This document shows, piece after piece, positions 1-64,000 of a DNA stretch of 64,000 nucleotides (its first letter is position 1; every line of letters begins with the position of its first letter). The notes under the pieces are model-generated. The model had not been told where the DNA came from. It searched no databases and worked only from the letters and a program-made list of their open reading frames with translations. The translations under genes were made by a program, and so were the position numbers. The stretch spans positions 129,830,001 through 129,894,000 of the forward strand of contig NW_024704742.1 in NCBI RefSeq assembly GCF_018977255.1, read 5' to 3'. Source of the DNA: Callorhinchus milii. Its lineage: Eukaryota.

Positions 1-1620
1 AAACAACCGCAGCTTAGTTCCCCTTCAAAAATATTTTGAAATGAATCACATGGTGGAAACTAAAAACAGGAAAGGATTTCTATTTTAGTTTTTCACAGCC
101 TTAATTCTTCCTTTTTAACTTAACCCAGAGGCTGTTATTCCTCAGCAAATACTGTACATATTCATCTCACTAAGTTTTGGATTCAGATGCCTGAAATTAT
201 GATAAATTGAATTTATAATAATAATCCTTGCATTTGGTATAGTGCCTTATCACATCTTCGAGGGGTCTCAAAGCGCTTCATAGAATATACTAGAAAGTGA
301 ATTGATTTTAAATTTTGTGGGTGAAATTTGAGAATTTTTCACAATTCTGCCCAAATCTCAAATATTGAAACAAATGGTCAGATAATGGTCTAAGTCTCAA
401 AAAAAGTCCCTTCCCCCACTCCAATGAGTTTGCATAGTCGAACCTCGATGTAATGAAATACTCTATAAATCTTCAATGCTCTCAAATTTTTTCTGAACCT
501 CTCCTTTTATAATAATAACCCTTGCATTTGATATAGCACCTTATCATGTAGTCCAGACGTCTCAAAGTGCTTCACAGAGTATACGGTAAAATGAATTGAC
601 TGTAAATTTTGTGAGCAAAACACAGCAGCCGATTGCACTCAGCAGTGTCCCACAAAAAGGCCTGGATTGAGTGACCAACTTATTATTTTTTTTGAAGGAA
701 TTATTACCCTCAGAAAAGTGATTCGCCAATCAACTAACAACCAGGTTGTTAACTTCTAGGCAAACAGAAACAGAGAGTACGGAAACTTACCCAATATTTC
801 ACCCTATGGGAATGAAACCCAGGCCTCTTGCTTGCCAGGCGAATGCTCTAATCACTGAGATACAGGACTCCAGCACTTTCTCAAAGCGCTTTACGGAATA
901 TATTGTAAAGTGAATTGACTTGTGTATTTTGTGGGCGAAATGCAGCAGTCAATTGTGCACAACAATGCCACGGAAACAGAGTAACCAAACTTGTATGTAA
1001 CACATCATTTTACTTGTCAGATTTGAAGCCTAATCTTCTTCCCATCCAATTCAATGCCTTTGAGTTTAAAATCAACACCTCGAAAAAATGAAAGCTAAAA
1101 TGAAGGAAGATAAGCTCTGTGATGCAGTTTTTATGTCCTTATTTTCAGCTCTTGGATGTTAAGGCAATTAAAGATATCTCAGTGGTGACACTGCCTTCAT
1201 AATTACATTATAGTACCGTATATAATGAATGTATTTGCTGAGCTGGGGAGTTCATTGAATTTTACCTTATATAACAACAACAACTTGCATTTATATAGTG
1301 CTCTTCACGTGGTGTAGGGTCCGGGAATGCTTCACAGTGACAGAGTCTGACAATGAGCCAGGAGGAGAGTGAGGTGACCATAAGCACGATCAAAAAGGAA
1401 CGTCTTCAGGCAGGATTTGAAAGTGGAGAGGGAGGGTGCAGGGCGGAGGGATTGAGGGAAAGAGTTCCAGAGTTTCAGGGCAAAGGGGCTGAAGGCACGG
1501 CCACCGATGGGGAAGAATAGGAGGCCGGAGCCAGCTGAGCAGAGGCAGCGGATGGTGGAGTGGAGGGTAAGCCGGTTGGATAAGTAGGGAGGTGCGAGGG
1601 AATGAAGGGATTTGAAAACA
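1..1620 (+). repeat. segmental duplication copy A (left end outside the window)
   Basis: Colinear with 36758-39049 across unique sequence, SINE remnants and an L2 fragment; about a dozen substitutions in the first 420 nt by eye. Confidence 0.92.
1273..1620 (-). mobile_element. L2 LINE 3' fragment
   Basis: (aac)n tail plus reverse complement of the L2 ORF2 C-terminus and 3'UTR. Confidence 0.7.
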
Positions 1621-2052
1621 GTTAATTCACTTTACAGTGTATTCTGTGAAATGCTTTGAGATGTCAAAGCATTTCACAGAATGTGATAAGGCGCTATATC
1701 AAATGCAAGGATTAGTATTATTTTTTAGTTCAAACTTACAAATACTTTTTGTACAGAGGGAGAAAACTGTGTCCATTACATCTCAAACAGCTGTGGATCC
1801 ATTCTGCTACAACTAATGCTCGATTCACAGTGATCTATCTGTATAACAGATAAGATCATAACCTGTAAATCTAGCAAGATACTTTTGCAATCTTTAGCCT
1901 TTCAAAACTTTGCAACACCACACCCAAAAGTTAGCGTCAATGATTGCAGTCACTCTCCTATGAATAATAATTCCATGCCAGATTGCTGAGAGAGTTAATA
2001 AAGTGAACCCTCACCAATGGTTTCACACGAGTTTCTCAAGGCTTGATTACAG

Positions 2053-2557
2053 GAACTCCCTTCTCATCGGCCTTCCCAACTCTTCCCTTCCCATCCTCGC
2101 CTGACTCCACTGGCTCCCCATCCCCAGAGGATCGAGTTCAAGATCCTTGTCCTCACCTTTAAGGGCATCCATGGCCTTGCCCCCTCCTACCTCTCTGACC
2201 TGCTGTCTCCCTACCAACCTGCCCACTCCCTCCGTTCATCGGGCTCCGGCCTGCTCCATGTTTCCCGCCCAACCCTCCCTACCATCGGTGGCCGGGCTTT
2301 CAGCCTCTCTGCCCCCACACTCTGGAACTCCAACCCACGATCCCTTCGCCTCACTTCTGCCCTCGCATCCTTCAAGGCCGGTTTCAATATCCTTCTCTTC
2401 GACCGTGCCTTTGGTCTCCCTCCCACCTCTCTGCCTTCCCTCATCCCTACACCATCCCTCCCCCATGCTCGGGCCCCGACACCTGACTGTTCAGCGCTTT
2501 GGGATGTCCTCCCGACATGAAAGGCGCTCTATAAATGTAATTTTGTTGTTGTTGTTG
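2053..2557 (+). mobile_element. L2 LINE 3' fragment
   Basis: L2 ORF2 C-terminus ([15 protein letters not shown]...LWN), 3' stem-loop agcgctttgggatgtcctcccgacatgaaaggcgct and (gtt)n tail. Confidence 0.9.
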
Positions 2558-5047
2558 TAAAGCGCCTTTGGTATGAAAGGCTGAACAGATGCTGAATAAG
2601 ATTATGTTTGCCTTTTTTAAAAAAAAGTTATTTTATGTATTTACATTTTAAATATTTTTACCTCTCAATTCTCATTTATTTTTGCATCTTTTACACTGAG
2701 TCAGTTGGTAGCACTCATACCTCTGGGTCATAAAGTAATGAGTTTAGGACTTGAGCTCATAGTTTAGGCTAATTCTCCAGTGCAATACTTGTGGATTATC
2801 GGTGGTGCTGTTCTTCAGATGAATCGTTAAACAGAGCTTATTGCTGCTTGTTCTAAGGTTAAAGATCCCACATAGTATTCAAAATGAAAGGAATTTCTCC
2901 CCCATATAATCTGGTTATCAATCCTCCCACATGTTTCAGTCAGAATATGTACAACAACAAAATTACATTTACACAGGGCTTTCACTTCAGAAGGACGTCC
3001 CAAGGTGCTAGACATTTAAGGGTTTGGCCGGAGCTGGGGATTGGAATCAAGATAGATGTACCGATAATCTTGAATAGAATTTAGCTTCCTTGCATTTTGT
3101 AGTGACCCTATAACTTGCAAACATCTCAAAGTCACTTCACTGATCAATTCTGTCCAGTGTAGTGACTGTGTATTTGTACTGTCTAGGTGCGATTCTATTT
3201 ATTTAGTCTTTTTTTTATTACTTTATTATTTGTAGCACTGGTGGGATAGAGTTCTACTGCTTGCCAACTAACCCATCACCCACATGAAAAAATGTTGAGG
3301 AATGTATTTTCCTGAAATAGCAGGAGTGGTGCCGAAAAAAGGTTTGTGAGCAAAGTTGGCTGATATTTAGCTGAGATGGCACAGACTAGTACGGTACTAC
3401 CTATTGCACACTTCAATCTATTTCTTATTGGCTGTGTACTTGATTTCAGCCAGTGCTGATTCAGAATCAGGTGATGGATTTATAGCCACTATCCAGTCCT
3501 TGGTGGAAGAGCCAGCCTGCCCCGTGCTAGACCACAACAGTTGCTGCATATGATCAGTAGCTGGAAGGTAAAAATAATAATAACCTTTGCATTTGATATA
3601 GCACCTTATCATGTCATCGAGACATATCAAAGCACTTCACAGGATATACTGTAAAGTGGATTGACTGTGTACTTTATGGGTGAACGTGGCAGCCATTTTG
3701 CACACAGCAGTGTCCACAAACAGTTTTTTATTTGGGGGATTGTAATCACGACACTGGGAGAAACTCCCTTCTCTTTTATCTTTAACGTCCAAGAGTACAG
3801 GCAGACAGGACCTCGGTTTAACGTCTCATCCAAAGGTCGGCACCAATGCTCTGAATACCATCCTAAGTCATGTTCATTTGTAAAATGGAAGGAGGGAATT
3901 TTCAACATGTCCTAACTTTTGTGCTTGGCTTCCTTAGCTTTGAAGGAGCAGATTAACTTATAAACATGCACTATTGGCGAGAAATAAGGATGCATTGAGT
4001 GTAATTGAATTACAGCGGTAAAACTCAGAAAGGATCCTGGAAAATAATACTGCATATACCACCTTCAATGTGAAAACAAGCTACAGGAAATTTTACATTT
4101 CCCAGGAATAATCAGAAAGAAGTGCAACATTCTTTCAGGGGCACTATTCTTGAGCTAGGAAAGAGTGTGCAGTGTTACTCCTCAGTGTTGCACAAGATAT
4201 GCCCTTGTAAATAATCTATATATGATTTTACAACTTTCATTCTGAGATTGTGAGCGCAGTTTTACAATGCTATTTACACTGAGCTATTCACCTTCAAGGT
4301 TTGCCATTTACGAATCTAGATATTTTTTAAAGTCTACTCGTCTAGATTTTTTTAAAGATTACTAGTTGTAATAAATAAAGAATAAACAACAGAACCATTT
4401 TATGGCAAAATAAAAATGATGTGAAATATATTACAAATCGTTTATTGTTAAACTAGCTGTATCCGTTGCGGTTATGATGTTGCAATAATAAATTGGTCAC
4501 TTCAATCCACGACCGTTTGTGGGACACTGCTGTGCACAATTAGCTTCCGCGTTTCACCCACAAATATGCAGTCAATTCAATTCACTGTATCAAATGCAAG
4601 GATTATTATTATTAGATGGATTGTAGATTGACAGACAGACAGACAGACAGACATAAGAAATAGGAGCAGGAGTAGCCCATTCTGCCCCTTGAGCCTGCCC
4701 TGCCATTTAATAAGATCATGGCTGATCTTCTAACCTAATTCCATTTACCCGCCATATCCCTTTAGTTTTTAAAAATCTATTGAACAAAACAAGAGTAGAG
4801 CCCAGCAGGGAATAAGCCTCATTTCATCTTTATCTATATTTATCTGGGAGGACTCCTGTGGGTGGACTTCTTTTGGCTGTGCTGTTCTTTGAGTGGGCAA
4901 CTCATTGGTGACCTGTTGCAGTCTGTTCAGCGTTGAAATGCAGCTGCACTGTTCTTTGATCTTCAGTTTCATTTAATAGGCCTTTTTTTTGTCTAAGATT
5001 TTTACTTATCTTTGAAAGGTTTGATTTTATCTTTGGCATCTTTATAA

Positions 5048-5610
5048 TCATAGAATCATAGAATTATACAACATAAAATGAGGCCATTTGGCCCATCATG
5101 TCTATGCCGGCTCTTTGAAAAGAGCTAACCAATTTATTCCCACTCCCGCGCTCTCTCCCCATATCCCTGCAAACTTGTCCTCCCCAAATAATTATCTGCT
5201 TCTCGCTTAAAAGTTGTTATCGAATCAGCTTCCACCATCCTTTCAGGCAATACATTCCAGATCCGAACAACTCGCTGTGTGAAAACATTTCTCCTCACCT
5301 CCCCTCTTTTTTTTTAACAACTATTTTAAGTCTGTGTCCTCAGGCTACCAACCCACCCACCAGTGGAAATAGTTTCTCCTTGTTCATACTATCGAATCCC
5401 CTCATAATTTTGAAAACTTCTATTAAGTCTCCTCTTAACCTTCTCTGCTCCAAAGAGAATAATCCCAGCTTCTCTAGCCTCTGCTGATAACTGAAGTCCC
5501 TCATTCCTGGTACCATCCTGGTAAATCTCCTTTGCCTTGACATCCTTCCTAAAGCTTGGTGCCCAGAACTGAACACAGTCTCTAGCTGAGGACTAACTAG
5601 TGTTTTATAA
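5048..5610 (-). mobile_element. CR1 LINE 3' fragment
   Basis: LEKLGLFSLEQRRLRGDLIEVFKIM in ORF 5340-5678; CR1 terminal (attctatg)n repeat at 5048. Confidence 0.9.
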
Positions 5611-5837
5611 AAGTCTTTTATAATGATAAATATAAATGTACAAATTATAATCACTGGGACGTCCTCCCGATTGTTCACTCACTTCATGGCTGTTTGCGGG
5701 ACAATGTTGTGTGCAACTGACTGCTGCATTTCACTCACAAAATTACACAGCCAATCCACTTTACAGTATATTCTGTGAAGTGCTTTGAGACTTCTCAACG
5801 ACACAATAAGGCTCCATATAAAATGCAAGGATTATTA

Positions 5838-6285
5838 CCGGACCAAACTCTGTAGCCACATCTCACCAGTTCTGGCCAGGCTCTACTGGCTCCCCATTAC
5901 CGAAAGGATCAACCAAGATCTTCACTCTCGTGTTCAAATCCATTCACTCCCTGGTGCCTCCCTACCTCTCCGACCTCCTCACTCCCCATTTCACCACCTG
6001 CAGCTCCACTCGACTGGCACCAGCCTCCTGCTCGTCGCTCGCACCCTCCTCTCCACCAACGCTTTCAGCCACCACGGCCCAAAACTCTGGAACACTTTCC
6101 CTCAATCCCTTCGCCTTGCTCCCAATCTCCCCTTTTTCAAGTCCCACCTGAAAACCTTCCTCTTCGACCGTGCTTACGGCCACCTTTCGCCCCGGCTTGG
6201 AGTTAAGCTTCACCACTGTGAAGCGCTCTGAGATGCTACCCTGCTTGGAAAGCACTATATAAATGCAAGTTATTGTTATTATTAT
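5838..6285 (+). mobile_element. L2 LINE 3' fragment
   Basis: HISPVLARLYWLP...PKLWNTFP...FKSHLKTFLF. Confidence 0.85.
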
Positions 6286-6678
6286 TATATTAGATAAGCC
6301 TTTTTGTATTCTAATGCTTCTATGGAGCAGGCCACAAAACTGAGGGAAATTGATATTGTACCAACATGTTGGGTCACAGAAGGTTAGTATGCATGTTCCA
6401 TACTCTCTTTGTTTGCAGCTATTATTTTGCCTTGGACAAGCTGAATCCTGTTTCAGCCAACCACCCACAAGATGATGAGTAAATAAATGATAATGGCTGA
6501 CGTTATATACTGAACCCTTACTTATGTCATAACCTTCATTTGCATAAAGCAAAGTGATTATTTACAAGATTATTTTTAATATTAAAACTCAGGTTCAAGG
6601 GTGACACAGGAATCTACCTCACTGGCCAAAGAGCGCCACCTAATTTCATGGATAACGGGCTATGATTTGTTTCCACAG

Positions 6679-6726
6679 TTCCCGAGGGCGGCTCCACCAA
6701 ATCAGATGGAGACAGTGTTAGAACAG
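6679..6726 (+). CDS. CA9: CA9-like stalk exon (48 nt, phase 1-1)
   Basis: ttgtttccacag|TTCCCGAG...AGAACAG|gtaaga; open in phase 1: (V)PEGGSTKSDGDSVRT. Confidence 0.6.
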
Positions 6727-6869
6727 GTAAGATGTCTCTTAGCACTTTCACTTCAAACAATCTGGCTTGGTGTTAACTACACCTCAATGGTGCTTTCCAA
6801 TGGTGAACAATCTGTATTGAAAAAGGTTAATCTTTTGGTATACTGGCAGTTCTTTTACCTTTAATCTAG

Positions 6870-6914
6870 TTTTGACAAAGTTAAATAGTTCACTGACAAT
6901 CCCATTGGGGCCAG
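6870..6914 (+). CDS. CA9: CA9-like stalk exon (45 nt, phase 1-1)
   Basis: tcttttacctttaatctag|TTTTG...GGGCCAG|gtaagc; (V)LTKLNSSLTIPLGP, with LNSSL resembling human CA9 VQLNSCL. Confidence 0.6.
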
Positions 6915-7801
6915 GTAAGCAGAGTCCCAGCACAGATGAAGGAGGGCTAAGGGGATTGAATCTCATGGTTTATGAGGTTACAGTAATGGAACAGGTTGCA
7001 CGGTGCGTCATAATGAACGAAAGAGAGTGGGAAGTCACATGAGGCACAGAAACTGGAGAGTGAGACTTAACAACAATTGTTAATTGCGGCAATAAACCTC
7101 GCCCAGTTAGACTTTGACTCAAGGCAGTGAACCAACATATCTGGTCATGAAAAATTGGGACATCAATTTTACAATTTCAAGAGTGATTATGGGTTTGCTG
7201 CAGTTATTTGATTGATTGAGGCTGAGAGGCGAGAGTGTGAAATTGACTACCAATTGTCAGAAGAGCCAATGTACATTATGGTGGTTGGTGTTACCTAAAT
7301 GTCAGTGTCTTAATCTGAATAAAGGCATTGCGCTTATTAAGATAAATGATTTTTACATTTAATTGGATATAATGTTCAGGGGCAATGTTTATTTGCAACA
7401 TGTGCCCCAGCCCATAGCAGATTGTCCTTCCCCTCAGATAACACGCTGCCTTTTGTTGCCAACAATCAATCACAAGCAGTGGTAGCACATCATTCTTTTG
7501 TTTTGACATTCTTCTATCATAAATTCACTTCACAGGAGGAATTCCTCTATGGTACAATTTCATTCTAGACAGTAGAATATTGAGTAGAATTGAGTAGACA
7601 GTAGAATATCGAACATATTAAGGAATCCCATTGCAAAATGCCTCAGATTAGATCCATTATTTTCCTCTGATCCTATTTACTGGGGGAAAGAGTAAGGATA
7701 AGTGTGTCTTCTTGTGGAAGATCTTCCCTTTTAAAATGGAAGTGTTCTATGGAAGTAACATTATTATTATGTAATAATATAAAATACATAATAATTTATT
7801 C

Positions 7802-8085
7802 ACAACAACAATTATTTGCATGACGCTGAATCAGGGAGAGGGGGAGGTGACCATAGGCACGGTTGAGGAGGAAAATCTTCACACAAGATCTGAAGATGGG
7901 GAAGGAAGTGGTAAGGCGAAAGGATAGAGGAAGAGTGTTCCAGTGTTTTGGGGCATAGTGGCTGAAAGCCCAGGCACCGATGGTGGAATGGAGAGTATGA
8001 GGGACATCCAGAGCCAGTCGAGCAGAGGCAGTGGTTAGTAGGTTGGGGAGGAATCATGTTGGAGAGGTAAGGAGGTGAGAGCATG
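7802..8085 (-). mobile_element. L2 LINE 3' fragment (degenerate)
   Basis: PPYLSN...AFSHYAPKHWN-type L2 C-terminus on the minus strand. Confidence 0.7.
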
Positions 8086-9229
8086 AAAATACTGTTGCTT
8101 TAGAGAAAATGCTGCTGCCTTGGGGTAATTACGACAACAACAACAAGATGTATTTATAGAGCACCTTTCACGTCGGGAGATTTGTTTGATGGTTAGCTAC
8201 AATGATAGGCTTGGAATGTAGAGAAACTGGGAAGTATTGTTTAAAGAGGGGCGTTTCCTTTTTGCCGTTAGTTTTATTGAGCAGTTACAGTTTGTTCAAA
8301 TGTATTTATTGAATTAGCTATACCTTGTTAGGAACAGGTTTACAGTTAGTCAGAATGAAACTTGGACAGCGAGACAAGTTGTGTGTTTTGATTGGACCCT
8401 AAATCTCAGGCCATGGGTTTGCTTTTGGTTCTGATGAATCATTTACACACTGAGGTAAAACCGCCTGATATCCCGATCTTCACCTGTGAATTGCAAGTTG
8501 GAAAGATTCAATATATAAAACATGAGATCAGAGTCTCAATTGTTACCCTAATGACTCACGGGACTCAGGGAGACATTTCACGGTTTAATCAACTCGAACG
8601 TTTTGCCCCCAATGATCCAGGTGGATTCGGAAGAGAGCAGGACTATACAAGTAGGACAGCAAATCTAATGTAGTTCATTTACTTATTGAGCTATTGGAAA
8701 CTGTTACAAGTCCACTCTACCAGAGAATGCATTTCAGATAAATCTGCTTGAACATCTCAAAAAATTAGTAAACAAATTGGAATTCTATAAATCTGACAAC
8801 ATTTATAGAAATGTTACATTACAATATTTAAGGGGCCACGACACACAACACTGCCCTCAAATATATTCCTCTGTTGACTAATTTCACCAGAACCTTTGAG
8901 GCAGGAACATGGGACATGTTGGGATATGAGCGGTGTTGTATCAGCCTGTAGCAACAGTTATATCAAATTAAGAATCCAAGTGCGGTGTCCTTCGTCACAC
9001 TTGTGCTATAGGCGTTTCCTCATAGTTGTTCCTCATAATGATGTTGTGCTAAAAAGGTGTTTTGCTTTCATAGGTACAATCTCACAAACAACAGCTTGTT
9101 TATTACTATTACTATTACTGATTCACCATTGGCATTATGGAGTACAATAATAACCATTGCATTATATAATAACATACAATTTCTTCAACTACATTTCTTC
9201 TGCTTCCTTCTTTTCTTTCAACTCTACAG

Positions 9230-9250
9230 AAGGGAACCAGTTTAGGTTAG
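9230..9250 (+). CDS. CA9: CA9-like 21-nt microexon (phase 1-1)
   Basis: long polypyrimidine tract ...ttctttcaactctacag|AAGGGAACCAGTTTAGGTTAG|gtaagt; (E)GNQFRL in frame with the TM exon. Confidence 0.65.
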   Translation, partial: KGTSLG

Positions 9251-9594
9251 GTAAGTAGTCAATGTGATTTTACTCTCCTATGGAAGTGCACTGAGTTTCC
9301 ACAGGCCACAATAACATCAACTGCAATGAGTTCAACTCAATACTACTGCTAAGAATCACAATTATGTTCTGACCTTTGACTGAGAGATGTATCTCAAGAT
9401 ACTTTTCATTTCCTGTCAGAATAGGGGTAACCTTTACTTAATTAGCCAATGATGGATAATTCTAAACTTTATCCAAACCTTAATGAGCTGGAAAACTGCT
9501 CTAATAAATCAAGACACTTGTGTGGAATAAATTGGAATAGTGAATCAAGTTACTCTGATTAGATTAAAAATTGTTTTGTCCTAAGAACATAAGT

Positions 9595-9905
9595 AATAAT
9601 AATCATAATAATTGCATTTGATATAGCACTTTTCATGTCTTCAAGACGTCTCAAAGCACTTCACAGAATATAATATAGAGTGAATTGACTGTATATTTGT
9701 TGGCGAAATGCAGCAGCCAATTGCACACAGCAGTGTCCCACAAACAGTCATGGATTGAGTGACCAAATTGTTATTTCATTTGTTTGAGGGATTATTATCA
9801 GGCATGTGGAGTAAGGAAACTTGCCCAATGTTTTGCTCTGCTGAGAATCAAACCCGGGTCTCTCACTTGCAAGGCGAGTTCTCTAACCACTGCACTGCAG
9901 GATCC
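9595..9905 (-). mobile_element. tRNA-derived SINE (older copy)
   Basis: Reverse complement of the SINE family consensus from head to (tta)n tail. Confidence 0.75.
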
Positions 9906-10723
9906 TTTTGGAATGCACTGAACGATTTTCAGCTCTCTTTTAACTCAAACCAGTGATCCCCAAACTTGCGGAATCAGGAATCTGCCCAATTTCATATTCG
10001 GTGCTTCAACTGAGTTAGCATTCACAATCCCTGGTAACTATATCACAATATTAACCACCTTTTGTGAACAGGGAGGGCCAAAGCTTTAGATTTCTTTGTA
10101 CAATAAAAAGGGAAGGGAAAGAAAACATGGTACCACAAATGTTGGATCAAAAGCAGTAAAAAGTTGAATGTTTCGGATCTGAGCCCTTATAAATCTAACT
10201 TGTGTTATCTCATCCAATGGCAGTCTGAAGCAGACAATGTCAATGGAGCTTGATACAATGAAAAACACCCATCCTACTGTTCCCCAATCTCCCCTCCCCC
10301 ATTACTGCATCAAGATGCTTTTTAAATACTAATAATAATCCTTGCATTTGATATAGCGCCTTATCACGTCTTCGAGACGTCTCAAAGCTCTTCACAGAAT
10401 ATACTGTAAAGTGAAATGACTGTATATTTTGTGAGCGAAAAGCAGCAGTCAATTGCACACAGTAGTGTTCCACAAACAGTCGTGGATTGAGTGACCAAAT
10501 TATTATTATTTACTATTATTCTTGTTGAAGGATAAGTGAGTCTAGTGTTCTACTACCTTTTCCCGTCTGCATAAAGAAAAACTTCCTGGCATTTGTCCTG
10601 AAATTGCCCTTTATAATTCTAAACCTATGCCTTCTTGTTCTACCGTTTTAATGCATTCCTGGCTATCTGCTACTTTAAAGCATACTGTATCTTGAGTTCT
10701 GATTGCTTGTTATATTCCTACAG

Positions 10724-10814
10724 GTGATTTGCTGGCCATTATATTTGGGATCCTATTTGGATGTACTGCATTGGCCTTTGTACTGTATGTGATTAAACAG
10801 AAAAAAAGACAGAG
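10724..10814 (+). CDS. CA9: CA9-like transmembrane exon (91 nt, phase 1-2)
   Basis: ttcctacag|GTGATTTG...ACAGAG|gtaatg; GDLLAIIFGILFGCTALAFVLYVIKQKKRQR is a hydrophobic helix followed by a basic stop-transfer segment. Confidence 0.8.
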
Positions 10815-12186
10815 GTAATGTTAAAACAATTAGAACTCCTGTCATTCATTTCAAAATAAAGTTGAACCTTTTACCATGCAGTGATGCATACATTTACGCA
10901 AATTTGTAATTAATGTATATACGAAGAGTGGTGCTACATAATTAAAGACAATACTTTTGGGTGAACACAAAATAAGTTCCAGACAAAAAGAGCTGTTCAG
11001 GAACTGTGGTCTATTGTATCCTCCTCATTTAGATGGATTTCATAACAACAAGCTCTATTTCCAATTTTCAGGCATAATAGCAATTGGGTAAATTTATATA
11101 TTCAGCAAAGCTTTGCATGGCAAAGCTTTCTTCTTCTGATCAGCTGGCAAATAGGATCTTTGATACTTGAAGTTTTCCACCTTCCCTATTCAATAATCCT
11201 GTCAGACTGTTTAGGAAAACAGGGGGAGACCATCAAGCCTGTTCCTCCACTTTATTGGATCTTGACAGATCTTTTAATCCCAATTAAAGGGATTATTCCT
11301 ACCCTTTCATAACACTGTCAAATATGTAGGATTTGCCATGTGCATCAGTCTATGAGGATTCAGTGATTTTACTATTCAATTCAAAAAAATTTCTAAATTC
11401 TAAAAAAAACTTTGATTTTGAAAGCTCCTTATCACATCAAAATGTACCAAAGTGCCTCACAGTTATTTCTGGCAAGTGTAATGCCATGACAGAAGGAAAT
11501 CATTTGGCCCATCATGACTGAAGCTAGCTGCCCACTGGAGCTATCAAGACTAATCTTTTCACATAGTCTTTCCCTTTAAATAGTTTTCCTCTGGTATTTA
11601 TCCAATTCCCTTTAAAGTATTATAGACTCATTTCAACAGCCATTTAGGGTAAAGTATCCAACATGCTAAAAAATCTCTGAACAATAAAACTATTGTTGTG
11701 ATGAGGCTCTTCTTTAATGCATTATATGGTAAATGACAGTAGCTGATTTTGCATTTCTTGTGAAAAAGAGCAAATGCAAATCCAAATGTTTCAACAACAA
11801 ATTACATTTATATAGTGCCTTTCACATTGGGAGGACATCCCAAGGTGCTGGACAATCAGGGATTTGGGCCCGAGCAGGGGGTTAGGATCAGGGAGGGTAG
11901 AGAGCAGAGAGGATAGGGGTCGGAGGGCAACCAAAGGCTCAGTCAAAGAGGAGCGTCTTGAGACGAGCCTTGAAGGAGTTATGGAAATGACTTAAATTCA
12001 CGCTTAATTTGCAACCCTTTTTTTCTGCTGTTCATAAAGAAACGGCTTCCAAATGAAGTCTGAATTTAAGGATTTTCCACAATTCTTCGTAATCTTAAAA
12101 TGTAAGACTGAGTAAGTAGTTCTACAAGCAGAACTTTGAGCCTGCGGACATTTCAATTAATAATAACATATTGGGACCTTTTACAG

Positions 12187-12247
12187 GTTGAACACAGAAA
12201 GAGGACCGAAGGTGATCTACAAACCCACCGCTACCGCAGAGGCATGA
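12187..12247 (+). CDS. CA9: CA9-like terminal coding exon (cytoplasmic tail)
   Basis: ccttttacag|G TTG AAC...GAG GCA TGA; LNTERGPKVIYKPTATAEA*. The VIYKP motif is like the CA12 (VIYKPA) and CA9 (VSYRPA) tails. Confidence 0.75.
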
Positions 12248-12404
12248 GACCCCACACACAGTTGGTTCATAGGTTTGAAAGCTGGAATGAATGTGGGTAT
12301 TTGGGCAAAAGGTATTAATTTCTACAACAATGAATTCCCTGTTCAATATCTGAGGGCATTGATAATTCAGAAGTCTGGCCCCACACAATTTGAAGCTGCC
12401 TTTC

Positions 12405-12410
12405 AATAAA
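12405..12410 (+). promoter_or_regulatory. candidate polyadenylation signal of the CA gene
   Basis: AATAAA about 160 nt after the stop, followed by GT-rich tgtttcatgttttgtc; another candidate lies at 14681-14686. Confidence 0.4.
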
Positions 12411-13113
12411 GACTGTTCTTGGCAGCACCAAGTTCAGCATTGTTTCATGTTTTGTCTCAGATCATGATTTGCAATATCTGAGGAGGATAACCATAAACAA
12501 TAGTAATTTCCCCTGAAACTATTGATTTTAATGCACTAGAGACTGATGTTAAAAAATGTAAATTGTTTGATCACTGCTAATTAACTTTGAATGAATCAGT
12601 AAATATGTATGCGCTTTAATTGCATTTCCCAGCATGCGGTGAAAATTACAACCTACGCATGTGTTAGCACTAGCTGATTAGAAATTGGCCAACACAGGCA
12701 GTAACTACAGGCACCAACTGGTGCGAGGATATGAGTGGACCTCCCACACTTCCTCCCCCTGAACTCCATCACAAGGATTGAAGGCTCACAGATTGTAAGA
12801 GTGGACTTTCAGTTGTCAGGATCCAAAATCACACGATTGGTTCAGATGAAAATGGTCCATTGGCCAATTTGATCTTTCTTCTAGAATCCACCCCTAACAT
12901 CTTCCCAGCACCGAGCTTTTGTTTAACCTGTCGTTAATTACCCTCTGGGTAATGAAATACTTCCTGGTATCTGTCCTGAAATTGCCAATTGCAACCCTAA
13001 ACCTATATCATTTTGTTCTACTACCTTGGTACATCAAAAAGAAAATCAGGAGTAAAGCCAGTATCCTGCTACCCAATGCTGCAATCTATGGCTAGAAAGT
13101 CCAATGCAGCTTT

Positions 13114-13447
13114 ATAATAATAATAACAATAATAATAATCCTTGCATTTGATATAGTGCTTTTCACGTCTTCCAGACGTCTCAAAGCGCCTCACAGAATA
13201 TATTGTAAAGTGAATTAACTGTATATTTGTGGGCGAAAACGGCAGCCAATTGCGCACAGCAGCGTCCCACGAACAGTCGTAGATTGAAAATGATCAATTT
13301 ATTATTGTTTTGTTTTGGAGGGATTATTATTAGGCTCTGTGTGGAGTAAGGAAACTTGCCCAAGGTTTCGCCCTGACCTGCCTGGAATTGAACTCAGGTC
13401 TCTCGCTTGCAAAGCGAGTGCTCTAACCACTGAGCTGCAGGACTCCA
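13114..13447 (-). mobile_element. tRNA-derived SINE, full length
   Basis: Reverse complement of the 29561-29892 family; tRNA-like head and (tta)n tail. Confidence 0.9.
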
Positions 13448-13863
13448 TAGATATTGCAGACATAGTTTTGGTGTTGGATGTGGAGATGCTTTACATAGGT
13501 GCCTGTGGGAATGTTGCTATGTTTACTGAATGCATGTGGGATTTGCGATGCATGTAGGACCCAATCATAGATCTATTTATGGTAGTTGTGTTGTTTGTGG
13601 AAGAGGTGGGTGGGCTACACAAACATATAAATCTGTTAGCTTTTTAAGGTGATAGTTATAACAGTGTAAAACAACAACTTGCATTTGTGTAGCACCCTTC
13701 ACATGGGGTAGATTCCCGGAGCGCTTCACAGTGGTGGAGCAATATCAGCATCACTGAGGATACAGTTACAATGTTATCTTTGGAAAAAAACTCACTTTGA
13801 AAAATGATTAACTCTGGGTTTGTATACAGTAACGTATGATTTACGGGATCAGTGTGCGAATGT

Positions 13864-13897
13864 GGGGGTGGGGCGGGGGGGGGGGGGGGGTGGGGGG
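13864..13897 (+). repeat. poly-G tract (G-quadruplex-capable)
   Basis: ggggtggggcgggggg...gtgggggg. Confidence 0.7.
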
Positions 13898-16800
13898 AAG
13901 TGATAGCATGTTTTATTCCTCACTCCATGTAGTGCTGAAAAGAGAAAATCGGTAGAGGGAGGAGGATGTGTGAGGAGCACCATCCTTCATCTATTGATAA
14001 TTTTATGAGAATCTAATCTCTGAACTATGAATGATGTATCTTTATCTCCATAAAATGTTTATGCAATTTAAACATTCAGGATTTTGCTAATTTCACAACC
14101 TATCTGGTGAAAAATGATTTATCTTTAGTAAATTGTACAAGAGATGTAAATATCACATTTTATTCATGAGGAATGTAATATACTGTACAGTAGAACCCCA
14201 TTATAATGCATTTTGTTATAACATGGGTCTGCTTCTAGGGTTGTTGGCCCTGACATCTACTTAACAACAAAAATCCAAAATGTGTACAGAAAGCCAGACA
14301 GTTCGCTTCTAATTGCTTCCTCACTTCAAAGCACCTGCTGGGTACCTGGCACAATAAAAAAAAGGGCAACTTCTGGGTCATCAAGTCACCATTGGCAATT
14401 TCCTGCTTTCTGTACCTGCATGGGGAATTATTACTCGTGTTGGATTTATTGCGATTTTATGGACCTCAACTTTCATGTTGTAATGGGGCTCCACAAATAA
14501 AGGCATGTGATTACAAAGCATTTTCTTAACACTTTGATTGTGACATGTAATTTCACTGAATTTACCCATCTGTCTTTCTGACCTTGCCTATATGCTCAAC
14601 GAAATCCAACATTGTTTCAAAACCATGGAGTCTAACTAAAACTTGAAACTGATGTTTTATGTGACAAATGTTACTCATTTAATAAACTGTGGCATGTTTC
14701 TTGTGGCCTAATTACTTTTTTTTTACTAATCGTTTAAACTGTAGCACAGTTCCCAATGATTCAATCTTATCCCCATTAGATCAAAGTCCTCAGTTAGTCA
14801 AATTGTTCATCTTAAACTACAACAGAATTCTCTTTCCTGAACAGACTTAAGATTGAATGCAATGTTAGTTGCCAATACTTAACATCACAAGAGATTTAAT
14901 GAGTAAGCCAATCCCAATTACTGTGAAACATATCTCAAAAAATATACATAGGTCACAGAAATGATCGACTATGCACTGGTACTTGTGGACTGGCTGAAGA
15001 TGTTCTTTCATGTTTGAGACCTGGATTCAAATGCAGCCCAGTCTAATGAATCAAGACTCTGCTGCCTCTGCTGGGTGTAACATTCAATGTGGAGACCTGT
15101 AGCATATTGGTTAGAGCACTCGCCTCACTAGCGAGAGCATCCGTGCAACAACACCTGGTGGTGATCAACCACTTGGAGACTTCTGAACCAGATGTTCAAA
15201 GTGTGAAAAAAGTTCAATTTCCTAACATTGCCATCAGCCCGTTCAGCACAAAAATCTATCTCAAAGAATAAGTAAAAAAATTACAATTATTTTTGACTAT
15301 ATTTTGGACATGTTCAAGCATCATAATAGGTTTCATAGAGTAAAACTGTGATTGTTGCTTTATTTACTCATCTTCAACAGAGTGATCAGTGACAACAAAA
15401 ATTTACAATTGTATAGGGCCCGTCATGTCGGAAAGATATTCCAGTGCGCTGGAAATTTAGAAGATTAGCAGCATTTTCTTTTAAAAATAGGCTCACCTTC
15501 AATTTACTGACACAAGAGGGCAAAATTCTAGCAGGTTAAGCTTCAAGGGTCATGCTCGCTGACAGCCATCGGATTGTAATTGTATTGAACTATGTACTAC
15601 GTACTAGATTCTGCCTTCCAAAGTTCAAGAACTTACCAGCAAGGGACTAGCTTCCATATTACAAAATATTGTGAGCAGCTATCCTAACTTCCTGCTGAGC
15701 AGAAAGACATTCACCCCATTTCTGAACAACAGCAACAACGATTTGCAATTATACAGCACTTAATACATTCATACCTTCATACAGGTAGCGTCTCGGAGCA
15801 CTTAACTGCAGTGTGGTTTGATTTTTGAGTGTCATGGACCGTGAGTCAATAATAATAATAATAATCCTTGCATTTGATCTAGCGCCTTATCACATCTTCG
15901 AGATGTCGCAAAGCGCTTCACAGAATATACTGTAGAGTGAATTGACTGTGTATTTTGAGAGCATTACAAGTTAACACATTTCCCCATGCGAGAATGGGGT
16001 CAGAGTTTATAGACCAATGTATAGTCTGAGATTCCTAAAATATTCTATCGGCCAAAAATAGATTCCAATTTCTAGTTTCTGCCCCCACCCTTTGAACTCC
16101 TTCCCACAATCCCTTCACCTTGCTCCTACCCTTGCCCCCTTCAAGGCGCATCTCAAGACTCTCCTCTTCAACCCTTACAAATGATCATATATAACATTAT
16201 GCCTGATGCCCATGTAAGTAAATTGAGGCAGCAATGTGCACTAACTACTGAACTACAGTTTATCCTGTGAAGTACTTTGATATGTCTGGACCACATTATG
16301 AGGCGCTATGTCAAATTGAAGCATCATTATATTATAACTGCCCCACCAACTTGTGATTGTTGGTACAGATTCTGACTACATTATTATAACCGGTAGATTT
16401 TTTCCACAATTTTTTCAAGAGCGCTGATTTCATTCAATGTCAATTCTGCATATGCTGAAACACAGATCATAGTGAATGATTGGGTGATGCCTAAAATAGA
16501 TTGAACCAACTCGATTCCACTCCAAAAAAGGGTAGATTTAATTGCTGGGCACTTAATTTTTCCCATGTAGTGGATGATACCAACTGACGGAAGTTTGACC
16601 TAAACTTAAATTTGAACTCCGAACCCAGGTCAAAACTGGGTGGAGAATTCATCAACAAGAGGTGAAAAGCGTACATCAAATGCAAGGATTATTATTATTA
16701 TTATTATGTGTTATAATTAAAAAATAATTGGCAACTTGAGAGCAGCATTTGAGTGCTGATTCCTGGGCCATCAACCTAACTCAGCTTATATCCTGTGAGC

Positions 16801-18676
16801 CTGCAATAAACTGCAGTTCTGTGTCCAACACTGCAATGGTGACTTGGTTTCAATCATCATACCAACTGCCAGACTGCAATTTGAAACAATATGGAAAATA
16901 TAACTTCACTGATCATAATTTTCATTCCACATACAGAACTAATAGGTAAGGCACATTTATTGCATTGGGGATTATTTTGCTGACTGCTGTGAAATTATTA
17001 AAAATTTAAATTGAACAAATCAAGTGTCAGATACTCTGTAGCCAGATACTTACTAACTGTAGTGGAGCTACAGACACTTTTGAATCTGGATTGTACATAT
17101 CATCATGCAATGAGACAGCATGCAAATGCAATGTGAAATAATCAACAATATTCTCCATAAAACAACAACTCCTGTGAATGTTCAAAATCCAGAAGAGTGT
17201 TGAATTGTAATCGAGGATCCAATGAAACTTTTAGCTGCACCTTACTCATATTGAAGAAAACATCAAGACTCCGGTTCAAGAAGGATCCAAAATAAATGTT
17301 TGAATAATTTGTTTTCCAGAGGGTGTGCAGTCACAAAAATAAAACTTATACTTTAATTACAAAGTGCTACATACTACAGATAAATGTTATATATACTGAC
17401 AGTTCCATTTCATAAGATCATAAAAGACATCTGGATGAAGACCTTTCAGCTCATTTGGCCTCAACAACTTCCCATTACAGAATCGTACATAGGTCAAGCC
17501 AACTGGCCTCAGTCACTCTTCATGGTAATCAGTTCAATCTCTCATTTATCCTCTGTCAAAAAGGAATGATATAGTGTATGTCCTGCAACCATCCTTCCGT
17601 TGAATTTATATAGAACTATAAAATTGAAAACTTGGTATCAAAAAGGAATACGAATTTTAGCTTCTATGTAGATCAATTTTGTGAGAAATATTATGAAACA
17701 CTTTACCGTCACAAAACAAGTTATCCAGAGATCTACTGACTTGAATTTGCATTACACTACCTGTATGTTGAGACTACTAGAAGCTTAGTACTCCCTCTCC
17801 ATGGCTAACCACTACCACTTACCCAAGAAATTAAATAATCAAAGTTTAAATATGTCGAGAGAGTTTTCACAATTTCGATTTTTTACTTGATCTTTACTCA
17901 GAATCCAAGGTAGGTCTTGGGACATCCTCCTGACGTGAAAGGCGCTATACAAATGTAATTTTGTTGTTGTTGTTGTTGTAGGTTGGGGAAGGAGGAGAAA
18001 CTTATGTAGATCTATGGAGAGGTGTGAACTTCCCATGAGCATGCGGGGAAGGGGAGAGAATCAAATTATAGCCATCATCTTTGTATCAGCCACACTTATT
18101 CTTAGCTGCACCGTACAGCCATATACGATTTTGTCTTAAGCAAGTTATAAGCATTTAATAACCATTCTTTATTATTTGTGGCTCATGATAATGTCAAAAT
18201 ATGATTTTATGGGGAAACCAATAAAACCCTAATACGTGTCAGTTTCAGGTCGTGAATATCACCTGGCTTACTATCCATTGCATAAACATGATGTAAAGAA
18301 TAATATTTTCCTGGTTGTAATAAGACATGTATTTCTATTTTTAAAAAATACAATAATGTTAGTTCTAGGCTACTGCAAAAACTAAATCAATCATGGCATA
18401 AAGCTCTGTAATTGCAAATGTTTCCATTCATTATAAAGTTCTTTTGCACATAAGCACTCCCTTAAGAATTAAGTAGACCTGTGCTGAATTATTATCTTCT
18501 ATTTACAACTGTTCCTTGTAATGCTTAGTGGCATGATATTGCTTCATTCATCTTCACACTTGAAATAAGTTCCACTCTTGTTGTCCAGCACTGTGTAGTT
18601 CCTGATGGGACGTCATCCCACAGCAGTGATTGTTGTGAATTTCTTTTCTATCAGGAGACAGTCCATAACAACAATG

Positions 18677-18693
18677 CTATTGGAGTTTCTTAC
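18677..18693 (-). CDS. APH1: probable APH1 terminal exon 7, coding part (RKKLQ*)
   Basis: Perfect branch point TACTAAC (18714-18720), then tcctttgctttag|GT AAG AAA CTC CAA TAG. Phase matches exon 6. A minus-strand AATAAA lies at 18168-18173. No protein homology support. Confidence 0.5.
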
Positions 18694-18837
18694 CTAAAGC
18701 AAAGGAGTCAATCGTTAGTACATTCTTAACTTCGTACTCATTATTCTAACTTTTCTTAATGCCTTATTCCAAACCTTCTTTATCCAATTCTTTTTAAATG
18801 TCCGAAATGACCCTGCTCTAACAGAACCAGAACCGAG

Positions 18838-19053
18838 CCTTCAGCTCCCCTCTCGACTCTCTTCCCCCTTCTCGCTCCCTCCCATCCCTCCCCTCACCCT
18901 GACCATTTCCCCCCTCCTCGCTCCCTCCCCTCCCCTCACCCTGACCATTTCACCCCTGCTCGGGTCATGACCCAACTGTGCAGCGCCTTGGGACGTCCTC
19001 CTGACGTGAAAGGCGCTTTATAAATGGAATCTTGTTGTTGTTGTTGTTGTTGT
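18838..19053 (+). mobile_element. L2 LINE 3'UTR fragment
   Basis: C-rich 3'UTR, stem-loop and (gtt)n tail; same subfamily as 37505-38255 and 47850-48078. Confidence 0.85.
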
Positions 19054-19179
19054 GCAAATTATTCCGTACCTTGGCAATACAGCAACAACAAAATTACATT
19101 TGTAAAGTGCTCTTCACGTTAGGAAGACATCCCAAGGCGCTGGACAGAGTTATGGAACCGAGCCAATTGCTCACAGCAA

Positions 19180-20680
19180 TATAGGTTAATCATAACCTCC
19201 CGACTCTTGTTCTCTATGCCCCTATTTATAAAGCCTAGTATCCCATGTGCCTTTTTTACAGCTTTATCTACCTGTCCTGCCACCTTCAAGGATTTATTAA
19301 CCTGAACCCCCAGGTCTCTCTGTTCCTTCACCCCCCTTAAGATTGTATTACCTAGCTTATACTGCCTCCTCTCATTCTTTCTTCCAAAATGCATTACGTC
19401 ATATTTCTCCACATTGAAATTAATCTGCCATGTGTCTGACCATTTTACCATACTGTCTATGTCTTCCTGCAGTTGGCTACTATTCTTCTCACTGTTTACT
19501 ACCCTACCTAACTTTGTGTCGTCCGCAAACTTGGAAACGGTATACCCAAGTCCAGATCATTTATATATGTTAAGAAGAGCAGTGGTCCCAACACCAATCC
19601 CTGGTGGACGTCACTGTACACTTCCCTCCAGTTAGAAAAGCAGCCGTTCACTACAACTCTCTGCTTTCTGTCTCCCAGCCAGTTCTGGATCTATGCTGCC
19701 ACTGTCCATTTTATACCATGGGCTTCTATTTTTCTTACAAGTCTTTTATGTGGCACTTTGTCAAATGCCTTTTGAAAGTCCATATAAACTACATCAACTG
19801 CATTACCTTCATCCACCTTTTCTATTACCTCATCAAAAAATTCTACTAGATTTGTTAGGCAAGATTTGCCTTTAACAAATCTGTGCTGGCTGTCCCTAAT
19901 TAACCCATATTTTTCTGAGTGAAGATTTATTCTATCCAGGAGTTTCCCCACTACTGATGTTAGGCTGACTGGCCTGTAGTTCCCAAGTTTGTCCTTCTGT
20001 CCCTTTTTGTACAGGGGAGTCACATTGGCCACTCTCCAGTCCTGTGGCACCACTCCTGTGTCCAACAAAGATTGAAAAATTGTAGCCAAGGCCTCCACTA
20101 TTTGTACCCGTGCCTCCCATAGTAACCTTGGTTGCATTCCGTCCGGATCGGGCGACTTATCTACCTTGAGCCCAGTCAACTTTTTCAGTACTTCCTCTCT
20201 GTTTATACTTATCCTATCCATTTCCTCTACCCTCTCCTCCGATACTGCGGCATTTGGTGCATCCACTTCTTTTGTGAAGACAGATGCAAAGTATTCATTC
20301 AGTACATCAGCCATGCCCTCTGTCTCCACAATAAGATTTCTGCCTTGGTCCTTAATTGGCCCCACCCTACCTTTGACTAACCTTTTTGTTCTTGATGTTT
20401 GTAAAATATTTTCGGATAACCTTTAATGTTAACCACTAACCTTTTTGTGTATAATCTTTTTGCCCCTCTTATTTCCTTTTTAAGTTCTCTTCTGTACTTC
20501 CTATATCCTATTTGGTTGTTTTCTGTATCTTGGGCTTGACATTTGTCATACGCCTCCCTTTTCTGCTTCATTCTAGATACAATTACCTTTGTCATCCAGG
20601 GAGGTTTGGATGCCCTACTTTTCCCTTTTCTGGGAATGTATTTGTTCTGTCCCCGAGCTATCTCATCCTTGAAGGGTTCT
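19180..20680 (-). mobile_element. CR1 LINE ORF2 fragment (reverse transcriptase, disrupted)
   Basis: DWRVANVTPLYKKG..NYRPVSLTSVVGK..SCLTNL..DVVYMDFQKAFDKVPH; WQINFNVEK..EQRDLGV; contains frameshifts. Confidence 0.95.
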
Positions 20681-21170
20681 TACTTACTGCTAAGTAGACA
20701 GAGGCGAATGGAGTAAGGAAACTTGCCCAACTTTTCGCCCTGCCCAGGAATCGATCGCAGGTCCTCCAGCCTGTGAGGCAAGCACTCTAACCACTGAGCT
20801 ACAGGACTCCACGAGTAACTCCCATAGTAACAATCTTGGAACTCCTGCTCTTGAATGCATTATCAGTGAAAAGAGTTTCTCACAATCAATTCCCTCGTAT
20901 CTATTCATTATGTTGAAACACCTCCACCCTATCAACAACCTTCTCTGCTCCAACAGGAAGGCTCCAAACACATCGGCAGAAACTAGTGTCTCTAACCCAA
21001 CCTTTTAGCCAGTGAAGGTGCATAGAATAGATAACTTTAGAAGGTGGGAAAAAGTAGAAATAATTTGAAATCAAAAGGAAACAGAAAAGTTGTTATAAGA
21101 ATTTTTCTGGCATCTGTAGGTTTTTTTCCTTTATATTATTCAAACTATCGATATAGATATAAAGACTTAC

Positions 21171-21294
21171 GTGTGAAGAAATGCTGAAGATTTTCAAATG
21201 ATCCCCCTGATGTGAAGTAAGCCCAGGCTGCCATGACAACCATAATCACATACGCTGGAATAAGGCTTACCTCGTAAAATGGATTCAGAAATGT
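21171..21294 (-). CDS. APH1: APH1 exon 6 (124 nt)
   Basis: ttctacccccag|ACATTTCTG...TTCACAC|gtaagt; TFLNPFYEVSLIPAYVIMVVMAAWAYFTSGGSFENLQHFFT; read-through reaches a stop at 21145 (RKSLYLYR*). Confidence 0.93.
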
Positions 21295-22788
21295 CTGGGG
21301 GTAGAAATGAAAAATATACTGTATTTTTACCAATATACCGAGTTTGAACAGCAATATAAAGCAAACATACATAACAGAAATTAAACAAGCATAACGCACA
21401 CTGAACCCTCTCGGCAGCTTAAACAAATGTTTCACTGATGGCTTGATGGACGAATCCCTGTCGGGTATGGAGCCATAGAGAGTAGCAAGATTGCACAGAG
21501 CTGAAATTCCAGCTTCTATTACGTGCCGCAACTTTAGCTATCTGTGATTATAATGGGGAAAGTCTTCAATGACTTGACATTGTAAATGCTGCTCTGCAAA
21601 TTCCTGTTCAAAATTTCATCCAATAGTTTTCAGCTTTTTCTTTTTTTCGAATTTTTTAAATCTATATACATATATTTGTATTATATTTATCTGTTCTGTG
21701 TGCCAGTCTTCCACTGGAGTGGCAGTAGAAGTGTTAACATCTGCTTCACTGTAGGTGATAGGGAAAAACATACACCAGCCAGAATACCCGCTGTAACTCA
21801 CTGACTCCTGCTGGTATCTATGAAGACAAGTTCTGACTCAGCCAGGATTTTTTTCCCCATTCCCCATATGGTTAAAAAGCCCTGTCAACATTCACTGTCC
21901 AGGCACACACGTGAAGAACAGTGATTTGGGCAAGATATCAGACAACTGCCAGTACCTGAGTTATTGCCCCAGCACAAGTTATTGCTTTAAGGAGGGGCAG
22001 AAAAGGAAGATAATAAAAGGTTCGGTTTATTGTTCACTTCTGACTAAAATATTCCCCTCTCTCATTGCTGCTGAAATTTTGGGGAGAAAAGATTGCAACA
22101 AGTTACTGAACGGACAAGTCTGTTGACGTATCCTTAGGTTAGCTACTACACCCAGAGGCGTCAGGTGAAAATATTTTGGGGTATAAATGTTGACCACAGG
22201 CTCCCGATTTCCAGGGACAGGCCCCAGATGAGGTATTGTGTCCATGGAGCCAAATTTGCCCTGTCTTGAGTTCAGCAACAAACTGAGCAACTACAATAAC
22301 ATTCTAAAACAGATACACTCCTCAGAGAAACTCAGCCACTAATCCAACAAGCTTCTCCAGTACTGCCAACGTCAGCAAATGTGGTGATTTCAAGTTTTTC
22401 ATAAATTTGTCCCCGGATTTGTTTTACAAAATGTAGTCACCCTACAAGGGGGGGTGCTGAGTAAAACTCAGTTAAAGGGTCAGTCCCCTTTAAGGCAAGC
22501 AGGTTGACAGCAATGCTTTACTTCTCTAATGAGGCACAGGAGATTTCATCTAATAAACCACGGAAATTTGCTCTTTCCCTGTATTCTTATTGCACAGGAA
22601 AATTTTGCATTTTCTTCGCAACAATAAAAATCAATTCTTCAAAGGTACTGTGATAAATATTTACCCTAATATTATTGCACGAGGCATCTATTCCACAAAA
22701 TTAAAGTTGAAACCATGAACATACTACAGGAGGAAGTGACAACATCAATGTGTAAAATGTTCAAAATAGAACAAAGCGGAAATCTCAC

Positions 22789-22916
22789 CAGTCCTGAGAC
22801 CAGGAAGTGTGTTGCAATGACTGCCATGATAGCCCACCACCGCTTATTCTCAAATCCATCAAAGAATATTACGCTCCAGAACGTATGCAGGAGAATGATG
22901 GCCATCGTCATAAAAG
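22789..22916 (-). CDS. APH1: APH1 exon 5 (128 nt)
   Basis: ttctttttgcag|CTTTTATG...GGACTG|gtgaga; AFMTMAIILLHTFWSVIFFDGFENKRWWAIMAVIATHFLVSGL. Confidence 0.95.
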
Positions 22917-23016
22917 CTGCAAAAAGAAAATACTATAGTATTTATTCAACCGTCAAGATTCCACGCCACCGGGATATTCACTGAAGCAAACGTGGGTGTT
23001 TGGATCCAATGATGGT

Positions 23017-23360
23017 AATAATAATCCTTGCATTTGATATAGCTTTATCACGTCATTGAGATGTCTTAAAGCACTTCACAGAATATATTGTAAAGTGGAT
23101 TTGACTGTATATTGTGGGTGAAACAGCAACCAATTCCGCAAAGCAATATCCTACAAATATCGTGGATTGAGTGACCACATTTTTTTAAGCTATTATTAAC
23201 TGTGGAAAGGGATCCGCCAATCAACTAACAACAGGGTTCCTACTTTTGATGGAGTAAGGAACCTTGCGTGTGAAGTAAACTTGCCTCAGGTTTTGCTCCA
23301 TCCAGGAATCGAACCTGGGTCCTCTCACTTGCGAGGCAAGTGTTCTAACACTATGCTACA
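23017..23360 (-). mobile_element. tRNA-derived SINE (older, longer subfamily)
   Basis: Tail, body and tRNA head in reverse orientation. Confidence 0.75.
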
Positions 23361-25114
23361 AACATGATAAACTGCAGGTCTATGGAAGTGGACAGAATTA
23401 TTTCATACCTTGTATGAAATAGTATTAAATTGGTGTTTAGTACTAAATTGTTAGAACTTTACAACTTTCCTAGCTCTGGACTCCTCAGGCTCTCAGGGTA
23501 AATGGTATCACCCATACAAGAGAAGTAATAGTTTGACAAAAGAAACCAACCAATTTAAGAAAAAAAGACATTATTGAAAACAGCATGTTTATTTCAGGTT
23601 ACCTGGAATATCCATCAGTCGTGCTTTTGTGAGTATACTTCAATGGTAGATTCTAAACATTTCCTTAACTATTTATAAATGGGGGAAAATCCTTTAAAAA
23701 AATCATTCAGTCAATGTGCAATGTAGCCCCGCAGTGCACTCATTTAATCAGGATGAAATGTTTAAAACAGAGCCTTGTTCATTTTTTATATAACTTTTTA
23801 TTTTATAAAATAATTAGTGGAAAAATTCACTGCTGTGAATTATACTGGAGTTCAATGTGTTTTTTCCTGGTTTCATTTGGCAAACATAGCAAATTATTTG
23901 GCTGACTCACAAGTACTGAACTTGAGTTTTAACAGTAAAGCATTATCTACCAGTTGGGGGTGTCAGCTATTTTAAATACTATACACATCAAGCTGAGAAA
24001 ACTATTTAAATATCAGCAGGTCTTCTGTGTGGTACAGAGCAGAACTGAACATACAAAATTACAGCACGTTCAATCCATCCGTCAAATGTTGATTCTCGAG
24101 CATTTCAAGAGCAACACTTCAACCACTGTGTCCTCATGGGAGATTCTGTCCCTCAACTCATGACATTGAACAGTATTAATCCTCATCTGCTATACCATGT
24201 TTGCTAAAGATCATGTTAGGTTGTTTAAATTTGAGTTGGCATATCAAATACAAGAAGCCCCACAAATATAGACCGCCCAACAAATTAAAAAAACAGCCAT
24301 TTATCAGCAATAAATTTGTGACCGCCATCTTATTTGGAAAAATCTGAAGGGAGTACTCCAGTGAAGTTAAAACATTACGACACAAAGCCCAGCCATTAAA
24401 CATTTAAAGTTTGCAGTTTTCCTTGATGTGGTAATTGTTGCCAACTGCTCGTTTAATACTTTTCTTCTGTATTTTATGTAAAATGTCAGAAATCAAGGAA
24501 TTCTAATTTTCTTGCAGCATAGTTGCAAACCAGTTGCAGACTTTTGTTAATCATTGATTAAGCCTCAAGATTACTTCATTAAACACAATATGTTAAAATT
24601 TGCAGTTTCATATCATTTGTACAAAACAGCTCATCAATATCAAAAGACAGCTATCATCTTCCTAAATCATATCATCAGCAAAACCACATCCACTTTTGAA
24701 CTTCTTACTGCGTAAAACAAAAATGTTTGGACTCGTGGGTAAGAGGGCTAACAATTGAGCCATTCTGCCAGTGAATAGACACAACACAGCAGCCACTACA
24801 AATGCTTGTACTTATAAAGGAATCAATGTAATGCTACATGATAAAATGACACAAAGAAAAAAACCACTAAGCCAGAAAGAAGTCTCTACAAGTGGAATCG
24901 GGGAATCTCACTTTCACTTTACACATGAAAATAAATGAATCTGAAAGCTCCCAAGAAGAAGAAAGGTTTGCCTGGTGACTCAGTCTTCCAATAAGCAAAC
25001 CCTACTGTCGTCCCATTACAGCATCAAGTGTTTTCCTAATTGGAAGGCTGGAATGTCAAAACCTGAAACAAAAGTTCTCAAAAGACTGTTTTTAGATGCA
25101 TGATTTGTATACTC

Positions 25115-26621
25115 GTGGAATCCTGTAGCTTGTTGTTTAGAGCACTCGCCTCGCAAGCAAAAGGACCTGGGTTCGATTCCCAGCAGGGCGAAACTTTGGG
25201 CAAGTTTCCTTACTCCACATGCCTCTGTTCACCTACCGGTTGTTAGTCAATTTCAGATCACCTTTCTGGGGGTAATAATTCCTCCAAGAAAATAAAATAA
25301 AAATATAATTTGGTCAATCAATCCACGATTGTTTGTGGGACTGCTGTGCACAATTGGCTGCCATGTTTCTCCCACAAAAAAATATACAATCAATTCACTT
25401 TACAGTATATTCTGTGAAGCGCTTTGAGACGTCTCATAGACGTCTCAAAGACTCAAAGTTCGAGTCCTACCTCACAAACCACCAGCAGTACAACTGGACA
25501 AACGGCTTCTCCTCCCACTCTCACCCAGTCACCTGCAGGGTACCCCAAGGATCCATCCTTGGCCCCTTCCGCTTTCTGATCTACATGCTCCCTCTTGGGG
25601 ATGTCATCTGCAGACATGGGGTACATTTCCACACGTATCCAGATGTCACCCAACTCTATTTTTCCACCCGTCTTTGCGACCCGCAGTCCCCTGATGTTCT
25701 GTCAGCCTGCCTGTCAGATCTCAGGGGCTGGATGAGCGCAAACTTCCTCCAGCTGAACGTTAACAAGAGGAAGCCATACTCTTTGGCTCTCGTCAACGTC
25801 TAAAATCTCACGGCTTTCACCTCCTCCACCTACCCGACCTCCCCCTAAAACTCTCCGAACCCATACGCAACCTAGGCATCAGGTTCAACCCCCAATTATC
25901 CTTCCTCCCCCACATCCGGTCCCTCACCAGCACCACCTCCGACGCATCACCCGTCTCTGCCAATACCTCTCCCAAAAAGCCGATGAAACACTGGTCCATG
26001 CCTTTGTCACCTCTCGGCTGGACTACTCTAACGCCATCCTCACCGGTCTCCCATCCACTAGCATCCATAAAATCAAAATCATTCAAAACTCTGCCGCCCT
26101 CATTCTCACCCGCACAAAACTCCGCTCCCCGATTACCCCAGTCCTTGCCAGACTGCACCGGATGCCTATCCCAGAGAGGATCGACTTCAAGATCCTCACC
26201 TTTGTATTCAAGTCCCTGCACTCCTCTGCACCCCCCTACCTCTCTGACCTCCTCTCTCCTCAAAACAGTACCCGTTGCCTCCATTCCTCCGGGTCTGGCC
26301 TCCTCCTCTTCTCCCAAGTCCTCCGCTCCATCCTCGGCGGCTGTGTCTTCAGCCACTATACCCTGAGGCTCTGGAACTGCCTTCCTCACTCCCTTCACCT
26401 CGCTCCCTCCCTTCCCATTTTCAGGTCTCTGCTGAAGACCTTTCTTTTTGACCGTGCCTTTGGTCACCTTCCTCCCCCCGGTTCGGTCCCGGGATCCGTT
26501 ACTGTAAAGCGCTCTGAAACGCCGTCCGGCGTGGAGGGCCCTATATAAATCCAGGTTGTTGTTGTTGTTGTTGTTGTTGTGATAAGGCACTATATCAAAT
26601 GCAAGGATTATTATTATTATT
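25115..26621 (+). mobile_element. tRNA-derived SINE split by an L2 insertion (L2 at about 25455-26580)
   Basis: SINE head at 25115. L2 RT motifs VPQGSILGP..FLIYMLPLG..YPDVTQLY, C-terminus and (gtt)n follow. The SINE tail resumes at gataaggcactatatcaaatgcaagg. Confidence 0.9.
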
Positions 26622-26783
26622 CTCAAGCTTTCTTGGATTTAAGCAAGAAACAAGAGAATTATGAAAGTAGTTTATTTCTGAAATAATAATAATAATAATC
26701 CTTGCATTTAATATAGTGGTTTTCACATCTTCTAGAAATGTTAGAAAAAAACACAAGGTGGTTTCAGTAGCTATGATATTTAC

Positions 26784-26906
26784 CTGACGTGAGGAAATAA
26801 TACTGAGAATCATGAAAGATGCCCACGGTCCCTGGTCCTGCTGAATCTGCAAGGATGTTGACAACTGAGAAAGCTCCACTCATGATTCCAAATCCCAGTC
26901 CTCCCA
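26784..26906 (-). CDS. APH1: APH1 exon 4 (123 nt)
   Basis: ttttttttcag|TGGGAGG...ACGTCAG|gtaaat; VGGLGFGIMSGAFSVVNILADSAGPGTVGIFHDSQYYFLTS. Confidence 0.95.
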
Positions 26907-27060
26907 CTGAAAAAAAAATGAAATGTTGTAAATGTAATCTTAATTCTAAAATGTAGCTTGTCATTCATTAAAAGAAATGTATGGGGCTGCAATTCAGATT
27001 CTCCTAAATAATAATAATAAACCTTGCATTTGATATAGCACCTTATCACATCTTCGAGAC

Positions 27061-27895
27061 AACAACAAAATTACATTTGTATAACGGCTTTCACATCGGG
27101 AGGACGTCCCAAAGCACTGGATAGACAGAGTTATGGACCTGAGCTGGAGTTCGAGGTTGGCAAGTGTGGAGGGCAGCAGGGGAAGCAGGGAGATCGAAAG
27201 CACGGTTGAAGAGGGGGGTGTTGAGATGGGTCTTGAAGGCGGCAAGGCAGGGGGTGAGGCAGATAGACTGCGGGATGGAGTTCCAGAGGGTGGGGACAGA
27301 GTGGCAGAAGGCCCACCCGCCAATAGTGGGGCGGGCGAGGCGGGGAACATGGAGCAGGCTGGAGCCCGCTGATTGGAGGGAGCGAACAGGGTGGTAAGGG
27401 TGTTAGGAGGTCGCAGAGGTAGGGAGGAGCAAAGACCATGGAGGGTTTTGAAGGTGAGGACCAGGATCCTGAACTGTATCCTCAGTGGAGTCGGGCGAGG
27501 ATAGGAGTGATAAGAGTCACAGAAGCTTAGTGTGGGAGATGATGAGGGCTGCAGAGTTCTGGATAATCTGCAGCCTATGGAGGGAGCAGTTGGGGAGGCT
27601 GACAAGCGATGAGTTTGCATAGTCAAGCCTCGATGTAATGAAAGCATGTATGAGGATTTTGGCGGCCTGCGGAGTGAGACAGAGGCAGAGACGGGCGATG
27701 TTGGGGAGGTGGGGGAAGGCAGAGCGGGTCATGGCGCAGATATGGGGTAGAAAGGATAGTTGAGAGTCGAGCAAGACGCCAAGGTTCTGGACTGGCTTAG
27801 CAAGGTGGAGTGTTCAACCATGGATGGTGATGCAGTCAGCGCCTGAGGTAAGGAGGCGCCGACGGGAGCCAATCAGGAAAACCTTGGTCTTATTG
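27061..27895 (-). mobile_element. L2 LINE 3' fragment inserted in a SINE
   Basis: LDSQLSFLPHI..HAFITSRLDYANS; host SINE halves at 27008-27060 and 27895-28050. Confidence 0.9.
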
Positions 27896-28184
27896 ACGTC
27901 TCAAAGCGCTTCAGAGGATACACTGTAAAATGAATTGATTGCGTATTTTGTGGGCAAAACGCACCAGTCAATTGCGCACAGCAGTGACCCACAAACAGTC
28001 GTGGATTGAGTGTCAAAAAAAATTTTTTAAAACATTTTTTGAAGGGATCCCGGAAAATGTATCCGTTGGCCTGAGATCACAAGGTACAGAGATAGAGAGA
28101 GAGAGAGGAGCTGATATTTAAGACCCAGAACAAATGTAAAGTCTCACTAGTCTTGTTTAAAAAGCAGTTTGCTTCATCACACCT

Positions 28185-28737
28185 CTGCCTTTGTCACCTC
28201 TCGGCTGGACTAATCTAACGCCCTCCTCGCCAGTCTCCCATCCACTACCATCCATAAAATCCATTTCATTCAAAACTCTGCCGCCCGCATTCTCACTCGC
28301 ATGAAACTCCGCTCCCCAATCACCCCACTCCTTGCCAGACTGCACCGGCTGCCTATCCCAGAGAGGATCGATTTCAAGATCCTCACCTTTGTATTCAAGT
28401 CCCTGCACTCCTCTGCACCCCCCGACCTCTCTGACCTCCTCTCTCCTCAAAACGGTACCCGTTGCCTCCGTTCCTCTGGGTCTGGCCTCTTCCTCGTCCC
28501 CAAGTCCTCCGCTCCACCCTCGGCGGCCGTGCCTTCAGCCACTATGCCCGAGGCTCTGGAACTGCCTTCCTCACTCCCTTTACCTCGCTCCCTCCCTTCC
28601 CATTTTCAGGTCTCTGCTGAACGCGCCTTTGGTCACCTCCCCCCCCCTCCCCCTGGCTCTGTCCCGGGATCTGTTACTGTAAAGCCTCTGAAACACCGAG
28701 GGCGCTATATAAATCCAAGTTGTTGTTGTTGTTGTTG
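28185..28737 (+). mobile_element. L2 LINE 3' fragment
   Basis: LARLHRLPIPERIDFKILTFVFK; same subfamily as the L2 ending at 26580; (gtt)n tail. Confidence 0.9.
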
Positions 28738-29560
28738 CCGCTCAAGCCAAGATTCATTCATTCTCTCTCTCTCTCTGTTACTCTGTGGCTGCAGTATGCA
28801 TAATCTACAGAATGCACAGCAGCAACACACCAACACTCAGGAGAACAAAAATAGTGATCATCATGGGAACCCCATCAAATCCAAGTTTCGGTCCAAGTCA
28901 CTCACTATCGGACTTGGACATATCCAATAGGGGGTTGAAGAAAATTTTTTTGGAAGTCTCAACCCCACATTATTGTGGGAGCATCATTCACAAGGACTAA
29001 AGGGGTTTAAAGAGAAGGCCCATCACCACTCTTACAGTGCAACTAGGTGTGGGCAATCAACACTGGCTATGTGACTCACATCCCAAGTGTGTATAAAAAA
29101 ATTCTCCTAATCCATTTATAGAGTACTTTGGGGTTGCAGCCACTATACTTCAGATTTGATCTTACCTTCTCCAAGCTTCTCATAAGGCCCATTAAAGTTC
29201 ACTTAGAATCACAGAATCATAGAACTTGTGCTTTTTTTGAAAAATGTTTCACAGAATATTTAAGTCATTGATCTGCCACTGGCTGATACTCTCATGTACC
29301 AGTAAATGATTTATTTTAGCAGGTGGTATTCAAATTATGTTTGCCTTAAGGTCAACAAATACATCTTGTTTGATGTGCAAGTTATAAAAGCTTGATCTGA
29401 TAATCTTTACCATACACCGATCCCAGATTGATAGAATGATTAATGATAAATTAAATGGAAGAAGGGATACAGAGGGTATTTCAAACAGAATCTTTAGCAA
29501 TAAATCGATTACTTTCATCTCTAATAGAGTACAGATTCTCCAGAGATTCTCCAGATTCTC

Positions 29561-29892
29561 GTGGAGTCCTGTAGCTCAGTGGTTAGAGCACTCGCTTTGC
29601 AAGTGAGAGACCTGAGTTCAATTCCAGGCAGGTCAGGGCGAAACCTTGGGCAAGTTTCCTTACTCCACACAGAGCCTAATAATAATCCCTCCAAAAAAAA
29701 AACCAATAATAAATTGGTCATTTTCAATCTACGACTGTTTGTGGGACATTGCTGTGCGCAATTGGCTGCCGCGTTCGCCCACAAATATACAGTCAATTCA
29801 CTTTACAGTATATTCTGTGAAGTGCTTTGGGACGTCCTCCCGACGTGAAAAGCGCTATATCAAATGCAAGGATTATTATTATTATTATTATT
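29561..29892 (+). mobile_element. tRNA-derived SINE, full length (young)
   Basis: gtggagtcctgtagctcagtggttagagcactcgctttgcaagtgag..gagttcaattcc has A/B boxes and a TGC anticodon-like loop; 3' end shares the L2 stem-loop; (tta)n tail. Confidence 0.92.
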
Positions 29893-30214
29893 AGATGCAT
29901 ATATCTCATCACCGATTAGATAGTAATGAGTGACTTTTGACACCTACCTGAGAAATAAAAGAAAGCTGTACAGTATTTTATGTGGCTGTGACTTAGTCTC
30001 TTAAAAGTACCTTAAATAGCCACTGTATAATCTAAAAGTGGATTTGAACACCACTCAACTAATCCACGTTGTAATTCATCTATTCATCTGGGATTGCAAG
30101 CGATTTAAGAACTCGATTAAACCCTAAATGTCATTCCACAGTTTATGCATTGCCAGGCAATATGAACTGCATCCAGTACCACTGTTCTTACATTTTCTAA
30201 TAAAATGATCTTAC

Positions 30215-30288
30215 CATAGGCCATTTGCTGCACTGTTAGAGGTGACTGTCCATCTTCACTTAGTGCTGAGAGACCTTCGATGGCCTTT
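30215..30288 (-). CDS. APH1: APH1 exon 3 (74 nt)
   Basis: tttatcttttag|AAAGGCC...GCCTATG|gtaaga; KAIEGLSALSEDGQSPLTVQQMAY. Confidence 0.92.
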
Positions 30289-30897
30289 CTAAAAGATAAA
30301 AATTACTTATCAATTATGTTCAGTAATTATAATGCCCTTCTTTATAGCACTGCATCATTTACAGCTGAATAAGTGTGAACGGTAATGGGATTCCAGATTT
30401 TATATGTAGATATTGAATATAAATCAAGGAAATTAAGTTGAATTTATACAAGACATTGGTTAGACTTTAAGTACTACATGCAATTCTGTGCCTCCGATTA
30501 TAGAAAGGATATCAAAGCCATGGAAACAATGCAGCATCAGCTCACACAAACGATAGCAGTGATATAAAATGATACCACAAATGATACGAGGGAAGGGAGT
30601 ATATATTGATTGGCAGTATCTTGCAAGGAGCTGAAGAGCAAAGGGATTTAGGAGGGTAGGTACAGAAGTCATTGAAAGTTGCATTGCAACTGACAAAGGC
30701 TGTAAAGCAAACTAATAGGGTTATATGTACAGGAGCATAATGATAACTTTGTACATATCATTGGTTAGGCCGCAACTGGAGTACTGTGTCCAGTTACAGG
30801 CACCTCACTTCAGAAAAGATATTAAGGTCTTAGAGCTGTGCTCAGTGAAGAAGTAACCTATACATTTCTACCATGATATACTTCAGCATCTCAATTA

Positions 30898-31225
30898 GTG
30901 GAGTCCTGTAGCTCAGTGGTTAGAGCACTCGCTTTGCAAGCGAGAGACCTGAGTTCAATTCCAGGCAGAGGGCGAAACCTTGGGCAAGTTTCCTTACTCC
31001 ACACAGAGCCTAATAATAATCCCTCCAAAACCAAAAACAATGATAAATTGGTCATTTTCAATCTACGACTGTTTGTGGGACATTGCTGTGCGCAATTGGC
31101 TGCCGCGTTCGCCCACAAATATACAGTCAATTCACTTTACAGTGCGTTCTGTGAAGCGCTTTGGGACGTCCTCCCGATGTGAAAAGCGCTATATCAAATG
31201 CAAGGGTTATTATTATTATTATTAT
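30898..31225 (+). mobile_element. tRNA-derived SINE, full length (APH1 intron 2)
   Basis: Same family as 29561-29892. Confidence 0.92.
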
Positions 31226-31479
31226 CCTGTCAGGATTAGTACTGAAAAAAATTCTTGCACTTGCTCCCAACGAGGGAGGAAAAGTCTTTTCTATATATTC
31301 CTTAATGGTTTTGCTGCTTGCATGTCTAATCAGTTCCCTTTTAAACAATTCTGTTGCCCACTGTGGAAAGTGATTACCACAAAGGTCACTTCCGGTAATG
31401 AATCCAAATTTTTTGTCTAACATTTCAGAGACAAATGGGGATGGGAGGATTGGCACAAAGGTTCACACGTTATACATAC

Positions 31480-31650
31480 CTTAGCAGTTTGTAATAAGCA
31501 AAGCGAAAGACTTCCTGCAGTAATACTGAGAACATGACACCAAAGATGATGAGTGTTTTCTGTAGCTGTGCATCATTTTCATTGCTAGCCTTTACAGCAA
31601 TAAACCAAACTAATGAAGATAGGAGCAAGGACAGCAACCAGAAAAAGGCC
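31480..31650 (-). CDS. APH1: APH1 exon 2 (171 nt)
   Basis: tgtattatag|GGCCTTTTTC...CTGCTAAG|gtatgt; AFFWLLSLLLSSLVWFIAVKASNENDAQLQKTLIIFGVMFSVLLQEVFRFAYYKLLR. Confidence 0.95.
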
Positions 31651-31899
31651 CTATAATACAAATATTATTTGATTATTCATTTACAATAAATTAATGGCAA
31701 TAAAACCTCAGTCTTAGTAAACAATGAATTTGTCAATAATCACAGACATGGCTAAGCAGGAGGATGGAATTCAATACTTACAAGGCCACAAGGCATTCAA
31801 GAAAGATAAAAACAATAATAATCTTTACATTTGATAGAGTGCCTTTCCACATTGTTGAAACATTGCAAGGCATTTTACAAGATTTCTGTATAATGAATG

Positions 31900-32250
31900 T
31901 GTATTTCGTAGATGGACACAGCAGCCAATTTGTGAACAGAAGTGTCCCATAAACAGCCAGGAGGTGAACGACCAATTTCATCTGGAGATCCAGTGGCCAG
32001 GACGGAGAGAAACTCCTTTCTCTTTTGAAATGGTGCCACGGGATCTTTAACATTGTCCACTTAAAGAGGCAGACGGGAACCTCGGTTTTAATCTCTCATT
32101 TGATGGACGTCACCTCCAACAATTCGGTGCTCTCCAGCACTGTACTGGAATGTCAGCCTATACTGTGACCTCAAAGTCCCGACATGAGGCTCCAGCACAC
32201 AACTTTCTGACTCAGAGACGAGTGTGCTGCAAACCGATCCAGCTGACATT
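31900..32250 (-). mobile_element. Deu-domain SINE (SacSINE1/AmnSINE1-like)
   Basis: Reverse complement of gatgag..aaaaccgagg..aagatcccgtggcacc..gtcctggcca core plus tRNA head. Confidence 0.65.
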
Positions 32251-32821
32251 CATATACAGGAGCGATGGGAAGATAGAGAGGTTGCTTGATATGTAAAGGA
32301 CACCTGTCAGGTTGAGGCAGTTGAGCAAGAGTTGTAGGATAAAATAAAATATTCTTTAGATTTGCTTCATAACAAAAGGGTTAGATTATCACTTGAGGAA
32401 ATCTGATTGAGCTATTTAAGTTAAAAAGTGAAAATGAGAAGCTAGACAACGAAACCAACAATTACATTTGTATAACACCTTTCATGTCAGGAGGACGAAC
32501 GAAGGCTCTGAACAACGCTTCACTCTTTCAAAGAGATTCAAAACAAGGGAAAAGCGTCTTAAAATTAGACCTAAAGTGGTTAGAAATTAGATCACGAGCC
32601 ACACAACTGTGAGAATGTGGAGTGTACTGCCCCAGGACACAGTGTAAGATTGGGGGGAGATATTCCTTTCACGGCTAAATGCAGTGACTTTCACTTTATG
32701 AGTTAACAAAGGCAAAAGATTGATACAATCTAAAGAGATAACAGAGAGGACCATTGTGAAGGTATTTTTCAGTTATAACAGCACATCATTAAAGTCACTG
32801 CACCTGTTGTCCCTGACTTTG

Positions 32822-33115
32822 ATGGTAGCACTCTCACCCCTGAATCAGAAGGTTATTGGTTCAAGCCCTATGTCTACTTTGATACTATACTGCAGATGAG
32901 ACGTTAAACCAAGGCTCTATCTGCCTGTTCAGGTGGATGGTAAAAATCCCACGGCACTATTTGAAAATAGAAGGGAGTTTTTTTCTATTGTCCTGGCCAA
33001 TAAGTCTCGAGATATAATTGTTCAATCATTTCACGGTTGTTTGTAGGACATTACTGTGTGCAAATTGCCTATCATGTTTACCTACAAAATACACAGTCAC
33101 CACAGTAAAATCCTG
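32822..33115 (+). mobile_element. Deu-domain SINE (SacSINE1/AmnSINE1-like)
   Basis: ggtagcactctcacccctgaatcagaagg head; gatgagacgttaaaccaagg..caggtggatg..aaatcccacggcactatttgaa..tgtcctggccaa core. Further copies at about 2695-2940, 3660-3870, 41170-41470, 53060-53140 and 56660-56860. Confidence 0.7.
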
Positions 33116-33119
33116 TACA

Positions 33120-33610
33120 CAACAGCAACAAAAACAAAATTACATTTGTATAACGCCTTTCACGTCGGGAGGACATCCCAAGGCGCTGGACAGACAGAGT
33201 TTCAGACCCGAGCTGGGGGTCGGGGAGCATGAAGGGCAGGGGGGGAAGCAGGGTCAAAGAGGAGGGTTTTGAGATGGGTCTTGAAGGAGGCAAGAGAGGG
33301 GGTGAGGCGGAGGGACTGCGGGATGGAGTTCCAGAGTGTGGGGGCAGAGTGGCAGAAGGCCTGCCCGCCAATAGTGCAGGAGAGGACACGGACTGCAGAG
33401 TTCTGGGTGATCCTCAGGCTATGGAGGGAGAAGTTGGGGAGGCCAACAAGCAATGAGTTTGCATAATCGGGCCTCAATGTAATGAAAGCATGTATGAGGG
33501 TTTCGGCGGCTTGCAGTGTGAGACAGTGGCGGAGGCAGTTTATGTTGCAGAGATGGGGGAAGGCAGAGTGGGTCATGGCTCAGATGTGGGGTAGAAAGGA
33601 TAGTTGAGGG
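33120..33610 (-). mobile_element. L2 LINE 3' fragment (internally deleted)
   Basis: AETLIHAFITLRPDYANS..APTLWNSIP..FKTHLKT. Confidence 0.88.
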
Positions 33611-34817
33611 AGATAAAGCACTTTGAGCTATCCTCCTGACGTGAAAAGTGCTACATCAAATATAAGGATTATTATTAGAGGTTAATTACCACTCTTATAA
33701 TTCTGCCTTCCTATGGGAGGTAATCAAATTAATAAACTCATTGCTTCTATTTAACATAATTTAAAATCTGCATCAAAAAGGCCATCTGTAATCTTCTGTT
33801 TAAAAAAACTATTAAACAATAATATGTTCTTTCTATCTCAGCTGATTGAATATTTCTATTTAAAAATGTATAGTGCGGGTTCACAGTGACCCACTAAGCA
33901 AATTTGAGGCATGTTAGCCTGTAGTTGACAAATGAACAGTTTTGTTTCACAAACTCACTTTAAATGAATATCATATGAACTCTTAAATGGACAAGACACA
34001 ACTTAAACAGCATGTTCAGAGATGACAAGCCAGAAATTAGAGTTGTGGCCTTGACACCAACATTTGCACTGAATTTTTTTAGAGGTGAAACCTTATATGC
34101 GAGGGAATTTTCCCCTGTAGCGAAGAAAAACTATTGGGCTGGACCTAATTCTTTCAAAATCTAAGCCGTCAAATGAAGTCCCTGTGGGCATCCATGACAT
34201 ACAACATCTGATTTACTTTTCTGCTCTAATCCATTCCAACACATCCTGTCTTGAAAGTAATCCAGAGGGTCTAATGCTCAGAATTGGAAAGTTAAACAAT
34301 TTCACTGAGAGCAGCACTGACTCTTTTGGCAGGTTTCATATGCTCAAAAGACACCACATCATCATGTTTAGTTTATCATGTGGTTAATGAGGTTCCAGTT
34401 ACTCTTGACAACAAAAGCATAGCAAAGTTTATGCAACACAACTGACAAGTTATTTTTAGAAAACTCAGGTTCAACGCTGTATGCTTTTTATTATTAGATG
34501 CATATATCTCATCACCGATTAGATAGTAATGAGTGACTTTTGACACCTACCTGAGAAATAAAAGAAAGCTGTACAGTATTTTATGTGGCTGTGACTTAGT
34601 CTCTTAAAAGTACCTTAAATAGCCACTGTATAATCTAAAAGTGGATTTGAACACCACTCAACTAATCCACGTTGTAATTCATCTATTCATCTGGGATTGC
34701 AAGCGATTTAAGAACTCGATTAAACCCTAAATGTCATTCCACAGTTTATGCATTGCCAGGCAATATGAACTGCATCCAGTACCACTGTTCTTACATTTTC
34801 TAATAAAATGATCTTAC

Positions 34818-34891
34818 CATAGGCCATTTGCTGCACTGTTAGAGGTGACTGTCCATCTTCACTTAGTGCTGAGAGACCTTCGATGGCCTTT
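34818..34891 (-). CDS. APH1: duplicate copy of APH1 exon 3
   Basis: No differences seen from 30215-30288; splice sites intact. Confidence 0.6.
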
Positions 34892-35499
34892 CTAAAAGAT
34901 AAAAATTACTTATCAATTATGTTCAGTAATTATAATGCCTTCTTTATAGCACTGCATCATTTACAGCTGAATAAGTGTGAACGGTAATGGGATTCCAGAT
35001 TTTATATGTAGATATTGAATATAAATCAAGGAAATTAAGTTGAATTTATACAAGACATTGGTTAGACTTTAAGTACTACATGCAATTCTGTGCCTCCGAT
35101 TATAGAAAGGATATCAAAGCCATGGAAACAATGCAGCATCAGCTCACACAAACGATAGCAGTGATATAAAATGATACCACAAATGATACGAGGGAAGGGA
35201 GTATATATTGATTGGCAGTATCTTGCAAGGAGCTGAAGAGCAAAGGGATTTAGGAGGGTAGGTACAGAAGTCATTGAAAGTTGCATTGCAACTGACAAAG
35301 GCTGTAAAGCAAACTAATAGGGTTATATGTACAGGAGCATAATGATAACTTTGTACATATCATTGGTTAGGCCGCAACTGGAGTACTGTGTCCAGTTACA
35401 GGCACCTCACTTCAGAAAAGATATTAAGGTCTTAGAGCTGTGCTCAGTGAAGAAGTAACCTATACATTTCTACCATGATATACTTCAGCATCTCAATTA

Positions 35500-35813
35500 G
35501 TGGAGTCCTGTAGCTCAGTGGTTAGAGCACTCGCTTTGCAAGCGAGAGACCTGAGTTCAATTCCAGGCAGAGGGCGAAACCTTGGGCAAGTTTCCTTACT
35601 CCACACAGAGCCTAATAATAATCCCTCCAAAACCAAAAACAATGATAAATTGGTCATTTTCAATCTACGACTGTTTGTGGGACATTGCTGTGCGCAATTG
35701 GCTGCCGCGTTCGCCCACAAATTCAGTATATTCTTTACAGTTTCTGGAAGCGCTTTGAGGCGTCCTCGATGTGAAGGCTTATCAAATGCAAGGGTTATTA
35801 TTATTATTATTAT
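35500..35813 (+). mobile_element. tRNA-derived SINE (duplicate of 30898-31225)
   Basis: Identical head and body, garbled 3' part. Confidence 0.88.
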
Positions 35814-36067
35814 CCTGTCAGGATTAGTACTGAAAAAAATTCTTGCACTTGCTCCCAACGAGGGAGGAAAAGTCTTTTCTATATATTCCTTAATGGTTTT
35901 GCTGCTTGCATGTCTAATCAGTTCCCTTTTAAACAATTCTGTTGCCCACTGTGGAAAGTGATTACCACAAAGGTCACTTCCGGTAATGAATCCAAATTTT
36001 TTGTCTAACATTTCAGAGACAAATGGGGATGGGAGGATTGGCACAAAGGTTCACACGTTATACATAC

Positions 36068-36238
36068 CTTAGCAGTTTGTAATAAGCAAAGCGAAAGACT
36101 TCCTGCAGTAATACTGAGAACATGACACCAAAGATGATGAGTGTTTTCTGTAGCTGTGCATCATTTTCATTGCTAGCCTTTACAGCAATAAACCAAACTA
36201 ATGAAGATAGGAGCAAGGACAGCAACCAGAAAAAGGCC
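36068..36238 (-). CDS. APH1: duplicate copy of APH1 exon 2
   Basis: No differences seen from 31480-31650; splice sites intact; lies in the duplicated block. Confidence 0.6.
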
Positions 36239-36757
36239 CTATAATACAAATATTATTTGATTATTCATTTACAATAAATTAATGGCAATAAAACCTCAGT
36301 CTTAGTAAACAATGAATTTGTCAATAATCACAGACATGGCTAAGCAGGAGGATGGAATTCAATACTTACAAGGCCACAAGGCATTCAAGAAAGATAAAAA
36401 CAATAATAATCTTTACATTTGATAGAGTGCCTTTCCACATTGTTGAAACATTGCAAGGCATTTTACAAGATTTCTGTATAATGAATGTGTATTTCGTAGA
36501 TGGACACAGCAGCCAATTTGTGAACAGAAGTGTCCCATAAACAGCCAGGAGGTGAACGACCAATTTCATCTGACGACTGATTGTGGGACACTGCTGTGCG
36601 CAATTAGCTCCCATGTTTCACCCACAAAATATACAGTCAATTCACATTACAGTATAATCTGTGAAGCTCTTTGAGACGTCTCGAAGACGTGATAATGGGC
36701 TATATCAAATGCAAGGATTATTACTATTATAGTCCCAGAAAGTTGCAACACTGCAAT

Positions 36758-39049
36758 AAACAACCGCAGCTTAGTTCCCCATCAAAACTATTTTGAAATG
36801 AATCACATGGTGGAAACTAAAAACAGGAAAGGATTTCTATTTTAGTTTTTCACAGCCTTAATTCTTCCTTTTTAACTTAACCCAGAGGCTGTTACTCCTC
36901 AGCAAATACTGTACATATTCATCTCACTAAGTTTGGGATTCAGATGCCTGAAATTATGATAAATTGAATTTATAATAATAATAATCCTTGCATTTGGTAT
37001 AGTGCCTTATCACATCTTCGAGCGGTCTCAAAGCGCTTCATAGAATATACTGGAAAGTGAATTGACTTTAAATTTTGTGGGTGAAATTTGAGAATTTTCC
37101 ACAATTCTGCCCAAATCTCAAGTATTGAAACAAATGGTCAGATAATGGTCTAAGTCTCCAAAAAAAGGTCCCTTCCCCCACCCCAATGAGTTTGCATAGT
37201 CGAACCTCGATGTAATGAAATACTCTATAAACTTCAAAACTCTAGAAGTTTTTCTGAACCTCTCCTTTTATAATAATAATCCTTGCATTTGATATAGTGC
37301 CCTATCACGTAGTCGAGACGTCTCAAAGTGCTTCACAGAATATACGGTAAAGTGAAATGATTGTAAATTTTGTGAGCAAAACACAGCAGTCGATTACACT
37401 CAGCAGTGTCCCACAAAAAGGCCTGGATTGAGTGACCAACTTATTATTTTTTTGGAAGGAATTATTACCCCCAGGAAAGTGATCCGCCAATTGACTAACA
37501 ACCAACAACAACAACAACAAGATTCCATTTATAGAGCGCTTTTCACGTCGGGAGGACGTCCCAAGGTACTGTACAGTTGGGTCAGGACCCGAGCAGGGGG
37601 GAAATGGTCAGGGTGAGGGAAGGGAAGGGAGGGAGCGAGGAGGGGGTAGAGAGTCGAGAGGGGAGCTGAAGGCACGGTCAAAGAGAAAGGTCTTGAGACC
37701 GGCCTTGAAGGAGGAAAGGGAGGAGGCAGCGAAGGCACTGAGGGATGGAGTTCCAGAGCCTCGGGGCTGAGAGGCTGAAGGCCCGGCCATCGATGGTAGG
37801 GCGGTTGGGGCGGGGGATGTGGAGCAGACCGGAGCCAGAGGAACGGAGGGTACGGGCAGGTAAGTAGGGGATAGTAGGTCGGAGAGGTAGGAGGGAGCAA
37901 GGCCATGAATGGCCTTGTAGGTGAGGATGAGGATCTTGAATTCGATCCTCTGGGGGATGGGGAGTCAGTGGAGGCGAGCGAGGGTGGGAGTGATGTGGTC
38001 GTGAAGTCTGGTGCGGGACAGTACACGAGCTGCAGAGTTCTGAATGACCTGCAGCTTGTGGAGGGAGGTGCCGGGAAGGCCGACGAGGAGAGAGTTCCCA
38101 TAGTCCAGCCTTGAGGTGATAAAGGCGTGGACCAGAGTTTCAGCAGCGTGAGGGGTGAGGTAGTGCCGTAGTCTGGTGATATTCCGGAGGTGATGGAAGG
38201 CGGTGCCAGTTGTGGCGCGGATATGAGGGAGAAAGGACAACTCAGGGTCGAACAAGTTCCTACTTACTTCCAGGTAAACAGAGAGTACAGAAACCTGCCC
38301 ACCATTTCATCCTTGACTGTGTATTTTGTGGGCGAAATGCAGTAGCCAATTGCGCACAGTAATGCCCCAGAAACAGAGTAACCAAACTTGTATGTAACAC
38401 ATCATTTTACTTGCCAGATTTGAAGCTTAATCTTCTTCCCATCCAATTCAATGCCTTCGAGTTTAAAATCAACACCTGCAAAAAATGAAAGCTAAAATGA
38501 AGAAAGGTAAGCTCTGTGATGCAGTTGCTTGCTGTGCCGAGTTTTTATGTCCTTATTTTCTGCTCTTGAATGTTAAGGCAATTAAAGATATCTCAGTGGT
38601 GACACTGCCTTCATAATTACATTATAGTACCGTATACAATGAATGTATTTGCTGAGCTGGGGAGTTCATTGAATTTTACCTTATATAACAACAACTTGCA
38701 TTTATATAGTGCCCTTCACATGGGGTAGGGTCCGGGAATGCTTCACAGTGACAGAGTCTGACAACGAGCCAGGAGGAGAGGGAGGTGACCATAAGCACGA
38801 TCAAAAAGGAACGTCTTCAGGCAGAATTTGAAAGTGGAGAGGGAGGATGCAGGGCGGAGGGATTGAGGGAAAGAGTTCCAGAGTTTCAGGGCAAAGTGGC
38901 TGAAGGCACGGCCACCGATGGTGGAATGGAGGGCACGAGGGAAGAATAGGAGGCCGGAACCAGCTGAGCAGAGGCAGCGGATGGTGGAGTGGAGGGTAAG
39001 CCGGTTGGATAAGTAGGGAGGTGCGAGGGAATGAAGGGATTTGAAAACA
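36758..39049 (+). repeat. segmental duplication copy B (with an extra L2 insertion)
   Basis: Starts aaacaaccgcagcttagttcccc like position 1; homology ends at gatttgaaaaca. Confidence 0.92.
37505..38255 (-). mobile_element. young L2 LINE 3' fragment inserted in a SINE
   Basis: [31 protein letters not shown]; CpG-rich; (aac)n tail; absent from duplication copy A. Confidence 0.93.
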
Positions 39050-40039
39050 AGTGAGAGGATCTTGAAATCGATCCGTTCAGTGATTAGGAGCCAGTGGAGC
39101 CTGGCAAAGACTGGTATGATGGAGGTATGAGTTTCATGCAGATGAGTATCCGGAATTAATTAATTAATTAATTGGAATTAATTAATGTATGGTGGAGCTG
39201 GGGAGACCAGCGAGGTGGGCATTGGAATAGTCCAGCTGGGTACAGCCAAGATAATAGCATGTGATGATTCAATGTTAAAGCTGTAATGATCCTATTTTCA
39301 CTATTTATAAACACTTGTGAACAGTAACGACCTGCATTTTTATATTGTTGTGTCACATCAAATACTTTCAAAACGCAATACATCAATAACTTGTCAAGTT
39401 TTGTGGCTGCTTTTATTCACAGAATGTTTTAGAAGAAAGAACTTTGAGCAATGATGACTAGACAAAATAGTGCACTTCAACTTTGAAAAGAGATGACTCA
39501 GACAGAATGTTACATAGAGTTTTGCAAGATTTTAAATGGGATTAGGAAAGTAAATCCAGAACAGTACTTTGAGATATGTCAAAGCAGCAGAACAAGCTGG
39601 CACAGGTTTGCAAAGGGCAATTTCAGGACAGGCAGTAGGAAACATCTCAACGATGTGATAAGGCTCTATATCAAATGTAAGAATTATTATTATTATTACA
39701 TTTAACAAGTAGAACAGGTTACCAGAAAGAATGATTGAGGCTAGGATGCTGGACTTACTTAAAATAAGCTTTATGTTTTAATGGGTGAAAGATAATGGAG
39801 AAGGATCTAGACGCAGGAGATTAAATAGGTCAAAGGACTTTCTTGATCTCAACCCTTGCTTTGTGTACATCATCCTTTTCGTAAATGTTGATTAGTTGAC
39901 AAACAGGAAAACCACAGCATTGACGAGGCTTATGAGCTCACTAAAGAAAGTGACAGGACGATTGAGGAAACAGCAAAACAGAGCCTTACACACATCCGAC
40001 CTACACATTCTGGTTTCTTATCTACCACACATTCGCCTG

Positions 40040-40445
40040 CAACAATAACAAATTACATTTGGATAGCGCCTTTCATGTCAGGAAGACATACCAAGGCATT
40101 GGACAGTCAGGGATCCGCACCCAAGCTGGTGGTTGAAGATGAGAACGAGGATTTTGAACTCTATCCTCAGGGATGGGGAGCCAGTGGAGCCGAGTGAGGG
40201 TGGGAATGATAGGGTCACTGAGCCTGGTGCAGGAGAGGACATGAGCTGCAGAGTTCTGGATGATCTGCAGCTTGTGGAAGGAAGAGTTAGGAATCCCGAC
40301 AAGCAGGGAGTTGGCATAGTTGAACCTGGATATGATGAATGCATGAATAAGGGTTTCAGTGGTGGAGGGTGAGGCAGTGGTGGAGTTGGGTGATGTTGAG
40401 GAGGTGGGTAATGCAGAGCGAGCGGGTCATGGCATGGATGTGGGC
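40040..40445 (-). mobile_element. L2 LINE fragment
   Basis: HAFIISRFNYANS..LHWLP..RIEFKIL-type sequence with tail. Confidence 0.8.
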
Positions 40446-42892
40446 GAAAACCATAGCTGTTACATGGTTGATGAACTCACCAAAGAAAGCAAAAGGAAGA
40501 TTGAGGAAACAGCAAAACAGGACATTACACCCAACCGACCTACATATTCTGTTTTTTTATCTACCACACATTCGTTTGAAGAAATACAGATACTTCACTT
40601 TACATTAAATCCTGTGAAGCTCTTTAAAACATCCTCCCAACATGAAAGGCAGCATATCAAATTCAAGGATTTCTTTACAGTTATTACCTACCAATGGCTG
40701 AATTATTCATTTGATCTTGACCTGCAAAATGGGACATCAAGTCAATCTTTCCAACTCCTTGAGAGCCGATCAAGATAATCTTGAATGTATAATCCCATTC
40801 CTTCTTCGCCATTGTCTAAAAGCTCGTCCCAGCACAGGCTGCTCACACCAGAACTGCAATACTGTGGGGAAATCTGTTGTCAAGATTTGTGTAATGTTTC
40901 CTGTTCTACTGAACCTTATTGGCAGGAATCCTGACGTGGCTGTTCTCACACACCCAGTTTTAACTTATTTCTGTGCTCAGCTCTCTATCAAAAGATATCG
41001 GTTAGGTTTCTGCTAATAGTATTGTGTTGGGTTTTAGGCTTCCTATTGTAGAAAGGACATCACAGTCATAATAACAGCAGGCCTTGCAGTTGGTATAGCA
41101 CCTAATCATGTTGTCGAGATGTCTCAAAGTGCTCACAGGATTTACTGTAAACTGTAGTCACTGTGTATTTTGTAAGGGAATAGCAATGTCCCACAAACAG
41201 CCACGATGTAAATTTTAACTGGGGGATTCCTAGCCAGGACACTGGGAGAAACTCCCTTCTCTTTTCAAATAGAGCCATGGGATACTTAACATCCCACTGA
41301 ACAGACAGGTGGGACATTGAGTTACATTTCATCTGAAGGACGGCACCTCTGTCAAAGCAGCACTTTGCCAGCACTGCACTGGATGCCACCTTGCCTGTGA
41401 GTCTGTGAGTTCAAAGTCCTCATGTGGGGCTTGAACCCACAAATGTTTGACTTCGAGGCAACAGTACTAGTAACTGCAATGGTTGTCATGGAGCAGGTAT
41501 AGTAGCAATTCACTTGGATGATAATAATAATCCTTACATTTGATATAGCGCCTTATCACGTCATCAAGCACTTCACAGGATTTACTATGTGAAGTGCAGT
41601 GACTGTGTATTGGACAGCAAGGATAATTATGTGGAAAGAGTTGAAAGGAGAGGCCTGTTTTTGTTGCAACAGAGAAGGTGAATTCAATAAAATGTTTTCC
41701 AAATTATGAACAGTTCTGATAGAGAAAGATAATGTCTGTTGAGCTATGGTAATTTGGTCTTGTTTGTTTCTTAGGTCACACCACCCTCTTGTGGCACATA
41801 TTGTAATGCAGTTTTACAAGGAAAATAATAAAGATAATTGTTGCATTTTGGGAGGACATCTCATAGCTCTTTGCATGTTTTAACTTATTTCTGTAATCGG
41901 CTTTCTGTGTAAAAGCCATTGGGAAAATGTAGTGATGTAGGCAAACGCAGTGACGCAATTTTATCTGCAGGAGAAACTCTTTTCTCTTTTCAAACAATGC
42001 ATGGGATCTTTAACGTCCAACTGCTATCCAGTAGCGCTAGTTTCTCCTGATATCCTTCTCAGCAATCCTCAAGATAAATTGGAAACTCTCCTACGCGATG
42101 GATGCTATATAAATGTAAGCTGTTGTTGTCGTTCATCACAAACGACTGCTGCCTTTGCCTACAAACGTACAGCTACTATGCAAGTTACCAATGAAGCGCT
42201 TTGACATGTGTTGGAGGCACTGTATTCAATGGAAAGATAATTGTTACTAGTTTAAGCTTACGCCAAACGCTGCTGAAATCCCCGTGCGTTCGGCCCCTCC
42301 TGCCTCAATTTGCCCAATGCACTTCTCATCGATCTCCCCAGCTTCGCTGTAAATAAGGTGCAGAACTCTTGCTGCCCACATACTGACCCGGACCAAACTC
42401 CGTCCCCACATCTCAGCTGCTGAACTTGCCAACAAATACACAGCCTGCAAATACCCTTTACAAAGAAATCTACAAAAACCTTTGAGACATATCAACATTA
42501 TATGTGCTGTGTCAAATGTAGGGATTATTTATTATCCATCAAATTAGCAGCAGTGAGACAGAGTTTATGGAAACAGCAGGGTCATCTCATTCAGACAGTG
42601 TGTTGACGTATTGCTTGCACAGTGCAGAGAAATGAAGCAGCCGTTTCCACTTGGCAAGGAGAGTCAGCGCTCGAGAAAACACGGGCCAACAATGTTGAGA
42701 AAGTTAATAAATGAGCCAAAGAATTGTAAGAAATGAACCTTTGAGCTGAAAGGGGTTGAAAGAGTTGCAGTGTAGCACAATTGGAAAGTCACATCAACTT
42801 CATAGGCCAGCAGGAGCCAAAGAAACAAGGAAAGCTGCCTCACTGCCCGGGAATGGGTGAGCGGGTGGAGAGGGTTGGACGTTTTTGCTCTG

Positions 42893-43370
42893 CCCACGGC
42901 ACAGAGTCAGCGTTTGTCAAAGTCACGAACGACATTCTCTCTATCTGTGACTAGGGATCCCTCTGCCTCCTCGTCCTCCTGGATCTCTCTGCCGCGTTCG
43001 ACACATTGGACCACGCCATCCTCCTCGCTCGGCTCTCCTCCCTCATCTACTTTAATGGTACCGTACTCTGATGGTTCGAGTCCTGCTTAACAAACAACCT
43101 CCATTTCATCTCAGCAAATGGTTTCTCCTCCCATTCCCACCCGGTCACCTGCAGGATACCCCAGGGCTCCAACCTTGGCCCTTTTCTTTTCCGTATCTAT
43201 ATGATCCCTCTGGGTGATGTCATCCGCAGACACGGGGTAAACTTCCACATGTATGTGGATGACACACAAATCTACTTTGCCTCCTCCAGTACCAACTCCA
43301 GGTCCACCGATGTGCTATCAGCTTGTCTGTAAACTTCCTGCAGCTGAATATGGACAAGATGGAAGCCATC
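42893..43370 (+). mobile_element. L2 LINE RT fragment
   Basis: ctcctggatctctctgccgcgttcgacaca (LLDLSAAFDT); PQGS.LGP; YVDDTQIY. Confidence 0.85.
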
Positions 43371-44849
43371 TCCAACCGCACAGCAGTGTCCCGCAAACAG
43401 TCATGAATTGAGCGACCAAATAAATTTTATTTTGAAGGAATTATTACCCCTGGAAAAGCAATCCGCCAATCAACTAACAAACCCAGGTCCTCTCACTTGC
43501 GAGGCGAGTGCTCTAACCACTAAGCTACAGGACCTGGGGTGGAGGGATCAGGGGACATACAGTAGGCCTGTATTTACAATAATAATGCTTGCATTTCAAA
43601 CTACACCTTCCACATTGAGAGAACATCGCAAAGCACTTTGCAGCATTTACTGTTAGGTGTGTGTCAGCCTGGCTCAATTGGTAGACTTTTGTCTCTGAGT
43701 CAGAAGGTTGGAACTCAAGCCCCACTTGGGACTTGGAATTCATATAGTTTAGGCTGACACCTAATCTTGAGGTCTGAAATTTCACCTGCTCTTAGGCTCG
43801 AGACCATGGTTTTAAAATTTAACATCGCACAAAATGTTAGACAATTCTTTAAATTTAGTTTTTAAATTCTGTTTGACCACATTTCTTGTTAATTAATAAT
43901 GGGAGTAAGCTGTCAGGAGATGGGGCCACATGATACACAGAGGAAAGTCCACCTGACAAAAAAAAAAATCATTCTTGTTCTTCTGTACAGATCAATAATA
44001 GATCTGTTCCTGTTAACAAATGCCTGGCTACATGGTGATGAGTATGAGATTTTGGATTGGTTTGGTAACATGTACTTACCTTTAAAAATGGACTTCACTG
44101 GAGATCTCTCATCTCATGAGCATCACAGTCACTGGGGGCAAGGATTCATCCTAATCAGTTCCTGTTAACCCTGCAAGTCAAAGCCCTAATGGGTAAGATG
44201 ATCCTAGCTGGACAGGAATCTTGCCAGAAGTGCTCTAAATGACAAACAATGCGATTTTAACTGTTTAAACTCCAACAGTTCCTCCCAACGTGTACTTTGT
44301 GGTCCCCAAGTCTTGGCTTATACCAACCTGTGCTTTATATTCTCCACAATTAGATAAGCAGCATGCATTCCATTCCAGTCACAGGGAAATTTCCAAGTGG
44401 CAGTGGCATACAAAGGTCCAAGTCTGATTTGGTTACATGGTGAGGAGGTTCCACATGTGTCAGACGTCTGGCTAAACAAAAAGAAAACGAGCATTGCAGA
44501 TTTCCTCACTTCCTAAACCACAGTGTCACTCTTACCACAATCCAAACTCCTCCGCAGATCAGCTTCCAGGGCTGATATGTGAGAATATTGGGGCAAGCTA
44601 TCATATCTTACACCTCGGGGCAAACAAAAGCCAATTTGGATAAACAAAGCGATGAGAGTCAAGACCGGCAACAAGTTTGGATAAGATACAACATGAGTTC
44701 ACACGGCCAGAGAATCTGCTTAATATCAAATCATTCCAAAGCAATGGATGTTTACTTTAGATGCAAAGCCAACCGAGGAGAGGAAAACAAACGTGTAGCG
44801 TGCGAAAGAATTGACAGGAGCTGGCCCGATGGCCTGAAAACTGGAGATT

Positions 44850-46310
44850 AGGCAGTGAGCGTGGGAGAGATGGAGAACATGCAATGAGTGTGTCAGAGGT
44901 GGAGAACCAGTGGTAAGTGTGTTAGAGAGGTAAAGAAGAAGTGGTAACAACAACAACAACAACAAAATTACATTTATAGAGCGCCTTTCACGTCGGGAGG
45001 ATGTCCCAAAGCGCTGAACAGTCAGGTATCGGGGCCCGAGCATGGGGGAGGGGTGGAGTAGGGGTGAGGGAAGGCAGAGAGGTGGGAGGGAGACCAAAGG
45101 CACGGTCGAAGAGAAGGGTCTTGAGAACGGCCTTGAAGGAGGCAAGGGCGGAAGCGAGGTGAAGGGATCGTGGGATGGAGTTCCAGAGTGTGGGGGTAGA
45201 GAGGCTGAAAGCCTGGCCACCGATGGTAGGGCGGGTCGGGCGGAGACATAGAGCAGGCTGGAGCCCGATGAACGGAAGGAGCGGGCAGGTTGGTAGGGAG
45301 TCAGCAGATCAGAGAGGTAGGAGGAGGCAAGGCCATGGATGCCCTTAAAGGTGAGGACGAGGATCTTGAACTCGATCCTCTGGGGGATGGGGAGCCAGTG
45401 GAGTCGGGCGAGGGTGGTAGTGATGGGGTCGCGGAGCCTGGTGCATGAGAGTACACGAGCTGCAGAATTTTGGATGATCTGCAGCTTGTGAATGGAAGAG
45501 TTGGGAAGGCCGATGAGGAGGGAGTTCCCGTTATCAAGCCTTGAGGTGACGAATGCGTGGGTGAGGGTTTCGGCAGCCTGAGGGGTGAGGCAGTGGCGGA
45601 GTCTGGCAATGTTGCGGAGGTGGCGGTAGGCAGTGCCAGTCATGTCGCGGATGTGGGGGAGAAAGGATAGTTCAGGGTCAAACAAGACACCCAGGTTCCT
45701 GACTGGCTTAGTGAGGTTGAGTGTGCAGCCGTGGAGGCTGATGCTGCCAGCGCCTGAGGTGCGGAGGCGCTGGCGCGAGTCAATCAGGAGGGCCTCAGTC
45801 TTGCTGATGTTGAGTTGGAGAAAGTTGGCCCTATTCCAGGACTTGATGTCGGACAGGCAGTCGGTCAGGATGCCAGTAGTCCTGAGTTCTGGGTGGAGGC
45901 AGAGAGGTAGAGTTGGGTGTCATCCGCGTACATGTGGAAATTTACCCCATGTCTGCGGATGACATCACCAAGGGGGAGCATGTAGCGGGTGAAGAGGAGG
46001 GGACCGAGGACAGAGCCCTGAGGAACACAGCACGAGACAGTGCGGGGACTGGAGGAGAAGCCGTTTGTCACGACAAAGTGGAGGCGGTGTGAAAGGTAGG
46101 ATCTGAACCAGTCAAGGACAGAACCTTGAAGGTTGAGGTGGGAGGAGAGGCGGTGGAGGAGGATTGAGTGATCAGAGAGGTGGAGAACAGATGGTAAGTG
46201 TGTCAGAGAGGTAGACAACAGATGGTAAGTGCATCAGAGAGGTGGAAAACATGCAATAAGTGTGGGAGAGATGGAGAATGGAGAACAGGCAGTAAATGTG
46301 ATGGGAAGAT
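44850..46310. repeat. degenerate ~31-bp minisatellite interrupted by the L2 at 44946-46172
   Basis: Units like tgtcagagaggtggagaacagatggtaagtg at 44850-44946 and 46172-46310. Confidence 0.7.
44946..46172 (-). mobile_element. L2 LINE 3' 1.2 kb
   Basis: [50 protein letters not shown]; (aac)n tail. Confidence 0.95.
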
Positions 46311-46971
46311 GGAATATTTACCCTTGTATTTTTCTTATTTAAAAGGAATCCAATAGATCTTGAAAAAAGAGAAAGTCCTTGCATTTGATATAGCAGCTTA
46401 TCACGTTGTCCAGATGTTTCAAAGTGCTTCACAGGATTTTACTGTGAATTGTAGGGATCGTGTATTCATAGGAAAAAGCAGCAGCCACTGGATTATCCCA
46501 CAAATAGCCATGAAGTCAATGATCAATGTTATCTGGGGGGTTGTTGGCCAGGACAAATCCCCTTCTCTTTTCGAGGAGTGCCATGAGGTCTTTAACTTCC
46601 ACCTGAACTGGGAGGCTTTGATTTAGTGACTCAATCTACCTCCAACAATGCACTGCACCCTATGGCATTGCATTGCAGTGTCAATTAATGGATTATGTCT
46701 CGGAACTCGTTTTGAAATCTGGCGAGAATACATTTTGATGTGCATATCTCATAGACAAGGCCAAGTGTAACATTAAAGACAAAACATTCTCCTCCTTGGG
46801 CTTCTTGCTCCACTTTGGAAAACTCCTCACTGATATTTCACTCAGACAATTAACAATTTCGATCAGATTAACAACTGAAGCAAATTTAGCCACAACCAAA
46901 TTATCTTTGTGCCAGTGTCAGTATAAAAATAAGGCTAGGTATCTGTGTGGAAGTGCACACGAACTGGATAA

Positions 46972-47366
46972 TATAATAATAATAATAATAATAATCCTTG
47001 CATTTGATATAGCACCTTACCACATCATCAAGACATCTCAGGGGCGCTTCACGGAATATACTGTAAAATGTATTGACTGTATATTTTGTGGACGAAATGT
47101 GGCAGCCAATTGTGGCAAGCAGTGTCTCACACTTGTGGATTGAGTGACCAAATTATTAATTATTATTATTTTTTGAAACATGTGACGGGATTATTACCCC
47201 CGGAAAGCGATCAGCCAATCGGCTAACAACTGGATTTCCACTTACTGCTAGGTAAACAGTGACATGTGGAGAAAGACTTGCCTAAGGATCCCCCCTGCCC
47301 GGGAATCAAACTTGGTTGTCTCACTTGCGATGTGAGTGCTCTAACCAATATGCTACAGGACTCCAC
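46972..47366 (-). mobile_element. tRNA-derived SINE (longer subfamily)
   Basis: Runs from (taa)n tail to ggactccac head in reverse. Confidence 0.8.
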
Positions 47367-47647
47367 TGATATGTTCTATTATTTGTGGATAGCATCAAGA
47401 GGAAAACCTTGTTGCGGAACTTTTATTTGGGTTTGATCTAACTTGTAGACACAGCATTCCAATTGGTGATCTGTATTTTGCTAAACAATTTCACAACATT
47501 TGGTTAATTTCACTGCAGCTGTTACAAAAGAAAGATTACACCCAGATGTTTATTTTACTTTCTGGGGGCAAAGATAAACTCAACCAGGGTCAGAATTCTA
47601 CAAGACCCTGTTTTCTCTCTCATATGTTCCTCTTGTTACAGTCCTGT

Positions 47648-47680
<33 letters not shown>
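47648..47680. repeat. (CT)n microsatellite
   Basis: Direct reading. Confidence 0.85.
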
Positions 47681-47683
<3 letters not shown>

Positions 47684-47849
47684 TCAGTTTTCTCATGGAA
47701 TCTCTCCCTCACATTCTCACCGTTCAATCAATGTAGTCCATCTCTCCTGCTGTTTCTTTAACCCTCTGACTTTCCATGAGTCTAAGAGTCCGATGCAAAG
47801 AATAATTGTCTAAGCTACTCAATAAAGCATGCTTGCAATTTAATTTGCC

Positions 47850-48078
47850 TTGCTTCCTCCCTTTCCTTCTTCAAGGACAGTCTCAAGACCTTTCTCTTTG
47901 ACCGTGCCTTCAGCTCCCCTCTCGACTCTCTACCCCCTCCTCGCTCCCTCCCTTCCCTCCCCTCACCCTGACCATTTCCCCCCTACTCAGGTCCTGACCC
48001 AACTGTACAGCGCCTTGGGACGTCCTCCCGACGTGAAAGGCGCTCTATAAATGGAATCTTGTTGTTGTTGTTGTTGTT
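47850..48078 (+). mobile_element. L2 LINE 3' end
   Basis: FK..LKTFLFDRAF, stem-loop and (gtt)n tail. Confidence 0.88.
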
Positions 48079-48717
48079 AATCTGAAAAAATAAAATAATA
48101 AAAATTTAGTCACTTAATCCACGACTGTTTGCTCTCCCCTAATCCCCCCGGCCCTCAGCTCAGGCTCCAGTCGGGTCTGTGAAGCACTTTGAGACGTCCT
48201 CCTGACATACGAGGTGCTATATAAATGTAAAATAGTTGTTCAGAATGGCGTCAGGGTCCCCGATACGCCTATTGACACTCACTTTGTAGCTCACAGATGA
48301 AGAAGAGAGAGAGATCCTGCAGTATTGTCAGCTCACGTGTAACAATACCACAGCAACAATCCTAGAAAGATGAAGGGCGAGAAGATTGGCAGAACGGAAA
48401 GGAAAGTCGTCTAAATTGGAGTCTGCACTCAGTGTAACCGAGGAAGGAATGAAACGCATCTGGAGCAACTCAAAGCTAAAACGTTCACCAAATGGAACAC
48501 ACATGTCCTTCGAAACATCCGCTCAAACGCAGTTTAACTTCCCAAAAAATAGGCAGTATCACGCTCTGGACACAGCTTGGAATCAGTAACAAGTAATGCC
48601 TCGATTGGCGTCCAAAATATGGACTGGGCTCTTAGCCCATGGGTTATTAGCACAATATGCATTTTCAAGCCCAGTATATCATGCTGATAAGTCATGTGAT
48701 TTCCTAATTTCAGAAGG

Positions 48718-49358
48718 AACAACAACAACAACAAAATTACATTTATAGAGCGCCTTTCAAGTCGGGACATGACCCACCCTACCATTGATGGCCGGGCTTT
48801 CAGCCTCTCTGCCCCCACATTCTGGAACTTTATCACGTCCAAGGTGCTGGACAGTCAGGGGTCAGGACCCAAGCATGGGGGAGAGTTGGGGTAGGGGTGA
48901 AGGAAGGCAGAGAGGTGGGAGGGCGACCGAAGGCACGATTGAAGAGGAGCGTCTTGAGACCGGCCTTAAAGGAGGCAGCCAGGCGAAGGGACCGTGGGAT
49001 GAAGTTCCAGAGTGTGGGGGCAGAGAGGCTGAAAGCCCGGCCATCAATGGTACGGCAGGTCGAGCGGGAGACATGGAGCAGGCCGGAGCCCGCTGAATGA
49101 AGGGAGTGGGAAGGTTGGTAGGTCAGAGAGGTAGGAGGGGGCAAGGCCATGGATGGCCTTGAAAGTGAGGACGAGGATCTTGAATTTGATCCTCTGGGGG
49201 ATGGGGAGCCAGTGGAGTTGGGTGAGGGTGGGAGTGATGGGGTCACGGAGTCTGGTGCACGAGAGTACACGAGCTGCAGAGTTTTGGATGATCTGCAGCT
49301 TGTGAAGGGAAGAGTTGGGAAGGCCGATGAGGAGGGAGTTTCCATAATCGAGCCTTGA
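48718..49358 (-). mobile_element. L2 LINE 3' fragment with internal inverted duplication
   Basis: SAPTLWNFIP..FKAGLKT; tail at 48718. Confidence 0.88.
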
Positions 49359-50654
49359 CTAGTTAGGAAATGACTAACTAGAAGCTGGATGTTTGCCCTG
49401 ACCGATACAAAGGATCAGATGAGCTCTGGTGCAGTTTGAGTGCCTCTAGTTTCTAATAATATGCACCTCCCAGTTCTTTAAATGGCTTAAACTCAAATAA
49501 CAGAGAATAAATACACCATTTTGTCATTGTCTTTTTGTTTCCTTAGTAAGAACATCAGAATTGCTAGACAAAAGAAGACCAAGGTCCATCCAGTTCGAGG
49601 TCCATCCAGTTCGCCCATGTCCCAAACACTAAACCGTATCCCAAGATATTATATTATACTATTACTAAAGGAAATCTATCTAATTTGTTTTTGTTTTTGA
49701 AAGAATCAACACTTTCTGCTTCCACCACCTCCCCAGGGAGCCTGTTTCATACCTTTACTACTCGCTCACTGAAGTAGTGTTTCGGCAGATTTGTTTTGAA
49801 TTTACCCCACTTCAATCAATCAAGATAAAACAGCTTATCATGGTCTAGATTATCCAGTCCCTTTAGAATCGTTAAAAAATTGTGAAAGTTATTAGAAACT
49901 AGAGGTGCCTAAACTGGCACCAGAGCCTATCTGCGCCTACATTATTATTATTATTATTATGATTATGATTATTATTATCATCTGCCTGACAGCTGATAAT
50001 AATAATACAGAGAGCCGCTTGTACCTACTGAGGGGATTTCCAGTGACTCACAAAGCCCAGGTAATGTGAACTTAGGTGTTGCCCTGTCATTTGAACTATG
50101 CGGGAACAACCTCATTCATCATGGTGTACTAACTTTGGATATCTAAGTCTTACGATAAACGTGGCTTCACTGTTTCCGTCACCCCAGCTCTTGCTCGCTC
50201 TCATTGCCTTATGAGGCAAAGTTCTCCTTCACTTTGCCCTTGGTGTACGGACTCTTTGGTGATAATTTTTATCCCAGCGTAATCCTACCAGGATAAGACC
50301 AACATCGATACCAGTGCCCTTTCAGACATTCTGAAAACTAACCCCAAGTGCTCAGGCAGCTTGTCGATGGCTCTGTGCTGGAGCCGAGGGTTAGTTACGA
50401 GCAGATGTCCAGCTCCACTTTGGCTTTCTCTTTCTGTCCTATGCTCAGATCGCACAGGAATTTAACTGCTTCAAATTGGAAACAGTAGACACATCTCATC
50501 CTTTGGTCTACCCACTACAAAGAATGGGAACAATCAGGAGAGAAGAGGAGGAGGCAAGTGAGAGGGGCGTGAAGTGGGAGTATAATAATAAAAATCCTTG
50601 CATTTGATGTAGCGCCTTATCACATTGTCGAGACGTCTCAAAGCGCTTCACAGG

Positions 50655-50988
50655 ATAATAATAATAATAATAATCCTTGCATTTGACATAGCGCTTTTCA
50701 CGTCTTCTAGATGTCCCAAAGTGCTTCACAGACTATACTGTAAAGTGAATTGACTGTATATTTGTGGGCGAACGTGGCAGCCAGTTGCGCACAGCAATGT
50801 CCCACAAACAGTTGTAGATTCAAAATGACTAATTTATTATTGTTTTTTATTTTGGAGGGATTATTGTTAGGCGTGTGGAGTAAGGAAACTTGCCCAAGGC
50901 TTCGCCCTTTTTGGAGTTGGTGCGGGAATTAAACTCAGGTCTCTCGCTTGCAAAGCGAGTGCTCTAACCACTGAGCTACAGGACTCCA
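50655..50988 (-). mobile_element. tRNA-derived SINE, full length, nested in an older SINE
   Basis: Reverse complement of the family consensus; host SINE halves at 50581-50654 and 50989-51140. Confidence 0.88.
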
Positions 50989-53139
50989 AGGATATACTGT
51001 AAATTGGTTTGATTGTGTATTTTGAGGAGGAAATGCAGCAGCCAATTGCGCACAGCAGCGTCCCATGCAGTGAGTGACCAATTTCATTCAGGGGATTTGT
51101 TGGCCAAGACACTGGGAGAAACTCCCATGAATAGTGCCATGGGATCCTTAACAGCTAGTTGAAGAGGGAAGGAGATAGGAGACAAGGGGAGGAGGCAGAC
51201 CATTGAGCCAACGTCAGCAGGAAAGGGGGGGGGGGGAATAGGAAATCAATTAAACTGGCAGGCCATTTGCACACAGCAATGTCTTACAAATAGCCAAGAA
51301 GTGAATGGTTGATTTTATCTGGGGAACTGATGGCCGGGAGAAAAGCTTTTTGAATAGAACCATGGGATCTTTAATGTCCACCTGAAATTAACAAACTGAA
51401 CACGGACTGGAATCAGCGAGCTTCTGGTCTGTAAGCTACAGCTCTGTCCACTACATCACCGGGCCTTCAATTACAGAGCCCTACACCATCCAGAATTTTG
51501 CAAATTCTTAAATACAGCTTTAATTTTTGAAGCTGATTCTTTTAAGAATGCAAAAGAAACATGTCAAAAATCAATAATAAACCTTGCATTTGATATAGTT
51601 GAGATGACGCAAAGCCCTTCACAGAATATACCGTAAAGTGAATTGACTGTATATTTTGTGGGCAAATTGAGACCGAGTTCAAATTAAATCAAACTAAAAT
51701 TCATAAAACGCTGCATAACGAAAGTAGATCTGAAGCCAGCTGGGATTTCTCCCTATGTACTGTATTCATAAACAAAATCACTTATTAAAAATCAATAGGT
51801 TACAAAAGCATTGAAATCCACAGCACAAGACAGCTATTTGTATCTGATGTTGTCTCATAAATTTATTGTCTGAGACGCTCAATACCGTTTAATACCAGTA
51901 AACGTCACCCTGGGATTAGCACCTCGCTGCGTACCACCTAAATCACTTGACAGCTGCGAGTATCTGACAGGCCTTCGGAGAAATGTTATATTACTGCCTC
52001 CTTCCCAGTATTCCACGTGGCACTCACAGAGAATGGGTGATAGGTTAAATGGTCCATTCTTTAATCTCTTGACTTTCATATATTCTTAATGAGCCTTCCA
52101 TCTCCATTTGGTTCACAATCGTTGATTCACTTCATAGCTTGTTTGTGGGACATTGCTGTGCACAAATTGGCTGCCGTGTTTGCCTGCAAAATACACTGTC
52201 ACTGGATCCTCTGAAGCACTTTGAGACGTGCTTCCAATGTAAAAGGCACAATAACACTATAACTGCCCCACCATCGCCAGCCGGGCCTGCATCCCTTCTG
52301 CCCCAACACTTTGGAACTCCATTTGCCTCAACCCCACCATCCCCCACCCCACCGCCTTCTTCAAGGCCGATCTCAACACCCTTCACTTCGACCGTGCCTT
52401 CGGTCACTCTCCTACTCCCACCTTCCCTGCCCTCCACCTCTCCTAACCCCAACCCCCGTCTCAGGTCCAAATCCTTGACTCTCCAATGCCTCTCAATGTG
52501 AAAGACTCTACAAATGTAATTTGTTTTGTTGTTGAATTCCTTCAAAGCTTCACAGAATTTTATTTAAAGTGGGTCCCCAAATGTTTACCTTCAGGCAAAT
52601 ATGGTAGCCAGTTTATGCACACATGCCCCACAAAGAGCTATGGAATGAACAATCAATTTTATCTAGAGGATCGTTGGCCAGGACACCAAGAGAAACTCGC
52701 AAATCAAGACTAGATGGTTTGTGTGGAGAGAGACACCAGGAAGGACAGGTTTGATGGCCTCTTTCTGTGCTCTAAAGTTCTATAACTAAATTCTCAACTG
52801 TTTGTAACTATTCTAACATAATTTTTATTTTCCAGTGTCTTTTTACTCCCGTCTTCTTGGCTCCCAACATGGATTTCGGGGGTGGGATCAACTTGGATAC
52901 ACGGTTTTCTTCAGCCAATAAACGATCGACATTGTTAAGATTGACACATCGCTCGGATTTCATCCGTGGCACAGCAAGAGTTAAATCAATCCATTGGATA
53001 TTAAAACAGGAATTAAGGTAAACTTTGCAATATAAAATGAGTGTTCAAAGCTATTTATTGTCAAAGGTGCCGTCTTTTGGATGAGACTTTAAACCGAGGT
53101 CCCGTCTGTCTGTTCAGGTGGATGTTAAAGATTCCATGG

Positions 53140-55430
53140 CAACAACAACAACAACAAGATTATATTTGTATAGCGCCTTTCATGTCGGGAGGACGTCCCA
53201 AGGCCCTGGACAGTGTACAGCATTTCAGACCAAAGTTGGGGTCAGGGGGGAGAAGGGTGGGAGGGAAAAGGGGGTGACCAATGGCATGGTCGAAAAGGAG
53301 GGTTTTGAGGTGGGATTTGAAGGGGCTAAGGAGGGAGCGAGGCGGAATGATTGGAGGATGGAGTTCCAGAGGTTGGGGGCAGAGTGTGGAGTCCTGTAGC
53401 TCAGTGGTTAGAGCACTCGCTTTGCAAGTGAGAGACTGGAGTTCAATTCCAGGCAGAGGGCGAAACCTTGGGCAAGTTTCCTTACTCCACACAGAGCCTA
53501 ATAATAATCCCTCCAAAACCAAAAACAATAATAAATTGGTCATTTTCAATCTACGACTGTTTGTGGGACATTGCTGTAAGCAATTGGCTGCCGCGTTCGC
53601 CCACAAATATACAGTCAATTCACCTTACAGTGTGTTCTGTGAAGCGCTTTGGGACATCCTCCTGACATGAAAAGCGCTATATCAAATGCAAGGATTATTA
53701 TTATTATTATTATTATTATAGTGGCTGAAGGCTCTCCCGCCAATGGTGGGGTGGGAGGATCAGGGGAAGTGGAGCAGGCCGGAGTCGGCTGAGTGGAGGG
53801 AGCGGGCGGGTTGGTAGGGGTTTAGGAGGTCACAGAGATAGGGTGGGACAAGACCATTGAGGGCTTTGTAGGTGAGGACCAGTATTTTCAACTGGATCCT
53901 CTGAAGGATAGGGAGCCAATGGAGTCGGGCGAGAATGGGGGAGATGGGGTCACGGAGTTTGGTGTGGGAGAGGACACGGGCTGCAGAGGTCTCGATTATC
54001 TGTAGCCTGTGGAGGGAGGAGTTGGGAAGGCCGACAAGCAGGGCGTTTACATAGTCGAGCCTGGAAGTGATGAAGGCATGAACAAAAGTTTCAGTGGCCT
54101 AAGGGGTGAGGTAGTGGCGGAGTCGCGTGATGTTATCGAGGTGAGGGAAGGCAGAGCGGGTCGTGGCTTGGATGTGGGGAAGAAAAGACAGTTGAGGATC
54201 GAACAAGACACCTGGGTTCCTGACTGGCTTGGTGAGTTGAAGTGTGCAACCATGGAGGTTGATGTTGCCAGAGCCTGAGGTGCTAAGATGGTGGTGTGAG
54301 CCAATCAGGAGGGCCTCTGTCTTGTTCACATTCAACTGTAGGAAGTTTGCCCTCATCCAAGACTTTATGTCCGACCGGCAGTCTGTTAGGACAGCAGTGG
54401 TCCTGGAGTTGAGGGTAGAGGCAGAAAGATAAAATTGGGTGTCATCTGCATACATATGAAAGTTGATCCCATGTCTGCGGATGATGTCACCAAGGGGGAG
54501 CATGTAGATATTAAAGAGGAGAGGGCCAAGGACAGAGCCCTGGGGGACGCCAGACGTGACAGTGGAGGAACTGGAGGAGAAACCGTTAGAGGAAACAAAG
54601 TGGAGACAGTGAGAGAGATAGGAATCAAACCAGGCAAGGGCAGGTCCGTGAAGATTAAGTAAAGAGGAGAGGCGGTTTATGAGGATGGAGTGGTTGACAG
54701 TGTCGAAGGCAGCAGAGAGGTCGAGGAGGACAAGGAGGCAGAAGGAGCCCTGATCACAGATGTTCAGAATGTCGTTAGTGACTTTGACCAGGGCTGTTTC
54801 CGTGCTGTGAGCAGCGCAGAAGCCGGATTGGAGGGGTTCAAAGATGGAATGGCAAGAAAGAAAGGAGCGGAGCTGGGACGCGACGACGCGTTCCAGGACC
54901 TTGGAGAGGAATGGGAGGTTAGAGATGTGGCAATAGCTGGAGAGTAGGGATGAGTTCAGGGAAGGTTTTTTCAGGATAGGGGTGATGACAGCTGTTTTTA
55001 GGGGGGTTGGAACTGAACCGATTGACAAGGAGAGGTGAATGACGTCGGACAGGAGAGAAAGTGGAGCTGGGAGTTGAGGAGAGATGTGAGGATTGGATTG
55101 AGGGAGCAGGTCGTGGGTTTGAGTTTGCGAACAATCGCGGAGAGGGAGGAGGGAGGAGGGAGAGGTAGGGTCGAAGGAGTATAAGGGGGATGGGTGATGT
55201 GGGGATGGCTGTGGGCGGAGCAGAGGTGTCTGAATGTATCCCCTCGATTTTGGTTTACAGAAAATCCAGCATCTCCTCACAGTTGGAGCTTGAGGAGAGG
55301 ATGGGCAAGGCGTGGCAAGGTGGACAGAGGAGATGGTTTGTGTTGGAAAAGAGAAGCCGGGGGTTGTTCTTTGCCTCCAAGATAACCTTGGAGGAGAAGG
55401 AGGATTTGGCAAAGCGAGAGCACAGCAGTA
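53140..55430 (-). mobile_element. L2 LINE ORF2 fragment (~2 kb, longest in window), interrupted by a SINE
   Basis: [68 protein letters not shown] in ORF 54099-55523. Confidence 0.95.
53386..53720 (+). mobile_element. tRNA-derived SINE, full length, inserted antisense into an L2
   Basis: Splits L2 sequence ggggcagagt|ggctgaagg with a few nt (agt) repeated. Confidence 0.92.
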
Positions 55431-57458
55431 GATCTTGGTGTATTTTTCCACAGCACAATTGGAAAAGAGAAAGGAGTTTCTCCCAGTGTCCTGACCAACA
55501 ATCCCCCAAATAAAATTGATCACTCACCACATGTTTTTTTTGCCCGCATATACACAGTGACTCCATTTCACAGTAAATCCTGTGAAACATTTTGAGACCA
55601 AATTATTATTATTATTAAATGCAAGGATTATTATTATGAAGAGAATTTATAAGGCTAAACACAAATAGAGATGATCGGAACCTGCACCTAACACATTGGT
55701 TCCTGAGGGCTGCCAAAGGAAGGAAAGCAGTCAGGGATGAACAATATAAGGTCAGGAATGTTTGCAGGAGGTTTTGCCTGATATGCTTTTGGGGGCAAAG
55801 AAGAAAGTTTTCTCAGGAGCTGTGTGACATCCATGATAGCGCGGATCCCAAAACAATACAGCAGGGCGAAACGTTAGACAAGTTTCCTTACTCGACACAC
55901 CTCTGTTTACCTAGCAGTAAGTAGGAACCTGTTTGTTAGTCGATTGGCAGATTGTTTTTCCGGGGGTAACAAACCTATCAAAAATAAAATAATTGAATAA
56001 TAATAATTTGGTCACGTCAATCCACGACGGTTTGTGGGACACTGCTGTGTGTAATTGGTTGCTGCGTTTTGCCTCCAAAGAATACAGTCAATTCAATTTA
56101 CGGTATATTCTGTGAAGCACTTTGAGACGTCTTGAAGACGTGATAATACGCTATAACAACTGCAAGGATTATTGTTATTATTATTATTATTATGTTTCTA
56201 ACACTGCTGTGTTGTTCTGGGTGCTTTAAACCTTATTAGAAAAGTTGCATTTTTATAGGGTCTTATCTCGTCTGGAAACGATTGATTTAGAGAGCAAACA
56301 TTTTGTTGTGGCTATGGTGTATGAGGCTAAAACACTTGACTCATTTAAATAACAGCTTGGTTGCTGTAATCGGAGGATGGTAAAGTGCTTAGGATTAAGT
56401 GGAAGATCAAATGGGCTGAAGAAACTTCTGTGATTTTGTGACAAGTTGAATTATCATTTTATCTGGACAATACAACAGCAGCAACAACAACAACTTGCAT
56501 TTATAGCTTACCCGTCATGCAGGGTAGCATCCCAGACCTTGACAGTGGTGGAGCACAATGCCGAGCCAGGGGGAGGGGGGAAGTGACTGTAGACACGGTC
56601 GAATTGGAAAGTCTTCAGGTGCGACCTGTAGATGGGGAAGGAGGGAGTGGGACGTCAATAACATCACAGAATATTTCACATCCACATTACCAGGCAGACA
56701 GGACCTCGGTTTTACAGCTCATCTTAAAATACCACATCTCCAGCAATGCAGTGCTCAACACTACACTGGAGTGTCAGATTAGATCAGTATCCCAATGTGG
56801 GGTTTGAACCCACATCCCACTAACCCAGAGGTGAGAATGCGAACAGCTGAAGCAAGCTGACAGGGTGCAGTCATTTCACATCACCCAAATGCATTATTCT
56901 GATTGGAGAACTGCAAAAGTTTGAAAGTGGAATATATTTACCAGGAAAAGAATTTATGTTTCAAAAGACACGCCAAATGACCTTGTACATGAATTAGTCA
57001 TACGAAGACAGAGCCAAAAGATTAAAGGCATAATGTTTACAAAATTGCAGACACTCTAAACTTCGCTCAAAGAAAATTTCAACAGATTATAACATGCTCC
57101 AAAAATCTGAACACAACACAGGAATGAAGAGTTAGCACAGAGCAGAACAGGTATTACTCAGAAATTATAATAAATAAACAAACCATACAGCTAATAACCA
57201 TATAAAATTCCACAGTCAATAAAGCATCCTTGTATTTTATATTAATTAATCGTGGCACTTTTCAACTAAAAACAAACGTGAAATATCCACATTAAATTCT
57301 GTGAAATAAAGCACCACACACTCATCGCTGTATAAACAAGTAGAAAGACAAAACCATAAGGAGGCATGTTTATAAGAAATTTAATATACTTCAAAGCAAC
57401 TGAGAAGTGGAATTCTCTGCCACAAACTCTTCTTACCTCAGTCACCAAATTAGCTACA

Positions 57459-57845
57459 TAATAATAATAAATAAGAATCCTTGTATTTGTTATAACGCCT
57501 TATCACGTCTTAATTGAGACATCTCAAAGCGCTTCATAGAATACTCTGTAAAGTATATTTTTGTGGGTGAAACACGGTAGCAATTGCCAATTATGTACAG
57601 CAGTATCCCACAAACAGTTGTGGATTGAGTGACCAAATTATTATTAATAAATACATTTTTGAAGGGATTATTACCACCCGGAGAAGCGATCCGCAAATGG
57701 ACTAACAACCAGGTTCCTACTTACTGCTAGATAAACAGATGCGTGTCAAGAAAGGAAACTTGCCCAATTTTTCACCCTGTCCTGCTGGGAATCGAACCCA
57801 GGTCCTCTCGCATGCGAGGCAAGTGCTCTAACCACTATGCTACAG
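57459..57845 (-). mobile_element. tRNA-derived SINE (longer subfamily)
   Basis: gggaatcgaacccaggtcctctcgcatgcgaggcaagtgctctaaccact head in reverse. Confidence 0.8.
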
Positions 57846-58679
57846 CACATGCCTGAAAGAGAAAAATATTAACGGGTTAAGTGAGCAGGAGAGAGGAAAT
57901 AAATTATATTAATAATAATCCTTGCATTTGATATAGCGCCTTATCATGTCTTTGAGACGTCTCAAATCGCTTCACAGAATATAGTGAAAAGTAAATTGAC
58001 TGTATATGTCAATTTACTTTACAGTAAAGTAAATATACTTTACTTCATTGCGCAAAGCAGTGTCCCACAAACAGTCGTGGATTGAAGTGACCAATTTCTT
58101 ATTATTACTTTTTTTGAAGGAATTATTACCCCCGGAAAACAATCCACCAATCGACGAACAAACGTGTTCTTACTCACTGGTAAACAGATGTGTACGGAAT
58201 AAGGAAACTTCCCCAATATTTTGCCTGCCTGCCAGGAATCGAACGCAGGTCCCTTACCTTATTACCATGTCAAAATGTCTCAAAGCACTTCAGAGGATTT
58301 TTACTGTAAAGTGTAGTGATTGTGTATCCAGCATCGGTGGACTAGCTTTCAGCCATTCTGTCTCCACCCTCAGGAACTCTATCCCAGAGTCAATGTTGCC
58401 TCACCTCATCCAATGGTTGTCTCAAGATGTACCCCTTTGACTGCTCTTTCGCTCATCATTCCCCTTCCCATCTCCTTTGATTCCCACCCCTAGCTCGGGT
58501 ACCCAACCGGCAGTGTCAAGCACTGAGACATCCTTGAGACATGAAAGGCACTATATAAATGTAAATTGTATTTTGTAGGTGAACGCAGCAGCCAATTTGC
58601 ACACAGCAATGTCCTACGAACAGCCAATGACCAGTTGTTATCTGAAGGATTGTTGACCAGGGATTGTTCCTTGTTCCTT

Positions 58680-58857
58680 GATTCGATAACAACTTTTAAG
58701 AGAGTAGATAATTATTTGGGGAGGACAAGTTTGCAGGGTTGTGGGGAGAGAGCGGGGGAGTGGGATTGGTTTGGGTAGCTCTTATCAAAGAGCCGGCACA
58801 GACACGATGAGCCGAATGGCCTCCTTCTGTGCTGTATAATTCTATGATTCTATGATT
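58680..58857 (+). mobile_element. CR1 LINE 3' terminus
   Basis: gagccggcacagacacgatgagccgaatggcctccttctgtgctgtataattctatgattctatgatt. Confidence 0.85.
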
Positions 58858-60623
58858 CCTTGCTCTTTTTGAATAGTACTATGGGATCCTAAACATTCAC
58901 CAATGGTGCATGTGGAGAAAAAAGTAGCATAGATATAATGAACCAAATAGTCTGTTTTGTGCTGTAAAATTCTATGAATCTTTGCCCTTTTTCACTGACG
59001 CTATTTTCACTTTAGGGATTGAATACCTGACAGTCAAAAACTGGGGGGATCTATTGTGGTAAATGTGATTTATGGGTTGCGAATATCGGATTGTAGTATT
59101 CACGGCCGACAAGTTACAAATCTTAAGATGGCAAAATTCTAGGAGGATAAAAGGCCAGTGAGCAGAACGGCAGCTTGCTCATGGGACCACTTTCTACAAG
59201 ATTCTGTGAAATATCGCTTACACCTCTGATTTATGGGTATGTTTGAAAAAGAATTATTAGTCACTCAAGAATGTGCTGGCTCCGCTGCCTGGAACATTAT
59301 AAAACACTTGCATTCCTTCCTTCTGACTTTGGCGTCCTTCGATTGTGAGAAATATCACAGCATTCATCCACCGACGTGCTGTGTTATTTCTATTTTTATT
59401 TCTGTCGGGCTAAATTGTCTAATGGGAAAAAAAATAGGAAATGGATTAAAATCTGTGTAAAGATGGGATTGAAAGTTTTTGTGAGAAAAACACATGTTCA
59501 CTGTGTTAGCTTGTGTTACTATCATTTAAATTCCCCTGTGGTGCCCTGCACGCTCCAAAACTTTTAACCTGTTTATTTTGCAGGCTCAGGCTCCTTGACA
59601 TCCTTCTGTTGTCATTGCTGTAGTTTTACTGGTAAGAAACGTACCATTTTATTCTCTATTAATCTTTGACAGGGGCAAACAGTTCTGTACCTGTGTATTG
59701 CCTCTATTCACATTTCCTATTCAAGTAGTAGCCCATTAGGTGGTTGAACATTTCACCCACAAAATATACAGTCGATTCACTTTACAGAATATTCTGTGAA
59801 GCACTTTGAGATGTCTCAAAGAAGTGATAAAGCACGATATCAAATGCAAAGATTATTATTACTATTAAGGTACATAAAAAGGATCCAAATATTGTACATT
59901 TAGCAGGGCAATTAAGTGCCACCACAAAGTGTTAATTCTATAGGCTGGAATATAATATCTATGACTACGGTCCTAAATCAATACTTATAACCTTCAATTC
60001 CATTTTTATGCAGATTTTTACCATTTCCTATATTTTCATTGCCAATTTGTGGAGTCCTGTAGCTTTGTGGTTGGAGTGCTCGGCTCACAAGCAAGATGAC
60101 TTTATTTCATTTTTATTATTATTACTCCACAAGTTTCCTTACTTGTGTGTATCCAGTACTTAACAGTATATTCTTTTAGGCTCTTTGAGATGTCTTGAAG
60201 ATGTAATAAGGCGCTATATCAAATGCAAGGATTATTATAAAATGTTTCCCTTCCTCCTCTGCTGAAGGTCTTTGATTTATTTGTTCTTCTCCTGAGATAC
60301 AGTTCTAGGGACACTGGGTGTCCTCCGTTGCCTTGCCCAAATGGTCATTACGTATATGTGATCCTTACTATCAGTAGGGTGTCCATATCACAGCTGAGCC
60401 GGACTCTGTCCTCACCCATTTTTGACACATTTATCTCCAGCAGGAGTCACTGCATGCCAATGAGGAGCAGCAATCCTGCTTGTTTTCCCCTTCACAACCC
60501 ACTGACCCTGAGGCCCAGAACAATACAATCCAAATGTAACTTTATATAGCGCCATTCACGTCATGAGCATGTCCCAAGGTGCCTAACAATCCTGGATTGG
60601 GACTGCGGTCATCTGGGGGTAGG

Positions 60624-61005
60624 ATAATAATCCTTGCATTTGATATAGCGCCTTATCACATCTTCGAGACGTCTCAAAGTGCTTCACAGAATATTCTGTA
60701 AAATGAATTGACTGTATTTTGTGGGCGTAACGTGGCAGCCAATTGCGCACAGCAATGTTCCACAAACAGTCATGGATTGAATGACCAAATTGTTATTAAT
60801 TTTTTTACAGCTCATATATAAAAAAAATTTTTGAAGGGATTATTACCATCGGAAAAGTGATCTGACAATCGACTAACAACCAGGTTCCTACTTAATGCTA
60901 GGTAAACAGGGGCGTGTGGAGTAAGGAAACTTGCCTAACCCTGCCCAGGAAACAAAACCATGTCATCTCGCTAGCGAGGCAAGTGCTCTAACCAATACGC
61001 TACAG
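60624..61005 (-). mobile_element. tRNA-derived SINE (longer subfamily)
   Basis: Reverse complement from tail to head. Confidence 0.8.
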
Positions 61006-61128
61006 TACTACATGTACGATGTAGTACACACAAAAATAGTCACTACACTTTATAGTGAATCCTGTGAAGCCTTGTAAGACATCCTCTGCATGTGAAAAGC
61101 GCTGTATCAAATGCAAGGATTATTATTA

Positions 61129-61444
61129 GTGGAGTCCTGTAGCTCAGTGGTTAGAGCACTCGCTTTGCAAGTGAGAGACCTGAGTTCAATTCCAGGCAGA
61201 GGGCGAAACCTTGGGCAAGTTTCCTTACTCCACACACCTAATAATAATCCCTCCCAAACCAAAAACAATAATAAATTGGTCATTTTCAATCTACGACTGT
61301 TTGTGGGACATTGCTGTGCGCAATTGGCTGCCACGTTCGCCCACAAATATACAGTCAATTCACTTTACAGTGTGTTCTGTGAAGCGCTTTGGGACGTCCT
61401 CCCACGTGAAAAGCGCTATATCAAATGCAAGGATTATTATTATT
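61129..61444 (+). mobile_element. tRNA-derived SINE, full length, inserted in the (tta)n tail of another SINE
   Basis: caaatgcaaggattattatta|gtggagtcctgtagctcag. Confidence 0.92.
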
Positions 61445-62804
61445 AATTAATGAATTGATAATTGTTATTGCCCTCTTTGGCTGTGATCAGTTAATTCAGC
61501 ACAGATCTGTAGATGGAACCCGGGACCTTCCCTGGTCTGTACGGGATCTAAATTGTGAGATTCGTAAAATGATTTGTAGGTTGTTTTTTGATAATTCACC
61601 GAACGGTCAGGCATTCCAACCAACATGTCACTTGGTGGTAATTGGAAACTTGTACATGTGACATTGTACCAAACCCTGGTAGGCAGAGTATTTAAATATA
61701 TAATGCAGCATATCAGCCCTCCCACTATGCCATGCTTCTATTCTAGAATTCTATGCCCTGCTTTTTGGACATCATTAAGCAGAGTCTTAGGTCTTTCTTG
61801 CAGAACAGCAATCAGAGTAAAAAAAAAGCCACCCGTTTCTCAAACTACAAACTTGCTCCTTCAGCGTAAAATAAGCTACATTTTTTGAATGCCGCAACCA
61901 GGCTTTGACATGCTGAAACCCGCAGTGCAGGATATCAGAGCTCAAATGGCTTTACCACCTGAGAAAACATGCGTGAGAATGCCAATTTTGTACAGTGACC
62001 TCAGTCTGTTGCAGCAACGGGTCCCAGATATTATTTTCTATTTTAAATGTTAGGATGCTCAGCATCGGCCGCCGTAAGAGACAGGACCTTCTGTTACTTT
62101 AACAATTTTATCTGATGTTGCCTAATGAATTTACAGTCTCAGAAGCCTGACATCGCTTAATACCAGTAAAAGTCACCCTGGGATCAGCAATGTACAAACT
62201 AAATCACTAGCAGCTGCAACCATCTGCCAGGCCCTGTGATGTGGTGTGTGCCTGCCTCCACCCCACCATTGTATGTGATGGGACAATTGGATAATTGGTC
62301 CAACTCCCTTTTCCAGAAAGTTTATTAATCCAATGGTATATGGTAAAATGTAATTTAATTATCTTTAATTAAATTACTCAGTATGGAAATAACTAAATTC
62401 CCCATGTAGATTAACTTGCGGAATATAAGAAGTGTGTCCAAGTTCTACATGAATCTGAGATCCTGGGCATGCATGTGAGCTGGATTTTGTGGTTAGGACA
62501 AAAGAATGGTCATTCACTGGGTTCTTGTCTCATCGCTATAATTTGATTAAGAAACAGGAGCATAAAATAGCAGAATCAGAAAAGCATCAAGTAAATCCGG
62601 AACAACACTTTCTGAGAGCAGGAGAAGAAGACACAAGTTAAGGATTGTGAAGAACAGAAACCAAGACATATTTATTTACACAAAACTTAATCAACAGAAG
62701 GAGTGGCTTAACTGGAAGGATGGCTGAGACTAGGATACATGTCGCATTTTAATAAGATGTTGAAATGGAAAATTGGTAAGGTTAGGATTTGGGAAAAAAG
62801 AGAT

Positions 62805-63785
62805 CAACAACAACAAACAACAACAAATTACATTTTTATAGCACCTTTCATGTCAGGAGGATGTCCCAAGGTACTGAACAGTCAAGGATTTGCACCCAAG
62901 CTGGGGTTTGGGATCAGGAAGGGTGGAGGGTAGGGAGGGTACAAGGGTGACCGAAAACATGGTAAAAGAGGAAGCTCTTGAGACAGGTCTTGAAGGAGGG
63001 AAGGGACAAGTTGACGGGTTTGTGGGATGGAGTTCCAAAGGAAGGGGACAAAGAAAATGAAGACCTGACCACCGATGGTGGGACTGGTCGGGCAGGGGAC
63101 ATGGAACAGCCAGAGTCCACTGAGCGGAGTGAGTGGACAGGTTGATATGGAGTTAGCAGGTCACAGAGGTAGGAAGGGGCAAAGCTGTGGAAGGCTTTGA
63201 AAGCAAGATTAAACTCTGTCCTCGGCGGGATGGGGAGCCAGTGGAGCCGGATTAGGATTGGGTGATCAATAGACCAAAGAATCAAGATCTTCCAAACCTC
63301 TTGTGATCTTGTAATATCTTGCACTAAAGGGGAGAAATTCCACCTGGGTCTCCAGATGTACTTCATGTAACATTTCAAAGCATTCAGATCTTGCCAAATT
63401 CTTAATTACAACCTTAGTTTTGAAACCAGTTTTCTGTAAGATCTTTCAAGAACTATAAAAAAAAGCTTCAAAGTTAATACTGAAAATCAACAATTTGCCA
63501 AATTCTGGAGAGTGGGGGAGATGGGGTCATGGAGTTTGGTGTGGGAGAGGACATGGGCTACAGAGTTCTGGATTATCTGTAGCCTGTGGAGGGAGGACTT
63601 TGGAAGGCCGACAAGCAGGGCGTTTGCATAGTCGAGCCTGGAGGTTATGAAGGCATGAACAAGAGTTTCAGTGGCCTGAAGGGTGAGGTAGTGGCGGAGT
63701 CGGGTGATGTTACGGAGGTGAGTGAAGGCAGAGCAGGTCATGGCTTGAATGTGGGGGAGAAAAGACAGTTGAGGGTTGAACATGC
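62805..63785 (-). mobile_element. L2 LINE 3' fragment in two pieces (62805-63260 and 63510-63785)
   Basis: FNPQLSFLPHI..HAFITSRLDYANA..; LHWLPIP..FKTCLKSFLF; tail at 62805. Confidence 0.85.
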
Positions 63786-64000
63786 GAGAGGGACTATATA
63801 AATATAAATTTGTATTCTATTGCATCGATAGAGAGGAATCAACCCAGCTTTGGTTGTGTGAAATGAAAGGGAACAGGGAATTAATTCTGTATCATTTAAA
63901 AAAATGAAAAAGTGGGATTTAAGCAGTTCTTGACGTACTGTATTAACAGAAGAACATGAAAGGTGCAGTCAGTTTACCAATTAACGGCTTATAGCTGGAA

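Follow-up and report, generated by a model that had tools for sequence, protein, structure and literature searches.

A candidate third APH1 ohnologue of jawed vertebrates, tail to tail with a CA9-like gene in Callorhinchus milii

Convergent carbonic anhydrase and APH1 genes

The window, by which we mean the whole 64,000-nucleotide stretch of C. milii DNA that was analysed, carries exons of a carbonic anhydrase (CA) on the forward strand and of an APH1 gene on the reverse strand (Table 1). The two genes are convergent with stop codons 6.4 kb apart, bearing out the original observation of an APH1 gene converging on a membrane CA, and the transmembrane (TM) exon claimed for the latter is present on the forward strand. 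Spliced without or with the microexon, the CA exons reproduce exactly the last 66 or 73 residues of carbonic anhydrase 9 from C. milii, isoforms X2 (P0121) and X1 (P0405), respectively; the stalk, TM and tail are encoded inside the window and the catalytic exons fall outside it. The CA architecture of signal peptide, alpha-CA domain, stalk, TM helix and short tail is common to CA9, CA14 and CA12, but the catalytic domain of the C. milii protein begins near residue 37, without the long acidic N-terminal domain of human CA9.

APH1 exons 2-7 all have AG acceptors, exons 2-6 have GT donors, and together they encode exactly residues 39-249 plus the stop of P0002 (V9KJC1_CALMI). This protein matches the Aph-1 domain PF06105 with 320.7 bits over profile positions 1-231 of 231, and NCBI names the gene APH-1A-like. 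In contigs of runs X5 and X6, which come from a single study and are presumed to be RNA, the intron between exons 2 and 3 is skipped at GT-AG ends. All of Gln83, Glu84, Arg87, Gly122, Gly126, His171 and His197, given as APH1 assembly residues in PMC8745412, are present in P0002. Candidate poly(A) signals of APH1 lie near 18168 or 16956.

Table 1. Features located in the 64-kb window (strand given as + or -; a point where no strand applies)
Feature	Position	Strand	Remarks
CA (NCBI: CA9) stalk exon, 48 nt	6679..6726	+	AG/GT; matches P0121 and P0405 exactly
CA alternative microexon, 21 nt, isoform X1 only	9230..9250	+	AG/GT; the 7 additional residues of P0405
CA transmembrane exon, 91 nt	10724..10814	+
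CA final coding exon (cytoplasmic tail and stop)	12187..12247	+	first AATAAA at 12405
APH1 exon 7, coding end and stop	18677..18693	-	yields C-terminus of P0002
APH1 exon 6, 124 nt	21171..21294	-
APH1 exon 5, 128 nt	22789..22916	-	His171, His197
APH1 exon 4, 123 nt	26784..26906	-	GxxxG motif
APH1 exon 3, 74 nt	30215..30288	-
APH1 (C type) exon 2, 171 nt	31480..31650	-	Gln83, Glu84, Arg87; C-diagnostic Lys58; 100% to P0002
Second copy of the 2.1-kb APH1 exon 2-3 block	34485..36572	.	99% identity save one noisy patch and one base
RAB8-like exon 2, 61 nt	38415..38475	-	CAG acceptor, GC donor
Divergent RAB-like exon 1, 121 nt, ATG to GT donor	40692..40812	-
Diverged (91-95%) copy of 36758-39049	1..1620	.	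includes broken RAB exon 2 copy

Upstream of APH1, two putative exons point to a RAB8-like relic. Exon 2, which differs from X1 contig 5 at one position across its length, has Rab-8A as its best PDB match (E 9e-6, 16/21 identical) and Rab-1 as a close second. The divergent exon 1, contained whole in contigs of X1 and X2 that differ from it at 0-1 positions, matches PDB Rab proteins (best Rab-11A, E 8e-6; Rab-8A about 1e-3) and is changed at the P-loop Ser/Thr and switch-I Thr positions. A motif scan of the 64-kb window found no later RAB exons. The broken copy of exon 2, at about 1018-1078, has a stop codon and has lost its donor; by the CA gene model, the duplicate at 1-1620 that holds it falls within a CA intron. 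Neither the ORF at 52811-53044 nor that at 50288-50514 had an informative Pfam match, and the former had no Atlas match.

The APH1 gene had been described as intact, which does not hold for the window: residues 1-38 (exon 1) had no match anywhere in its 64 kb, and the block with exons 2-3 is present twice (29882-31984 and 34485-36572, 99% identical). Contigs of runs X1 and X2 cease to align at the left junction of the second copy, lead from its right end to the flank of copy 1, and share with copy 1 its extra base. The second copy is probably an assembly artefact occupying the place of exon 1, and assembly error is the most likely cause of both the repeat and the absent exon. A real repeat yielding a rearranged transcript, for example one in which RAB exons 1-2 lead in frame into APH1 exon 2, would follow the order of parts seen in the window; RAB exon 2 and APH1 exon 2 share phase 2, so that the splice would fit, and the older duplicate nearby (91-95%) indicates that the region does undergo duplication. 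We nevertheless regard such a transcript as very improbable given the behaviour of the X1 and X2 contigs at all three points, the normal exon 1 of P0002, and the X5 and X6 contigs, which extend 225 and 197 letters beyond exon 2 with no RAB-exon joint among the joints listed; the lack of such a joint says nothing on whether the RAB exons are expressed. On the evidence of the contigs, we reject a real tandem exon duplication and, likewise, a RAB-APH1 chimera.

A third APH1 group apart from APH1A and APH1B

Vertebrate-only trees of 37 rows under LG+G4 and LG+C20 recover three groups, namely A (14 rows; 100/99-100), B (8 rows; 100/98-99) and a third, C (15 rows; 100/100), to which the window gene belongs. 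Grouping of the window and skate sequences with APH1A or with APH1B is rejected by the AU test (p 0.0063 and 0.0096, respectively). Trees and tests together place the gene outside both the APH1A and APH1B clades, as anticipated; it is a spliced member of the APH1 family that groups apart from A and B. Each of the three groups contains chondrichthyan, ray-finned and lobe-finned rows, and the APH1 duplication is older than the split between cartilaginous and bony fishes. No identified lamprey, hagfish or amphioxus rows are among those of the APH1 trees, so the duplication is dated only as before the shark/bony-fish split. With distant invertebrates as the only outgroups, vertebrate APH1 forms a group at 100/99 (LG+G4) or 70/76 (mixture model), and the C clade is weak at 70/81 and 51/43, respectively. 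The rooted LG+G4 tree joins A and B (96/92), in agreement with the pairing of CAs VI/IX versus XII/XIV in PMC5723433; under the mixture model, neither the A+B pairing nor the root is resolved.

Pairwise, the window protein scores 358 bits against human APH1A versus 297 against APH1B, and is 64% identical to mammalian APH1A and 65.5% to C. milii APH1B. C shares the Aph-1 family and assembly residues with APH1A (human 5a63_C and its gnathostome orthologues), but has 249 aa with a short tail where APH1A has 265 aa, and Lys58, Arg95 and Gly181, found in 15/15 C rows, are replaced in A by His/Gln, Lys and Ala. Among the assembly residues, His171 is kept in 13 of the 15 C rows and replaced in coelacanth and lungfish. 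APH1B (human 8oqy_C; C. milii XP_007905945) likewise shares the Aph-1 family with C, which is without the conserved 258-aa B-type C-terminus. In gene layout, human APH1A has seven coding exons and lies tail to tail with a membrane CA, as C does; human APH1B at 15q22 is preceded by a RAB8-type gene and converges on a CA, to which the RAB8-like relic and the convergent CA of C would correspond. Rodent Aph1c, also a third APH1 in one genome, is a recent tandem copy of Aph1b and unrelated to C, which is older than the shark/bony-fish split.

Members of the C group occur in sharks, rays, chimaera, bichir, gar, bowfin, teleosts, coelacanth, lungfish, turtles, crocodilians, lizards and birds; judged from partial lists of matches, C appears to be absent from mammals. 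Latimeria carries A, B and C (P0296, P0367 and P0082; mutual identity 61-67%), and at least nine elasmobranch species names have both A and C records. One check proposed at the outset was for separate APH1A and APH1B loci in the same genome. C. milii does have a separate, true APH1B (P0365), which is on another contig (7.6 Mb vs 139 Mb); for APH1A, this species has no entry among the 120 proteins listed. A distinct 265-aa APH1A is present in sharks and rays and joins mammalian APH1A at 99-100. The ray Narcine has its C gene (XP_069780296) and its CA orthologue (XP_069780297/8) under successive accession numbers on a single contig of 375.7 Mb, and its APH1A on a different contig of 257.7 Mb. 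Many bird C records are on 75-110-Mb contigs, and bird APH1A is on contigs of a few Mb. C orthologues are named APH-1A, Aph-1b, Aph-1b-like or 'uncharacterized' in databases, and the mislabelling foreseen for such genes, as APH1A-like or Aph-1b-like, does occur. Zebrafish NP_001025300 is C-type; two zebrafish reviews give a single aph1/aph1b and do not include the C copy, so knock-out work in this species may overlook it.

Neighbouring genes and the origin of C

The C. milii CA scores 242-255 bits against human CA9, 230-231 against CA14 and 201-203 against CA12. The Narcine orthologue, which NCBI names CA14, gives 236.6 bits with mouse CA14 versus 234.2 with CA9, and the Atlas cluster closest to P0121 bears the name 'putative carbonic anhydrase 14'. 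The case for CA9 is therefore weaker than first claimed: CA9 is the best human match of the C. milii protein, but CA14 and CA9 are about equal for the ray orthologue. Similarity scores alone do not settle the choice; the neighbour is presumably CA9.

Two teleost gene models, P0026 (named beta chain) and P0436, fuse tropomyosin to a C-type APH1, and against the same 166-residue PDB chains P0026 scores 273 bits with beta versus 260 with alpha-1 tropomyosin. Motif scan and tblastn detected no tropomyosin exons in the 64-kb window, where the TPM2 flank suggested for this locus is thus not seen. The APH1 family has been assigned to a 1R/2R paralogon (paralogon 1) that includes chicken Z, from a comparison of human, chicken and gar (PMC6354393), and its membership of this paralogon has thus been in print since 2019. 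The accessible text of that paper leaves the number of APH1 members unstated and neither names nor discusses a third, which its Fig. 3 and its Dryad trees may show. Published text gave no confirmation of how exactly chicken Z, 10, 25 and 28 pair by 1R and 2R. We found no description of a third APH1 paralogue by name in a literature search that had most subscription journals and figures outside its scope.

The APH1 gene of the window is very probably a third whole-genome-duplication paralogue of jawed vertebrates. The proposal that it is a third ohnologue gains from its separate group in the trees, the location of APH1B on another contig and the tropomyosin adjoining C in two teleost models. 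C would have been kept after the two early vertebrate genome duplications as part of an ancestral tropomyosin-RAB8-APH1-CA block, of which human CA9/TPM2 would be the remnant, C itself having presumably disappeared from the human lineage, which retained CA9 and TPM2. That the gene is instead the elephant-shark APH1A beside CA14, in the paralogon of human 1q21, would accord with APH1A as best human match, the NCBI name APH-1A-like, the CA14 label of the ray orthologue and the tie of CA14 with CA9, and the lack of a second C. milii APH1A among the 120 proteins listed. This identity is extremely improbable, being largely refuted by the trees, in which the distinct shark and ray APH1A joins its mammalian counterpart, by the AU rejection of window and skate with A, and by the separate contigs of APH1A and CA in Narcine. 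That an old third paralogue arose when a CA-APH1 block was segmentally duplicated ahead of the jawed-vertebrate split, rather than by 1R/2R, or that its CA neighbour is CA14-like rather than CA9, is also improbable. The mixture-model root, the nearness of the CA9 and CA14 scores and the small number of neighbour genes looked at (two or three) leave room for it; the inclusion of tropomyosin and a RAB8-like gene in the block, the published 2R paralogon and the large contigs of many bird C records, set apart from those of bird APH1A, argue against it.

Implications for gamma-secretase

By its conserved residues, C may serve as a gamma-secretase scaffold subunit alternative to APH1A and APH1B, binding nicastrin and presenilin via the same residues, and an extra type of complex may exist in species that carry it. 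Gamma-secretase varies at two of its positions, one of them being the choice of APH1 (PMC4075077), and a third type would change how many complexes are possible in fish, reptiles and birds. C also offers a natural variant for asking how APH1A and APH1B are specialised. An ohnologue absent in humans is an ordinary kind of event and calls for no new mechanism.

Taken jointly, the data allow a tentative reading, to which we give somewhat less than an even chance, that jawed vertebrates began with three APH1 genes that were then sorted by lineage, humans keeping A and B. As components of it, zebrafish-type teleosts may use B and C without A, birds may use A and a Z-linked C (in some species also W-linked) without a true B, and the block may also hold a fourth gene of the RAB8A/RAB8B/RAB13 set, now in decay. 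If this sorting is true, zebrafish and chick models of gamma-secretase and Notch have a subunit without a human orthologue, and C could mask aph1b knock-outs in zebrafish.

A convergent APH1 and carbonic anhydrase pair

Six minus-strand exons in the window together encode residues 39-249 and the stop codon of the 249-aa C. milii APH1 protein V9KJC1_CALMI (P0002) exactly, with exon 2 a 100% match. On the plus strand, a carbonic anhydrase (CA) gene contributes three exons and an alternative 21-nt microexon; their translation reproduces the last 66 or 73 residues of two NCBI isoforms exactly. Its TM exon corresponds to C. milii carbonic anhydrase 9 (P0121), and the catalytic exons fall beyond the 64-kb window. 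The original prediction of an intact APH1 gene convergent with a CA9-like gene holds for the pair, given the exact protein matches and convergent orientation (6.4 kb between stop codons), but not for the intactness, as exon 1 was not found anywhere within the 64-kb window and exons 2-3 are duplicated in the assembly. The NCBI model of this gene, on the 139-Mb contig, is truncated (173 aa), and a second database model has a spurious start (P0389, P0390).

The two copies of exons 2-3 are 99% identical, differing in a ~70-nt noisy patch and one base. Four of the 24 listed runs were compared with positions 32000-41500. Two of them, X1 and X2, are contig sets of genome size from one study. Among their listed contigs, single ones leave the repeat at its right end and continue into the flank of copy 1, and others cease to match at 34485, where 68 and 46 letters stay unaligned; the extra base of copy 1 is present in both sets. 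Because of these joins and this base, copy 2 is most likely a false duplication made by assembly. Contigs of 1587 and 1546 nt from X5 and X6, two sets from one study whose RNA origin is a guess, match exon 2 exactly, skip the intron to exon 3 with GT-AG ends, and run ~200 letters past exon 2, as expected of exon 1 and a leader.

Features of the window (nt positions)
Feature	Position	Strand	Remarks
Block holding APH1 exons 2-3, copy 1	29882-31984		exons on - strand
Block holding APH1 exons 2-3, copy 2	34485-36572		most likely assembly artefact
RAB exon 2	38415-38475	-	nearest Rab-8A; GC donor; upstream of APH1, same strand
RAB exon 1	40692-40812	-	divergent; altered GTP-binding positions; upstream of APH1, same strand
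Duplicated segment	1-1620		duplicates 36758-39049 at 91-95%
~135-nt unit, two copies	39892-40045; 40440-40575	+	diverged; between RAB exons; open on this strand
Unique stretches	48290-48600; 50115-50514; 52811-53044		look coding

A third APH1 group and its probable paralogous block

Among the best 120 of 278 matches of one homologue search, 112 belong to a third, window-type group (C), seven are APH1B (B) and one fits no class, and a mammalian APH1A-seeded search (best 120 of 716) added 108 new rows, 100 APH1A (A) and eight B; the profiles used for this sorting derive from our own groups, making it an aid rather than a test. Trees were built from 43 near-full-length rows out of ~390 collected proteins, excluding isoforms, partial models and the bowfin APH1A, which is divergent. 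A tree of 37 rows, lacking the outgroups and also the dog APH1B, separates C, A and B, each set off by a branch with 100/98-100 support under both LG+G4 and LG+C20. Five invertebrate outgroups under LG+G4 gave A 100/99, B 99/99, A+B 96/92 and C 70/81; with two long outgroups and 32 rows, C fell to 51/43 under the mixture model, which gave no firm branching order. Assigning the window gene to APH1A or APH1B is rejected both by these separate groups and by AU tests in which the window and skate proteins were joined to A (p 0.0063) or B (p 0.0096). Each group includes cartilaginous, ray-finned and lobe-finned rows, and all three are therefore older than the jawed-vertebrate crown. Coelacanth carries A, B and C, mutually 61-67% identical.

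Indirect evidence on gene neighbourhood bears on which duplicated block is involved. The true APH1B of C. milii lies on a 7.6-Mb contig, and the window APH1 and CA on the 139-Mb contig. In Narcine, the accession numbers of the C gene and the CA orthologue follow one another on a single contig, with APH1A on another. Tropomyosin is fused to C-type APH1 in two teleost gene models, implying that it is a same-strand neighbour there; one fusion is named beta chain and scores beta above alpha-1 on equal-length chains. Upstream of the window APH1, the two same-strand RAB exons stand where RAB8B stands relative to APH1B in human. The C. milii CA scores CA9 > CA14 > CA12, whereas a CA14 identity is suggested by the nearest Atlas cluster, named CA14, and by the NCBI name of the Narcine orthologue, for which CA14 and CA9 scores tie. 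The Narcine records (P0123/P0407) are labelled carbonic anhydrase 14, yet are orthologous to the CA9-labelled C. milii protein and adjoin C-type APH1; one of the two labels is wrong. The pairing of CA VI/IX against XII/XIV, described in the available part of PMC5723433, agrees with (A,B) versus C in the rooted LG+G4 tree.

The proposal of a third APH1 ohnolog is supported: A and B placements are rejected and C includes cartilaginous, ray-finned and lobe-finned rows. The window gene is a third APH1 paralogue, which very likely arose by genome duplication as a member of the CA9/TPM2 block. APH1 is one of 11 families marking a 1R/2R paralogon that includes chicken Z, in which all families but four complete quartets are short of one or two members through loss (PMC6354393, in part). 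The third member may already be drawn in Fig. 3 or the Dryad trees of that 2019 paper; APH1 was not found in those of its supplement files that were searched. No paper that names a third ancient APH1 came up in our literature search; the portions consulted of PMC2770060 do not treat vertebrate APH1 paralogues, and those of PMC7269912, PMC10013865 and PMC8302630 do not give the chromosome pairing.

Distribution and putative function of C-type APH1

Chimaera, sharks and rays have named C records, as do bichir, sturgeon, gar, bowfin and several teleost orders including zebrafish, and coelacanth, lungfish, turtles, alligator, lizards and birds. Among the matches listed there is no named mammal or amphibian C record; platypus and newt have both A and B and caecilians one or the other, which suggests that C was lost in mammals and amphibians. 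Humans are described with two APH1 genes (PMC4075077) and zebrafish with one aph1/aph1b (PMC4075077, PMC13050203) in the accessible parts of these sources. C-type APH1 is widely mislabelled: two scored bird entries named APH1B sort as C-type, and the matches listed contain no true APH1B among named bird proteins. They likewise contain no teleost APH1A and no spiny-rayed fish C. Three bird species have two C copies that are 96-98% identical (P0035/P0056, P0047/P0038, P0077/P0062), one on an 88-90-Mb contig and the other on a smaller contig, possibly Z and W gametologues.

The residues that matter for complex formation and activity according to the part of PMC8745412 consulted are all kept in the C. 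milii protein, and Lys58, Arg95 and Gly181 occur in 15/15 C rows. Judged from its sequence, C-type APH1 is a putative gamma-secretase scaffold subunit, most likely filling that role in place of APH1A or APH1B. In the C-type proteins of coelacanth (P0082) and lungfish (P0067), His171 has given way to Asn and Gln, respectively.

RAB-like exons and other features

A motif scan of the 64-kb window found no further RAB exons after exon 2. The two exons are those of a RAB8-like gene lying directly upstream of APH1, possibly a decaying fourth ohnologue of RAB8A/RAB8B/RAB13; or its remaining exons may have been lost in assembly along with APH1 exon 1. A Pfam scan of the last unique stretch and of an ORF within the middle one gave no useful match, and the last had no match in Atlas. 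The duplicated segment at the left edge of the window places a broken copy of RAB exon 2 inside a CA intron and probably reaches further left than the window.
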